DNA from: Gekko japonicus
Taxonomy: Eukaryota
Reading direction: 5' to 3'
Assembly (NCBI RefSeq): GCF_001447785.1
Contig: NW_015175976.1
Location: forward strand, 777,486 to 841,485
DNA length: 64,000 nucleotides
Below the pieces are notes generated by a model. The model saw only the letters and a list, made by a program, of their open reading frames with translations, made no database searches and was not told the DNA's origin. Both the position numbers and the translations under genes were made by a program. This document shows positions 1-64,000 of the stretch, piece by piece. Positions within the stretch are counted from its first letter, which is position 1. Every line of letters starts with the position of its first letter.

Positions 1-570
1 GGTATCTACAAGCTCGTCATCCGGCAGTGTTAGATTGTTGCAGTCTTAAGTGCCTTAAACTCCTGACTTAATGCCGCGTGCCATTAGTTGTAAACTGAAT
101 CTGACCCTCTACCACCTTCTGACCTATAATGGCTGATGGATCTTCATTCCCATTTGTATCTGACGAAGAGGTCTTGAAGGTACTGCTGGGCTTGAATTTT
201 GGCCTTCCTAATAAGTGTTGCTGATGATTGGCTTAGAAATAAGTGGAGTACAAAAAGCCTGGCATGGTAGTTTAAGAATGCTGAGCCATAGCAAAGTGGC
301 TGCATTGGATCAGCAGAGTTCTGAAGGGTTGCCGACCCATGAGCCTGCCCGAAGGCCAGCAGCTTCTTAGAGGTCATTTTAAACAGTGTGTTTGGCATAC
401 ATGTGCAAAACCTTTTACCTAGGCATGTAAATCTTAATATTAACATGTGTCACATGAACATCTACCACCGGATGTGCCAGGCGAGTATGTATACTGAGCA
501 GCCAGTGGTTGGCCATGATTCCCTACTGTGTGGACATAGCATGCATTTGTCACCAAGTAACGTGCAAAAC

Positions 571-761
571 GCTGTCAAGTTGAAGCCAATTTATGACAAC
601 CCTGCAAGGTTTTCAAGGCAAGAGACTAACAGAAGTGATGTGCCATTGCTTGCCTCTGCATAGCAACCCTGGACTTCCTTGGTGGTCTCCCATCCAAGTA
701 GTCACCAGGCTGACTGCTTAGCTTATGAGATCTGACAAGATTGGGCTAGCCTGGGCCATCC
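571..761 (-). mobile_element. 5S rRNA-headed SINE (5S-Sauria-like)
   Basis: Reverse complement resembles the 5S internal region (gatctc..aagctaagcag...tacttggatgggagaccacc) followed by a Sauria/RTE-type tail. Multiple copies in the window. Confidence 0.7.
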
Positions 762-1486
762 CTAGTTTTTACTCAGCTGCATGTAATTCAATCCTAGCTG
801 TTATCTGGAGAACATCACAGTAATCTGCATGTTAGAATATGCTGTGCCTTTCAAGAGAGCACCTTTCTGAGAACCCAAAGGCAAAACTATAAACCCATGG
901 TTGGAAATTGACCCCTTCCCCTGTGTATGGATAAACAGAAATGTCTCAAGTACAGCAAAATGTTGCAAAAGGCAACAGTCCTGTAAACACTGCACTGCCC
1001 TGGGGGAAGAACTGTATATTGCTTTCGTCTTTTGTGCATGGAAGAGCCAAAGGGAATTTAATTTGGTCTTCAGTTGGCTCTTAGCAGTAAAGTACTTGGT
1101 TTTTATTTATTTATTCCATCTCCTTAGAGCTCCGAGGGCAGCTTACAAACTGTGATGTCACACAATGACTTACTTTATAGGTATTGATTTTGTTATGGAT
1201 CTGTTTTAATGTTTTGTGAACAACCTTTGATATTTTAACATGAAAGTAGTATAAAGTCTAGTAAAAATCTTTCTCTGGGGATGCTATTCTATTGGGTACC
1301 TCCCAGCGAAGATCTCATCCCTGGTTGCTAGTACTTATCTAGCCTCTGAAGAAGCACCGGAGGCAAGGTCTCTGGTAAATATTTAGACATACTGCCTTTA
1401 GATACTGTCTTATCTATGTTTGTAGGCCCCAGGCTCCATTGCTGGGTGAGTTCTTTGGCTTATCTTTAGCTTTCCTGCCTTTACAG

Positions 1487-1669
1487 GTATTGGTGGCGGA
1501 ATCATTCACCAAAACGAATTGATCCACGGGAGTTCTTTTTGTGCTGCCGAGCTCGGGCACATCATGGTAGCCTTGGATGGTCCAGAGTGCCTTTGTGGGA
1601 GCCACGGCTGTATAGAAGCCTATGCTTCTGGAATAGCCTTGCAGAGAGAAGCTAAGAAACTGCACGACG
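1487..1669 (+). CDS. GNE: GNE coding exon (ManNAc kinase/ROK domain; antepenultimate coding exon)
   Basis: ttacag|GT acceptor, GACG|gtagga donor, 183 nt. Encodes [49 protein letters not shown], with the ROK zinc motif ELGH..CxCGxxGCxE. Confidence 0.96.
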
Positions 1670-2336
1670 GTAGGACCAGAATTGTTCTTCACATTTATTT
1701 CCAGGATGCAAATGGAACCAATGGGAAAGCTATGAGAATGGGACCAATGGGGGGGGGTGGAATCTTTAGCACTCCAGCTTAAATAACTGTAGAGCTGGAA
1801 TACCCCTTAACACTGTGCTCTTAAGGAGAAAATCACAGGAATTCTTTCCAAAGCACTTTGTTCTGATACATGTGTGCTGCCAGTGGCTAAGTCAGTGCAG
1901 AGCATTTCAAAGAGCTGGTCTAGATGCGTACTCAGAGAAGATATGCACCAGGCAGGCACTCTGATGAAGAATGTGCAACTCTGAGGAGACCGGGGGAGGG
2001 ACTCTTTCTGCAGTCCAGAAGAACTGCATTCTCATCCCTGTTCCATGAGACATCACATGGATGCTGTAGACGGAACATAGAGGCTGGCTCTCAGGAGTAA
2101 ATAGGTGGGGACTTGCCAGCCTGAGTAGACTCACTGAATAGGGTTGCTCCGGAATTGCTCCTATATTTTACAGGTTAAAAAAACTTCCAGTTTCAAGTTT
2201 GACGTTTTTGTTGCTTCCCTGATTCTTCCTGGTACCTTATAATGCAAAATTAGAGTTGCCCTTAATGTATATAATGTAGATGTGGACCATTCATTTTCTT
2301 TTCTTTTTGGTATTTTTTTTTCCCCATTTCGTGTGT

Positions 2337-2540
2337 GGCCGTGCCTGAAAATCATGGCGACCTCTGGCGATGCCTACTGGGGCACGGAGGATGTTCAGAG
2401 AAGTGGCTTGATAGCCTTACCCTGCCTCCCGGCCTTTGTATTCTTTGGAGGTCTCCCATCTAAGTACTTGCCAGGGTTGGCCCTGCTTAGCTTCCGAGAC
2501 CTGACGAGATTGGGCTTGCCTGGGCTATCCAAGTCAGGGC
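2337..2540 (-). mobile_element. 5S rRNA-headed SINE (5S-Sauria-like)
   Basis: Reverse complement gcccaatctcgtcaggtctcggaagctaagcagggccaaccctggcaagtacttagatgggagacc is close to 5S rRNA. Near-duplicate at 46922-47121. Confidence 0.75.
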
Positions 2541-3813
2541 GGTCATTCATTTTCTGTCTTTTTTCTTAAATCCCAAGTACCTGTACAGAGCCACACAAAA
2601 GCCAGTCCTTGCCAGATATAAGAGACCCCGTTAGGCCTTGAACAACTTCCAAGGTCCCCTTGCCTCTCTGTAGGAGGTCTCGCCCTCCTGCTGGATGATG
2701 TTTGCATGAGGTGTTCAGGAGACACAGCAGAGGGGGGGACCTTGGAGAACTGCTGCAGGTCAGCATTGTGTAGTAGTGGTTAGAGTTTTGAACTAGGATC
2801 TGAGAGTCCCAGATTTGAATCCCCACTCTGCCATGGGAGCTTGCTGGGTGACCCTGAGCCAGTCATACTTTCCCTCTCCAGCTGTCCCAAGCCCCAGTCT
2901 GACATTAACCCCTACACCACACTTTATGAGATCATATATGTTTGAGTAACTGTATTGGTTAAATTCTTGCCATTTTCCAAGTCTTCTGAGGGCTTCATTT
3001 TCACAGTGAACCTTTTGACTGTAGCTAATTGCAAAGCCTCAATGGCATACCTTGTAACTTGTTGATATTCTGCCTAAATCACGCCACTTTATAGTAGAAT
3101 TGGTGTTGTCAGTGGTCATTGGAAGGCAGCTGTCCTTTAACTGGTGCAGGGGAGAAGGAAACGACAATGGAAAGAAAATCTGTAGAACAGGAAGGAAGGC
3201 TGTGATCAGAGGCTGCGAGAAGAAACTGGCTGAGTCCATCGGAAAGACACACTGATCTGGGATGTGACATGCAGCCTTGGCTATCTTGCTGTTTTCCTGT
3301 GATACTTCTGCATGTTGAGTGACTCCACACTCAGTAGATCAGTGGGATAGCCCACCAAAAGTGAATTTAGAGCTTGGGAGGGTGATCCTATCCTACCACT
3401 CTGCTGAGCAAGGTTTATGAAACTTTTAATATATGTCTTCATTTATGTCCTTTCTTATTGGCTCAAGTTCGAAGTCTTTCTACCATCTAAGGAACCTTCC
3501 TCCAACTCAGATGGATCTTCTGTTGGAGAAGCACCACTTGGAAAATCTCCTTAGGCTGCAGAAAGGCAACTTTGAGGATGGTTGGATCCACCCCACTGTC
3601 TGTATACATTGCAACAACATAGTTAATAGTCTGGTTCCACTGTCCACCTCAGGTCCTGTATGTGAAAGTTATAAGCCTGAACTTCCTTCTTTTTGAATGG
3701 TTGGCTGAAAGTGGCAAAGCATCAGTCTGCTCAATGGTATTTTTTTCCTGTTTTAACTGCTTGTTCACCACTACCGTGTTTCTTCCTCCCACCCCCTGCT
3801 TCATCCCAAACAG

Positions 3814-3930
3814 AGGATTCATTGTTAGTGGAAGGGATGTCTGTAAAGAAGGAAGAGACGGTAACTGCCGCACATCTCATTCAGGCAGCTAAACTGGGAA
3901 ATCCAAAAGCTGAGCACATCGTTAGAACCG
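3814..3930 (+). CDS. GNE: GNE penultimate coding exon
   Basis: aaacag|AG acceptor, ACCG|gtaagg donor, 117 nt, phase-compatible with neighbours. Encodes (E)[38 protein letters not shown]. Confidence 0.95.
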
Positions 3931-4157
3931 GTAAGGGAAGCTGAGATCAGTCAGAACTCTTTCTTAGAATCCCATCTAGTGATAAAAGCTGTGTTGCAGA
4001 TCTTGTTGTTCAGAGGGCATCATCCACATTCACAGCATTTTACAGAGCCATATTAGCAAGAAAACAAAAAAAGCCTTGCACGAGGGAACTTAAATTTTAA
4101 GTTTTGCTATTACAGAGGCTAGAGGGGGAACTTAAGAGTTGAAGCTAGATAGGACGC

Positions 4158-4330
4158 ATGCTAGGTAGGAAAAGAAGGAGACCCAACGTAAGATGGATTG
4201 ATTCAGTAAAGGAAGCCAGGGCCTTCAGTTTGCAAGACCTGAGCCAGGCTGTTAGTGATAGGATGTTTGGGAGGTCATTATCTCATAGGCTGTCTTATGT
4301 CAGAAGCCACTTGATGGCACACAGTGCGCG
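4158..4330 (+). mobile_element. RTE/BovB-type LINE 3' fragment
   Basis: Translates GRKRRRPNVRWIDSVKE..., the typical RTE ORF C-terminal motif (GRRxRGRPxxRWxD), followed by an RTE-type 3' tail. Confidence 0.7.
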
Positions 4331-5417
4331 CACACAAGAGAATGCATTTAGAAACTCAGTTTTTGTTTCAAGGGGAAGCGAGTCCATAGTTTCCTTGGGT
4401 GTATGCAGAGGCATGCTTGCTGCTGGAAAGTTGGCTCTGTCCAAAGCAATGTTCAGACATTTTACAGACAATGTAGGGGAGGCCATTGTTGCTTGGGGGG
4501 CATGTCCTGATGGTTGTTTCCTGTGCTCTTTGCTGGATCCTCTTAACATCAGCCCCACCCACAAAGCATATGTCCTTTTAGGACTGAATTGATGTATACA
4601 AGGGATCTAATTGGAGAGATACCAGTGGGCAAGGAGCAGTATTTGTTAAGCCTTGGGCAAGCAGCCATGTACCATAGGGGAAGGCAAGGCTGTCCCTTAG
4701 ACTTTCACTAGCTAATATGGCTTGAAAGAGGATTCCTTCCTGATCCCAGATCATATACGTGAAGAGCTTCCCTCCAGCTAGTGTAAGGCCTTACAAGAAT
4801 ACAGATGTGGGTTCCTTCCTGTAAGTCACCAGCACTATGCTGAGAGACTTTACAGCTTTACTTGGAAACTGGGTGGGGGGAATTCCTTCTTCTTTTACCT
4901 CTTTGTTCTAGAGAAACTGTTGGAGAAATTCCATAGATAGAAGCTTTTTATCTCTCCTTGCCCACACATGTCCCTGCTGTGCTTTTAATGATTTAACAAT
5001 TAGAACATCTCTATTTACTAAGCAAGTAAAACCAACAGGTGGCAAAATGTTCTCTGTAAAGATGGGATTTGCCCAGGGAATCAAAACTCTTTTCACCACG
5101 CTGTTTGAGCTGTTCTGTACTGTTTTCTGGGAGAACTTTCCTTTTGGCTATTTGTAAGTGGCATGAGAGGATCTTGGTTGCTCGTGGTATGGTATGCTTG
5201 TCCTGTTGTTTTCCCTGGTAAACAAGCTCAGTTGATTTCTGCAGCATTTTGGTTGCCTGCAAAATGTGTCTGACCAAAGATGACAGTGGGGCAAAATAAA
5301 TGTCTTTCTACATATACAATAGCAACGCTACCTCTGTTTTTTCTGACTCCCCTGAAAAGCTGTTGTCTCTTTTATAGCCTTTATTGTCCCTAACTCTCTT
5401 CCCTGTTTTCTGCACAG

Positions 5418-5653
5418 CGGGAACCGCTCTGGGCCTTGGAGTCGTGAACATTCTGCATACCATCAACCCCTCACTTGTGATCCTTTCTGGCGTCTTAGCA
5501 AGTCACTACGTCAACGTTGTCAAAGATGTGATCCATCAGCGGGCCTTGTTCTCCGTGCAGACGGTGGATGTGGTCGTTTCGGACCTCGTGGATCCCGCCT
5601 TGTTGGGGGCTGCCAGCATGGTCCTGGATTATACCACACGCAGGGTATATTAG
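5418..5653 (+). CDS. GNE: GNE last coding exon
   Basis: tgcacag|CG acceptor. Encodes [31 protein letters not shown]...LDYTTRRVY then TAG, matching the GNE C-terminus. Confidence 0.97.
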
Positions 5654-8600
5654 GGAAGACCAGAGAAGTATATTTAATGGAGCTTTGGTGACACTTTGGG
5701 AGGAGCAGTTTCCTACCAAACACGAGCTGTCCTTTTCATATTAAAGTAGATGGATTTTAGGCAGGCCAGCAGGTACCTCAATACCTCTTTTATCTGATTT
5801 TTTTTTTTAATGACCTATTCCATTCTCTTTCTCATATCTGCACCCTGCAAGCTCAGGTGTGGTTACCTGGTGCATCAAAGGTGATTCAGTATGAAGATCT
5901 CATAGACTTGTCTGGATTAAGTGTGCTGCGCTAAGCAAATCCTGGTGGATGCTGGGATCCTACACCTTTGAAAGTAAAGATGAGCCACATGAACTTACTG
6001 TCTGGTGCGTACGGGTTTTCCAGTCGTCGCAACAGGAGGAAATGGAGATCTGCTCTAAACGAGTGAAGAAACCTCTCTCGCAGATGTGTGCGACGATTCC
6101 TGCCTCTGTGAAGACCAAAACAGGCCGCTGTAATCAACAGAGGCTACTGCTAAGACTATTTTATGACAGAGAGATTATCCGGTTATTTATTGCTGAAATA
6201 ATATAAGAACCTTAGTTTGGAAGAAGAGTCTAGCAACATGTGATGCACTTATGAAGGTCGCTTCCAGGAGCTTATTAGAACACACTGAGATGAAGAGAAA
6301 GGTGGACTGAATGTTCAGTTCTGCCTCAGTCATCTGTATTTTTTTTTAAATTATCTGTCTCCTCTGATTTGGAGGTAAGGACATGTCCTGGTTTAGTTTT
6401 TTCCCAACAAGTCCTCATGTTCTTGCCTATGTAAACGGTGTCATGTTTCATTGATGTCACAGGCTGCTTTCATGCTCATTGATCCAGCCTGCCAGAACCT
6501 GGCTGAAAAGAGTTGTATGAGTCTATGTGAACATTCTATGTGAACATGCCTGCTTTGTCGTCTGGATATGCTGACTTGGAGCAGGAGGCTGAACTTCACA
6601 CTTAAACTGGCCTTCAAAGGTGGGCACAGGTTTTAGCAGCCCCCCCACACACATAGTCTGCTTACCTGTCAGCTGAGAGATCCTTTTCTTTTGTACCCAC
6701 AGGATCCACACACAGGAGGATCTCTGCTAGGCAATACTTTGTGACGTAGTTCCTCTGTAGCCTCTGCCAGTGTTGCTCTGAGGAGCTGTCACATGGTCAT
6801 ACGGGACAAGATTTGAAACGGTTAAGCTGGAAAGACATTGGTGGCAGTCACATAAGAGGAGTCTGGTGTAAGAAAGTGACATGTTTCATCTTGAGTTCCT
6901 TGAAGATGGCATGACTTTTGACTAGCAATCCTACCAAATGTTCATGGCAAAAATGTGGTTAAGGGTTCCCTCCACGCCCCAGCTTCAGTTGTGAGGGGGG
7001 GAAATATGTTCTAGGCTTTAAGACCAATTCCATGTGGTAATGATATATCTTCCTGTTGGGTTTTATCTGTAATGTGCAAGAATGGCCAGTTTTCCTTTGT
7101 TTTGCCTTGGATTTTCTTGGTCTGAAAGTTCCATTAATGATCCAGTTGGATTAGAGCATTGCAGGTACACAGCGACAGAAGTCTTAACAGGTTACTGCTG
7201 TTACCCTTTTTGGAACATTTCCAGCTTACTTCCTCTCACCATTTTGTGTGCCATGACATTGCGGGGGGGGGGGACCCCTGTAGATCTGGCTGTCTTGAAA
7301 CGTGTGTGCCTCTTTCATCTGCAGAGGACTAATTCAGCAAGGGTTAGTTTGTGGCTGAAATTTCTAAATACTTTCCATCCCGGTCCAAATATCCATGAGT
7401 GCAGCAGAAGGCTCTGCACCCACTGCTTTGCTTGCCAGGACCCCACAGTTCTGAGATACGATCAGAGGTTATCAAAGGCTATGCTGGTCTTCTGCTCGGT
7501 AGAAGGGGGAAAGGACTGGAATAAGCCTGGATATGCTGGATCTGGAACAGTGGTCTGCTTCTCTGCACCCCCTTTAAACCAACAGGTATGGCTCTTCTTC
7601 AGTGCAGAAGTTATTGCCATGCTGCCATTGGCCCATTGTCAAGAGTAAGAGGCATTTCATTCCATCCAACCACCTTTTCTGCGAAATATTTTTCCCCTAT
7701 CTCATTCATACATACATAAACTGGAGTTCAGCAATATGGCCTTCTCCGTTCACTTCCTTCCCCTCTGTGGTCTCTGGGAGAACAGTGTAACTTAAAGCAG
7801 AGCCACCCCCTTCTACACCTGTTGATTTAGGGTAGAGCTTAATTTAGGATTGCACCGTAAACCATGTTAGAGAAGTAGTATTCATGAACACTTCGAACTG
7901 ACTGACATCTTCCACTATCTTTGCCACTTCCCTTTTGGCAGCACTAGAAGTTCAAAAAGTGTTCATTGATGCCAGTAGCTGTGGTCATCCCGTCCCCCAA
8001 AATAGCATCTAAGTACAGTGTCTCATACTTGGATGTTCATTAACAACCAGCCTATTTCTAGGCTTATTTTCCTTCTAAGAATAGAATAGACTGGGTACAG
8101 TCTGTGCACTGTCCTGGTAAAGATATGTTGTCGAATGATCCTCTGTGTAAGCAACCAAATCTCCCTTTTCTGTTCATTTTGGCAAGCCTCCAGTTGTTGA
8201 TCTCATTTAGTTTCCCCCTTATTCCCCATGCCACTTTCAGTTTCCGTTTCTGGTTCTTTGGAGGCCTTTGGCTTTGTTTTTCTGCTTTTGGAACTCTTAC
8301 CACGATCCTTTGCCAGTGAGTGTACTGTCTGAGTGGCTAGAGTTTGGCATCATTCAAACTCATTTGGGTTTCACTGCCCCATGTTTTTAATTCCAAGTCT
8401 GTAACTTTTTCCATTCAGTTTTTCTTCCAGACGTTTGCCTCTTTCCTGCAGCTTACTTCTTTCCATCCATGACTAAATTGTTATCCTTTTCTTTTAATTG
8501 CTTTTCTAGGTTTACTTGATTATTTTCCCCATCGTTTACTCCCTGCTTGTGCATTTCTTTCTTAAAACAACAAACTTATTTTTTATTTATATATAAATCC

Positions 8601-8851
8601 AGCTTTTCAAAACCAGGATGCTGTTAATCGAGAATATTGTAGTAAAAACAAGACCAACAGTAGTCCCCCCTCCCCCTTCAATGAACTAAAAGGAAACCAA
8701 GGCACGGAAAAGGGCAAATACTGGAAAGACGACTGCCAAGGTGTGTCACAAAGGGGAGAATTCCTAAAAGGAAACTATTCAGAGAAATGTGACACTGATT
8801 TTGTAACATTTGGAAATAGTTGTAACATGTGAATGTTGTAATCAGTTTTTA

Positions 8852-8857
8852 AATAAA
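8852..8857 (+). terminator. Probable GNE polyadenylation signal (implies ~3.2 kb 3' UTR)
   Basis: AATAAA preceded by TGTA motifs and followed by a GT/T-rich downstream element (ggtttcatggttttttgtacgctttgtgtc). Confidence 0.55.
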
Positions 8858-10298
8858 GGTACGCTAGTTGGGTTTCATGGTTTTTTGTACGCTTTGTGTC
8901 ATCCGTATCAAAGTTAAGAGTTAATTAAGCATCACCGAAAAATTTAGCTGCTACTTCTGGCCATACCCTTTTAGGCATCTGAGAATTTAATCAAGAGGAG
9001 CCAGCGTTCAAGATGCCCATCTCAAGTCAGCCTTGTTAGTAACTTTGTCCATCCACAGTGTGATTTCTCCAGCCAGAGTAACAGATCTTGCTTCAGTTTC
9101 CTTTTGGACCAGGGATTGGGGCAGTTTATTGGGATGTAGTCTTTAAGATTTATCTTACTGCTGGATCTACCTTCGGGTTTCCATTTACTGATCTTCCCAT
9201 GCCCTGTGTGTTGACGTGCAGTTGTGGAAGTATTTAAATCCGAAACTGAGGGCCAGGAAGAGGAGCGGAAGAGAGCTAAATGTCCGTTTTAGATAGCTGG
9301 TATCTCTTTCATGCACAAAGGAAGTTCTTGTACTAAAAATGCTTTTAATTGTTTCAGGAGGTAACTTTGCAGCACTCCCTTCCCTCCTGCCTCTAGTCCT
9401 GGCATAGTTTCCAAATGAATTAATTTGGTGTTTCTGTTTAATATTTTTATATTCCTCCACATTCTTTCCACATAGGGGGCTCAGAGCTGCATAAAAGAGA
9501 TACAAACAATAAGGCAGCTGCTATAAGTTGCCTTGAGCCAAGCAGAAAGGTGGGATATAAATGTTTTAAAAAGTAAGTAGACAGTAAAATGCAAACAATA
9601 ACACATACAAGCCAGTGTGCCCCTTAACTAGGACAAGCTGCAAGGCACAGATTGAGAGGCAAGAGCCCTTTGGCTGGTGCCTCTGGCCAAGCCCAGCCTT
9701 TCAGAGACCTGCACAAAGGGGAGGGGCCAATGCTCAGCTGACTCAGGTTCTGCGGCATACGGAGTCTGCAGTCCAACACCTTCGTTATAAGCGGTATTCC
9801 AGAGCTGTTGTAATAAGTCGACTTTACCTTTCTTCGTTATTATCATTAAAACCTATCATCAACTCATTTAAAACCTATACTGATAGAATATCAGACAAAT
9901 GTAAATCCAATGACCTGTATCAAACCAGCAGTCAACATTAGCTCAAAGAGCAAATATTAGTACAGCAGCGGAATTGGCCCAACTCTAGGTATAGCTTCTG
10001 TAAGCATTAATGAGATAGGACAAGCGAGTGTCTAAAGGGGAATTTATTTTTAAAGTTGTTAACCTAAGTTTTAATCTCTGTTTCTTCCCTAGAGGGAGAG
10101 GCTTGTGTGCAGTCCTCACCTGACAGCTTGCTGCTCACAGCCCCAAGGGAACTGTGTCTCCAGCAACTGCTTGTTATTGCTGGTTTCCCAACTCTCCTAG
10201 GAAGCTGATCTTCCTCTAAACAAGTATCAGAGGAACGGCTGCCCCATTCTTGCCATATCTGCAGTGTAGCCTGCCTCCGCTGCCCAAGGATGTAGTGG

Positions 10299-11425
10299 TA
10301 AGAACATAAGAGAAGCCAATGTTGGATCAGGCCAAAGGCCCATCCAGTCCAACACTCTGTCACACAGTGGCCAAAAATACCAGGTGCCATCAGGAGTGAG
10401 GCCAGGACACTAGGAGCCCTCCCATTATTGACTCCCCCCCCCAAGCAACAAGAATACAGAGCATCCCTTGCCCCAGAGTCCCTATCTATACCTTGTGGCT
10501 AATAGCCACCGATGGATCTCTGCTCCATATGCTTATCTAATTCCCTCTTGAAGCCGTCCATGCTTGTAGCCGCCACCACCTCCTGTGGCAGTGAATTCCA
10601 TGTGTTAATCACTCTTTGGGTGAAGAAGTACTTCCTTTTATCTGTTCTAACTTGACCGCTCAGCAGTTTGAGTGCCCACGAGTTCTTGTATTGTGAGAAA
10701 GGGAGAAAAGTACCTCTTTCTCTACCTGCTCTATCCCATGCATAATCTTATAAACCTCGATCATGTCACCCCTCAGACATCATTTTTCTAAGCTCATTAG
10801 CCCCAAGTTCTTTAACCTTTCTTCATAGGGAAAGTGTTCCAACCCTTTTATCATTCTATTTGCCCTTTTCTGCACTTTTTCCAAAGCTATAATATCCTTT
10901 TAAGGTGTGGTGACCAGAACTGTACACAGTGCTCCAAATGAGGTTGCACCATTGATTTATACAGGGGCATTATTATACTGGCTGATTTGTTTTCAGTTCC
11001 CTTCCTAATAATCCCCAGCATAGCATAGCATTGGCCTTTTTTATTGCAGTCACACACTGTCTCAACATTTTCAGTGAGTTTCCTACTACAATTCCAAGAT
11101 CTCTCTCTCGGTCACTCTCTGCCAGTTCGGACCCCATCAACTTGTATTTATAGTTAGGATTTTTGGCTCCAACGTGCATCACCTTGCACTTGGCCACACT
11201 GAACCCCATTTGCCATGTTGACGTCCACTCGCCCATCCTCGACAGATCCCTTTGGAGTGCCTCACAATCCTCACTGGTTTTCACCACCCTGAACAACTTC
11301 GTATCATCCGCAAATTTAGCCACTTCACTGCTTACTCCCAACTCCAAATCATTAATGAACAAGTTAAAAAGCATTGGACCGAGTACTGATCCCTGCGGTA
11401 CCCCACGGCTTACCACCCTCCACCA
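10299..11425 (-). mobile_element. CR1 LINE, 5'-truncated, with reverse transcriptase remnant
   Basis: ORF 10973-11434 contains GVPQGSVLGPMLFNLFINDL and FADDTKL (CR1 RT). Squamate CR1 3' end (taagaacataagag...ggatcaggcc) at ~10300. Confidence 0.93.
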
Positions 11426-11642
11426 CCCTGCCACAGGACTGGAGATTCAGGGAGAACAGGTCTTATCAGTGGATACTCGGCATGCTGACTAAAGGGAATC
11501 TTCATATTCAGAGGTAATAAACCTCTCAACACCAATGCCAAGAGGCAACATGAGGGGAAGGCCTTGGATTCCTATGCCGTTTGTTGGTACTCCAGGGTTC
11601 ACCGCTGTGTTTATAAAAGAGAGGACTGGGGGGGTGGGGGTG

Positions 11643-12085
11643 GGACATGATAGAGATTTATAAAATCATGCATGGGATGGAGAGCTGACAGAAATTTTTC
11701 TCCCTCTCCCAAAATACTGGAATTTGAGGGCATCCAGCAAAACTGATGGGCCGTAGGCTCAGGATGGACAAAGGAAATGTTACTTTACACAGAGTGATTA
11801 AAATGTGGAATTCGCTGCCAGAGGACGGAGTGATGGCCATATACGTGAAGAGCTTTAAAGGGGGATTAGGGAGCTTCATGGAGGATAAGTCTTATCAGTG
11901 GCTACGAGCCATGGTGACTGAGGGGAACCTCCCCATTCAGAGGCACTAATCCTCTGAATCCCAGAGCCTGGAGGCAACATCAGGAGAAGGCCTCGGCCTT
12001 TGGCCCCTGGTTGGTCACTGTGTGAGACAGGATGCTGGACTAGATAGACCACTGATCTTACCCAGCAGCACCACTCCTTTTGTTC
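11643..12085 (+). mobile_element. CR1 LINE 3' fragment (opposite orientation)
   Basis: gacatgatagagatttataaaatcatgcatggg...aaaatgtggaattcgctgccagagga: CR1 ORF2 C-terminus (RVIKMWNSLPE) plus 3' UTR, complementary to 10300-10770. Confidence 0.85.
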
Positions 12086-12188
12086 CAGTTGTAGTAGAGG
12101 GTGGGAAGTTGTGGCTATCTTGGGGGGTAGGTTAGTTTTATGGACCCTCTGAACGTTCCATGGTCCGCCTTTCCCTCTATCACTGATG

Positions 12189-12392
12189 CAATGCTCCCTC
12201 TAAGCTCTGGAGTCTTGTGAGCAAAAATTCTACTTTGTGAGCTACTGGCATTAAAGTTGTGAGCGAGCGATTTGGCTACTGCATAAATTACTTTGCTCTG
12301 GAGTCATCCTCCCTGAGCTAAGACAAAAATATGTGAGCCGGAGGCTAAAAAACTGAGCTTGCTCACACTAACTCAGCTTAGAGGGAATGCTG
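12189..12392. mobile_element. hAT-type MITE (204 bp), copy 1
   Basis: Terminal inverted repeats (TIRs) caatgctccctctaagct / agcttagagggaatgctg; 8-bp TSD cactgatg/cactggtg. Close copy at 24964-25167. Confidence 0.85.
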
Positions 12393-12571
12393 CACTGGTG
12401 ACATCTCAAACATCCTACTTGGGTACATATGTCATAATACGCCTGAAGCACAGCAAAGTGACTGAGACAAATATACCCACCGACAGAGGGCAATGTTGTG
12501 CTTGGATTTAAAGATAAAAACAGCTACTGTAAGGAAGTCTGTTATTCAGATGTTAGGATCTAAGTTAGGAA

Positions 12572-12710
12572 CAGAACAAAATTTGAATCCAGTGACACCT
12601 TGAAGACCAGCCAAATTTTTATTCAAGGTATAAGCTTTCGTGTGCATGCATGAAGTAAAACTGTTGGTCTTAAAAGGTGTCATGGACTCCTTTGTTCTGC
12701 TGCTTCAGAC
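12572..12710. mobile_element. Penelope-derived short inverted-repeat element
   Basis: Imperfect inverted arms (cagaacaaa..tccagtgacacctt..aagaccagc / gttggtctt..aaggtgtcatggactc..tttgttctg). The minus strand reads tgcatgcacacGAAAgctt, a partial hammerhead core. Confidence 0.6.
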
Positions 12711-13603
12711 CAATCTAAGTGAGGAACGGTGATCTCAGACATTCCCATTGAAGGCAGCTTCTTACCAAGAGGGGTCATATTGTTGCTTGAATGTCTGCTG
12801 TTGTCCTGTTTGAGCAGTAAATAAGAGCTTGCTGAAAATTCCTTTTCATACCAAATTTAGTAGGGACACCTTCGTAGGGTCCCCCCCCCCTTTTGGTCCA
12901 CTTTTAATTACTGCACACTGTTCAAAATGTGGGCAAATTCTTGCTTTTATAGCCATGTTCTTTCCTTACAACTGTCTAGGTCAACTTTAGTGTTTCTATA
13001 ATTTTTAGTAGCAAACCATTAAACTCCTTGTTCTGAAGTGGCCCATTGAGTGCCATATTAATCATCGCCCAACTTCACACAGTCTTATCTCCTGTAATGA
13101 GAAAATATTACAGTGCTGAGTACTTATAAAGACTAGAAACAAAATTGGTTGAATTACTGGGACATAATCTGCTGCATTCTCTAATGTTTCTCTTGTCCAG
13201 TGAGAGAGGATGATTTCACCTCATTATTAATGTGAAGTTTGTTTTCTTAAAATATTAATTTTTAGGGCCACCAGTGATTCAGGTACAGCAGTGCGTCTCC
13301 AGTGGATCCGCACTCACAGAGTACTTCCAGTCACAAATCAGACGAATTATAAGTTTCAAACATTTTACTGAAGAGTTTGATATACACCAATTACAATGAA
13401 AACAACAATGATTTCTTAACAATTAAATCATTTAAAAATTAGATCAAGAAAAAAAGTTTCAGCAAGACCTCAATTAAGTAGGTTAAAGAATAGATACTCC
13501 AGATTATTAAATGTTTTAAATCAAAATTCCACTGCTGGAGTACCCCTATAGCCATGATCAACAGCAAAAGAAATGTTATTTTAACCTAAATTTCTAAGCA
13601 AAC

Positions 13604-13822
13604 TAGGGTTGCCAAGTCTGGTTTGGAAAATATCTGGAGACTTTGGGGGTGGAGCCAAGAGATGGCGGGGTTTGGGGAGGGGAGGGGCCTCAGCACAGTA
13701 CAATGCCATTGAGTTCACCCTCCAAAGCAGCCATTTTCTCCAGGGGAGCTGATCTCTTTCGGCTGGGGATCAGTTGTAAAAGCGGGAGATCCCCAGGTCC
13801 CACCTGGAGGCTGGCAACCCTA
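13604..13822. mobile_element. hAT-type MITE with TAGGGTTGCCA TIRs
   Basis: TIR tagggttgcca/tggcaacccta with perfect 8-bp TSD aagcaaac (13596-13603, 13823-13830). Confidence 0.9.
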
Positions 13823-14199
13823 AAGCAAACTAAAATATTGATGTAGATTTAGATCAACACAGTTACCAGGGTTACACTATAGTATTGTACAGTGATCATT
13901 TTTGTCTGCATTCAGAAGTGACTGATATATATTCTCACAACCTCTCCCTCTCCCAGATTAAGGATTTTCAGACATTTTAGGTATGAAACCACCGTATTTG
14001 CCCAGGAGCCAAACTCTTGAGGTTTGAGATCACAATTACAACCTATACCCAAATAAGGCCATGTTACTTATTTGATCATTTTAACCTATATTATGGGCAG
14101 GATATTTCTTTTGGTTTGTCCCTGAAGTTCTAGCCTGGCAGTCTCCCTTTAAACAAGTTACTAGTAGGTAAAACAGCATTACTAGTGTGATAAGGTGAC

Positions 14200-17100
14200 C
14201 CAGGAATGGGAAGAAACTGACTAGATTTGATCTCAGTAAACTCTCACACTTGGGTCGACACCTTTTTCCTAGAGCAAACTAGAGTACAATTGCCTTTCAT
14301 CAGTGATTACTCTCAGCCAAGGGATGCACTGTAGCTAGTATGACTCACCAATGAGGCAGCCATTCACTGGAGCAACTCACTATGATACTGGTACGGTGAG
14401 GACAACGCTGTCCAAGGAGAAACAGACAATCACACAGAGCATAAGTTGACCCACTAGGAACAACCATAGGGTGCATCCAGGAACTTTTTCCTACTAAGAG
14501 GGGGGTCTTGTTCCAACAGAGGGAGTCTGTCTACCATGGAAGAATCACTTTTCTCAGCAAGACTGCTCAGTTAGCAGGAGGAAATCCTGGGATGCAACCC
14601 CATGAGTTTTGGGAATGCTGTTCTTGTAAATAAGACCAGCCAAAAGGGAAGGACACGACTTGGTAATACCTGTCCCAGTAAAGAAACTGAGAACATTCAG
14701 CATGCCAGAATACTAGAACATACCAGGTAAGCTTATGAGAGCTCCTTGAGGCCAGGGAAGTGCCTCCCTCCTCCCCAGTTATCCACAAAGCAGCTCAGTA
14801 TCTCCATATGGAATTTCCTGGGCTGGAGGTAATGCAAGTTGAGGATGGCTCTTAAATCCGACTGTTTTTACAAACAGCGAAGAACAGCAAGTCATTATCC
14901 AAGAACGTCTGCAGCAATGATGCACCCTCTGATTTCTAGACTACCTGACAGATGGTTGAAGGTGGGTAGGACAAAAAAAGTTGTTTTTCAAAGTCTGGAG
15001 AAAGACCTCCTCTAGGAACAAAGCGATAATTCTTGAAACGATTTTCAAGTGATAGGAACCATTCCCGTATTTGGTAGAAAAGCTGTAGGATTATACACAT
15101 CCTTGCAAAATTCTGTTGCATTCAATTCTAGTATTACTGAAGGAGGGGGGTGAGAATCTATCCTTTCTGAGCCATGGTAGTTTGCACTGTTTACAACCAC
15201 TGGATTATACATAGGAATGCAATCTTTTGTTTTGATAGCTGGATCGAGGGATTCCCCACAGAGCTTATTCTGCCGAGAAGCGGTTGGAAAACAAAACTTA
15301 ATTAGCATCTACATTTTCAGAGCTGTAGGTATGCTATAGTGTACCTGTGAAGGAATGTCTTGCCTAAGAAACCAGTCTGCCGCACAACCCCCTATAGCAG
15401 ACAATAGCAAGCTAGGGCAGGTTTTTACCAAGAAAGGCAGTGGCTGTTGGTACTGCATGCAGATGTTGGCAAGACCAATCTGGCAATGTTAGTTTACAGG
15501 CAAGAGTCAGATCTTTAGAGTGCTCCAAGACTCATCCAAGGTGGCTTCGGTTATAAAGACTGAAAATCCTCATTGAACCAAGTGGATAATGAGAGTTCAG
15601 CTAGTTCTTCCCAGCTCTTCCCCCCCCTCTCCCTGACAGATGGCTGAAGAAAAGCTTCAGTCATTCCCACTCAACCCAATAGCTTCCTTATGATCTGAGT
15701 TGAAATCCTCATATTTGGATGGGGGAGGCAAGCTGTAGCAAGAGGATTCCCAAAAGCACATCTGGCTTGGGCTTGACCTGCACTCTATCACGCATTTTAG
15801 CCTTTTCCTTAGGATTCGTTTCCTAGCTGGCCCTGTGATCAAGGCAGGGATGAGGTCACAGAACGTAGACGGAAGTACATGATTAGGGATGGCTGGGACT
15901 GTTTCCTGCTGGATCCAGTTACAGACTTCTGGGTGCAGTTTGCTTCCTTCAGTGGGGGAGAAGGACCGCTGGCTTATGGTAGGCCAGAGTCACCCCACAA
16001 GCCAGAGTCTTCTGGTAGCAGGCATCTTGGGAACCGTCTAGATGCTCCATTCTTCAGGGTGGTGCCCCAACATAGCTGCATCGCCCCACTCCTTTCAATG
16101 CCAGAATGGCTGTTGGGTGTGCCACCGGACACAGCCATGAGTGAACTCTTCTGTGGGAACATTCCCCCTTGTCAGAGCAAAGAAAACACGATATCCCACG
16201 AGAAGCCTTTGACAGACCCCAACCATCCTCCTGTTCAAGCAGACTGAACTAGCTAGGAGGCACTCCTAGGCTGCATCCGGGAGATAGTCACTAGGACCCC
16301 ATTTATCTAAACGAGAGATTCTGGGACACGAGGGGAAATGAGCCACTGGCACAGAAACCACTCAGCTTCCTCAGCAAATGTAAGACAAGAACAGGGCAGC
16401 ATTCACAATCCCATCCTTGCTCTTGTCTTTTAGGCAAGGATCGAGGGGCAGCATTCACAATTCTGTTTGTCCTAGTACCGAAAGAGATGCTAGGCTGAGA
16501 GTAAGGAGTCCAAGATCATCCAGGGAGCTTCAAAGCCAAGAACCCAGGTCTCCCTGCCCCTTGTGTGACACACTGCTAATCTACACTAACTGCTCCACTG
16601 AGTCACTGGAAGCTTAATTTGCCTCCTCTCCAGAGACCCCTGAGTCCACTGCAGGGAAGAGGAGTTATACCATAGGCATCGCTATCTGTATCAAGAACAG
16701 GTGAGGCGGGTTCAGGGGAAACTGCATAGGTGGTGTTGGAGAAATTCCCCCTTGTGCCACTCATAAGAGTGGAAGAAGCCACCAGCCTTGGCTTTACCAA
16801 CCCTATGCTTAAAGAAGCCATCGATTTCCCAGCACATTACAGCACACACCTCCTGCAGTTCCATGGGTTTTTAACCTTATTCTCCCTGCACCTACTTACA
16901 ATTTGCTTGGTCTGCATTTTATTCCCTCCTCTGTATCCACAGACAATTCCGCTCCAGATTAAGCCAACAGATGGAGGTGGGTGCGTCCTCCCTCCCTCAA
17001 CCATCTGCCTTAGTCAAGTGGCTAGAGCATCGCCTGCTGAAGCTACAGGTGTAAGAAAGAAGCCTCCAGCAATGACAACAGAGCAGGTAGGGGCAAAGGG
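14200..17100 (-). mobile_element. Highly decayed DIRS-like (tyrosine-recombinase) retroelement relic; boundaries approximate
   Basis: Minus-strand RT motif remnants in correct order with frameshifts: DLRAILNL (~14835-14858), KFHMEIL (~14796-14816), YYQVVSFPFG (~14640-14670). Compare RPILDL, KFRMETL and HYQFxxLPFG. Confidence 0.5.
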
Positions 17101-17326
17101 GGTGCACTGATTGGGATGTAAAGAGATTTTGTCCTGTAGTTGTGTGTAGGGGCCATCAATATGGCTAAAAGATTACCTTCACGAGACACTCCATCGTCAA
17201 TAAAACTGAACTATTTCAGGAATCCCTTTATGCAAGTGAGAAAAATTCATACGGACAAGTGTACAGGCCACCTTTGAACATACTGGCACATAACCTACAT
17301 CTTTTAGGAGTGGAAAGCTGCTTTTG

Positions 17327-17332
17327 TTTATT
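17327..17332 (-). terminator. CLTA polyadenylation signal
   Basis: AATAAA on the minus strand ~310 nt after the stop; ATTAAA also at 17372-17377. Confidence 0.6.
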
Positions 17333-17638
17333 TAGCCCCACACACAAAAAAAAGAGCTGTTTAAACAGGCTTTTAATATCATTACAGCTGAAAATGGAAT
17401 CTCAGCTGCGTGAGTGCACTGAGATTACAATCCTGGAAGTTCCCCCCCAGTTGGAACACTGGAAGGACACATATGGAGAGAAGAACATGCAATCACAAAC
17501 AATGATCAAACTCTAAATACATCATGAGGTTTGGTCCAAAAGAACATTGAAACATAATTAATCCAATTACTGCAAACACAGCTTCTCTGAGTAAAGGTAT
17601 TGCATTTGTAGTGTCTCGTGTGCTTTCCTCTCCCCCCT

Positions 17639-17810
17639 TCAGCGAACCAGCGGAGCCTGCTTGAGCGAAATCAGCACGGAGCGCATGCGGGAGACATCCT
17701 TCGCCTGCTTACTCGACTTGGGGTTAAAGTCACAGAGCCGAGCCACGCGTTCCCACTCGGTGCCCGGGGAGGACTCGTCAACATCGTTCACAAAGGCTTC
17801 TTCAGCTGCC
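17639..17810 (-). CDS. CLTA: CLTA exon 7 (last coding exon)
   Basis: ttttag|G acceptor. Encodes AAEEAFVNDVDESSPGTEWERVARLCDFNPKSSKQAKDVSRMRSVLISLKQAPLVR then TGA. Confidence 0.97.
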
Positions 17811-18929
17811 CTAAAAGCAATGCGACACCATGTTCAGTTTCAGTAGCGTACTTTGCCCCCACCCAATCCTGAGTGCTCCCTTGCTTCCTTTTATTTTAAA
17901 AGTTCCATGGGGGGGGGGGGGGGGGGGAGAGAATCTAGAAGTGTTTTCTAGACTTCCCAGACCTCCTAACCCAGAGCTTCCTGATGGAGGAAGAAGTGGT
18001 AGCAGCTGGGCTCACTTGAGCTATGTAAAATGGTGGAATACAGGTGTCTGGTTCAAGTAGTACCTCAATTGGCCTGTGGTGTATAAACAAGATGTCCAGG
18101 TTACTTCAGAGAGCCTGAAAACAGCCACACCAATGCCCTATGCAGACATCTGAGGGTTATGCAGCAAGGTGTTGGGACTAGAATTGCCAGAGGAGCCTCC
18201 AAGGGCATAGCCCAAAATGAAAACATGGGACATGTCATTCAGGCATGCAAGATCATTATCACCCCACCCTCAGGTATCTGTATAGGACACAAGGGATGGA
18301 TCTAGACCAAGCAGAAGCTAACCATCCGGACTGGGAAGCATGCACTGGGGGCCTGGCATTACTTTCGGAAGCTCTCTTCTGAGGCTCGCGAGCCCTCACG
18401 TGAGACCATGACAATGATTTTCAAGGCAGTGGAGAAGCAGAGTGAATCAGTGGAAGAGCTTTGTAAGTCATAGCCCTCATGCTTGTATGCGCTATGGACT
18501 TGCACTGTCTAGGCTGGAGCAGGGAAATCAATGGGACGTCAAGCTCAAAGGATAACGTGGGCCTGCTCGTTCCATCCGGGAACAGGGCACTCCGTGGGCA
18601 TCTCCGTAAAGCATCCACGTTATCCTTCCAGCACTGGTGCACTGCCGGCAATACTGCATAAGCACAGGAGTAACCGAAGCCCCCGGTACCCACACAGACT
18701 GCAGAAGCCGCAAGCACCCCTAATGAAGCCGGGGACGGGGAGGGGCGGAAGCCTTCGTCTACTCCAACAAGCAGTACAGAAAAAGCAATGAGGATGATCT
18801 CATGAGGTTTAAAGCACTGATCACAAAGGATGGTCGTATTTTTACAAACACCACTGATGATGAGGGTCACTACGACACTGCTGTTTCATGTGACAAGACA
18901 CTTAAGGGGCAGTGAAGAGTTTACTTAAC

Positions 18930-18965
18930 TGTTCTAGGCTGTAGCAAGGATGGTTTATGTTTGTG
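18930..18965 (-). CDS. CLTA: CLTA exon 6 (36-nt alternative micro-exon)
   Basis: ttaag|CACAAACATAAACCATCCTTGCTACAGCCTAGAACA|gttaagt; encodes TNINHPCYSLEQ, the 12-aa LCa insert. Confidence 0.92.
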
Positions 18966-20588
18966 CTTAAAGGTGGAGAGAAGAAAAGAAACAAAAAAAA
19001 GGAGAGTTTAAGTCAGATATAGAAGATGAAAATGAGCATAATGCAGATGGTAAGTAAAGCTGGCCGGACATGCACTTTGTAGCACTGTCTACATTCGGGA
19101 CACATGCTGCCCATTTCAATTTGCAGCTGCTGAACTGCAGATCGCAACTCCTCCTCCCCCCTTCCAGAAAATATTCAGTTGGGAGTCTCTCAACGTCAGC
19201 TTCGAAGACAAAAAAAAGGCAAGGGCAAATGCCACCTGTAAATCCAGCATTTCACAAGTCCTGGTTGGCAGCAACTTAAAAGAATCCTGCTTGCAGAGGG
19301 GAGAGCTTTAATACCAGCTCCCTTGGCCTACAAGGCCCTGCCTAGTTCTACAAGAACGGAAACAGGCATGCAAAAACCACGGGCCTCTCCAGTTGGTGCC
19401 ACAGGGCACTCCCAGAGGCACAGAGACAGGCCATAAAGCAGTATGACGTGAGGCACGCCTTCCTGCAGCTGGAGTATTTGTTTGAGAACTGATTTCCTCC
19501 CTCCCCACTCCTGACCACAGCTCAAAATCAGCACGGGGAAAACTAACATAGAACCTTCAGATTTACAGGAAGAACTGTCGCTTTTGGTGCTCCTTGGACA
19601 TAGCTCTCATGGCCAGATTTTTTACCACTGCAAGGCAGCACCCAGTCAGTGGGAATCAAATTAAGAACCTTGGCCAGATTTGACTGCTAGGTTCGTGGAC
19701 ATCCAGCTACTTAAAGCATTTCAGAAAACCCCAAGCACACTTTTTTCCATTCTCAGTTCCTCTACTTCAGCATTTCCTTTGCAATGGGACTTGGGGGAGG
19801 AGCTTCCTTTTGGGCAGACCTCTGCTTACAACAATGACTTAAGGTGAGCTGTTTCTGCTACTGTGTTCTGACTGCCACAAGGATGGTCAACTTCCAACGT
19901 TGTAGAGGAGCTATATGCTATTCACTAGACAACGGTCTGGGGGCCAGACGTGTGTTTTGATACACCATCACACTTTCATTGCAAGCCAAAAGGATCTACA
20001 ATCAAGTTTTAAAAAGCCAAAAGAAAGTAAATGGCCCAACTTCTGAAGTGTTTTCTTCCTTTAGCATGGCTGTGGAAAATGCCTTCAAGTGCGACCCCAT
20101 ATGGTTCTCAAGGCAGATGCTAAAAGAGGTGGTCTGCCATTGCCTGCCTCTTGGACTTCCTTGCTGGTCTCTCATCCAAGTACTAACCAGGACCAATCCT
20201 GCTGAGCTTCCGAGGTCTCACAATATTAGGCTACCCTAGGCTGTCCGGGTCAGGTCCTTTAGACATCCTTTCAGATTTTAGTCACAGTATACTAGAGTCA
20301 CAAATTTACTCATGGGGGCGGCAGGCTTCCAGCTGGCCCCAAGATCCCTTTTCACTACCATCAACACACTTTTTTTTTTTTTTTTTACTATGGATGAAAT
20401 CTGTCTGCCCTTCCCTAACTTGGAAAATGCTTCCTTGAAATACACTCTAATGCAGAGAAATCCCTCCCCCCATCTGCACAACATGCTTATCTTAGGACCC
20501 TGCCCCCAGCAAGCCTTACAGATCAGAAACATTAACGGAATTTGACAGATAATGGACCAGACAAGTGAGCAGTAGTTAGGCAACATAC

Positions 20589-20642
20589 ACATAACCAATC
20601 ACGTCAGCGGAGGGTTGTTTGTAGAAAGCTTCATCTGCCACC
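20589..20642 (-). CDS. CLTA: CLTA exon 5 (54-nt neuronal alternative exon)
   Basis: cctag|GGTGGCAGATGAAGCTTTCTAC...GGTTATGT|gtatgt; encodes VADEAFYKQPSADVIGYV, the 18-aa insert. Confidence 0.94.
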
Positions 20643-23600
20643 CTAGGTAGCAAGTGGTCCATAGAGGCGGCAAGCAGACAGGAGGGAAAAAAAGAAGAAT
20701 GAGCAGCAGGAAACACAGCAGAGGTAGTGTTAGGTTTCACATGTCAAGCAGGCAACAAGTTAGATTGGATCAGAAAGATCTTAAGCTAAATTCCCAGACA
20801 AGAATAGCATCTTTAAGAAGAAGGTTAAAGTCGCCCAGCTACATAGTTAGGGGGCACTATGGCCCACAGCGGATGTGATGTTGGTTCACTGAGAACAAGT
20901 GTTTGCAAACTGGAAGAAGAAGGTGCCACTGAGCTGCAACTGGCTCATGGTGACCCCCATCCACCGCGTGTTCCAGGCAAGAGGTGGTTTGCCATCACTT
21001 TCCTCTGCACAGCAACCCCAGTCTTCCTTGGTGGTCTCCCATTCCAAGTACTGACCACAGCCAACCTTGCTTAGCTTCCAAGCTCTGATGAACCTGGGCC
21101 AAGCTGGGCTACTTGGGCTGCTAGCCATATAAAACTATGGTGGCCAAATGCCTGGAGAAAACATGTTATGTACTTTTTAATGGAATGCTATTTACCTCCA
21201 GTGCCGAAGAACTTCAGCTGACCATTACCACACACACTGAACCTCTATCAGAGGGACAGGGCAATGTCCCCAGGCTTGCTGGCAAACCTACACAAAACCT
21301 ACATTCTCAGCCCCTCCAGGTATATGTCATGGCTCTGGGTGCCAACACAAACCTCTGTGAGCCAGAGACTGTAACCATGCCTGAAGAGAGCCTGTAAACC
21401 ATGGTTATGAGGGCACCTGGTTTGCATTGTCATGGTTTTACACTGGTGGCCATGGTTTGTGCTGAGAGGGAAGGGGGAAATCGCTCTGAGAGCCCATAAA
21501 TGGAACAGTTGAAGGAGGGAGCTGAGGCCCATCAGGCTGGCTTCCGAATTTTCTAACCAGGGTAATAAGCAGTCAACATCATCCTTGTCCCTGTGTGTGA
21601 ACTGCAGGGTGCTAGTTAAAAAGGAGCCAATGCAGTGCCCCCAGCCATGTCCTCCCTTCTGGCGATTCCTCACAAGGTTTGTAACCGCAATACTACATGA
21701 AACTGAGCCAAGTAAGAAGCAGCTTTGATTCCTGCCTGGAGTGTACAGCAACTGTCAGTAACCGAAGGACAGAATACTTCACTTTGATAGTCATTTCCTC
21801 AACACTACGGGACGGGTTCACTTCAGAAAGCAGTTTAATAGTTGGAATCACACGTCCCTGGCTGAGTTGAAAGCAAGGAATAAGGACATGCTCAGACGCT
21901 TCCTAGTCACCACTTGACCTCCATCTCACATACTACTGCAGTGGATGGAGCTTAAGGACTCAGAGCACCAGAGTTCAAATTCTAATTTAGTTATGAAGCT
22001 CACTGAATGTAAGGAAAATTAAGTTTAACCAACCACACAGGGTAGTTGCAACTATGAAAGGAGGCAAGCTGAGCCCCTTTGAAGGAGAGGAGGATTCAAA
22101 CAGGAGAAAACAATTGTTTTCCCAGGGAGATCCTCCAGATTTCCATAGGGAAAAACGATGTTTCTACCTATCCAACAGCCTCTTATGATCAAAGATCATT
22201 TAGCTCTTTGGAATTCGGGGAGGGGGTGATAAGAGAGGAGGACACCAATCTTCTACTGAATAAAGCAGACAATGCCTCTGCACATACTAGGCTGCGGTCC
22301 TATGCACCCTTACTCCGTGGAGCTTACCTTAAGCACACAAAGGAAAATAGAATTTTCGAATGGGCTTCCTTTCCTTTATGATTTTTAGGAATTCAATTAC
22401 TGTGGGGACAGACATCTCGTAATACCACAGGGCTATTACAAGAGACCACATGAGGCAAGCGACAGAAAGTTCAATTTCCAAGAAGAATATCCCCTTCCAG
22501 GTAAAGTAAATGGAGCAAGGAAACACAATAGTACATAGCGACTATATGCACTGAGAGCCTTAAAACGTCCTCCGTTCTGTACTGGACCTCTGCCACGAGT
22601 GGCTGCTATTTCTACGGGAGTCTCACAGTTCCAGAAAGTCTGCCAGTTGTATTGATATTCAACCATTGCTACCAGTGCAGGACACTCAAAGCAGCTGAAA
22701 CCTTTGCTAGAGGCCTAGCTTGTAACCCTCCATATACATTGTTTCAGGCATGCCGTTTAAGGGGAAGACCAGCTCCCAACTCACTGCCAAAGTAAGCTTG
22801 AACTCATGAAAGCTTATACCCGGGAGCATTTTGTTGGTCTTTAGGGTGCTACCGAACTCAAATTTTGTTCTCCCAAGTTCAGTAGAGATCAGCACCCAAG
22901 GCATACCTAGGAACTCAGCTACTCTCAGTGGGGATTTGGATTCCCTGTCCCTCTTCTCTTTAACTGTAGACTTTGCCATGCGACAGCACAAAACCATTTT
23001 CAAATGTGGTTCACTGTACAGCATGGAAGGCAGATGCTTTGAAAAACCAGCCCGAAGCCTGCCTGGGCCTACAGTTCTTAGTAACCCAATGCAACCCACT
23101 GGCGGGGACGTAAAAGCCTGCCACCTCAAATGTGGTCGGCAAAGGCTGCCTTTTCCCTTTCCAGACCTTTTCAGCTGCTGCAGAACCAGAGCCGATAGGC
23201 CTTGATTTCAGTAATCCAGCTGAGGATCAGGTGCTCATCTTGTTATGTCTACTTACAACAGGGAGATGCAATTCTCTAGTATTCCTTTCCAACAGGAGCA
23301 CTGTATTATGTGAAGTGGCTCCAGTTACTAGCATTTCATACTGAACACATGAATGTGCCTTATACGGAATCAGACCCTTGGTTCATCAAGGTCAGTATGG
23401 TCTATTCTAAAGAGCCACAGCTCTCCAAATTCTCAAGTAGAGGCCTTTCAACATTACCTCCTCCACGATCCCTTTAAACTAGAGACACTGGGGATTTGAA
23501 CCTGAGACCCTCTGCATGAAAACCAGATGCTCTGCCATGGAACCACAGCCTTTCCCCTATTAATGTATTAATTATCAATTTAGGAGAAACGAACAAAAGT

Positions 23601-24230
23601 TACAAGATTCACTAGATTGCCTTACCTCAGGTCTTTTCCTGGAATTACCACTAAGAATTTAGATAACAATTCATTCCAGAGGGGTAGCTGTATTAGTCTT
23701 TAAAGTGCCACAAGACTTTTGTGTGTTTGTTCTGCAACAGAGTAAGTTTATACTCTGGCATAAACTTGGAGCCCACTTCTTTGAACAACAAGCATTGGTT
23801 TAGATACAATGCTGCTCCCCTACAAATCGGGATGTAGGTTTCAGTAGCCAGCCTCCACACCACTCACTTTTTCCTCACCTTCCTTCTCTACAGCAAATTT
23901 GCCTCCCCCCAGTGTCAGCTCTTTAAGTGCTTTAGTACTACACCATTGGCAAACAGACCAGAACTAGAAATCCAGAGTAAGTGGAACCCTGGTTAACTTT
24001 AACCAGGGGCTACCATCAGTGCAGAGGTTGACTTTAGCCATGGTTTCCCTTGCAAGGCAAAGGGGTAATTCAGAGCAGAGATGGAAAAAGGAAGGATGTG
24101 TGTTTCTAGGGCTGGCTCCAATTTAAGGCTGAGTGCTGGAGAGAAAGCCCACAAACCACTAGCTAATCTTCAACCAGTAAATTCTTCAGTAAATTCCAAG
24201 AGGGCACAAACTCCTGCAAACTCGCCTTAC

Positions 24231-24342
24231 CTATTGTTAGCTTTTGTTTTCTGTAGCTGTTCATCCTGTCTCGCATACCATTCTTCCAACTCTTTTATTG
24301 CCTTCTCTTTCCATTCTCCTTCTTGTTTTCGAGAGTTTGCAT
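24231..24342 (-). CDS. CLTA: CLTA exon 4
   Basis: ttcag|AT acceptor, AG|gtaagg donor, 112 nt. Encodes DANSRKQEGEWKEKAIKELEEWYARQDEQLQKTKANNR. Confidence 0.96.
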
Positions 24343-24963
24343 CTGAAGAAACAGATGAGAGTGCTGTTTAAAGGCAAGCATTCGGTCAAAAGAGAGATTC
24401 CTCAGGTGCAAGGAATCTAAGCGCTGAAAGACATGCTTGAAGGTGGAGCGCCTCCAGAGGGAGAGAGAAGCCACCCAGTTTGCTACCCAGGGGGTGGCAA
24501 TGAAGTTGGAAGCCACTGGAGCAGCAAAATGGAAGCATTCAATAACTTTATCCCGTGGACTGGCTTAAACCATGCAAGATGACCCAGTGAGGGGGTGACT
24601 GTTCTTTTTTCAGCCTCCCCCCACCACTCCATTAAAGCTGTTTATGCACAGCCCAGTCCACAGAGTCCTCCTTCTGCCGCAGCCTCACTAGCCCTGCTCC
24701 CTGAGAGAGAACCCCCTCCCACTTTGGGCAAGGCCTTTTCTCTCTTCCCCTCTACTCCCCCCTGCTGGTGTAGTTTTCCCTCCAAAATCCCGTTAACCAA
24801 TCACAGGGTCCAAAGGGAACCTGGGAAATATAGGCCCTGACAGCTACTCCAATACAGGCCTCTCTAGAGCCTGTAGGCCGTACCACCACAGGCCCAGGAT
24901 CATGACACATGGACTAGTTCCCTGTAATTCATTTATAATCCATCTGTACTGTTTTCATGTGAC

Positions 24964-25167
24964 CAATGCTCCCTCTAAACTGTGGAGTCTTGTGAGCAAG
25001 AATTCTACTTTGTGAGCTACTGGCATTAAAGTTGTGAGCAAGTGATTTGACTACTGCATAAATTAATTTGCTCTGGAGCCATCCTTCCTGAGCTAAGACA
25101 AAAAGGTGTGTGCCAGAGGCTAAAAAACTGAGCTAGCTCACAGTAACTCAGCTTAGAGGGAACACGG
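24964..25167. mobile_element. hAT-type MITE (204 bp), copy 2
   Basis: Same family as 12189-12392; perfect 8-bp TSD catgtgac (24956-24963, 25168-25175). Confidence 0.88.
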
Positions 25168-25903
25168 CATGTGACTTGTGCTGATCTTGGGCCGTATCAA
25201 TAAACTGAGCTGTTTCATGTGGAATGCAGGTGTCTTAAGCATCATTACTGAAGGCCGCTGCTGGGATGGAGCCACCACCAACTCCAAAAGTTGCTCCCAA
25301 GCCTGTGATGCTTGACCATGTGTACTTCAATAGCAGAAAAATTGATTAAATTCATCTGCAGGATCCTGAGGCCAAAAACAAAGGATTAGCCCCAGAGTAC
25401 CAGCATAACCCCAAGTTCCAAAGACTTTTAAACACAGAGCCACGTATGCAAGACAGATACTGAAGACTTTTGAATGTCCTTCATAGTAGGAACGGAGGTT
25501 CTGTCCGATTTTTCACATAGGCCTCAACTGCTCACTCCTATGTTAGTGAAGACAGAGCTAAGAAGAAGGTCTCTGCCAAATCTCATGTTGCTAGTCACAA
25601 TGGAGTGGGGGGGGGGGGAAGGCTCTCATACGAGATGCTTTCCAAAGTAAATACACAGAGCAATGAAGGGCGTTTTAAAAGAAACAGAAAACCAGTTAAT
25701 ACTGCACCAGCTCCAGTCCGAAGCAACAGAACCACACCGTATGACTCAGGGACAGCTAAGGGCAGACTTCTCGGTATCTTGGCTCACAGTTAGCAAATCC
25801 AGTGGCAGAGCCACTGGAGCTGACCCCTCACAGCTTGCCAAGTTGTACATGTGGGGCCCCTTTAATGATTAGTTGCTGATCAAGACCCTCCGCTCTTTCT
25901 CAC

Positions 25904-26021
25904 CGAGAACTTCTAGGCGCTCCAGTTGTTCTTCTCTCCATTTGCGGATGCTCTCCGGTTCTGTCTGCAGACGATCAGCTTGCGAAATCGCACTGTAACA
26001 GTCTGTTGGACCGTTGCTCTC
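25904..26021 (-). CDS. CLTA: CLTA exon 3
   Basis: ttaag|GA acceptor, G|gtgaga donor, 118 nt. Encodes ESNGPTDCYSAISQADRLQTEPESIRKWREEQLERLEVL. Confidence 0.96.
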
Positions 26022-28227
26022 CTTAAGCACAGAGAGACAGCAAGCCTATTAGAGTCATCAACGGGCACAGTTCAGCTCTGCTTCAGGGGGCGCTACAGTA
26101 GGTGAAACCAGTTTAACAATAAGCAGAGAATACAACAATAAGGATTTAATGGGTGGGACAGGATTGAATACAAGACAATGAATAATATAGGGCAGTGCCT
26201 TGAATATCAGTCAGCTGCAAAGCAAGCAGACATGAGGAAATACACCCAAAAATTTAGGATGTAAAACAGGAACAAGGCAGCTGACTGATATTCAAGGCAC
26301 TCTTAAGCAATCGGCCCACTTCCTAGAAGCCAAACCTGGCTGCCAGTCCAGGCAGTGAAAAAGCCAGGGATCCCAAACCACATTTCAGTATCACGAGTAT
26401 CAGAAGCAACATAGCTAGACTGGGGGGTGGGGGGTAAGAATGCTTGTACTGAGCCCTTGCCACTATGGGTCATGAAAGTTAATCTGTCGGCGGAGGGGGA
26501 AGAATCAAGAGCAGCAACCTTCATACTGGAGCAGCGGTGCCCTTTCACTTCAAAAAGACATGCAAAGCCCAGAAACAGCACTTTGGAAATCAAAATCAAG
26601 GAAGAAACATATGGCAGTACTGAGCAGGGGTAGAGATATTTGGCAGGCAAATAAGATTCCCCAAGGCAATGTAAGCTGTTAGCATGTTCACAGCACCCAT
26701 CTGTTCACTGATGTATTTGTCTTGCACCCAAAGGGGGGGGGGAATCCAGAAAGCCTGTAACGGGCAGCAGTCCTGCACAAAAGCTTGTCCATCATTACTA
26801 GGCCAAACCAACCTTCTAACCAAGGAATCCCCCAGTGGGACTTTACGAACACAGCTCGGAAGTCAATATTCTAATACTCCAAGAAAACACAACAGACCAT
26901 GATGTTATACAAATAGCCATGGGTCTCAGCAGATTCCCTTAAAGCCTAGGAGCTGCAACCTCAGACTAGGGAAGCCAATTGCCAGGAGAAAAAGTGTCCT
27001 GTCCCTTTAGTAAAGGCTTGATGGGACAACAGATTAGAAGACCTGGAAAGGACAGGATAAAACCTCCTTCTATCAAAAGGAATTTTCAATTTTTCCATTG
27101 GGAAAAACTGGAGAAACTGAGGGAGCACTAAAAAACTGTTTTTCTTTCCCTTTTTGAAACAAAAGACAAGGTTTTACTCAAAATGTGTAGTATGAAAATA
27201 TGTAAGAAGCTACAGCATTTGATAATACTAATTCTTGCGTATACCATAGACATACCCAACATATTCAAGAATTTTTGTTTAAAAATAATAATTTTGGCAA
27301 CAATTACTATGCTATGTGTTTAATGATAGTACATTAAATAGTGACGTGTTTTCAATGTTAGGGAGTTTAACTTAATATACAAACATGCTGGATATCCTAC
27401 TTATTATGGTTGTATGAGAGTGTTTCTATCCAAATAACTCAATTTATGTTGTTTACTATGTGCAAGTTATATTTTTCCCACCTCTCAGATGGTAAACACT
27501 GAAATACATGTGCTATGATAGCACAACGCAGCAGTTTGCAACTATTTCTCAAGCGCTAGGTATATGTCTTCATATTCTATCTGAAAAGGCACACTTATAC
27601 TTTTAAATTCCATAAATACTCCAAATAGTATAATTTTGTGTTAAATGTACTGATGCATTTTATGTTATTTCAGTAAAAGAGTTTAGGTTTGAGAGGAAAA
27701 TACTGCCTATATTTTAATGTCGCCCCCCCCAATTTCCACTCCCCCCCCAAAAAAAGAGTTTTTCCATTTTTTCAGGAAACAGTACATTTCTAAAAGCAGC
27801 ATTATATACCTATAGTCCATGAAAGGTTTCTGCTGCCCATTACTACACGTTAAGCCTCTATTAAAGGGACAGGACAATTTCCTCCAGGTCTGCTGGCAAC
27901 CCCTACTCTCCACTCAATATCCTGCACTGAGTTGCTACGCAGAGTTGTTGCAAAGATATCATGGGGATGAGCCATGCATGCCACCCTGAGACTCCATTTT
28001 TCACACCTGACCCTCTTAAATTAGTTGTCAAGCTGAACTTTACCATACCAGCCGGCTCCAACACTGGGGTTCATGCCCTGCCTGCTCCTGAATAGCACAT
28101 GATTTATTTATCGAACCAATACCTGGCCCCCAGAGGATCCAAGGCAGGTTACAACAAAAAACACAGGCAAATTCAGCATGCAAACCAGAATTAAATCCCC
28201 TTAAAATCCATTTTTACTTCCTTTTAC

Positions 28228-28265
28228 CTGGTAGATATCACCATTTGTCACGCCATCAACTGCAT
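28228..28265 (-). CDS. CLTA: CLTA exon 2
   Basis: tacag|AT acceptor, CAG|gtaaaa donor, 38 nt. Encodes DAVDGVTNGDIYQ. Confidence 0.93.
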
Positions 28266-29435
28266 CTGTAAGAGAATTATCGAGTTTAGAAAGGAACTGA
28301 AAGATTGAGGTTTTGTTGAGTTGTACATATGCAAGCTTAAATCCTTAATGTAGCCTTTTAAGCACTTGAAGAGGCCAGTGGCTAAGAACATGAGCCAGAA
28401 AGTCCTTCATTTCAAGTTCTCAGTAAGGAGCTCAGGCTACTTGCAACCTGGAGCTAATTGAGAGGGATTACCACAGCAGTGGTTGTAAAGAACTACAAAT
28501 GCACTTAATCATATGTCTACTTCTGAACCTGGCCCCTGCAGAGAATGGGACTAGGTGTAAATGGGAGGGGGATGTCCTTCTGCTAACCACCATGTGTGCC
28601 AGACAGTCAGAGGGGACAGTGGGGCCACCGCCTCATGAGACAGGTAGCCATTGGAAGTGGCACTGCAGGCAGGTGGGCAACCAACAAGGCAACAGGGGCA
28701 AAAAGGACAGGAAACACCCCCCCTTGTATATTCATAAAGCGACAAAGCACCATTCACTATGCTCAGAACATGATATTCTCTATATTATCTAAGTATGGCC
28801 CCAAGCCAACAAATGCCTATGACACTTGGAATTGTATTACTAAACAGTTAGTAATACAATTCTCGACATCATATATATTTCAACAGCAGAACTTAAGTGA
28901 ATAATTCAGTGAATAATTCAGTGACAGTCATCAAAGTAACAGTTGCTTATCCTGAACTAGTATATAGACAGAGCTGGAAAGGAAACAAAACCCAGCTATG
29001 ATAGTTCATTCCATTTCCAGTTTTAAGGATAACATAGGCCAAATACAAGATTTGTCTGCAAGACTTTGTTTTATCTGCCAATAGAAAGCAGAAGCCAGCA
29101 GCAGTCCCAAGAAATGGAAGGTAAAACATCTCACAGTTGCTACCAATGTTCTCCTCTTGCAAAATGCTAACATTCATGCAAAATGCCAACACTTGAAGAC
29201 ACAAGATCTACCAAACCCAATATAGTCCACAAGCCACGCAAGGCAAACACAACTTCAATGAGCCTCTTCTTGTTGCCAGGTGGCAAAAACAGAAGCCTTC
29301 AAGCACCCTGCAGAAAACAATACTTGGAAGCCTGGCCAAAACAGTCGTCATTTAGCAGCTGTTATAAGCCGTAAGATGCACTGCATATCAAGCCAGTTGC
29401 CTGTTGTGGCTATGACAGCCAATGGTCAGGTCTGA

Positions 29436-29730
29436 GAAAGAAGAGGAAGAAGAGGAGGAGGAGGAGGAAGAGGAAGAGACTGGATTTATACCCCACCCTT
29501 CACTCAGAGTCCCAGAGCAGTTTACAAGCTCCTTTCCCTTCCCATTCCCACAACAGACACCCTACCCTGTGAGGTAGGTAGGACTGAGAGAGCTCTTGAC
29601 AGAAACTGCTCTTTTTTCAAGAATAGCTGTGCCAGAACTACGGCTTGCCCAAGATCATCCAGCGGGTGCAAGTGGAGGAGTGGGGAATCAAACCTGATTC
29701 TCTCAGATTAGAGTCCGCGCACTTAGCCAC
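29436..29730 (-). mobile_element. tRNA-derived squamate SINE (Squam-type)
   Basis: Reverse complement of the 33566-33849 family; (GAA/GAG)n tail at the left end. Confidence 0.8.
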
Positions 29731-32167
29731 AGAAGTATGCAGGCTCAGGGGCGGGAGAGAGCTGGAAAGTGTGTAGGGGAGGGAGATCACCTTCTCACTA
29801 TTCGCCTTTCTGAAAATAGCCAGTAGGGAGAATCACAAAACCGTTACGTTTTGTATAAACCCACTGCCCCCACGCGCCTTGGGTCTGTGAGCTGAAACCA
29901 CAGCCACTCCAGGTTCTAAAAAGCTGGCAAGGGGCAGTTTGCCTTAATAACTAAGGTTCCCTCCCCTCTGGGAGGTTTGTCTCTCCAGTCTTGGGTTCGC
30001 TTCCGGGGGAGAGAAAAAAGCACACACAAGCAACTGCTGTCCGCACTTCAGCCTTAGAAAAAATAGCAGGATTTAATAGCGACAAGCTAAAACAGAAAGC
30101 AAAAGAAATACCTTCTGTTGCAACAAAAAAAATATAAGAAGGTGCAGAACTCCTACCCTTTTGACTTTCTAACTGGTGTTCTGATCAAATGAAGTATTCC
30201 AATCAGTTCACAAAGTTCAAATTCAAACTGTGCTGCAAAACAACATTCTGAGAATAAAAGACAGAGGATTCTCCAAAAAAAATAATAATAAGTAGTCAAG
30301 TGCAAGAGAAAATGAGGACTTTCAACTGGAATTGCCGTTTTTCAGCCTGCCCCGCATATTAGGCAACCAGCTAACCAATTAAGGCCAAATGATTAGTTCT
30401 TGTTTGCAGCTGTAACTGCTAGGGAGGATACACCAGGCCTTCATGAAGTTGCTCTCAAGGTTGAAACTGACAGTTTGTAGACATTAGATTAACATTCATT
30501 TAGAAAGCCAAAGCAACTTACAGTTCTGACTTTCAAACATCTAAGGGGACTGCACTTTAATATCAAGTAGTGCTTCCATACAACTGTGTTAAAGCAACAA
30601 CCGGCAACATGAAGCACATGTGTGGTCCTTTTGCTTGGGCCCTCAAGAATGCCAGGTCTGAAAATACAATGGCAACAATTCAATGGCCTGAGGGCAAGGC
30701 AAGCAAGAAAGCATGCTCCTTCCAGCTCCCACATCCAAATCCACACTTCATAAAAAGAAAACGATGACAAGGCAGCCTATTTACTTAAAACATCATTAGC
30801 TGCACTCCTCCACACACATACCCAGCCTTTCCCAGAATTCATGGGGGGGGGGTGGGTGACTTGTTATATTCAACATTATGTGACCTCAAATTGGGGGGGA
30901 GGGGAATATTCCTCCCGTGGCATCCCCAACAGGCCTCTAGGACAACAGAAGAACTGCACAGCTGTACCACTGAAGCTAAACTTAGAAAGCAATTACATAA
31001 GCAGTGAGGTAACAGAATTGGCCGAATTTGGATTTTGCAAGCACTTCCTGTCAAACAAGACAAAACGCAGCATGCAGAGGACAAAGGCAGAACACGTAAA
31101 GGGAAGGTGTGCTCAGAGATGACACCTGCTCCCCCACCAAGCTGTTCTAACCTGGCCTGACAACACAGGGCAGAAAATCCTTTCGTGAGCTGCTTCTAAA
31201 AGATGGAAGGCTTTGCCATCCAGTACACTCCGAGCCTGATGGGTATTTTTTTTTGGGGGGGGGGCATGCAAGTCACGTAGCCCAGTGAGCTTAGCTAGCT
31301 TTACACTTCCATGAGTGAGCTATACTTTGCATATGCATTCCAAGACAGTCGAAAACAGGCACTTTTGCCACTTGGGGACTGTATTCCCGTAGAAAAGCTA
31401 GACTGCCGCTTGTGCTCTTTCACCCCATGGGCTTCAGGATCAACTGGGACAACAGGGAGCCAAAGCTGTCTAGTGGCTAGAGCACCAGACTAGGAGGATC
31501 TGGCAGACCAAGTTCAGATCCCTACCCACTGGGCAACTCTGGGCAAGTTGTACTGCCTCAACCTAACTTACCTCACAGGATTGCTGGAAGGATAAAAGGT
31601 GAGTTCATCCTTCCCCCTGACACCCTCGGAGGAAGGATGGGATAAACATAGTACCACGCTGGAGGAGTTATTTCACCAAACTATGAACGTGAAGCAGCAA
31701 AATACCACCACCTGCCACCGGGTATGGTTTGTGTGTGAGAAAACTGCTGGGGCTGCCATTCCAAGTGCTTTCATTGTTTTTTTTAGAAACCATTCCCCAC
31801 AACTGCAGTGCAGCTGCAGGAAACACAAGCCTCACTCTGTACATTTTGGCCCCTCGTTCAAAACCCTGGCAGCCAGAAGGAGCAATCCTAAGCAGGTCTA
31901 CTCAGAAGTACCATGTTATTCCATGGGACTTACTCCCAGCAAAAGTGTCCTTAGGACTGCAACTAGACTCATTTGTCAGCCTTTGGGTTTTGTACTTTAT
32001 AACCATATTTTATCATTATTGCTACCATCAAGCTTAACTCTTTCCTCTTTTACACAGTTTTTTGCCATTTTAGTAATGCTATGAAAAACATGTATAAATA
32101 CAGGGGTAACCTTGCTGATCACAAACATAACAAAAATCTGACCTCTAGCCCTCATCTAATTTCACCG

Positions 32168-32311
32168 CCCTCCCATTTATCATCATTTCATTGCTGCTTT
32201 TTTTTAAAAGAATACATTCTAATTGAATACTGGAGGCAGCCCCCTCCCATTTATCATAATTTCATTACTGCTTTTTAAAAAAATACATTCTAATTGAATA
32301 CTGGAGGCAGC
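32168..32311. repeat. ~72-bp tandem duplication
   Basis: ccctcccatttatcat..aatacattctaattgaatactggaggcagc repeated twice with few differences. Confidence 0.9.
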
Positions 32312-33565
32312 ACACAATGAAACTAGTTAAAAATAAATTTATCTACTACCATTGAATGTTGTATACTGAAGCTTAGATATAAATGAGCAGCAATGAGAAC
32401 ACTGTGCACATTTATTTGAGTGGCATACATCATACTATATTCTGATGCAGAAGGATAAATGAGTTCTGTACTATTACCAAGAGACACGACAATAAAACAT
32501 TAGAGTTGTCAAGATGAAATTTCTAGGTACTATGGTGACCTGGCACCTGGGATATTCCAACCCCTGTGCACTACAGAGCACAACCTCCACAACAGTCACA
32601 GCACAGGCCCCAGTCCAGATGCCATCACTTCCTGGTACAACCTCCCTAATATACTCTCTTCTTCTCTCGGCCCCTGGGCTTACTTCAGGAAGCTATTCCC
32701 ATCTACCATAAGTAGCAGAAGAGCGCCAGAGTCTACCTCTTCCTCCATTCCTGAAATGATATCCTACCCAGAATCTATCCAAGTTTATTGTTGCTTAACT
32801 ACCAAAATCAGGCATATTGCAGCTGCAGCAAGCTCATCCTAACAGCCGGATACTAGAGGACTGCTGAGAAGCCAGCCAACCTTCTGCCAGCCTCCAGTTC
32901 AGTGCACTGATTAAAGAGGAGACCAAGCTGCGACCTGTTACTGGGAAAACACTGAGACAATATTTAGTGTGCTCCTCCTTCCCTACCACTTGTGGCAGTG
33001 ATAAGTCTTAGTGTCGGATGTCATGGCTGTGCCAGAGGAAGGAGCTCTACCCCCACCCTCAACAACACCCAGCCCACACCCTTGCTTAAGTTTAGAAGAC
33101 CCTTGATGGCAAGGTGCCACCCAGCCTTAACAGTGGTACTAAGGATAGGAAGCTGAAGCACCCATGAATCAGATGGCAAAAACCAGGCCATCAAGGGACT
33201 CTCCTCATGGCCATGCGAGAGACATGAAGGTGCAGATGCACAAACTCTTTCTGCTCACACAAGTGTAGAACCCCATCTTTCACATTATCATAACCTGACC
33301 TGACCCATTTCCACACAGCTGTTGTCAAAATGTAATCAACTAGCTATGCTTTAGAGCCAGGACCATCACAGTACAGAAGCTAGCATTCATATCCCAACCT
33401 GCTGGTCAGTCTCCGCTGCGATACGATCTTAGCCTAATCTGACAGGATAGATGAACTAAACGCTGCTTCACACTCCCTGGTAAGGAGGGAAAGGCAAGAT
33501 ATAATCAAAAATCTCCTCAAGAGGCGACCCTGAACATGCTTGACAAATAAGAGGGAAGGAACCTG

Positions 33566-33849
33566 GAGAGCCAGTTTGGTGTAGTGGTTAAGTGCGTGGA
33601 CTCTAATCTGGGAGAACCCGGTTTGATTCCCCACTCCTCCACTTGCACCTGCTGATGTGACCTTGGGTCAGTCACAAGCTCTGGCACAGCTGTCCTTGAA
33701 AAAGAGCAGTTTGTGTCAGAGTTCTCTCAGCCCCACCCACCTCACAGGGTGTCGGTTGTGGGGAGAGGAAGGGAAAAGGAGTTTGTAAGCCGCTCTGAGA
33801 CTCCAAGTGAAGGGCGGGGTATAAATCCAATCTCTTCTCTTCTTCTTCT
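33566..33849 (+). mobile_element. tRNA-derived squamate SINE (Squam-type), full length
   Basis: A box tggtgtagtggtta, B box ggtttgattccc, (TTC)n tail. Other copies at 62817-63066 (+) and ~60735-60885 (-). Confidence 0.85.
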
Positions 33850-33900
33850 ATTGTGCAGTACAACCAAGATCACACTGGTCAAATAATCCAGCACAGTGGG

Positions 33901-33943
<43 letters not shown>
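33901..33943. repeat. (AT)n(AC)n compound microsatellite
   Basis: Directly visible. Confidence 0.95.
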
Positions 33944-33944
<1 letters not shown>

Positions 33945-36900
33945 TTTAATAACTGACATTTGACATGCTTCAGACAATAGTCGTGGGGACAGGGTGTTCT
34001 GTAAAGATCGAAGAAGGGATCAGTGCTAAAAAACTAGATTTAGAAATCAGAGACAGTTGGAGCACATACCTACATGGGGCTGCCATGCACCTGAAGTCAT
34101 GTGACACATGTGCTCCACATGGAGGACAAAACCACATCATTTCCCTCTCCACACCCTGTATGGAAGAGAATTGTGTAGAATGCACAGGCCTCCACAGAGA
34201 GCCTCATACATTATTTTAGATCAGGGCAGGCAGGTGTTCTCCATGTGTCTGACCCATAAAGGAAACTTATAGCAGCTACAGGGAAAAAACCAGGATCTGT
34301 ATCTCAGAGTTCTAAGTGCAGGACAAAAAACTGAATGTGAATAATAAATATGCTCCAGTTTAGATGGGTTTCAGGCTCCAGCATCACCCAGTTTTAAGAT
34401 ATTGTCAAGACCTATACTTATTTCTCCCTACAACCTTTTCAGCAAAGCACTGCCACATTGTTTTTCACATCAGTAACTTAGCTAAACTGCTGAGACTGAG
34501 TCATCCACATTCTTGCAGTATACTCTTGGGCATCTTTGCAGAGACTCCCACTTCCAACCAACCAGTCATTTTACTATGTAATTTCACTCACAGTGTTATT
34601 GAGTCCCAAGGAGGCAGTTAAGGAACCACAATTACCACCCAAACACAACAGAATAAAGAGAATTTGGCAAACAAGCTACACGTTTCAAGACTATCCCTAA
34701 ACTGAATAAGATAGTTCAGAAGGTTGGAGTTATAAAAAGTAAATCCAGAAATCCCCAGCTGCTCTCCCTGCTTAAGGGCTTACAATTAAAAAGGGTGCAA
34801 AAAAACCCAGCTAGCAAAATTAACTAGCTGGATGTAGGAAAAGCATTAGGCAACATATTGGACAGCTCTACATAAATTAGATGAATCACAGTCCCAACAC
34901 TTCTGTTACCATCTTGAACATTTATCTGTTAAATCTGAGGTGAGGAGAGGCTGTCGTCCCTTTTTTTTTAATATGGAAGAATATAAATCCTTTGCATATC
35001 AATGTATAAAAGCAGACTGCAAAGAAACCTTTAGCAAGCAAGCAATTTTTGCAAAGTCAGAGCAAGAAAACCATCTTCATTTAATAAAACAGACATTATA
35101 CTCAAAGTGACATAACACTGTAATAAAGAGAGGTAGAAGGCTCCAATGGTGAGTAAGAATTGGCTCCAGGTGATCAAGCAGAGCTTTAGGAAATTAGCTT
35201 CCCCTCACTTCAGCAGCAAATGATCAACACAAGCAGGAGGGCACATGTTTTGGCAGGACATGGGAACCAGACAAACTCTATGGTTGGTGAGGTCCATCCC
35301 TATGAGAAGGGATTTCCAAGCCAAAACCACAGACTGTGAGAAGAAGCCTGCAAGTTTGCTAGCTTCGGGGAACTCTTTCTATACCTGCCTGACCGGTAAA
35401 GACTGCCTGCAGTTGAGGATCCTGGGGCGTGTTCTAAGGGCCACATGTGGTTCATGTTAAGCAGTGCCAAGGCCTCTGGAGTCACTTGATTGCCTCACAT
35501 CAAGTGAAAATATAATTTAAAACACAGTACAATATTCCCTGCAGCTCAGTTTCAGGGCAAGAACTATAATTGTGACCAAGACAAGGTTGAATCCATCTCA
35601 CTGAGGAACCCACAGTTTGGAAACAACTCAACTAGTGACAATGTGAAGAAGGAGGGTTTATGAAACAAAAACACTATATGTGAGGCTATAACATAGCTGA
35701 ACTGGACTACTACATGAATACAAACTCCTATGTGCACTCTTGCTGAACATCAGTACTCCATAGTGTACCCTTCCCAGAATTTTAAGGTCTCCTGGTAGTT
35801 TAACACCTGATTTCAGAAGAAGACAGTGCTCAAACAAAGCTCTCAGGAGCACCCCAACTGTAGGATACCTTCTCCTAAGGAGAACTGTCGGATCCTCCGT
35901 AACTCTCATTTAAACATCAGTCTTCTAGTAATTGGGAATGCCATCTTGTTTTCTTGTTTTGCATTTATATCACCTTCCCTGTTTGAAGGAGGAATATTTA
36001 CACATCAAAAACAAATCAAACCATTCAGCAGAACTCTTTACTGTTCTAGTTTGCACAGATGAATTTTAACATTTCTTATCCATCTCATAAACACAAGATC
36101 CATCCCATAAAGACAGGAGCTGAGAAATACCTGATTGCAGATCTAACTGGTCAGAGACAGCTCTGACCCAAAGAACTGTGTTGCCAATACAGTATTTCCT
36201 TTCAGGAATGGGCCTCACTGTTCCTAGTTTCCCAAAATTATATCTGAAAGCCACTTTTCCTGAATAAACAGGCTGAATTCACCTGTTTTTTTAGGGGGGG
36301 GGGGGGCTGAGGAATAAGGGCACAGTGGGGAGCCTCTAAATATGCCAGAATGAAAGATTCATTCATTCTGCTAATGAGCTGATACCTATATGTCAGTTAT
36401 TTCAGACATCAATAAGCTACACTTCACCAGGATTTAAGCATATCCCGGTTTCACACATGTAGAATCCCCAAAGAACCCAAAAACTCATTTCTACTTGAAT
36501 AGATTTTTCAACCACTACAGACAGGAAAAAAAATAAGAGGGTGGCATTATGTGCTTCTCTGCAAAGACTGTATTTAACATCTATGGAACACTGGAGCCAC
36601 ATTTGAAAAACCAAATTACAGGATTGCTAGTCTGGATAGTTTATGCAAATCTGTATGGGTGGCAACTATTTATACCTGGAGGCAAGCCCCATCCTTCAAC
36701 AGGACTTGCTCCCTAGTAAGCATGCTCAGGATTGCAGCTTCGGAATTACTTCATTTCTAATTATAATTTTAGTCGCTTTAAACCTGATGAAGGTGAACTT
36801 GAGACATGTAGCCCATCTTACATGTTTATATAGAAAAAAGTCCTTTGTTCCAAGCATTCCAGACAAGGCTGCTCCATTTACTTAATATTTGATATAAGCA

Positions 36901-37891
36901 TAAATGTGCTTTAGAGCAAACAGGAAGCACCAGTGCCTCATGCTTCCTGTTCTGGCAAGACAGTCTTCTGCAGAATAGATTTTTCACTTCTCCCAGCACT
37001 CATCATCACTTACAATACAAAGCCATCCCAAGTGCTCATGGGAGAAGGCTCATAAGACTCCAGTTGTCACTCACTCAGAAGAGGCACACGGTGTGCAAGT
37101 GGAACTCTAAGCGTTCAAAAGCACAGGCTGGTGCTGTGTTGTGTCAACAGTCCCCCAAACAGTATAAATAGAATTAACACCAAGAATATTTTTATAACAG
37201 AAAGGTGGGCATGTGTTTACTGAAGAACTCGTAGCCTGAATGAAGGTCCAGAATGTTAAGAACCACATCACTAACCCAGTTCAATTGACAGACCCAGTGA
37301 ATTCCAATCTGCTTTGCATTCACATGGACACATCAGACCATTGGCCCACCAAGGTCAGTATTGTCTACTCAGACTGGCAGCAGCTCTCCAAGGAGTCAGG
37401 CTGGCAGCTGCTCTTTCACATGAGCTTGATCCTTTTAACTGGAGATGCTGGGGACTGAACCCAAGGCATTTGCATGCAAAGCAGACGCTCTGCCACTTAG
37501 GCACAGTCCCTCCCCCTGAATCGCCAAATTACAACCATCAGCATGTACAGAAGCATTCTAAGTGCTTACGGGAGAAGCCTCTCCCCTCTAGAAGCAAGCT
37601 GACCTCCTTTTCTACCAGCCAGCAAGGGGGCATGGAGTCCCAAGCAACTGCAGACCATTCCCACAACTAAACTATCAACAATCAGACTGTAGGCAGTGTT
37701 TTAAGCAAAGGGGCCAGTTTAGTCACTCTGATGCAAATCCAACACATGGTCCAACTGCAGAGCCACATGGGCAATCCTAGCCATGCTGCACCACAGTACA
37801 TCAGATATGGAATCACTTCTGCCTGAAGCACAACTCAGTCTCGATTTGCTCAAATCACACTCTCACTGTGTCAGTTTGGATGTGTTACCAC

Positions 37892-38074
37892 CAGTGTTCC
37901 CTCTAAGCACTGCGTGTGAGTGGCTGTTCATTAACGCAGGAAGCCCTGCTCAGCAGCAACCTGGAGCCACACAGAGTCTTGCACTGCCCATTGCCCACTT
38001 TGAACTGCGCTGTTTTTTTCTCCCCGGAAGTGGACTTGCCCACCGGGGGGGGGGGGGGATTAGAGGAAACATTG
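37892..38074. mobile_element. hAT-type MITE, same TIR class as 12189/24964 but different interior
   Basis: TIR cagtgttccctctaa / ttagaggaaacattg; TSD gttaccac/gttaccag. Confidence 0.75.
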
Positions 38075-38456
38075 GTTACCAGACTTACGTCTTGTGTGAC
38101 CAAAGCAAGTCAACAGGAAACCACAAGACACTGTTCTAAATCCACTGATTTCAACAGTCTTAGAAGGATGTAATTCTGCCTAGGATCACGTTTCTTTCTA
38201 AAAACACCCCGGATTACAATAAGATGACACTGAAGAACCAGTCTGAACACCTACAGATACCAAGAGTGTCTTGCCTTTTCCAAAGTCTAAATGAGATTAT
38301 TTTTAGGCAAGGTGTGTGTCTATGCGTGAACTGCAATTTAACAGCAGCACTATGTAGTGTTGCAAGAAACTAGAGCCTGGACTCAAACAGCCCCTCTGAT
38401 CTCACCTCTCAACTGTTAACTCAGCCTCATCCCTCCTTCTCATAGTATTGTACAAG

Positions 38457-38785
38457 GGCCCCAGTCACACGGGCCGGATATTGCAGGGGGGAGGCATGGC
38501 TAATTGCCCCGGCGCAGTTTGATCCGCGATTACGCGATCAGATGCATTGGGGGCACACCACCGGTCCTTCCCTCGACGCCGGCGGGTAAACGAGGGACTG
38601 GAGGAGAATGCCGTGCACTGGCGCTATCACACCATGGGCGTCTGGAGGCAGCCCGTGGCAAACATTTACTAGAACCTTGGAGGTACTAGTTTTTTAACAC
38701 GCACTGTCGGCTGTGTGATCGCACCCAGATAATCCGCCCACCATCCGTGCCTCTCCCGTGGCAACTTTGCCGTGTGACTGGGGCC
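38457..38785. mobile_element. PIF/Harbinger-like MITE, copy 1
   Basis: Perfect 16-bp TIR ggccccagtcacacgg/ccgtgtgactggggcc; related copy at 39772-40127. Confidence 0.75.
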
Positions 38786-39771
38786 TAGGTTAGGTTTCCA
38801 TCAGCTGCAAGAAGTTAATTCCCACTGGAGGAATCCTTTCCCTTAAATGGATACAAGCATTCAGGCAAATTAGTGAAATGGGGGGGGGGAGTCAGGGATC
38901 ATGAGGATAAACAAGTAAATACAAGGTAAAGAAAGGGTGGCATGCGCTCACAAGGCAATCCTCCTTCCTTCCCCCACTCTCCATACCACATCTGTCTATG
39001 TAATCCCCACTATTCTTCATCCTCCCAATGGTTTATTTCAGGGCAAGCCTTCCCATTAGGCAGGATTAGGCTGCCTACTTTAGGCAGCAGGTTTTAGGGG
39101 GTCCTTAACGAGGAAACAAATTATCAGCTGGACAGACTTCAGATCAGGGAAGACACTCTACACACAGCAAACTGAGATAGTATAATGGACTGTGCCATTT
39201 CAGACTGCAGTTTGAGGGTCCACTTTCTTCACCTACACAGCACTCAAAGAGCTAGATAAGAACCCTCACATGGGCATGTAGAACTTCCTTATAACCAAGT
39301 CAGCCCAATGTCTAGAAAGGTCAGTACCATCTTTAACAGGCATTGTTTCTCCAGGTCTCAGGTAGAGGGTTATCATCTAGTAACTGTTCCTCTATAGTGG
39401 AAATGCTGGAGATTGAACCTGAGACTTCTGCATGTAAAGCAGAAGCTCTGCCCCGACCCTTATGGCATTCTAATTTGGGGGGGGGGGGCTGGGGCAGGGT
39501 AGCAGAGCATCTGCCTGGCATGTAGAAGTTCCCATGTTCAATAATTTCCTGGCATTCCAGTTACAAGAATGAAGTAGCAGGTGATAAGAAAGACCTCTAC
39601 TTAGCACCCGGAGTGCAGTGCCAGTCTGAGTGGACAATACCGACCTTGATGAGATGATCTGATTTGGTATAAAACAATTTCTTGAAATCAGAATTTTTAC
39701 ACGAGGGAGCACTAAAAATGAGAATGTTGCAGGCAACGGCAAACCACCTCTTGCCTTGAAAACCCTACAGG

Positions 39772-40127
39772 GACCCCGATCACATGGGCTGGATACTGCA
39801 GGGGGAAGCGTGGCAAATTGCCCTGGCGCAGTTTGATCTGCGATTATATGATCTGATGTGCCAGTGGCACACCACAGGTCCTTCCCTCAGCACCGGCGTG
39901 TAGATAAGGGGCAGGAGGGGAAAGCCGCGCGCTAGCACGATCACAGCGCGGGCATCCAGAGGCAGCCCGTGGCAAACCGTTTGCCAGTACTTTGGAGGTA
40001 CTACTTTTTTTATTGTGCATTTTTGGCGGTAAGCCACGGGTGCGCTCCACTTCCCAGATGTTGGGGTGTGATCGCGCACGGATAATCCACCCACCACCCG
40101 TGGCAAATTTGCTGTGTGAACGGGGCC
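39772..40127. mobile_element. PIF/Harbinger-like MITE, copy 2, inserted in a Sauria-type SINE tail
   Basis: Colinear with 38457-38785; flanked by agg/agg; interrupts gccttgaaaaccctac...gggtcaccctaagtcagctgtgacttgatggc. Confidence 0.72.
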
Positions 40128-40539
40128 AGGGTCACCCTAAGTCAGCTGTGACTTGATGGCCCTTTCCACCACCACCATTACAGGATGAAGCACTACAGCC
40201 CATTCTACCACCTCAGAGTCCTATGTGCTTATACTCTTGCATTCAGTCCTGATTTGCAACGAGAAGAGAATAAGGTGGTAAATTGTAAAAGGGACAGACT
40301 GGCCTCTACCACTTTACGCTGCATGTCCTAAAGCCCCCCCCCCCAATAATTCCTTGCAAGAGGAAAACTAGCACAGAATACTACAAAGTACAAACTAAGC
40401 TTACAATCCCTCTCGCATAGGTACTATTTTTCAACCTTTTTAGATGGGGGAGCGTGAAAAAGGTGCCCCCCTCCCACCCGCAGTCAGAAGCAGCAAAGCC
40501 CATTCTGCCCTCCCCCAGTTCCCAGAATTGTTGCAAAGA

Positions 40540-41650
40540 TATACCGAGGAGCCCTGTAGACTAGGCCGAAGGGAACCGAGGCAGCTAGCGGCGACCTGCT
40601 GAAGGCCAAACTAGCCAATTTGTGGCGGAGTCGACCTTCGTGCCAGGGGCTTCCTGGCCTGCCTCTCGCGCGAACCCGCTAACGGGAAGGGTCCCGGGGC
40701 TTCATATGGACTTGAAAGTCCTCGGCGTGCCGAGGCAGGGGAGTCGCTCCGCTGCCTAGAGTGCGTTGGCTGCTACTCCCCCACCATCACGTGAAAAAGC
40801 AGACGTGTGAACCCGCTCACCCTCACCCGGAGACAGCCCCTCGGGGCCCTGCAGCCCCGCCGGCACCTCGCCGTTCTCCAGGATGTTGTAGCCTTCGTCA
40901 TTTTCGATGCCCGCGATCTCGTTCTCCTGCTGGGCCAGGAAGGCGGCGGCCGGGTCCTCTTCGCCGCCGCCCAGCGTCCCGTTGCCCGCCGGCTGGGGCG
41001 CGCCGAACAGATCGAACTCGGCCATGGGCGAAAAGGAACGGGGGGGCGGAGCCAACCGAAGTAACGGCCGCGGGCGAACGAGGAAAGGCAGCGCTCGAGG
41101 CGGAACCAGCCGTTCAACGGTTCCTGAGGAGGAGGCGACAGCGGCTACTACTTCCGGCCTCCGCGCGGAGCTCGCTCAGCCCGTCAAACCTTTCCCTCCG
41201 CCCTTTTACCCGCACGTCCCCGGAAAGTTCTCTGAGCGACGGCAAGAACCCGCCAACCAAATGGGGACAGGAGGGCGTCCGCGAGCCAGTCGTCACCCGG
41301 GGGAGGCGGGCTTTCTAATACACGCTGTCGAACCAACGTGACTTCTCTTCTCCCCCTCCCTTCCTCTTCTCTCTGCGTGCGCCGAAGAAGCGCCGTGGCC
41401 AATCAGCACCCTTCCCCCCCCTCGCTTGGGGGGGGGCGTGGCATGGATAGGTCGCGTGCGGCAGAGTCAATGAATTGAAGAGTCCCGCACAGGCAGGGAT
41501 TTAGTTCTGTACACCGTTGGGGGAGTCCGACGTGGTTGGGAAACGCGCGCATCCCGGAAAAGGGCAGCATTAGCCGAACTCACACGTGCCACGTTGAAGG
41601 CGCTTTGTAGCCTTGCACGCCCTTTCGGAGGGCACGTGTGAAAAACAGGC
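40540..41650 (-). promoter_or_regulatory. CLTA CpG-island promoter
   Basis: CpG-dense. ETS CCGGAAGT (41150-41157, minus), CCAAT at 41399, GC box ~41434, CACGTG E-boxes at 41583 and 41633. Confidence 0.8.
40827..41025 (-). CDS. CLTA: CLTA exon 1 coding part
   Basis: ATG at 41025. Encodes MAEFDLFGAPQPAGNGTLGGGEEDPAAAFLAQQENEIAGIENDEG..., containing the conserved light-chain consensus segment; donor G|gtgagg. Spliced CDS is 242 aa with exons 5+6, 212 aa without. Confidence 0.97.
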
Positions 41651-43783
41651 AGGTTTAACTGCATGAGTTGTCGGAGCCTTGTTCACCTTACAGTGAACAT
41701 CTTGCCTCTGTTGCGTATGCATCTGTTTGTAATCGCCCACAGCCTATAGTGTCAAAATAAAACCGGAGGACCAGTGCCTGGATAAATGGAGGTTTTAAAT
41801 TCCAGGTTCGAGCTGTGTGTGGAATGTCACGTGGGAAGTACTCGGTGCCTCAACACAGGAAAAAACAATTGGACAGCACTTTATGTGGGTTGTTGGTGTG
41901 CCCACTCCTAATTTGCATAGGGCTGTTTTTGCAGTATGGAAAACAGAAAGATGGTGTAAGGTCTCTCTTAATCTTCATATTGAATAAAATTCTCTTTGTG
42001 GACCGTCATTACAGGTGTGGCATTATCACTCCTTCATGTGGCCTGGAAACCCCTTGTCTTTGCTGAATCCAGTCATGAGCATGTGGGGATAATATATTTG
42101 CCTGTATTATTGTAATCTTATGTCAACAGATGCTGCCATGGGTGATGCCAGGATTTGCCTGTCCTCCAGGACTGTCGGAGCCAAAAAAGCCAGACTCATG
42201 AAGTCGCCTGTTAGGAAGAGATTAAAATATGTGTACAGGAAGTTCAACGGCCACTTTCGGCTTAGTCTGGGTTTGTACATGAGGCAGAAGGAGGTGAGAA
42301 CAGTGTCTGAGGGAGCAGAACAACCTTCAGGAGGCTGCTGGGAGCACCAGATTTGAATGCTCACCTGTGTGGGGAAAAAATACAAGCAAAAAAACTAGGC
42401 CAGCAGTTTCTGGCTCTGGGTAGGTCCATTCTTTAGGCACACCTAGGAGACTGCCTAGGATGCCAGAGGTGATGGGGTGCCAAGAGCAGCCTTGTCACTG
42501 CCTCATCCTCCTGCAGTCTTTTCCCAGTACTGTTTTTGCCTCCCAGTTTGCCCCTGTCAAGCAGTGTCGGACCTCCCCAAGCCACAGCCCCTGGCCAGTG
42601 GGGACAGTTTCCCTGTGGCATGGGACAGGGATGGGAAAAGTCATGTACTTAGGGCACCAAAAACCCTAGGGCTAGTCCTGATCTGGTCCAGCCCCCCTTT
42701 CGCCCTGATGTCATGCTTTTCTGCTTGCAAGGTGTTTATGAAATGCCCTCTTGCTGTCTGAAATGGGACAGTCTTAACCTACCACTGAGACTGTGCCACC
42801 ACTCTGGCACTTCATTCTTCTGGAAGGGTAGATCTACCCTAAGAATGTGTACATAAGAAAAGATTTCTCGGGACTTGGATGCGGTGGATGTGTTCGTTTT
42901 CCGCATTGTCTTTTGGTCAGATTGGTTTTGCAGGTTTTTGTAGGACTTTGAGCTAAAACCTGGAAGCCGTATGTAAAAGGATCACATAGTCATGCGCCCC
43001 AGCATGGTGTAATGGTTAGAGTGTTGATCTCAGAGACCCAGGTCCTCTGTCCTGGAGGCTTCCTAGGTGACCTTGCGCCAGTCACACACTCTCAGCCTAA
43101 CCTACCTCACAGGATTGTTCTTGTGAGGATAAAATGGAGGATAATGTTGCAGAATTTGGGGTTATGTGAGCCTGGGCCTTTGTGTTCTTCTATGCTATGT
43201 AAGTTTTGCTCTAACTGACTTTGGTTTCTTGGTTCTGAAGTCCCATGAGACTTTGTTTTTTTGCTGTCAGCCTAGGCATAAAACTGAGGGCCTTGCCCTG
43301 TAAATGCACTCTTGCCTGAATTCGTATCTGACATTCCCCGTTCTCCAAGTGCCAGGCTCCAACCCTAAACATATACCGCTGTGGAGATGCCATAGCTGTC
43401 TGGGTCTTGCTAACATCGCAGTTAATAAAATATATCTAGGCAAAAGTTCACCCTAGCAAACGGTGTTATCACCATACGGTGGGCTAGCCTAGTACATTCC
43501 GGATTGACGCCTCCATTGGTTCCTATAGACTGGAAAGGGTATAAAAATGTGGCTTTGGGCTTTGTTCTGGACTGTTCGGCCAATCCCCCACCGGTGTGCA
43601 TAAGGGTCTTTGTCCTGCAGTCCAGGAATGTTCCTTGTGCGTCCTAAAAGTGTACACTGTATCAGCTATTGATTGACTTTTATATGTTATTGAGTATTAC
43701 TTGTGTATGGCTTCATCAAAGAGTTACAGTTTGCGTTTTAAGCTGTTGTTCTCTCTGGGTCTTTCTATCCTGGTTCCCTAGAA

Positions 43784-44160
43784 TAAGAAAGAAGCCTGAT
43801 AAAGGGCCAGTATTAAAAACCTAGTGTAAACTTATTATATACAAAAATACATGTATTTATTAGAAAGTTAGAAACATATAAGGGCCCAGTGAAAGCCTCG
43901 TTACACAGTGCAAGTGACCTGAACACAAGGGCCAATACCAGTGCCAATACAAACCTTCTCTGAAGAAGGCCCCCAAGGGGCAGAAACGCATCAGGTCACT
44001 GGTATTGACCCTTGTGTTCAGGCCATTTGTACTTTGTAAGCAGGCTTTCATTGAGCCCTTATATGTTTTTAAATGTCTTTCTAATAAATACATGTATTTT
44101 TGTATAGAATAAGTTTACACTAGGTTTTTAATACTGGCCCTTTATAGGGCTTCTTTCTTA
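43784..44160. mobile_element. Penelope-type inverted repeat (~160-bp arms) with central hammerhead-like core
   Basis: Arms 43784-43943 and 43997-44160 are reverse complements. The spacer contains CTGAAGA-aggcccccaaggggca-GAAA-cgca-TC. Confidence 0.8.
43960..43995 (+). ncRNA. Minimal type I hammerhead ribozyme-like motif (probably degenerate)
   Basis: CUGAAGA core, stem II GCCCC/GGGGC, GAAA, UC cleavage-site dinucleotide, short stem I tct/agg. Two deviations from the canonical form. Confidence 0.55.
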
Positions 44161-44929
44161 GCCTTGTGGTTCTTGATTCCAGTTATTGTTCCCTTAGCCT
44201 GTCTTCATCCATCCACTGAAAAGAACCCGACAGGGTTTGGGATATTCCCCCACAGAGAACAGTATAAGCTGCTTTGGGTCCTCGCTGGGGAGAAAAGCAG
44301 GCTATCAATGAAATAAACAAACAAATAAATGAAGCATTTCACGGGGGGGGGATGAGTTTCTCCAGAAGAATGAGTTTCTCTGCCATGAAACCTTGGGCCA
44401 GTCGCACTTTCAGCCTAAATCTACCTGACAGGGTTGTTGTGAGGATAAAACAGAGGAGAAGGGGAACGATGGAAGCTGCTTTCGGTCCCTTTCAGTATAG
44501 AAAGGTAGGAAATAAGTACATGCGTAGTTGGCTAGGTTGGAAGTTGCCTATTCAATGTCCTGTCCCTTTAACAGGGGCTTAATGTGTGGAAATGGGCAGC
44601 TGAAGCTTTTTCAGTGGCATGGCACTAAATAACTGACATCTGGTAAATAACATCCTATTATGTCTCTGTTAACGGAACAGGATATCCCCACCACCACCAC
44701 CGTTGGCAACCATGTATAAACATTAATTGTATGTAGTTACTCAGTTACTCCTCCCTGCTGAAGACATTACAGATCTCTGGTCCTGGGAGGGAACAGCTAA
44801 AACGGACCCCACCTAGCAGCTGGTATTACAGAGCCAGCAAAGCCGCAGGGAGCGGATATATTGGGAGGGAACAATAAAATGAATATTGCCATTTAAAAAA
44901 ACCCAAACCCTGTAATCTGCTTTAAAGAT

Positions 44930-45563
44930 CTTATGGCTGAAAACTAATAAGTAACCCACTTGTTACTCTCAGACAACTTTCAATCCAAATGGCTGAGAGC
45001 AGTTCATAATAAATTATATGAGCTTGGTTTTTCCCCCCAAGCGATTTTGAGTATGCATTGGGATGTAGCAAAATCAGCCCTAAAACAGAGAATGATGGAC
45101 ATGGAGAGACAGACAGATCTCAGTAGATGTCCTAAGTTTAGAGCCCCAGATTCTGTCAAATATCGCTTGCAACCCATGTCCTATTTATCACAGCTTGATA
45201 CNNNNNNNNNNNNNNNNNNNNNNNNNNNNNNNNNNNNNNNNNNNNNNNNNNNNNNNNNNNNNNNNNNNNNNNNNNNNNNNNNNNNNNNNNNNATTGTTAA
45301 TTGATGGGAACCGGACAATTACCGAAACTGTGGCAAAATTTTGGGTAGCATGCTACTGCATCCGAAATACACGATCAAATATATAATAATAGTTGCCTAA
45401 TAGTCTCTGTTTTATGTTCTTCTTTTACTTTATTACGCTCAACTGTATTTTTATAGAGTTTTATTTTACTGTCCTAAATTCAGTTATATGAATGTTATAT
45501 TTAAGCATGTGTGTTCTATAGCTTGTTGCCGTAATAAATGCCTGACTGACTGACTGACTGACT
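44930..45563 (+). mobile_element. LINE 3' end (clade uncertain, RTE-X/L2-like) spanning an assembly gap
   Basis: Open frame SKWLRAVHNKLYELGF...AKSALKQRMMDMERQTDL...YLSQLD continuing after the gap; ends in AATAAA plus (TGAC)n tail. Confidence 0.55.
45202..45292. other. Assembly gap (91 N)
   Basis: Run of N. Confidence 1.
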
Positions 45564-45948
45564 GGGATATAAATAAATAAATATGCTGGATCAGGTGGGC
45601 TAATAACAGGGTGGTGGTGTTTAGAAAATAGCTCTTTCTCTTGTTCCAGAGACATAAACATTTGCAGAAAGTAGACATCTTACTATCAGTCAGTGGAGTA
45701 TATAAGATGGTAGTGTTTTGGTTTTTTTAATAAAAGGAGTCCTAGTAGTGATATGGAATTTATTTTCATTTTTTAATTTATTTCAAAAAGGGAGGGGGAA
45801 AGAAATGGAATTTAACTGGGCTCAGCCTCATGTCGAACCTTGCCTCCCAAACCCAGATGCATGGAAAGAGGTATTTCAGAAAGGAGAGAAGTACTCAGCA
45901 TATGCTCAGAGGCTCAGCCCTCTTCCTCGAGTGCTGCTGGCCTGAGAT

Positions 45949-46221
45949 TAGGGTTGCCAACTCTGGGTTGGAAAATTCCTGGAGATTTGGGGGGGGTGGA
46001 GCCTGGGGGACAGCAGGGTTTAGGGAGAGGAAGGAACTCAGTGGGTATAATTCAATAGAGTTATTCTGATCTATGAGTGTAAATAAATTTCTGATTTGAT
46101 CTGAATTCAATAGAGTTCACCTCCCAAAGCAGCCATTCTCCTAGGGAAACTGGTCTTTGTAGGATGGCGATCTGGTGCACTCCTGGGAGATCTCCAGGCC
46201 CCACCTAAAGGTTGGCAACCT
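45949..46221. mobile_element. TAGGGTTGCCA-family hAT MITE carrying an internal insertion
   Basis: Similar to 13604-13822; internal 41-nt insert flanked by a 14-bp direct repeat. Confidence 0.75.
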
Positions 46222-46921
46222 TGCCTTATTTAAGAGACTTGTGTACAGTTCGTCGGAATTGGGCAGGGCTTTTCTTGGCCGTTTTCAGTGAGAGGAGGCT
46301 TCCTGTCTCTCATTTCCCCCTTCCTGCTGAAGGCGGGTGCTGGCTCAGCTCCTACCGTGTTTCTCTGGAACCGATTGCGCAGTCCTCAGCAGAACTTGAT
46401 CCGTTCGATTTCCGAAGCTCTGTTACAACAGTCAGGGTCACCCCGGGGTCTGCAGTGGCTTCTGCTAAGGGACCGCGTTGAGGAGAGCGGTGTAACAACT
46501 GAGCCAGTTCTCCAGTCTGCTTCACCCGCCACACCTGTCACCTGCCAGGAAATTCCACAGATGGCTCTGCAATTTCCATGCATTCGTGATCCCCCCCCCC
46601 CGAACCAGAGCTGGCCGAAGGGCGATGCTATTCTAGGACTAACTATACCTGCATGGCGGCCCCTAAATAACACAGGGGAAAATGTGTTTATTTAGATATT
46701 TATATCCCACTTTTCTCCAAAGCCATTCTTTCCTTCTCTAATGTTGTCCTCACCCTCGCCTTGTCAAGTAGGCCAAGCGAAGAGAGACTGGGCACCAGGT
46801 CACCTCGTGATCTTAGATCCTAGTCCGACACGACTGTAATCACGACATCATGTTGGCTCAGTGTAGAGTATGCTGAGGGACCTTTTCAGCAAGCTGATTC
46901 TGTGTGTGTGTGTGTGTGTGT

Positions 46922-47121
46922 ACGCACCTGAAAGTCATGGTTGACTTCTGGTGACCTCCAGTGGGGCTTGGACATTTCAGAGAGGTGGCTTGCTATTGCC
47001 TGCCTCTGCGTCCTGGCCCTGGTATTCCTTGGAGGTCACCCTTCCAAGTACTTGCCGGGGTCGGCCCTGCTTAGCTTCCAAGACCTGACGAAATCGGGCT
47101 TGCCTGGACTATCCAGGTCAG
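46922..47121 (-). mobile_element. 5S rRNA-headed SINE
   Basis: Near-duplicate of 2337-2540; (TG)n tail at 46901-46921. Confidence 0.75.
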
Positions 47122-47222
47122 GGGGAGGCCAGCTGATTCAAACTTTTCAGCTGCCACTTTGAAAAGACGTCCAAGAAAAGTTTATTTAATGTTTTATGGC
47201 CTTTGAAGCTCTTATGCTCTTC

Positions 47223-47438
47223 TAGGGTTGCCAACCTCCAGGTACCACCTGGAGATCTCCTGCTATTACAACTGATTTGGTGACCAAGATCAGTTCCCCG
47301 AGAGAAAATGGCTGCTTTGAAGTGTGGACTCTGTGGCATTATATCCTGCTGAGGTCCCTCCTCTCCCCAAACCACGCCCTCTCCTGGATCCACCCCCAAA
47401 GTCTCCAGGTATTTCCCAACCCAGAGCTGGCAACCCTA
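47223..47438. mobile_element. TAGGGTTGCCA-family hAT MITE
   Basis: TIRs intact; TSD tgctcttc/tgttcttc. Another copy at 53072-53285. Confidence 0.85.
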
Positions 47439-48443
47439 TGTTCTTCTGTGGCTGCTGTGGCTTCCAGTGTCCAAAGGTGCTTTGACCATGATCTGTCCAA
47501 AACGATTGTTCCACACCAGGTTTGCTGCAAAGTCAAGAGAAAGCATGGAAACAAGACAAATAGAGGAGGACATCATATGGATGCTTCCGAAAGCAACATC
47601 GCAGTAAGGAAGCCAAGGCAGAGCCCAGCATCCGTGTGGGAGCAGCCCGACGTTTGGAGGGAGGAGATGATCTGATGTGCTGCTGTGCTCAGTATAGGAA
47701 TAAAACCACAATTTCCCACCTTTTCTGGCTATGCTTCTGTGCCTTTAAAAACAGTATTTTGTTCCTCAGTGCATGCCAGGAAAAGCGGCACCTGGTGTCC
47801 AACACAAATGGCTGTACACAAAATCCAATTATACAGACCCAACTAAAATGTGCAAGTTAACTTTAGTCCTCAAACTTGATCAGTTCATGTTGATTTCCAC
47901 TCCCAAGGCTGCTTTTATTTATACACTTTTAACACTGACTGCTCCAAAGCAGAGTGCCCTCTGGGGGAAACTGGAAGCAGCTGGGCCCCCGAACAAGCCT
48001 TGTTCCCCTCATAGGATACGGTCTCGTGTCTCTGAGGATATACGATTTATGAGGGTCCAAGCCTTATTTTGGGGTGCAGCACGACTCCTGATACCATAGT
48101 AGTATTCAGTGACTGAATGTGTTTTTTTGGTGCCATGCTGCAGGCCCAGATACTGAGAAACTGCAATAACATTGTTCTGCCTGGCCTGCTGCCCTTGCTA
48201 AGCCTCTGAATAAACTGGAACTTGGCACTTTGTCTACAGTTTTGAAAAAAGTTACATAATTTAATGTGTTAATTGTTAATATATTACATGATGACCTCTT
48301 TGTTCCCCATCCAAGTGGTTCTCACAGAGCAGATGTCCCATCCTACCTGAGTCAAGGTACAGGGACATAGTGGCCAAGAGGATGACCGAGAGAACTGGCC
48401 ATTCACGAGGCATGTTTACCTGTGATCTGCAATCCAGTCATTC

Positions 48444-48449
48444 TTTATT
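48444..48449 (-). terminator. CCIN polyadenylation signal
   Basis: AATAAA on the minus strand ~35 nt after the stop. Confidence 0.65.
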
Positions 48450-48484
48450 GCTAGAAATTCTGTTTGTTTTTCTGTCTTCCCTAA

Positions 48485-50287
<1,803 letters not shown>

Positions 50288-50608
50288 TTAAGGAAGATGA
50301 AAGAAATCCATAGAGGACTTTTTGACCAGTTGTTGAAGACTTCACTCTGGGTACACTGGAGTGAGGTCATCAAATATAGCTGCCAGGTCACAATCACCAA
50401 TGACATGTGTTTAAAAAGAGAGTCTTTTCAAATTCCTCCTCCAGTTGTGGGAGTCACACCATAGCTTGACATGGCACTAAAACAAAGAAGACTTGATTGG
50501 AGGTAAGGATTGATAGATGGATTGCTTCTGTTATCTTTTCCAAAGGGTTAGCTGTGTTAGTCTGTATTGTATCAAAATTTAACATCGGTCCAGTAGGACA
50601 CTCCATGA

Positions 50609-51061
50609 TAGGGTTGCCAACCCCCCCAGTTTGCCAGGGGTCCCCCGTTTTGGGGGGGTTCTACCCGCCGCCGGCCAGATGGCCAGCGGGAGAAGCCCCA
50701 CCCCCAACACCCACAGCCACCCCTCTCTCTCCCTTTAAGTGTGTGGAACCCGTGTTTCCTCCCAAGCCTGTGTTTCCTCCCAAGCCCGATCTCCGCTTGT
50801 CGCAGGGAAATGCCAGCTTCGTGCATTAAAAAGGGAAACACAGCTGCTCTTAAAGGGGAAACGCCGGCTCCTGCTCTTAAAGGGGAAACGCCGGCTCCTT
50901 TAAGTGCAGGGAACTGCCATTTCTGGAGATCCGGCACACGGGCGTGGGAGGGGGGCGGCAGACGTCCCCAACGTGACGTCATCATGTCGGGATGCCCCGC
51001 CCCCTCCAGGAACACCCCCAAAGTCCCCCGCTGGGGGTGGAAGATGGACTTGGCAACCCTA
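50609..51061. mobile_element. Young CpG-rich hAT MITE (453 bp) with internal tandem repeats
   Basis: TIR tagggttgccaa/ttggcaacccta; perfect 8-bp TSD ctccatga; internal duplications gtgtttcctcccaagcc x2 and gctcttaaaggggaaacgccggctcct x2. Confidence 0.9.
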
Positions 51062-51315
51062 CTCCATGATGGAGTGAGCGCTAACACACAAAACCTTATT
51101 CTGGAATTTATTTTGTTAGCCTTTAAGGTCCTACTGGATCCTGTTCAAGTCTACTGACTAGTGTGTGTTCGGCCCCCCACCCCACCCCTATTCTTCTTTC
51201 TAAAAAATGTTAGGCTTTACAAAAGACTCCTTTTAGCAATATGCTTTACTGATGGTCATTTTGGAATGCATTCTGGTACAATTTATTAGGTTAAGCCTGC
51301 ATAGGAAACCTGAGC

Positions 51316-51484
51316 TGGATGGCCCAGGCTAGCCTGATTTTGTCAGATTCTTGGAAGCTACGCAAGGTTGGTCCTGGTTACTACTTGGATGAGAGACCAC
51401 CAAGGAAGCTGAGGGTTGCTACAGAGAGGCAGGCAGTGGCAAACCACCTCTGCCTGTCTCTTGTTTTGAAGACCCTATGGGGTT
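51316..51484 (+). mobile_element. 5S rRNA-headed SINE
   Basis: ggaagctacgcaaggttggtcctggttactacttggatgagagaccacc (5S-like) plus ggcaaaccacctct tail. Confidence 0.72.
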
Positions 51485-51489
51485 AGAAA

Positions 51490-52070
51490 TATAGAAACAT
51501 AGAGCTGGAAGTACCCTCCAAGGTCATCGAGTCGAACTCCCTACACTATGCAGGAAATTCGCAACGACCTCTCTCCCCCATTCCCCTCCCCCCCCACACA
51601 CACACACTCTATGCCCAGAGGAAGGCCAAAAACCTCTATGATCCCTGGGGCAATCTGGCCTGGAGGAAAATTCCTTCCTGATCCCTGGGCATATAAGAAA
51701 GGGCCATGAAAGCCAAGCTCTGGCTCATCCTTTTCTGCCCCCCCCCCCCTCATATCTGCCTAAGTTCACAGAATCAGCATTGCTGTCAGATGGCCATCTA
51801 GCCTCTGCTTAAAAATGTTCAAAGAAGGAGAGCTCACCACATCCTGAGGAAGCTTGTTCCACTGAGGAACCACTCTAATGTCAGGAAGTTCTTCCTCATG
51901 TTCAGCTGAAAGCTCTTTTGATCTAATTTCAATCAGTAGGTTCTCGTTCGACCTTCTGGGGCAACAGAAAACAACTCCACTCTTTATCCTCTGTATGACA
52001 GCCCTTCAAATAATTGAAGAGCACCCTCAGATCACCTCTCAGTCGCCTCCTCTCCAGGCGACAGGACAGC
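51490..52070 (-). mobile_element. CR1 LINE 3' fragment
   Basis: Translates LERRRLRGDLRVLFNYLKGCH (CR1 ORF2 C-terminus) with the CR1 3' end at ~51490. Confidence 0.85.
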
Positions 52071-54405
52071 ACTTTCCACCACCACATAGGAAACAGCTTA
52101 TAAATTATTTTGTTCTCGTGGTCAAACTGTACTGGCAGCTGCAGCAGTAATGGGGAAACCAGGCAAGCCTGTCCCTGTGTGGAAAACCCCTTCGTATCTG
52201 TGGTTTCATAATGCCAGAAGGGAGGGAACATGTCATTTGTGTGACTTAATTTTTAAAAATCGCCTTTACAGAGTTACCTGAGCAATACCGACAGGTCCCG
52301 GCCCCCAAGGAGCTTACAAACTGAAAGAGATGGGGGGGGGGGGGGGGAGAACTGAGAGAGGGGAAATGGTGAAGAAATGCCATTACAAAAGATCCCCAAA
52401 TGACACAGGATTGAGAGAAGGGCCTTGAACTGGATAGCAAATGTGGGGAAAGGGTAACAAGAACCTGACCCTGGCTCTCTGCAAGGCGGACTGGTAGCGA
52501 GGGTGCCTTTGGGGAAGAGGCAGGGAGGGCGCATTGTCCCTCTTTGGTCTTCAGGCTCCCCATGTGATGGATCCTTAAGGGCTCTAAAAATCCATATTTC
52601 TAGCCCAGTCTTGGTTCTTCACCCTGTGTTACAAACAAGAGTATTTGCAAGTTAAAGATGGGTGGGACCTCTTATTGTTTTGAAGATAAACAGTGTACAC
52701 AGGTATACCACCTCATTCTGATGCTTTCAACATTTTCTTCCAGCTCTGCTGATTTCTGGTATTGGAGTCAGGCTGGGAGCAAAACCCTTAAGGTGACAGA
52801 GCGCCTGATACGGTGTAAGACAGGGCAGGGTACAACGCTCCTTGACCATACACTGTTATTGTGAAAATAGCTGACCCTCACACACTATTTAGATAGCAAT
52901 GGATGTACTAAAGATTTACATAGATTTCCCCCCCAGTCATGCATGGTCCCAGAACCATGGTTGGCTTCCTAATTTGCCAAGCAGATGTCATACATACCTG
53001 TCTACCCACCCACCCACCGGCCTCAGCCCTGGTACCTTAAAAAAAACAACCACAAGCAGCACACTACTATATAGGGTTGCCAACCTCCAGGTGGTGGCTG
53101 GAGATCTCCTGAGATTACAACTGATCTCCAGGCAACAGAGATCAGTTCACCTGGAGAAAATGGCTGCTTTGAAAGGTGGACCCTATGGCATGGTGCCCCA
53201 TTGAAGTCCTTCTCCAGACACCACCCTCCTCAGGCTCCACCCCTCAAATCTCAAGGTATTTCCCAACCCAGAGCTGGCAACCCTCTCAGGCATTCTGAAA
53301 ACACTGTCCAAGACTTGCCTTTGAAACATTATAGTTTACCCAGACTGATGGTGTTACTCCATATATGATTGATCCTACTCACTTTCCCAACTGTAAACCC
53401 ACCAAAGCTTTAAGAGGCCTTGACGGCCGGCTTGGAAGATAGGGTTGCCAAATGGCCTGGAGAAAAATGGCCCATACATTTAATACAGTCTCGGTGTGTG
53501 GAAATGGGCAGTGGAACCTTTCCATGGCATGGAGGCAAACAACATCACCATGTAAATAACATCCCATTAAGCCTCTGTTAAATGAACAGGACAGTTTTCT
53601 CCAGGAATGTTATCAACACTGGAAAAGAGTAGATGGAGTCTCTGTCCCCCTCATCCTTCAGTGTCCCTAATATTATGAACATCAGTCATATCCCCCTTGG
53701 TCAGAGATCCCCAGTATGGTGTTGATGGATACCACAGGGCCCATGTTTTTCCTGCTGCCCATTTCTTTATTCTTCAAAGCAGAGACCCAGTCCGACCCAG
53801 TCTGACTTTCTTCTACCTCACTGAACTTAAGGTGTTTCAGAAGAGCTATGAACACATTACTTTTGTCTCCAAGGAACATCCACTTGGAAACTGCTATGTC
53901 TATCACAGGAGGTTGCTTCACTTGGAACTTCCCAACATTTTATGACTGGCCCCAGTCCTCATGGCCACCATGTTGTGATTAGGAAAGACCTCCTCTCAGG
54001 TCAGAGATCCCTGTTATTGGTCATGTTTTGCTAAACTCAAAAGCTCCCAACACTGTGCTCTTTCTTTGTAGAAAAAAATGCTTCAACTTCTTGATCATGT
54101 TGATTTGACTTTTTAAATACAGACGATCGCTTACAGCTCAACCTGATCTATTTTTACTTGGAAGTACATCCCATTCATATGAAGGGGATGTACTCCCAAA
54201 TAAGGGTCTGCAGGGATAGTGGCGGTATCTTTTTCTAAATTAACTTGTTTCCTTTCACCTTTCTGTGTGTAAGTACACAGGGTAGCGCTTTAACTTCCTG
54301 AAGCCCAGCGCAGGCAAAATCAGAATCCTGTAGGAGGAAGAGAGGTTGCTTTTGCAGCTGATTCATCCTCCAGATGTTCTAATTTTCTTGTCACAGTAAT
54401 GTCCC

Positions 54406-55135
54406 TGTAATGATTCCTTGTTTTAGAGTGTGTGTGTCTCTTTAAATATTTGGTTGCAGTGCAGTGAATGCAGAGTAGAGTGATTGAGAGAGACAAGTGT
54501 GGTGTGATTGGAGGATGACAGTGTGGGAGGAGTTGTTCTGTGTGGATCTGTGTGGATGTCAGTCAATTATGAAAGTCAGTTAGAGAAAGCAGTTGGAGTT
54601 TGGAGTTGGTGTCAGAGTCAGTGAGTAAGCTGACAGTGTCTGTGTGGAAAATAAAGAATTTAGAGATGAGCACCGCAACCCTAGAGTCTGATTCGACTGG
54701 CTTTCGAGCAAGGGAACCTTTACCTATATATGTCTTAAAAAGTGAGACTCTAAAGATCTGGAAGGAAGTCAAAATTACCAAGAGCTTAGCCTGTGTGGCT
54801 GCCTATAGGAAAGAGGGACTGAGTGTGTGATACATTTGCCAGACATATTTACAAGTCCCTTATTCCCAAACAGCTACAGATAAACCAGCCTCATATTTTG
54901 TTCTTATTTCAATAAATCATCTTTTGTTCAAGTTTATCCTAGAATTCAGTTCTATCTTTCCTCAGGACCACATAGATCCCTGAAAAGCCTAGACTATGGG
55001 TCACATTACCAGCAGCAGAGGAGAGAAGGTTTGGAACTCCTTAAATTCCTGATGGCAGCAGAAACTACCCAGTTTACAAAAGCAAAGAACACATATAAAG
55101 TGAAAAGCAGTCCTCCCAAATAAGAGGATGCCACA
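54406..55135 (+). mobile_element. Solo LTR (730 bp)
   Basis: Starts TGTAA, ends CCACA; perfect 5-bp TSD GTCCC (54401-54405, 55136-55140); AATAAA at 54911. Confidence 0.75.
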
Positions 55136-57325
55136 GTCCCCCTTAACAATAGGGCAATTACTAAACATGTTTGATGTTTGCCTTCCAGCCACATAGTCTA
55201 TGCACAGCAACATGTCAATCCACAGAGTAGAATACAGGTAATAACACAGAATGTCCCACAAACAGGGCTGTCAACTGACCAGGGGAAATGCCACAACTGC
55301 TCCTACACCTTTAAGAGCAGCCAGATCTTATGTCAGTAGGAGAGGCATGTCAAGATTAAGCCCTGTTCTTTCAGCCCTGGCAGCTTTACTTTCCCCTGCA
55401 TGTTTAGCTACCCTGGCCCCAATTCCCTCTCCTACTTGGTTCTTACACAAACAGGCCTGTCCCCCATTGGCACCTAAGTTTCGTGTCCAACATCAGTTGT
55501 TTTGGTTGTGAATTTAACTCTCAGGCGCACGACTGATTCTGGGTACTTTTTGGAAATTCAGAACATCTCAGGTTTTAATATCTGCATGATTTCTTTAAAG
55601 AGTCGAAGACATTCTTTTTAACCTGTTCTGGCAGCCATGCATTAAGCTGCCAACTACTTTTAAAATTGCCCTTTACTATTAGCAGCAGAAATTAAACACA
55701 TGAACTGTTCTATTTGATAAATGTAAAACTAGAACTGCCTCTGCTCTTACGTTTTCCTCCACAACTTGCCATACTGTCAGCTCGCTGCCATAGGAGCTGT
55801 GGTGGGGGAAGGGATTCCTTGGAATGTGACTTTCGCTTTCCTGCTGTCTGGGTGATGCTCCCTTATCTGTATAGCTTATGTGTTTGACCTTGGTTCTTGC
55901 CTGTAACATTATCTGCTGGGAAGGGGGGGGCATTGAAGCCATTAGATTCTGGTGGGCCCCGCTTTTGCCTTGATTGGCTCTTGGCTGCCTTGTGCCCTCC
56001 TTTGCCCCGTGCTTTGTAGCTCAGTCTTAACATAGTTCCTGAAGTAGCGACGTTCTGCCAATACTGATCAATAAACTTCCTTTCTAAAGAAGCAAGTCAT
56101 TCTGATTGTTGCAGGAGTCTGACACATACAGACAGCTGGCTATGTACATATTGTGTAGTGGGAGCCGCATGGATGCACGTACAGACAGCTGGCTATATAC
56201 ACATGTGCCGTCAAGTCGCAAGCAACTTATGGTACCCCAACAACGGGCTTTCAAGGCAAGTGAGCAGAGGTGGTTTGCCACTGCCTTTCTCTGCAGAGTC
56301 TTCCTTGGTCATTCCCCAGCCAAATACCGACCCTGCTTAGCTTCTGAGATCAGGCTAACCCAAGCCACCTTTCCTCCTGATTGTTAGCAGGTAAAGGCAT
56401 TTCTTATCACTCTCAGGTTGTCAGCTTTTAGATTGGTCCCTCTTTAGCATCAGTTCAATCTGCAACAGTTACCAGGTGAAAAGGTTCCAAGTGCCCAGTT
56501 CTGCATATAAAATCTCTATTAAAGGGACATTCCCCCCCCTGAAATGCCAGGAGCAGCATTGTCTGCTTTTACTTACCTGGCTCCTATCTAATCTCTTACA
56601 TACCAGCACTGATCTTGCCAGGTATTAGCTGGTGATGATGCTCCTTTCCATGACATGCAGTTTTTCTACCCTAGCTGAGATCGGGCTGTTATTAAAGGCA
56701 CAGGAACAGATCGGACTGACTTTTTACTGACCAGCCGGCAACTCTGGATAGGGATTTTTAAAATGATATGTGACTAGTGATAATGGGCAGGGTTTTTTTA
56801 ATGAAGGGTTGTTTGTTTGTTTTTAAATACAAGCATTCCCCATTTGAAAGAACAGTTATTCTACTCTTGTGGAATGGAACCGAACCGGATTCCTTTTCAA
56901 TCACAAGAGAAAGACTCTCAGGTTTTTGGAAGTAGATTCCCCCTTCTAGCACTGCACTTTTCCAAACACTTACTCTGCACCTTTGATTTGGGATATATAA
57001 CATGGTATGTATCCAAATACCTAACATTTAGTGACTAGTCACAACTGGAAGTAAGCTGCAAGTAGGGTGGACTGTGGGAATGGGAATTAGAAGGCGTTCC
57101 CTTGGTGAAGGAGGGGAACAGGAAACATTTGGCTTTTGTTTTATAGCTCAGTAAAAAGTTTAATAAAAAGCAATTAAAACATTTACATATTTTTGGCATC
57201 TCTTTTGTGTATATAGGCAGGGAAATGATGAACTAAACCTGCAATCTTTGCTCTCCTCCATTCCCAAATGCCCAGATATATAGATTTCTCCATGAAACAC
57301 ACCATAAAAAAAGATGATTCAGCTG

Positions 57326-58254
57326 GCATTACAATATGACACACAACTTAATAGAACTTATAAACCAAGGTACAACGTCGTCTCCAATTAAAGGGACCTT
57401 GCAAATTGCTAACAGGTGGTGGGTAGTGGGAGGCAGTACACTTTAAAGAAAACCTCATGTAGTTTACACAAACATAATATAGTTTACAAAAAACATCATA
57501 TGATTGACAAAAAACATGAAAGGTCAATTTCTGCATTCAGTCCATTAGGAAATACACTGTTCAACCGGTAAATCCAAAACATCTCTCGCTGTAAGAGGCG
57601 TCTTCTTAAGTCAGTCCTTTCTCCAGGAGTTCTCTGTACAATTTCTAATACAACATATTGAAAGCTATCATAACAATGATTAAGCTGTTTAAAGTGAATT
57701 GCTAATGGGGTATCCAGGTTCTGAGCCTTCAGTTTGGATTTATGCTCTGTAATTCTTGTTCTGATAGGTCTAGAAGGAGACCCAATATAAATTTTTTCAC
57801 ACACACATTTTAATTGCCCTCTGGTAACATGCACCAGAGAGAGATGCCTAGGATCCAGAAAAAAAACAATACTGCGTGTTAATTGAGATCAGCGTCCTAT
57901 CTGAATCGTGATGTGAGTTATTACTAGGCTGATTAGTTGTAATTTGAAATATTTTGAACTATCTTATATGTGTTCATAACAAAGATAAAATTATTATGTT
58001 GCAGATGCTTAATACTTGTTGTCTAGCTTTTATGAAAATGAGAGCTTTGGCACCTCTATGTAAGTCAGCAATAAGATTATTGTATTGTCTCTTGTTTCTT
58101 GTGATTGGTGTTATACATATTCTAAAAATGGCATGTTTGTGTACTACAGAAAATTTCCTGAAGATTCATTTTTTGAAACGTTGGTAAATAATCCGGAGAC
58201 GACGTTGTACCTTGGTTTATAAATTCTATTAAGTTGTGTATCATATTGTAATGC
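57326..58254 (-). mobile_element. Penelope-like element fragment with GIY-YIG endonuclease remnant and inverted terminal segments
   Basis: ORF 57496-57834: CxCxKIYIG..R..RITEH...HF...H...LE...LLQREMFWIYRL...PNGLN. 60-bp inverted repeat 57326-57385 / 58195-58254 with 2 mismatches. Confidence 0.85.
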
Positions 58255-59589
58255 TTCAGAGCACAATACATGTACAGCAATTCTTATAAGTCGTATGACT
58301 GTTGATTGTGGGTCAGACTAACACGACTGTTGACCTTATATTTGTTTATCTGGGTCTGGAAGTGGCCACCACACAAATTGCCCAGGTGGGGCTCAGGGTG
58401 GCCCAGCATGTAGTTTCCCCAGGATGGACTGGGCAGCAGCATCCCTTTGTCTGGCTGCTGCTTGTAGTCATCAATCAGCGGCCTGACAGGTCTCCTTTCC
58501 ACTACTCTGCAGCTGGGTGAACCGAGGTGTGGAGGCTGAAGGAGATGCAGCCCTTCTTCCTAAAGCTGCCGGCCCACTGGGACTTTTTCTGGGGATCATA
58601 ATGGCCCATTCAGCACAAGCTTTTGCAGACGACAGACGACCTCTTGGGATGGTATCACTGCCGTTGAGTAAGTGGGCTCTCTCTCACCGAGGAAGACCAG
58701 GGTCGCTATACCTTTATTTATTTATATCCCACCCTTCCTGCATGCAGGCTCAGGGCAGGTTACAACATATAAAACTCACAACAATAAAACCCAACTCTAA
58801 TACTATCAAATCACTACCCCTTAAAACAAGATGACATTCTGAAAAACCATTTCCCAGGGTCCCGGCACAGTATAGCAATAGGGAGAGGATAGAGTCTATA
58901 AATTCTTTTCTGATGACACAGTTCATTGCTCTTAGAAAGATCCACAGCGGGCATTTTAGTCCAGTGGCCCAACAGTCTACAGCAGATTCTGGCTATTAGC
59001 AAACCACCTCTGTTCATCTCTTGCCTTGCCATGGAAAAACCCATGAGGGGTTGCCCTAGGTCTGTCCTTGCCAAAACCCATGAGGGGTTGCCCTAGGTCT
59101 GTTGCGACTTGAGGGCACTTTATTATTATGTTAAGAATGGTCACAGTCAGATAGTTGACTGGTAGATGGTGTTCTGCAATTCCAGACCTAGCCAAGTTCT
59201 TGCGAATTGCAGGGGTGTCTCCGCAGGATTCTTGATGTTCCAAGCTGAGCTGGTGTTATTTACTTGGTGCCCAGAATGTCCAGGTGTTTTGTGAGACTTC
59301 TAGACACTGCTCCAGTGACAACTAGCACGATGGTCACCTTCTCATTATTATTACCATTGGACTCCAGGACAGGAAAGCTTTGCTGGAATACCATTTTGTT
59401 AACGTGCCAACGGTGCCATAGATTTTTTTTTTATGTACAGGAAGAGTGCATCTGGCTAGCAATCCTCTCTGCCTCAGAGCATACCTATTAAGAAGTAAAA
59501 GATTTTGTTGAGCTTCCGCTTCCTTCTTTCACAATAAGCTATTGTTGGCTTTACAGCTAAGGGGGGGGAAATGCACGCAAATTCCCTGC

Positions 59590-60300
59590 CACGTTGCTTA
59601 AAATCACACGACGATATTCGGCAAACGACGTCTTAAGAAGTAAAACTAGTCTGGGCGTCACCTCTAGAACGCTCCGCAGTAAACGCCCCGCAGGGCCAAT
59701 TTTTAGGTTCTCTTTCCCGGCGGCCTAGGGCTGACCTTAGAGCGTGAGCGCCACCTCCTGGCCTGGCACTCTGCGACAGATCGGACGTTGATTGGCCACC
59801 TGATCCCGCTAGCCTCTCTTCGATTGGCCAAATTGAGCCCTCAGCTTCATCGGTGGATGGAGGGAAGGAATGACGGTGCCGTCCAAAAGGCTCGTCGGCA
59901 CGCTCTTCGCGCGCATGCGCGAAGGGAAAGGCGTGTGTCTAGAGGCGACTGCCGTGAGAGCGGTCTGGTTTGGTTCGCACTCGCTGCTTCCGGGTTTTGT
60001 TTTGTTTTTTGCCTTTCTTCTCTCCTCCCCACCGGGTCAATCTTCTAACCTTCGTCCGCGATGCCGTTGGAGTTCGAATTGTGCCCGGGCCGGCTGATCG
60101 GCGGGGACCACCCTTGCTTTATTATCGCCGAGATTGGGCAGAACCACCAGGGAGACCTCGAGATCGCCAAGCGGATGATTCGCGTGGCCAAGGTGGGGTT
60201 TCCTATCTAAGCGCGGCGATGGTCAGAATCGGGTGGGGAATGGCGGGATGTGTTTGTCCTTTTTACTTGCCTCGGGGTTTGGGTGGGTGAATGAATGGAT
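59590..60300 (+). promoter_or_regulatory. NANS CpG-island promoter
   Basis: Two inverted CCAAT boxes (ATTGG at 59791 and 59823), NRF1 palindrome GCGCATGCGC 59911-59920, ETS CTTCCGG at 59987. Confidence 0.8.
60061..60192 (+). CDS. NANS: NANS (sialic acid / Neu5Ac-9-phosphate synthase) exon 1
   Basis: Encodes MPLEFELCPGRLIGGDHPCFIIAEIGQNHQGDLEIAKRMIRVAK; donor AAG|gtgggg; 132 nt. Confidence 0.96.
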
Positions 60301-61623
60301 CCCGGGGAGCTTTCGGTTAGAGCAGGGGGTCTCGGTCTCAGGCTGTGTCCCATATTCATTTACGGGGCTGTGATTTTTGCAGTGTCGTTGGGGGAGCCCG
60401 TTCCCCTCGCCCTCCCCGTCCTTTCCCTGTAATTAATTTTGTATCCTTTTGTGGCCAGGAGGTGGCTGACCTAATGTATGTTTATACATTTTTAGCTTAC
60501 TCCCCTTACATACTCCCTGCTCATTTTATCCTTGCAACAACCTGTTAGGGAAATTAATTAAGTAATTGTGGTATGGCAGTGGTCGTCGAATAATAGAGTT
60601 GGAAGGGACCTCCAGGGTCATTTAATCCAATCCCCTGCACAATGCAGGGAGTTCACAAATACCTCCCGCTCCACACCCCCATTGTAGTATAGCCAAGAGA
60701 TCCAAGGTTGTCTGGCAACCTGGAATTCCAGCTGTTCTTTGTGGTGAGCTAGGTTTTTGGGCTGAGAGAACTGTGACTGACCCAAGGTCACCCAGCTGGC
60801 TTCAAGTGGAGGAGTGGGGAATCAAACCCGGTTCTCCAGACTAGAGTCTGCAGCTCTTAACCACTGCACCAAACTGGCTCTCTCCTGTTAGGGAGCTGAG
60901 ACTGTGACTGGCCCGAGGTCACCTGGTGAGCTTCCTAGCTTCAACGAGACTCGAACCTGTAACTTGCCGGTCTTCAGTTGACACTCTAACTGCTAAACCC
61001 TGTGCAAATGTAGTAAATAAGCAACTCTGGGCTGCAAGTTCAGTGGATTGTCTTTAGAGGTTGATACCACTGATGGCTTTAACTCATTTGTGGGCTGGGT
61101 TGCACGGGACACATGGAAAGAGGAACTCTCTCCTGCACTGTCTCTTGTTTCTGTGGTTATACGTTTTGGGTGATGCCTCTGATGAAGTGGTGGGCTCTGG
61201 CCTGCAAAAGCTTGGCACTCAACAAATGTGCTAATCTTTAAGGTGTCATGGGACTTTTCATCCCTCATCTTGGTGTAGTAAATTCAAGTGGGGGTGAGGT
61301 GTCGAAAGCGACATAGTACACTTTATGCAGAGTAATCCAAGTAGCGCACAGAGTAATTCAAGTAACACAACACAGTGTGCAAGCTTTTGATATTAAAAAC
61401 ACAAAGGGATGGGGGAAGAGAAACCCTTCTTTCAGAGCATGGTATTAAGGCCTGATGAAGAGTTCTGGAGAACCCAAAAGCTTGTCGTGTTCTTTGGTTG
61501 GGCTGAATGAAAGGCGTTACATCCGTTTTGGATTTTGCGATGGACTGATCCAGCTGCCTGCTTCTTTGTGTGCAGTGTTCTGTTTGTTGGCCTTAGCCTT
61601 GTGTGACGGTTGTGTCTCAACAG

Positions 61624-61839
61624 GAGTGTGGAGCAGATTGTGCCAAGTTCCAGAAAAGCGAACTGGAGCACAAGTTCAACAAGAGAGCCTTGGAGAGGCC
61701 CTACACGTCCAAACACTCGTGGGGGGAAACGTACGGAGAGCACAAGCGCCACCTGGAGTTCAGCCATGACCAGTACAGGGAGCTGCAGCGCTACGCCAAG
61801 GAGATTGGCATTTTTTTCACCGCCTCTGGCATGGATGAG
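61624..61839 (+). CDS. NANS: NANS exon 2
   Basis: aacag|GAG acceptor, GAG|gtaagt donor, 216 nt. Encodes ECGADCAKFQKSELEHKFNKRALERPY...FFTASGMDE. Confidence 0.97.
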
Positions 61840-62167
61840 GTAAGTGCGAAGCGGGTTTGGAGGGTGTTTGAAAAGAAGCCGCTAATTGTGAAGTGAGGCG
61901 ACTGTCTGGTGGGGATACAGCGTCTCTGTTCTAGTATGACCACTGGATCTCTAGAGAGAGCTTCCTCAGAACATCTGCTTCCTCACTGTTGGGACTACCA
62001 CCATCTCTGTTTCGCCCACGTTCTGACCGGCTGAATCACCTAGTGAGGAACACAAATGGGAGTTCCTGAACCCCTTAATGAAAGGGGGTTGACTTTCACA
62101 GTTGTGATTGTCAGTGTTAGGGTTTTGTTTTTTAAAAAAAAATCTCTCTCTCTCTCTCTCTCTCTAG

Positions 62168-62267
62168 ATGGCTGTGGAATTCCTGCATGAACTAGATGTT
62201 CCATTTTTTAAAGTAGGATCAGGAGACACAAACAATTTCCCCTACTTGGAAAAGACAGCAAAAAAAG
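62168..62267 (+). CDS. NANS: NANS exon 3 (gene continues beyond the window)
   Basis: tctag|ATG acceptor, AAAG|gtaagt donor, 100 nt. Encodes MAVEFLHELDVPFFKVGSGDTNNFPYLEKTAKK. Confidence 0.96.
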
Positions 62268-62816
62268 GTAAGTTTGTTTTTCTTGAGTGATATGAAGAAG
62301 GGTAGTGAGATGTTCGTCACTCTGGTTGCCCCTGGCAAATAATCTGGTGAAAAATGGGTTTGGTTGGCATGGTACCCTTCCCAGGAAGAAACATTTAGTT
62401 AGAAAATTTATCTACTGCCTCTCCAGAGATCTGCTGGAGGCAGCTCACAAAATAAAACAATATGGCCACACGATCAAAAGCTACAACGTAAAAGTCATCA
62501 ATACTTCAAGCAAATCATAAAACGCATAAAAGCAGCACACTCAGCTGCTTAAAATGATATCTATCTAAGCAGTCTTCAGGCTAGATGCTGCTTTAAATGA
62601 TTGAACCTCTTACTTAATGCCTGGATAAAAAAGCAGTTTTTGCTTGGTGCCTCGGGGAAGGAAAAGTAAGCACCGAGGACTGTATTGGAGGCAGCCTAGA
62701 CTGGACAGCAGAGGTATCAACTGTCATCCCAAATTCCAGTCTCTCTCTCTCCTCTCTCCCATTTTGTCTCACATCACATTTGTCTGAAGAAGTGATATCA
62801 CAGCCTTCCCCTCACT

Positions 62817-63066
62817 GAGAGCCAGTGTGGTGTAGGGGTTAAGAGTGGCAGACTCTAATCTGGGAGGACCGGGTTTGATTCCCCACGCCTCCACATGCAG
62901 CCAGCTGGGTGACCTGGGGTCAGTCACAGTTTTCCCAGAGCTCTCTCAGCCCCACCTACCTCACAGGGTGCCTGTTGTGGGGAGAGGAAGGGAAGGTGAT
63001 TGTAAGCCACTCTGAGACTCCTTTGGGTAGAGAAAAGTGGGGTGTAAAAACCAACTCTTCTTCTTC
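62817..63066 (+). mobile_element. tRNA-derived squamate SINE
   Basis: Same family as 33566-33849; A/B boxes and TTC tail. Confidence 0.82.
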
Positions 63067-63078
63067 AGTGCTCTACAC

Positions 63079-63269
63079 CACTGGTTCCCAAAGTGGGCAA
63101 TACCGCCCCCTGGGGGGTGCTGGAACGATCCAGGTGGGTGGTAGGAGCCTTGGGTACAAATTTGTCCCTACATCTTTTTGTCCACTTCTTGAAGGTAGAT
63201 TTCCAGGGGTGCGCTGAGGAGTTTTTTCTGAAAAGGGGGCAGTAGGTCAAATAAGTTTGGGAACCTCTG
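63079..63269. mobile_element. hAT/Charlie-like MITE
   Basis: TIR cactggttcccaaa / tttgggaacctctg; TSD not evident. Confidence 0.6.
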
Positions 63270-63293
63270 CGAGTCCGCACTTAATGACTGATT

Positions 63294-63885
63294 GGGTGCG
63301 TTCAGATGGGGCCTTTCTGCCGGCAGAAACGCGATCATACTTACCTCCATTTTGCGGATCCCATCGTTGTATGCCCGGTCACACGCTGAGGGCGTCGGCA
63401 TTTTTGTTTTTGTTTTAAACACAGTTTGAGCAAGCGCATAGGCAGCCATTCACAGAATGGCGATCTTTGTGCATGCTCGAACCCCCCCCCCATTACATTT
63501 AAACTTTAAAGGTAAGGACTTACCTTTAAAGTTTAAAGCCCAAACTGGCCTCCCTTAAGTCCCGGACTCCTCCAGATAGTTAAAGTAAGGGTTTTTTTTG
63601 TTTTTTTTTTAAACAAACGCTCAGGGCAAAGCTTCGCCCAAGTGCATATCGCTCAGTTTAAAAAAAAAATGGCGGGGGAAAAACGGAAGCCTCAGGCTTC
63701 CGACGGAAATGGCTAGGCGATCAGACGGCGAGGTACAGCGTTTACAACCGTTGCACTCAGGATACCACCACTTGGGACCTAGTGGCAGAGGGAGAGGAGG
63801 CAGATGTTCCCCGTCTGAACGCCGGTGAGTACAACGATTGCAACCGGCACCTATACCGATGTAAAGCCCCCGTCTGAACGCACCC
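63294..63885. mobile_element. PIF/Harbinger-like non-autonomous DNA transposon (592 bp)
   Basis: TIR gggtgcgttcagatgggg / ccccgtctgaacgcaccc; 3-bp TSD att/att; CpG-rich, so probably young. Confidence 0.82.
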
Positions 63886-64000
63886 ATTGATTGATAGTCC
63901 GCCTTTCTCATTGGGACTCAAGGTAGATTACACAGAGTGAATACAGGGACATTCAGTGCACAATGAAATAGGATTTGTGTTGTAGAACCAACCAGCAGTC

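Follow-up and report, generated by a model that had tools for sequence, protein, structure and literature searches.

GNE and NANS, which encode consecutive enzymes of sialic acid synthesis, lie close together in Gekko japonicus as part of a GNE-CLTA-CCIN-NANS block that is best explained as passive conserved synteny, an inherited gene order in which the enzymes are linked by descent rather than by shared control (rough probability 0.78). The window, that is, the whole stretch of 64,000 nucleotides analysed, carries GNE (+), CLTA (-), CCIN (-) and NANS (+) in that order, with GNE and NANS 54,407 bases apart. The earlier note had described the two genes as co-oriented, with the GNE stop at 5653, the NANS ATG at 60061 and only CLTA and CCIN between them, and every one of these coordinates stands. 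The features are collected in Table 1.

Table 1. Coordinates, strands and supporting evidence of the features located in the window.
Feature	Position	Strand	Evidence
GNE antepenultimate exon (kinase domain)	1487..1669	+	AG 1485-1486; GT 1670-1671; Pfam ROK E 3.2e-16; solved GNE kinase domain E 4.8e-32
GNE penultimate exon	3814..3930	+	AG 3812-3813; GT 3931-3932; split codons fit both neighbours; 0 Pfam families, piece too short for Pfam
GNE last coding exon	5418..5653	+	AG 5416-5417; stop TAG 5651-5653; solved GNE kinase domain E 2.2e-36
CLTA last coding exon	17639..17810	-	stop TGA 17641-17639; Pfam Clathrin_lg_ch E 2.7e-19, profile 163-220 of 222
CLTA alternative exon, 36 bases, 12 residues	18930..18965	-	AG/GT borders; phases fit preceding and last exon
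CLTA exon	20589..20642	-	splice sites and phases; 17 codons, too short for search
CLTA exon	24231..24342	-	Pfam Clathrin_lg_ch E 5.7e-6
CLTA exon	25904..26021	-	Pfam Clathrin_lg_ch E 2.2e-5
CpG island at CLTA start	40401..41800		GC 0.55-0.68; CpG observed/expected 0.73-1.12 (500-base windows)
CLTA first coding exon	40867..41025	-	ATG 41025-41023; solved clathrin light chains E 1.6e-8; 3' border uncertain
Assembly gap, 91 N	45202..45292		between CLTA and CCIN, outside exons; flanks are high-copy repeat
CCIN (calicin) single exon	48485..50260	-	591 codons and stop; BTB/BACK/Kelch
CpG island at NANS start	59501..60400		GC 0.55-0.59; CpG observed/expected 1.01-1.12
NANS exon 1, coding part	60061..60192	+	ATG 60061; matches Gekko japonicus sialic acid synthase P0313 at 44/44 residues; no Pfam match (44 aa)
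NANS exon 2	61624..61839	+	Pfam NeuB E 2e-13
NANS exon 3	62168..62267	+	Pfam NeuB E 1.1e-6

The identity of the two enzyme genes was established from their exons at either end of the window. The last three exons of GNE are present and the rest is cut off by the window start, the N-terminal UDP-GlcNAc 2-epimerase half being upstream of the first base. The exons seen encode the C-terminal ROK-type ManNAc kinase domain and belong to the ROK family by Pfam. Compared with solved kinases, they matched GNE itself far better than the runner-up (E 1.8e-11), and the alignment of the last exon reached the final residue of the solved GNE kinase domain chain. NANS contributes its first three exons, and the remainder, including the C-terminal SAF/antifreeze-like domain, lies beyond the last base. 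Its exon 2 matched 574 representative proteins at E<=0.001 and the exon borders agreed with database proteins. Both the NeuB domain and orthology to the vertebrate sialic acid synthase identify the gene as Neu5Ac-9-phosphate synthase. As had been claimed, GNE and NANS are non-homologous, the former consisting of ROK-family and the latter of NeuB-family exons.

CLTA is complete in the window, running on the minus strand from the ATG at 41025 to the stop at 17641-17639. All four exon pieces searched matched PF01086, in the profile order 14-43, 77-121, 126-160 and 163-220, the first exon with E 0.004 and 17.6 bits, which is under the cut-off of 22. The donor after 40867 is the sole canonical one in phase with the next exon; donors after 40827 and 40821 are stronger but do not fit its phase. 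The matches to solved chains were labelled light chain B or carried no paralogue label, and Atlas returned nothing on paralogue A versus B. We named the gene as paralogue A because it adjoins GNE, as in chicken and sheep, and because of its 12-residue alternative exon, presumably the neuron-specific insert that is specific to light chain A.

CCIN forms one unbroken frame, identical over 591 aa (100%) to P0404, the database entry of the window itself, with matches to Pfam BTB (E 2.6e-22), BACK (E 1.9e-12) and Kelch (E 2.2e-26). It shares 93% identity with Heteronotia calicin and 62-66% with mammalian calicins. No further coding gene was recognisable between GNE and NANS when 507 stop-free pieces from the three intergenic stretches and the CLTA span were compared with Pfam, a scan that exons of <40-58 aa could escape. 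Apart from five matches at chance level (E 0.005-0.01), the scan picked up only a fragment of a reverse transcriptase and the exon of CLTA itself.

The linkage recurs well beyond this gecko. Among squamates, CCIN and NANS were found on one contig in all 21 other species whose CCIN and NANS rows both state contig size, including species with scaffolds as small as 259 kb (Ophiophagus), 322 kb (Protobothrops) and 473 kb (Python). RefSeq numbers, whose distance is a noisy proxy for gene adjacency, differed by 1-3 in nine of the 14 squamates with comparable numbers and by 31-812 in the remaining five, still on the same contig; in Naja naja the two locus tags are consecutive. CCIN and a NANS-like gene are consecutively numbered on one chromosome in axolotl, and the numbers are separated by 3,897 in Pleurodeles and 2,266 in Microcaecilia, each on one contig. 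The table for chicken Z gives the order RNF38, LOC101752070, TRIM14, NANS, CLTA, GNE, in which NANS, CLTA and GNE are consecutive, NANS and GNE are 37 kb apart, and RNF38 and TRIM14 stand beside the block (PMC4974732). In catfish, clta, gne and nansa fall inside +/-150 kb of one SNP. The fish gne-clta-nans adjacency mentioned in the earlier note is therefore upheld as proximity within 300 kb, adjacency itself not being given by the alphabetical gene list, which has no order.

Distant lineages with independent assemblies thus share this microsynteny, and its recurrence in squamates, chicken, axolotl and catfish bears out the ancestral-linkage half of the original idea for bony vertebrates at least. 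In all four rays, a calicin-like gene and NANS are on separate chromosomes, and the CCIN-NANS junction can therefore not be extended to jawed vertebrates as a whole.

The arrangement differs in mammals. In sheep, RNF38, GNE, CLTA, CCIN, GLIPR2, a LOC gene and RECK are found within 230 kb, with NANS absent (PMC8883713); in this eutherian, GLIPR2 rather than NANS follows CCIN, the arrangement that the earlier note gave for human. The proposal that the cluster was broken in mammals fits the sheep cut after CCIN and is too strong for cattle, in which GNE and NANS are still at most 8.2 Mb apart, and for three marsupials, in which the CCIN and NANS accession numbers are 18-158 apart on one chromosome.

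From this distribution we infer that a common ancestor already had GNE, CLTA, CCIN and NANS side by side and that the order was simply retained. By parsimony over gecko, chicken, axolotl and catfish, the block would date at least to the bony vertebrate ancestor. It would belong to a larger, old group of linked genes that chicken Z has in common with human chromosome 9. The cut between CCIN and NANS would then have occurred in the line to therian mammals, apparently without harm. Every gene would be driven by its own promoter.

The alternative that survives best is that of a selected metabolic mini-cluster, in which non-mammals keep GNE and NANS in one chromatin domain with common enhancers and co-tuned flux. 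We consider this unlikely, even though the two genes encode consecutive, non-homologous enzymes on the same strand and their linkage, found in squamates, chicken, axolotl and catfish, predates the split of tetrapods and ray-finned fish. The a priori chance of this one pair falling within three genes is 3e-4; given 1000-1500 consecutive-enzyme pairs, chance alone would yield 0.3-0.45 such cases per genome. The promoters speak against a joint unit. The GNE promoter lies before the window start and hence >60 kb from that of NANS, CLTA and NANS have separate CpG islands, CCIN has none in 500-base windows, and no shared or bidirectional promoter for GNE and NANS was found. Metabolic gene clusters consist of directly adjacent genes, usually three or more; here there are two pathway genes, separated by the unrelated CLTA and CCIN on the opposite strand.

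The history of the neighbourhood points the same way. Other genes of the region were kept as well: a complexin gene near GNE in chicken and catfish alike, xpa, tmod1 and tdrd7a close to nansa (catfish), and, beside the chicken block, RNF38 and TRIM14. Because this wider neighbourhood is conserved too, the GNE-NANS pair is no better kept than its neighbours in this informal comparison of few species, an outcome that the earlier note had counted towards refuting its idea. In the same small and informal set, the sheep break falls exactly between the two enzymes, at CCIN/NANS, and leaves RNF38-GNE-CLTA-CCIN intact, which makes this the single link of the block to have been lost in mammals. Mammals nevertheless make sialic acid normally. 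The earlier idea of an ancestral vertebrate mini-cluster with shared regulation is thus retained for the old linkage, while the functional cluster is unsupported. The fuller version, by which the GNE-NANS link was maintained in non-mammals as one co-tuned regulatory domain, perhaps of pre-vertebrate age and dating from the origin of the animal pathway, and was lost in mammals in favour of control in trans, appears slightly less probable still.

A further alternative is that the pair is a relic of a pre-vertebrate sialic-acid gene linkage like bacterial neuC-neuB, into which CLTA and CCIN were inserted later. In bacteria neuB and neuC share one operon and the epimerase half of GNE resembles NeuC; in the window, the NANS exons belong to the NeuB family and the kinase part of GNE has matches among bacterial ManNAc kinases (E about 1e-7). 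The separation of the calicin-like gene and NANS in rays argues against such a relic, and it would be exceptional for a link between two genes to outlast over a billion years of rearrangement in eukaryotes, which makes this origin improbable.

The GNE-NANS linkage is no assembly artefact. The repeat around the gap at 45202-45292 is covered at 20-50x single-copy depth, no short read and no listed contig piece crosses the gap, and the continuity of CLTA and CCIN over it, which is not read-bridged, is accepted because sheep has the identical CLTA-CCIN order. The open frame entering the gap has no Pfam family match, and the reading frame across it is therefore irrelevant. A misjoin, at the gap or elsewhere, or an arrangement private to this gecko has next to no probability, since the unbridged gap in repeat is outweighed by the matching order in sheep, by identical neighbours in 21 squamates, chicken and axolotl, all assembled independently, and by the absence of any gap in the CCIN/NANS junction (50261-60060), the one that is unlike mammals.

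Passive retention remains the preferred reading, and as it stands the block neatly illustrates the conservation of gene order and helps to date the CCIN/NANS breakpoint to the mammalian stem. It also warns that genes of related function can become neighbours and stay so even though their linkage has no function. Were selection to maintain the link, this would be a rare animal gene neighbourhood based on a pathway, and the linked reptiles, birds and fish versus the unlinked mammals would offer glycobiologists a natural experiment on the coordination of sialic acid synthesis.

The closest known arrangements are those of other vertebrates. The chicken Z block has the same neighbours NANS, CLTA and GNE as gecko; its table lists no CCIN between NANS and CLTA, gives no strands and places RNF38 and TRIM14 on the NANS side (PMC4974732). 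The sheep RNF38-GNE-CLTA-CCIN-GLIPR2-RECK block has its GNE-CLTA-CCIN part in common with gecko (PMC8883713). The membership of both enzymes in one pathway goes unremarked in both PMC4974732 and PMC8883713. The gene order itself is already visible in public annotations, and a full-text literature search found no paper commenting on the GNE-NANS linkage.

Two systems of pathway neighbours provide a functional comparison. In bacterial neu operons, for example that of E. coli K1, neuB lies beside neuC, and the likeness consists in homologous chemistry (the NeuB family) and in genes for successive steps standing side by side. Those genes are directly adjacent and co-transcribed from one promoter, whereas the gecko genes are 54 kb apart, with their own promoters and two unrelated genes between them; the bacterial synthesis operon also has no kinase counterpart of the GNE half seen in the window. 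PPAT-PAICS, a head-to-head purine synthesis pair in vertebrates with a bidirectional promoter as its mechanism of co-regulation, resembles GNE and NANS as non-homologous enzymes of one animal pathway that have long been kept as neighbours. PPAT and PAICS share that promoter, whereas GNE and NANS face the same way and have their starts >60 kb apart.

The window carries the order GNE-CLTA-(CCIN)-NANS, an old gene block in which two enzymes of sialic acid synthesis lie together. Three exons with mutually consistent split codons occupy the first 5.7 kb of the plus strand and were assigned by their sequence to the 3' end of GNE. Against the solved human-type GNE kinase domain the first of them gave E 4.8e-32 and the last 2.2e-36, and the next-best solved kinases reached E 1.8e-11 at best. 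The epimerase half and the promoter of GNE are located before the first base of the window, while the remaining NANS exons fall past its end. Exons were searched singly, and NANS exon 2 gave no match to solved structures at E 0.001. The features are listed in the table.

Features of the gecko window, with the chicken positions of the corresponding block
Feature	Position	Strand	Evidence
GNE exon	1487-1669	+	AG/GT borders; ROK family by Pfam
GNE exon	3814-3930	+	AG/GT borders, split codons fitting adjoining exons
GNE last coding exon	5418-5653, TAG 5651-5653	+	ROK family by Pfam
Reverse-transcriptase fragment, 153 aa	10976-11434	-	Pfam E 6.6e-13
CLTA last exon	17810-17639	-	carries TGA 17641-17639
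CLTA alternative exon, 36 bases	18965-18930	-	clathrin light chain gene
CLTA exon	20642-20589	-	clathrin light chain gene
CLTA exon	24342-24231	-	clathrin light chain gene
CLTA exon	26021-25904	-	clathrin light chain gene
CLTA whole coding span	ATG 41025 to TGA 17641-17639	-	splice sites/phases and Pfam
5S-rRNA-like element	47011-47117	-	Rfam 45.9 bits, E 2.4e-6
CCIN	50260-48485	-	one uninterrupted frame; BTB, BACK, Kelch domains
Open frame, 112 aa	57499-57834	-	weak GIY-YIG, E 0.0033, below cut-off
NANS exon 1	60061-60192, ATG 60061	+	44/44 identity to Gekko japonicus sialic acid synthase
NANS exon 2	61624-61839	+	NeuB family by Pfam
NANS exon 3	62168-62267	+	NeuB family by Pfam
Chicken RNF38	Z 51,958,739-51,993,024		PMC4974732, excerpt
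Chicken TRIM14	Z 52,003,922-52,011,357		PMC4974732, excerpt
Chicken NANS	Z 52,013,130-52,022,024		PMC4974732, excerpt
Chicken CLTA	Z 52,040,355-52,055,158		PMC4974732, excerpt
Chicken GNE	Z 52,058,958-52,096,177		PMC4974732, excerpt

All four CLTA pieces searched matched the clathrin light chain family in Pfam, in the correct order. Solved structures gave no discrimination between CLTA and CLTB, and the best score of an Atlas search with CLTA was 0.84, to unrelated bacterial clusters. Exon 1 ends with two strong GT donors, after 40827 and 40821, both of phase 1, but the next exon begins in phase 0, and the sole phase-compatible donor is a weaker site after 40867. A search between exons 1 and 2 for a missing piece found no extra small exon, and the exon 1 donor is therefore uncertain. 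The mismatch (40821-41025 and 26021-26048, minus strand) may reflect a shorter gecko protein, a missed alternative exon or an error in GC-rich sequence.

The CCIN frame, 591 residues long, was 93% identical to calicin of the gecko Heteronotia. The 51 calicin relatives at E<=1e-20 included sturgeon, coelacanth, cartilaginous fishes, amphibians, reptiles and mammals, with no bird or teleost among them, and CCIN may have been lost in birds and teleosts. Two calicin-like proteins each were observed in Anolis carolinensis and Rhineura floridana (P0015/P0018 and P0011/P0019 being the two pairs); the Anolis pair lies on one chromosome and the Rhineura pair on different-sized contigs. The Kelch part of the gecko protein also gave a sub-threshold match to NANM, an N-acetylneuraminate epimerase (32.8 bits, cut-off 45), most likely a generic beta-propeller resemblance and an odd coincidence beside a sialic-acid gene.

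Gene lists from published genomes place the block well outside the gecko. On chicken chromosome Z (Gallus_gallus-5.0), the excerpt from PMC4974732 gives RNF38, LOC101752070, TRIM14, NANS, CLTA and GNE in sequence, and in that list no gene separates NANS from CLTA; successive NCBI gene numbers for TRIM14, NANS and CLTA appear in the excerpt from PMC10954189. In catfish, the relevant portion of PMC11760490 places clta, gne and nansa no more than 150 kb to either side of a single SNP on chromosome 29, in an interval that also holds xpa, tmod1, tdrd7a, spink4 and cplx2a. In the sheep interval OAR2 51.91-52.14 Mb, RNF38, GNE, CLTA, CCIN, GLIPR2, one LOC and RECK are listed in the excerpt from PMC8883713, and NANS is absent from that list.

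The proximity of CCIN and NANS was further assessed from protein records, by comparing accession numbers, locus tags and contig sizes as an indirect proxy in which small number distances are telling and large ones uninformative. Both genes were on equal-sized contigs in all 21 other squamate species for which both sizes were given, including small scaffolds in Ophiophagus (259,346 bases), Protobothrops (322,002) and Python (472,949). RefSeq numbers were 1-3 apart in 9 of the 14 squamates with one number series (Hemicordylus, Candoia, Pseudonaja, Crotalus tigris, Protobothrops, Paroedura, Podarcis raffonei, Lacerta agilis and Pantherophis, the last by its newer numbers and 14 apart by older ones), a distance with a chance of ~1.5e-4 per species if numbers were unrelated to position. 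In the other five the distance ranged from 31 to 812: Thamnophis 31 (with 400 for another pair in its rows), Varanus 54, Notechis 129, Elgaria 591 and Eublepharis 812. These counts leave out pairs from differing annotation releases (Python, Sarcophilus, Latimeria), and KAM-series GenBank numbers (Vipera, Liasis, Discoglossus, Sarcophilus) appear unrelated to position. Locus tags were consecutive in Naja naja, and the GenBank numbers of Ophiophagus differed by 4.

Outside the squamates, axolotl has three NANS-like genes, one of them numbered consecutively with CCIN on the same chromosome. Other species were less clear or pointed the other way: the numbers differed by 3,897 in Pleurodeles and 2,266 in Microcaecilia, each on one contig, and by 43,012 in Geotrypetes. 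In Callorhinchus the numbers were 18,046 apart on different-sized contigs, and in all four rays (Hypanus, Hemitrygon, Mobula birostris, Pristis) a calicin-like gene and NANS were on separate chromosomes. Salamanders have several NANS-like genes on the chromosome that carries CCIN, three each in Ambystoma and Pleurodeles, and two of the Ambystoma genes are numbered consecutively. Rays have two, whose numbers are consecutive in Hypanus. Such a pattern suggests local duplication of NANS in both groups.

By parsimony over gecko, other squamates, chicken, axolotl and catfish, the block was present in the bony-vertebrate ancestor. Since the calicin-like gene and NANS lie apart in rays, this dating is stated for bony vertebrates and may or may not extend to jawed vertebrates as a whole. 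The earlier note had proposed an ancestral vertebrate linkage of GNE and NANS, and this stands: it is old and reaches beyond one assembly, as far as the excerpted gene lists and the protein records extend. Its further claim, of a break in mammals, stands in part. In therians the break in the block falls between CCIN and NANS, where the excerpted sheep list has GLIPR2 beyond CCIN, yet cattle, by an excerpted source, keep both enzymes at most 8.2 Mb apart. In three marsupials CCIN and NANS, each time on one chromosome, are near and non-adjacent by accession-number distance (Gracilinanus 18, Sminthopsis 89, Phascolarctos 158). In human GNE lies at 9p13 and NANS at 9q22, and, given the mouse gene order, a single inversion, broken at one end between CCIN and NANS, would presumably yield the mammalian arrangement from that of reptiles.

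A working cluster under shared regulation, as had been suggested, fared poorly. CpG islands within the window were confined to the starts of CLTA (40401-41800) and NANS (59501-60400), and GNE starts beyond base 1, >60 kb from the NANS start. CLTA and CCIN, the two intervening genes, have no relation to the pathway and run opposite to both enzymes. The single mammalian break falls exactly between the two enzymes and leaves GNE-CLTA-CCIN intact, the opposite of what selection on a GNE-NANS link would give. The wider neighbourhood is also retained in the chicken and catfish excerpts. The a-priori chance for this pair is 3e-4, and 0.3-0.45 consecutive-enzyme neighbour pairs per genome are expected by chance. 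A regulatory reason for the link in non-mammals is improbable, and passive retention of neighbours is preferred.

A misjoin is least credible, since CLTA followed by CCIN across the one gap (91 N, 45202-45292, flanked by the start of CLTA and the end of CCIN, outside exons) is also the order in the excerpted sheep list (PMC8883713) and the CCIN-NANS junction (50261-60060) contains zero N, so that the gap matters little. Coverage was taken from two Logan contig sets and two raw-read runs under the same species label. Unique stretches had about single-copy depth in these sets, and the 400 bases on each side were 20-50x deeper, which places the gap in a dispersed repeat. Across these four runs none of the listed contig pieces and no short read bridged it, the flanks being high-copy repeat. 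The open frame running into the gap matched no Pfam family. The stretch 43784-44160 was also a multi-copy repeat by read coverage, and Rfam at gathering scores gave it no ribozyme family.

Stop-free pieces were compared with Pfam for CCIN-NANS (122, >=40 aa), GNE-CLTA (144, >=42 aa), CLTA-CCIN (109, >=40 aa) and the CLTA span (132, >=58 aa). Real matches were limited to the reverse-transcriptase fragment and CLTA's own exon; five further hits were weak (E 0.005-0.01: GIY-YIG, FAM163, DUF3432, CBFD_NFYB_HMF, Fer4_10). No CAP domain was detected between the genes of the window, and hence no sign of GLIPR2, in a scan that may miss short exons. The GIY-YIG frame, possibly a Penelope-like element, and the reverse-transcriptase fragment are transposon debris in intergenic DNA. 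The 5S-rRNA-like element, the sole Rfam entry at gathering scores, sits in sequence that each of the four runs covers very deeply, and it is probably a 5S-derived SINE.

Full-text searches found no paper noting the GNE/NANS/CLTA/CCIN linkage, and a sialylation-evolution review, in its excerpted part, names the enzymes and gives no gene positions. The order is already plain in public annotations. The finding is a case of conserved synteny in which two enzymes of the same pathway happen to be included. The bacterial neu operon and the PPAT-PAICS pair serve as comparison examples of neighbouring pathway genes.
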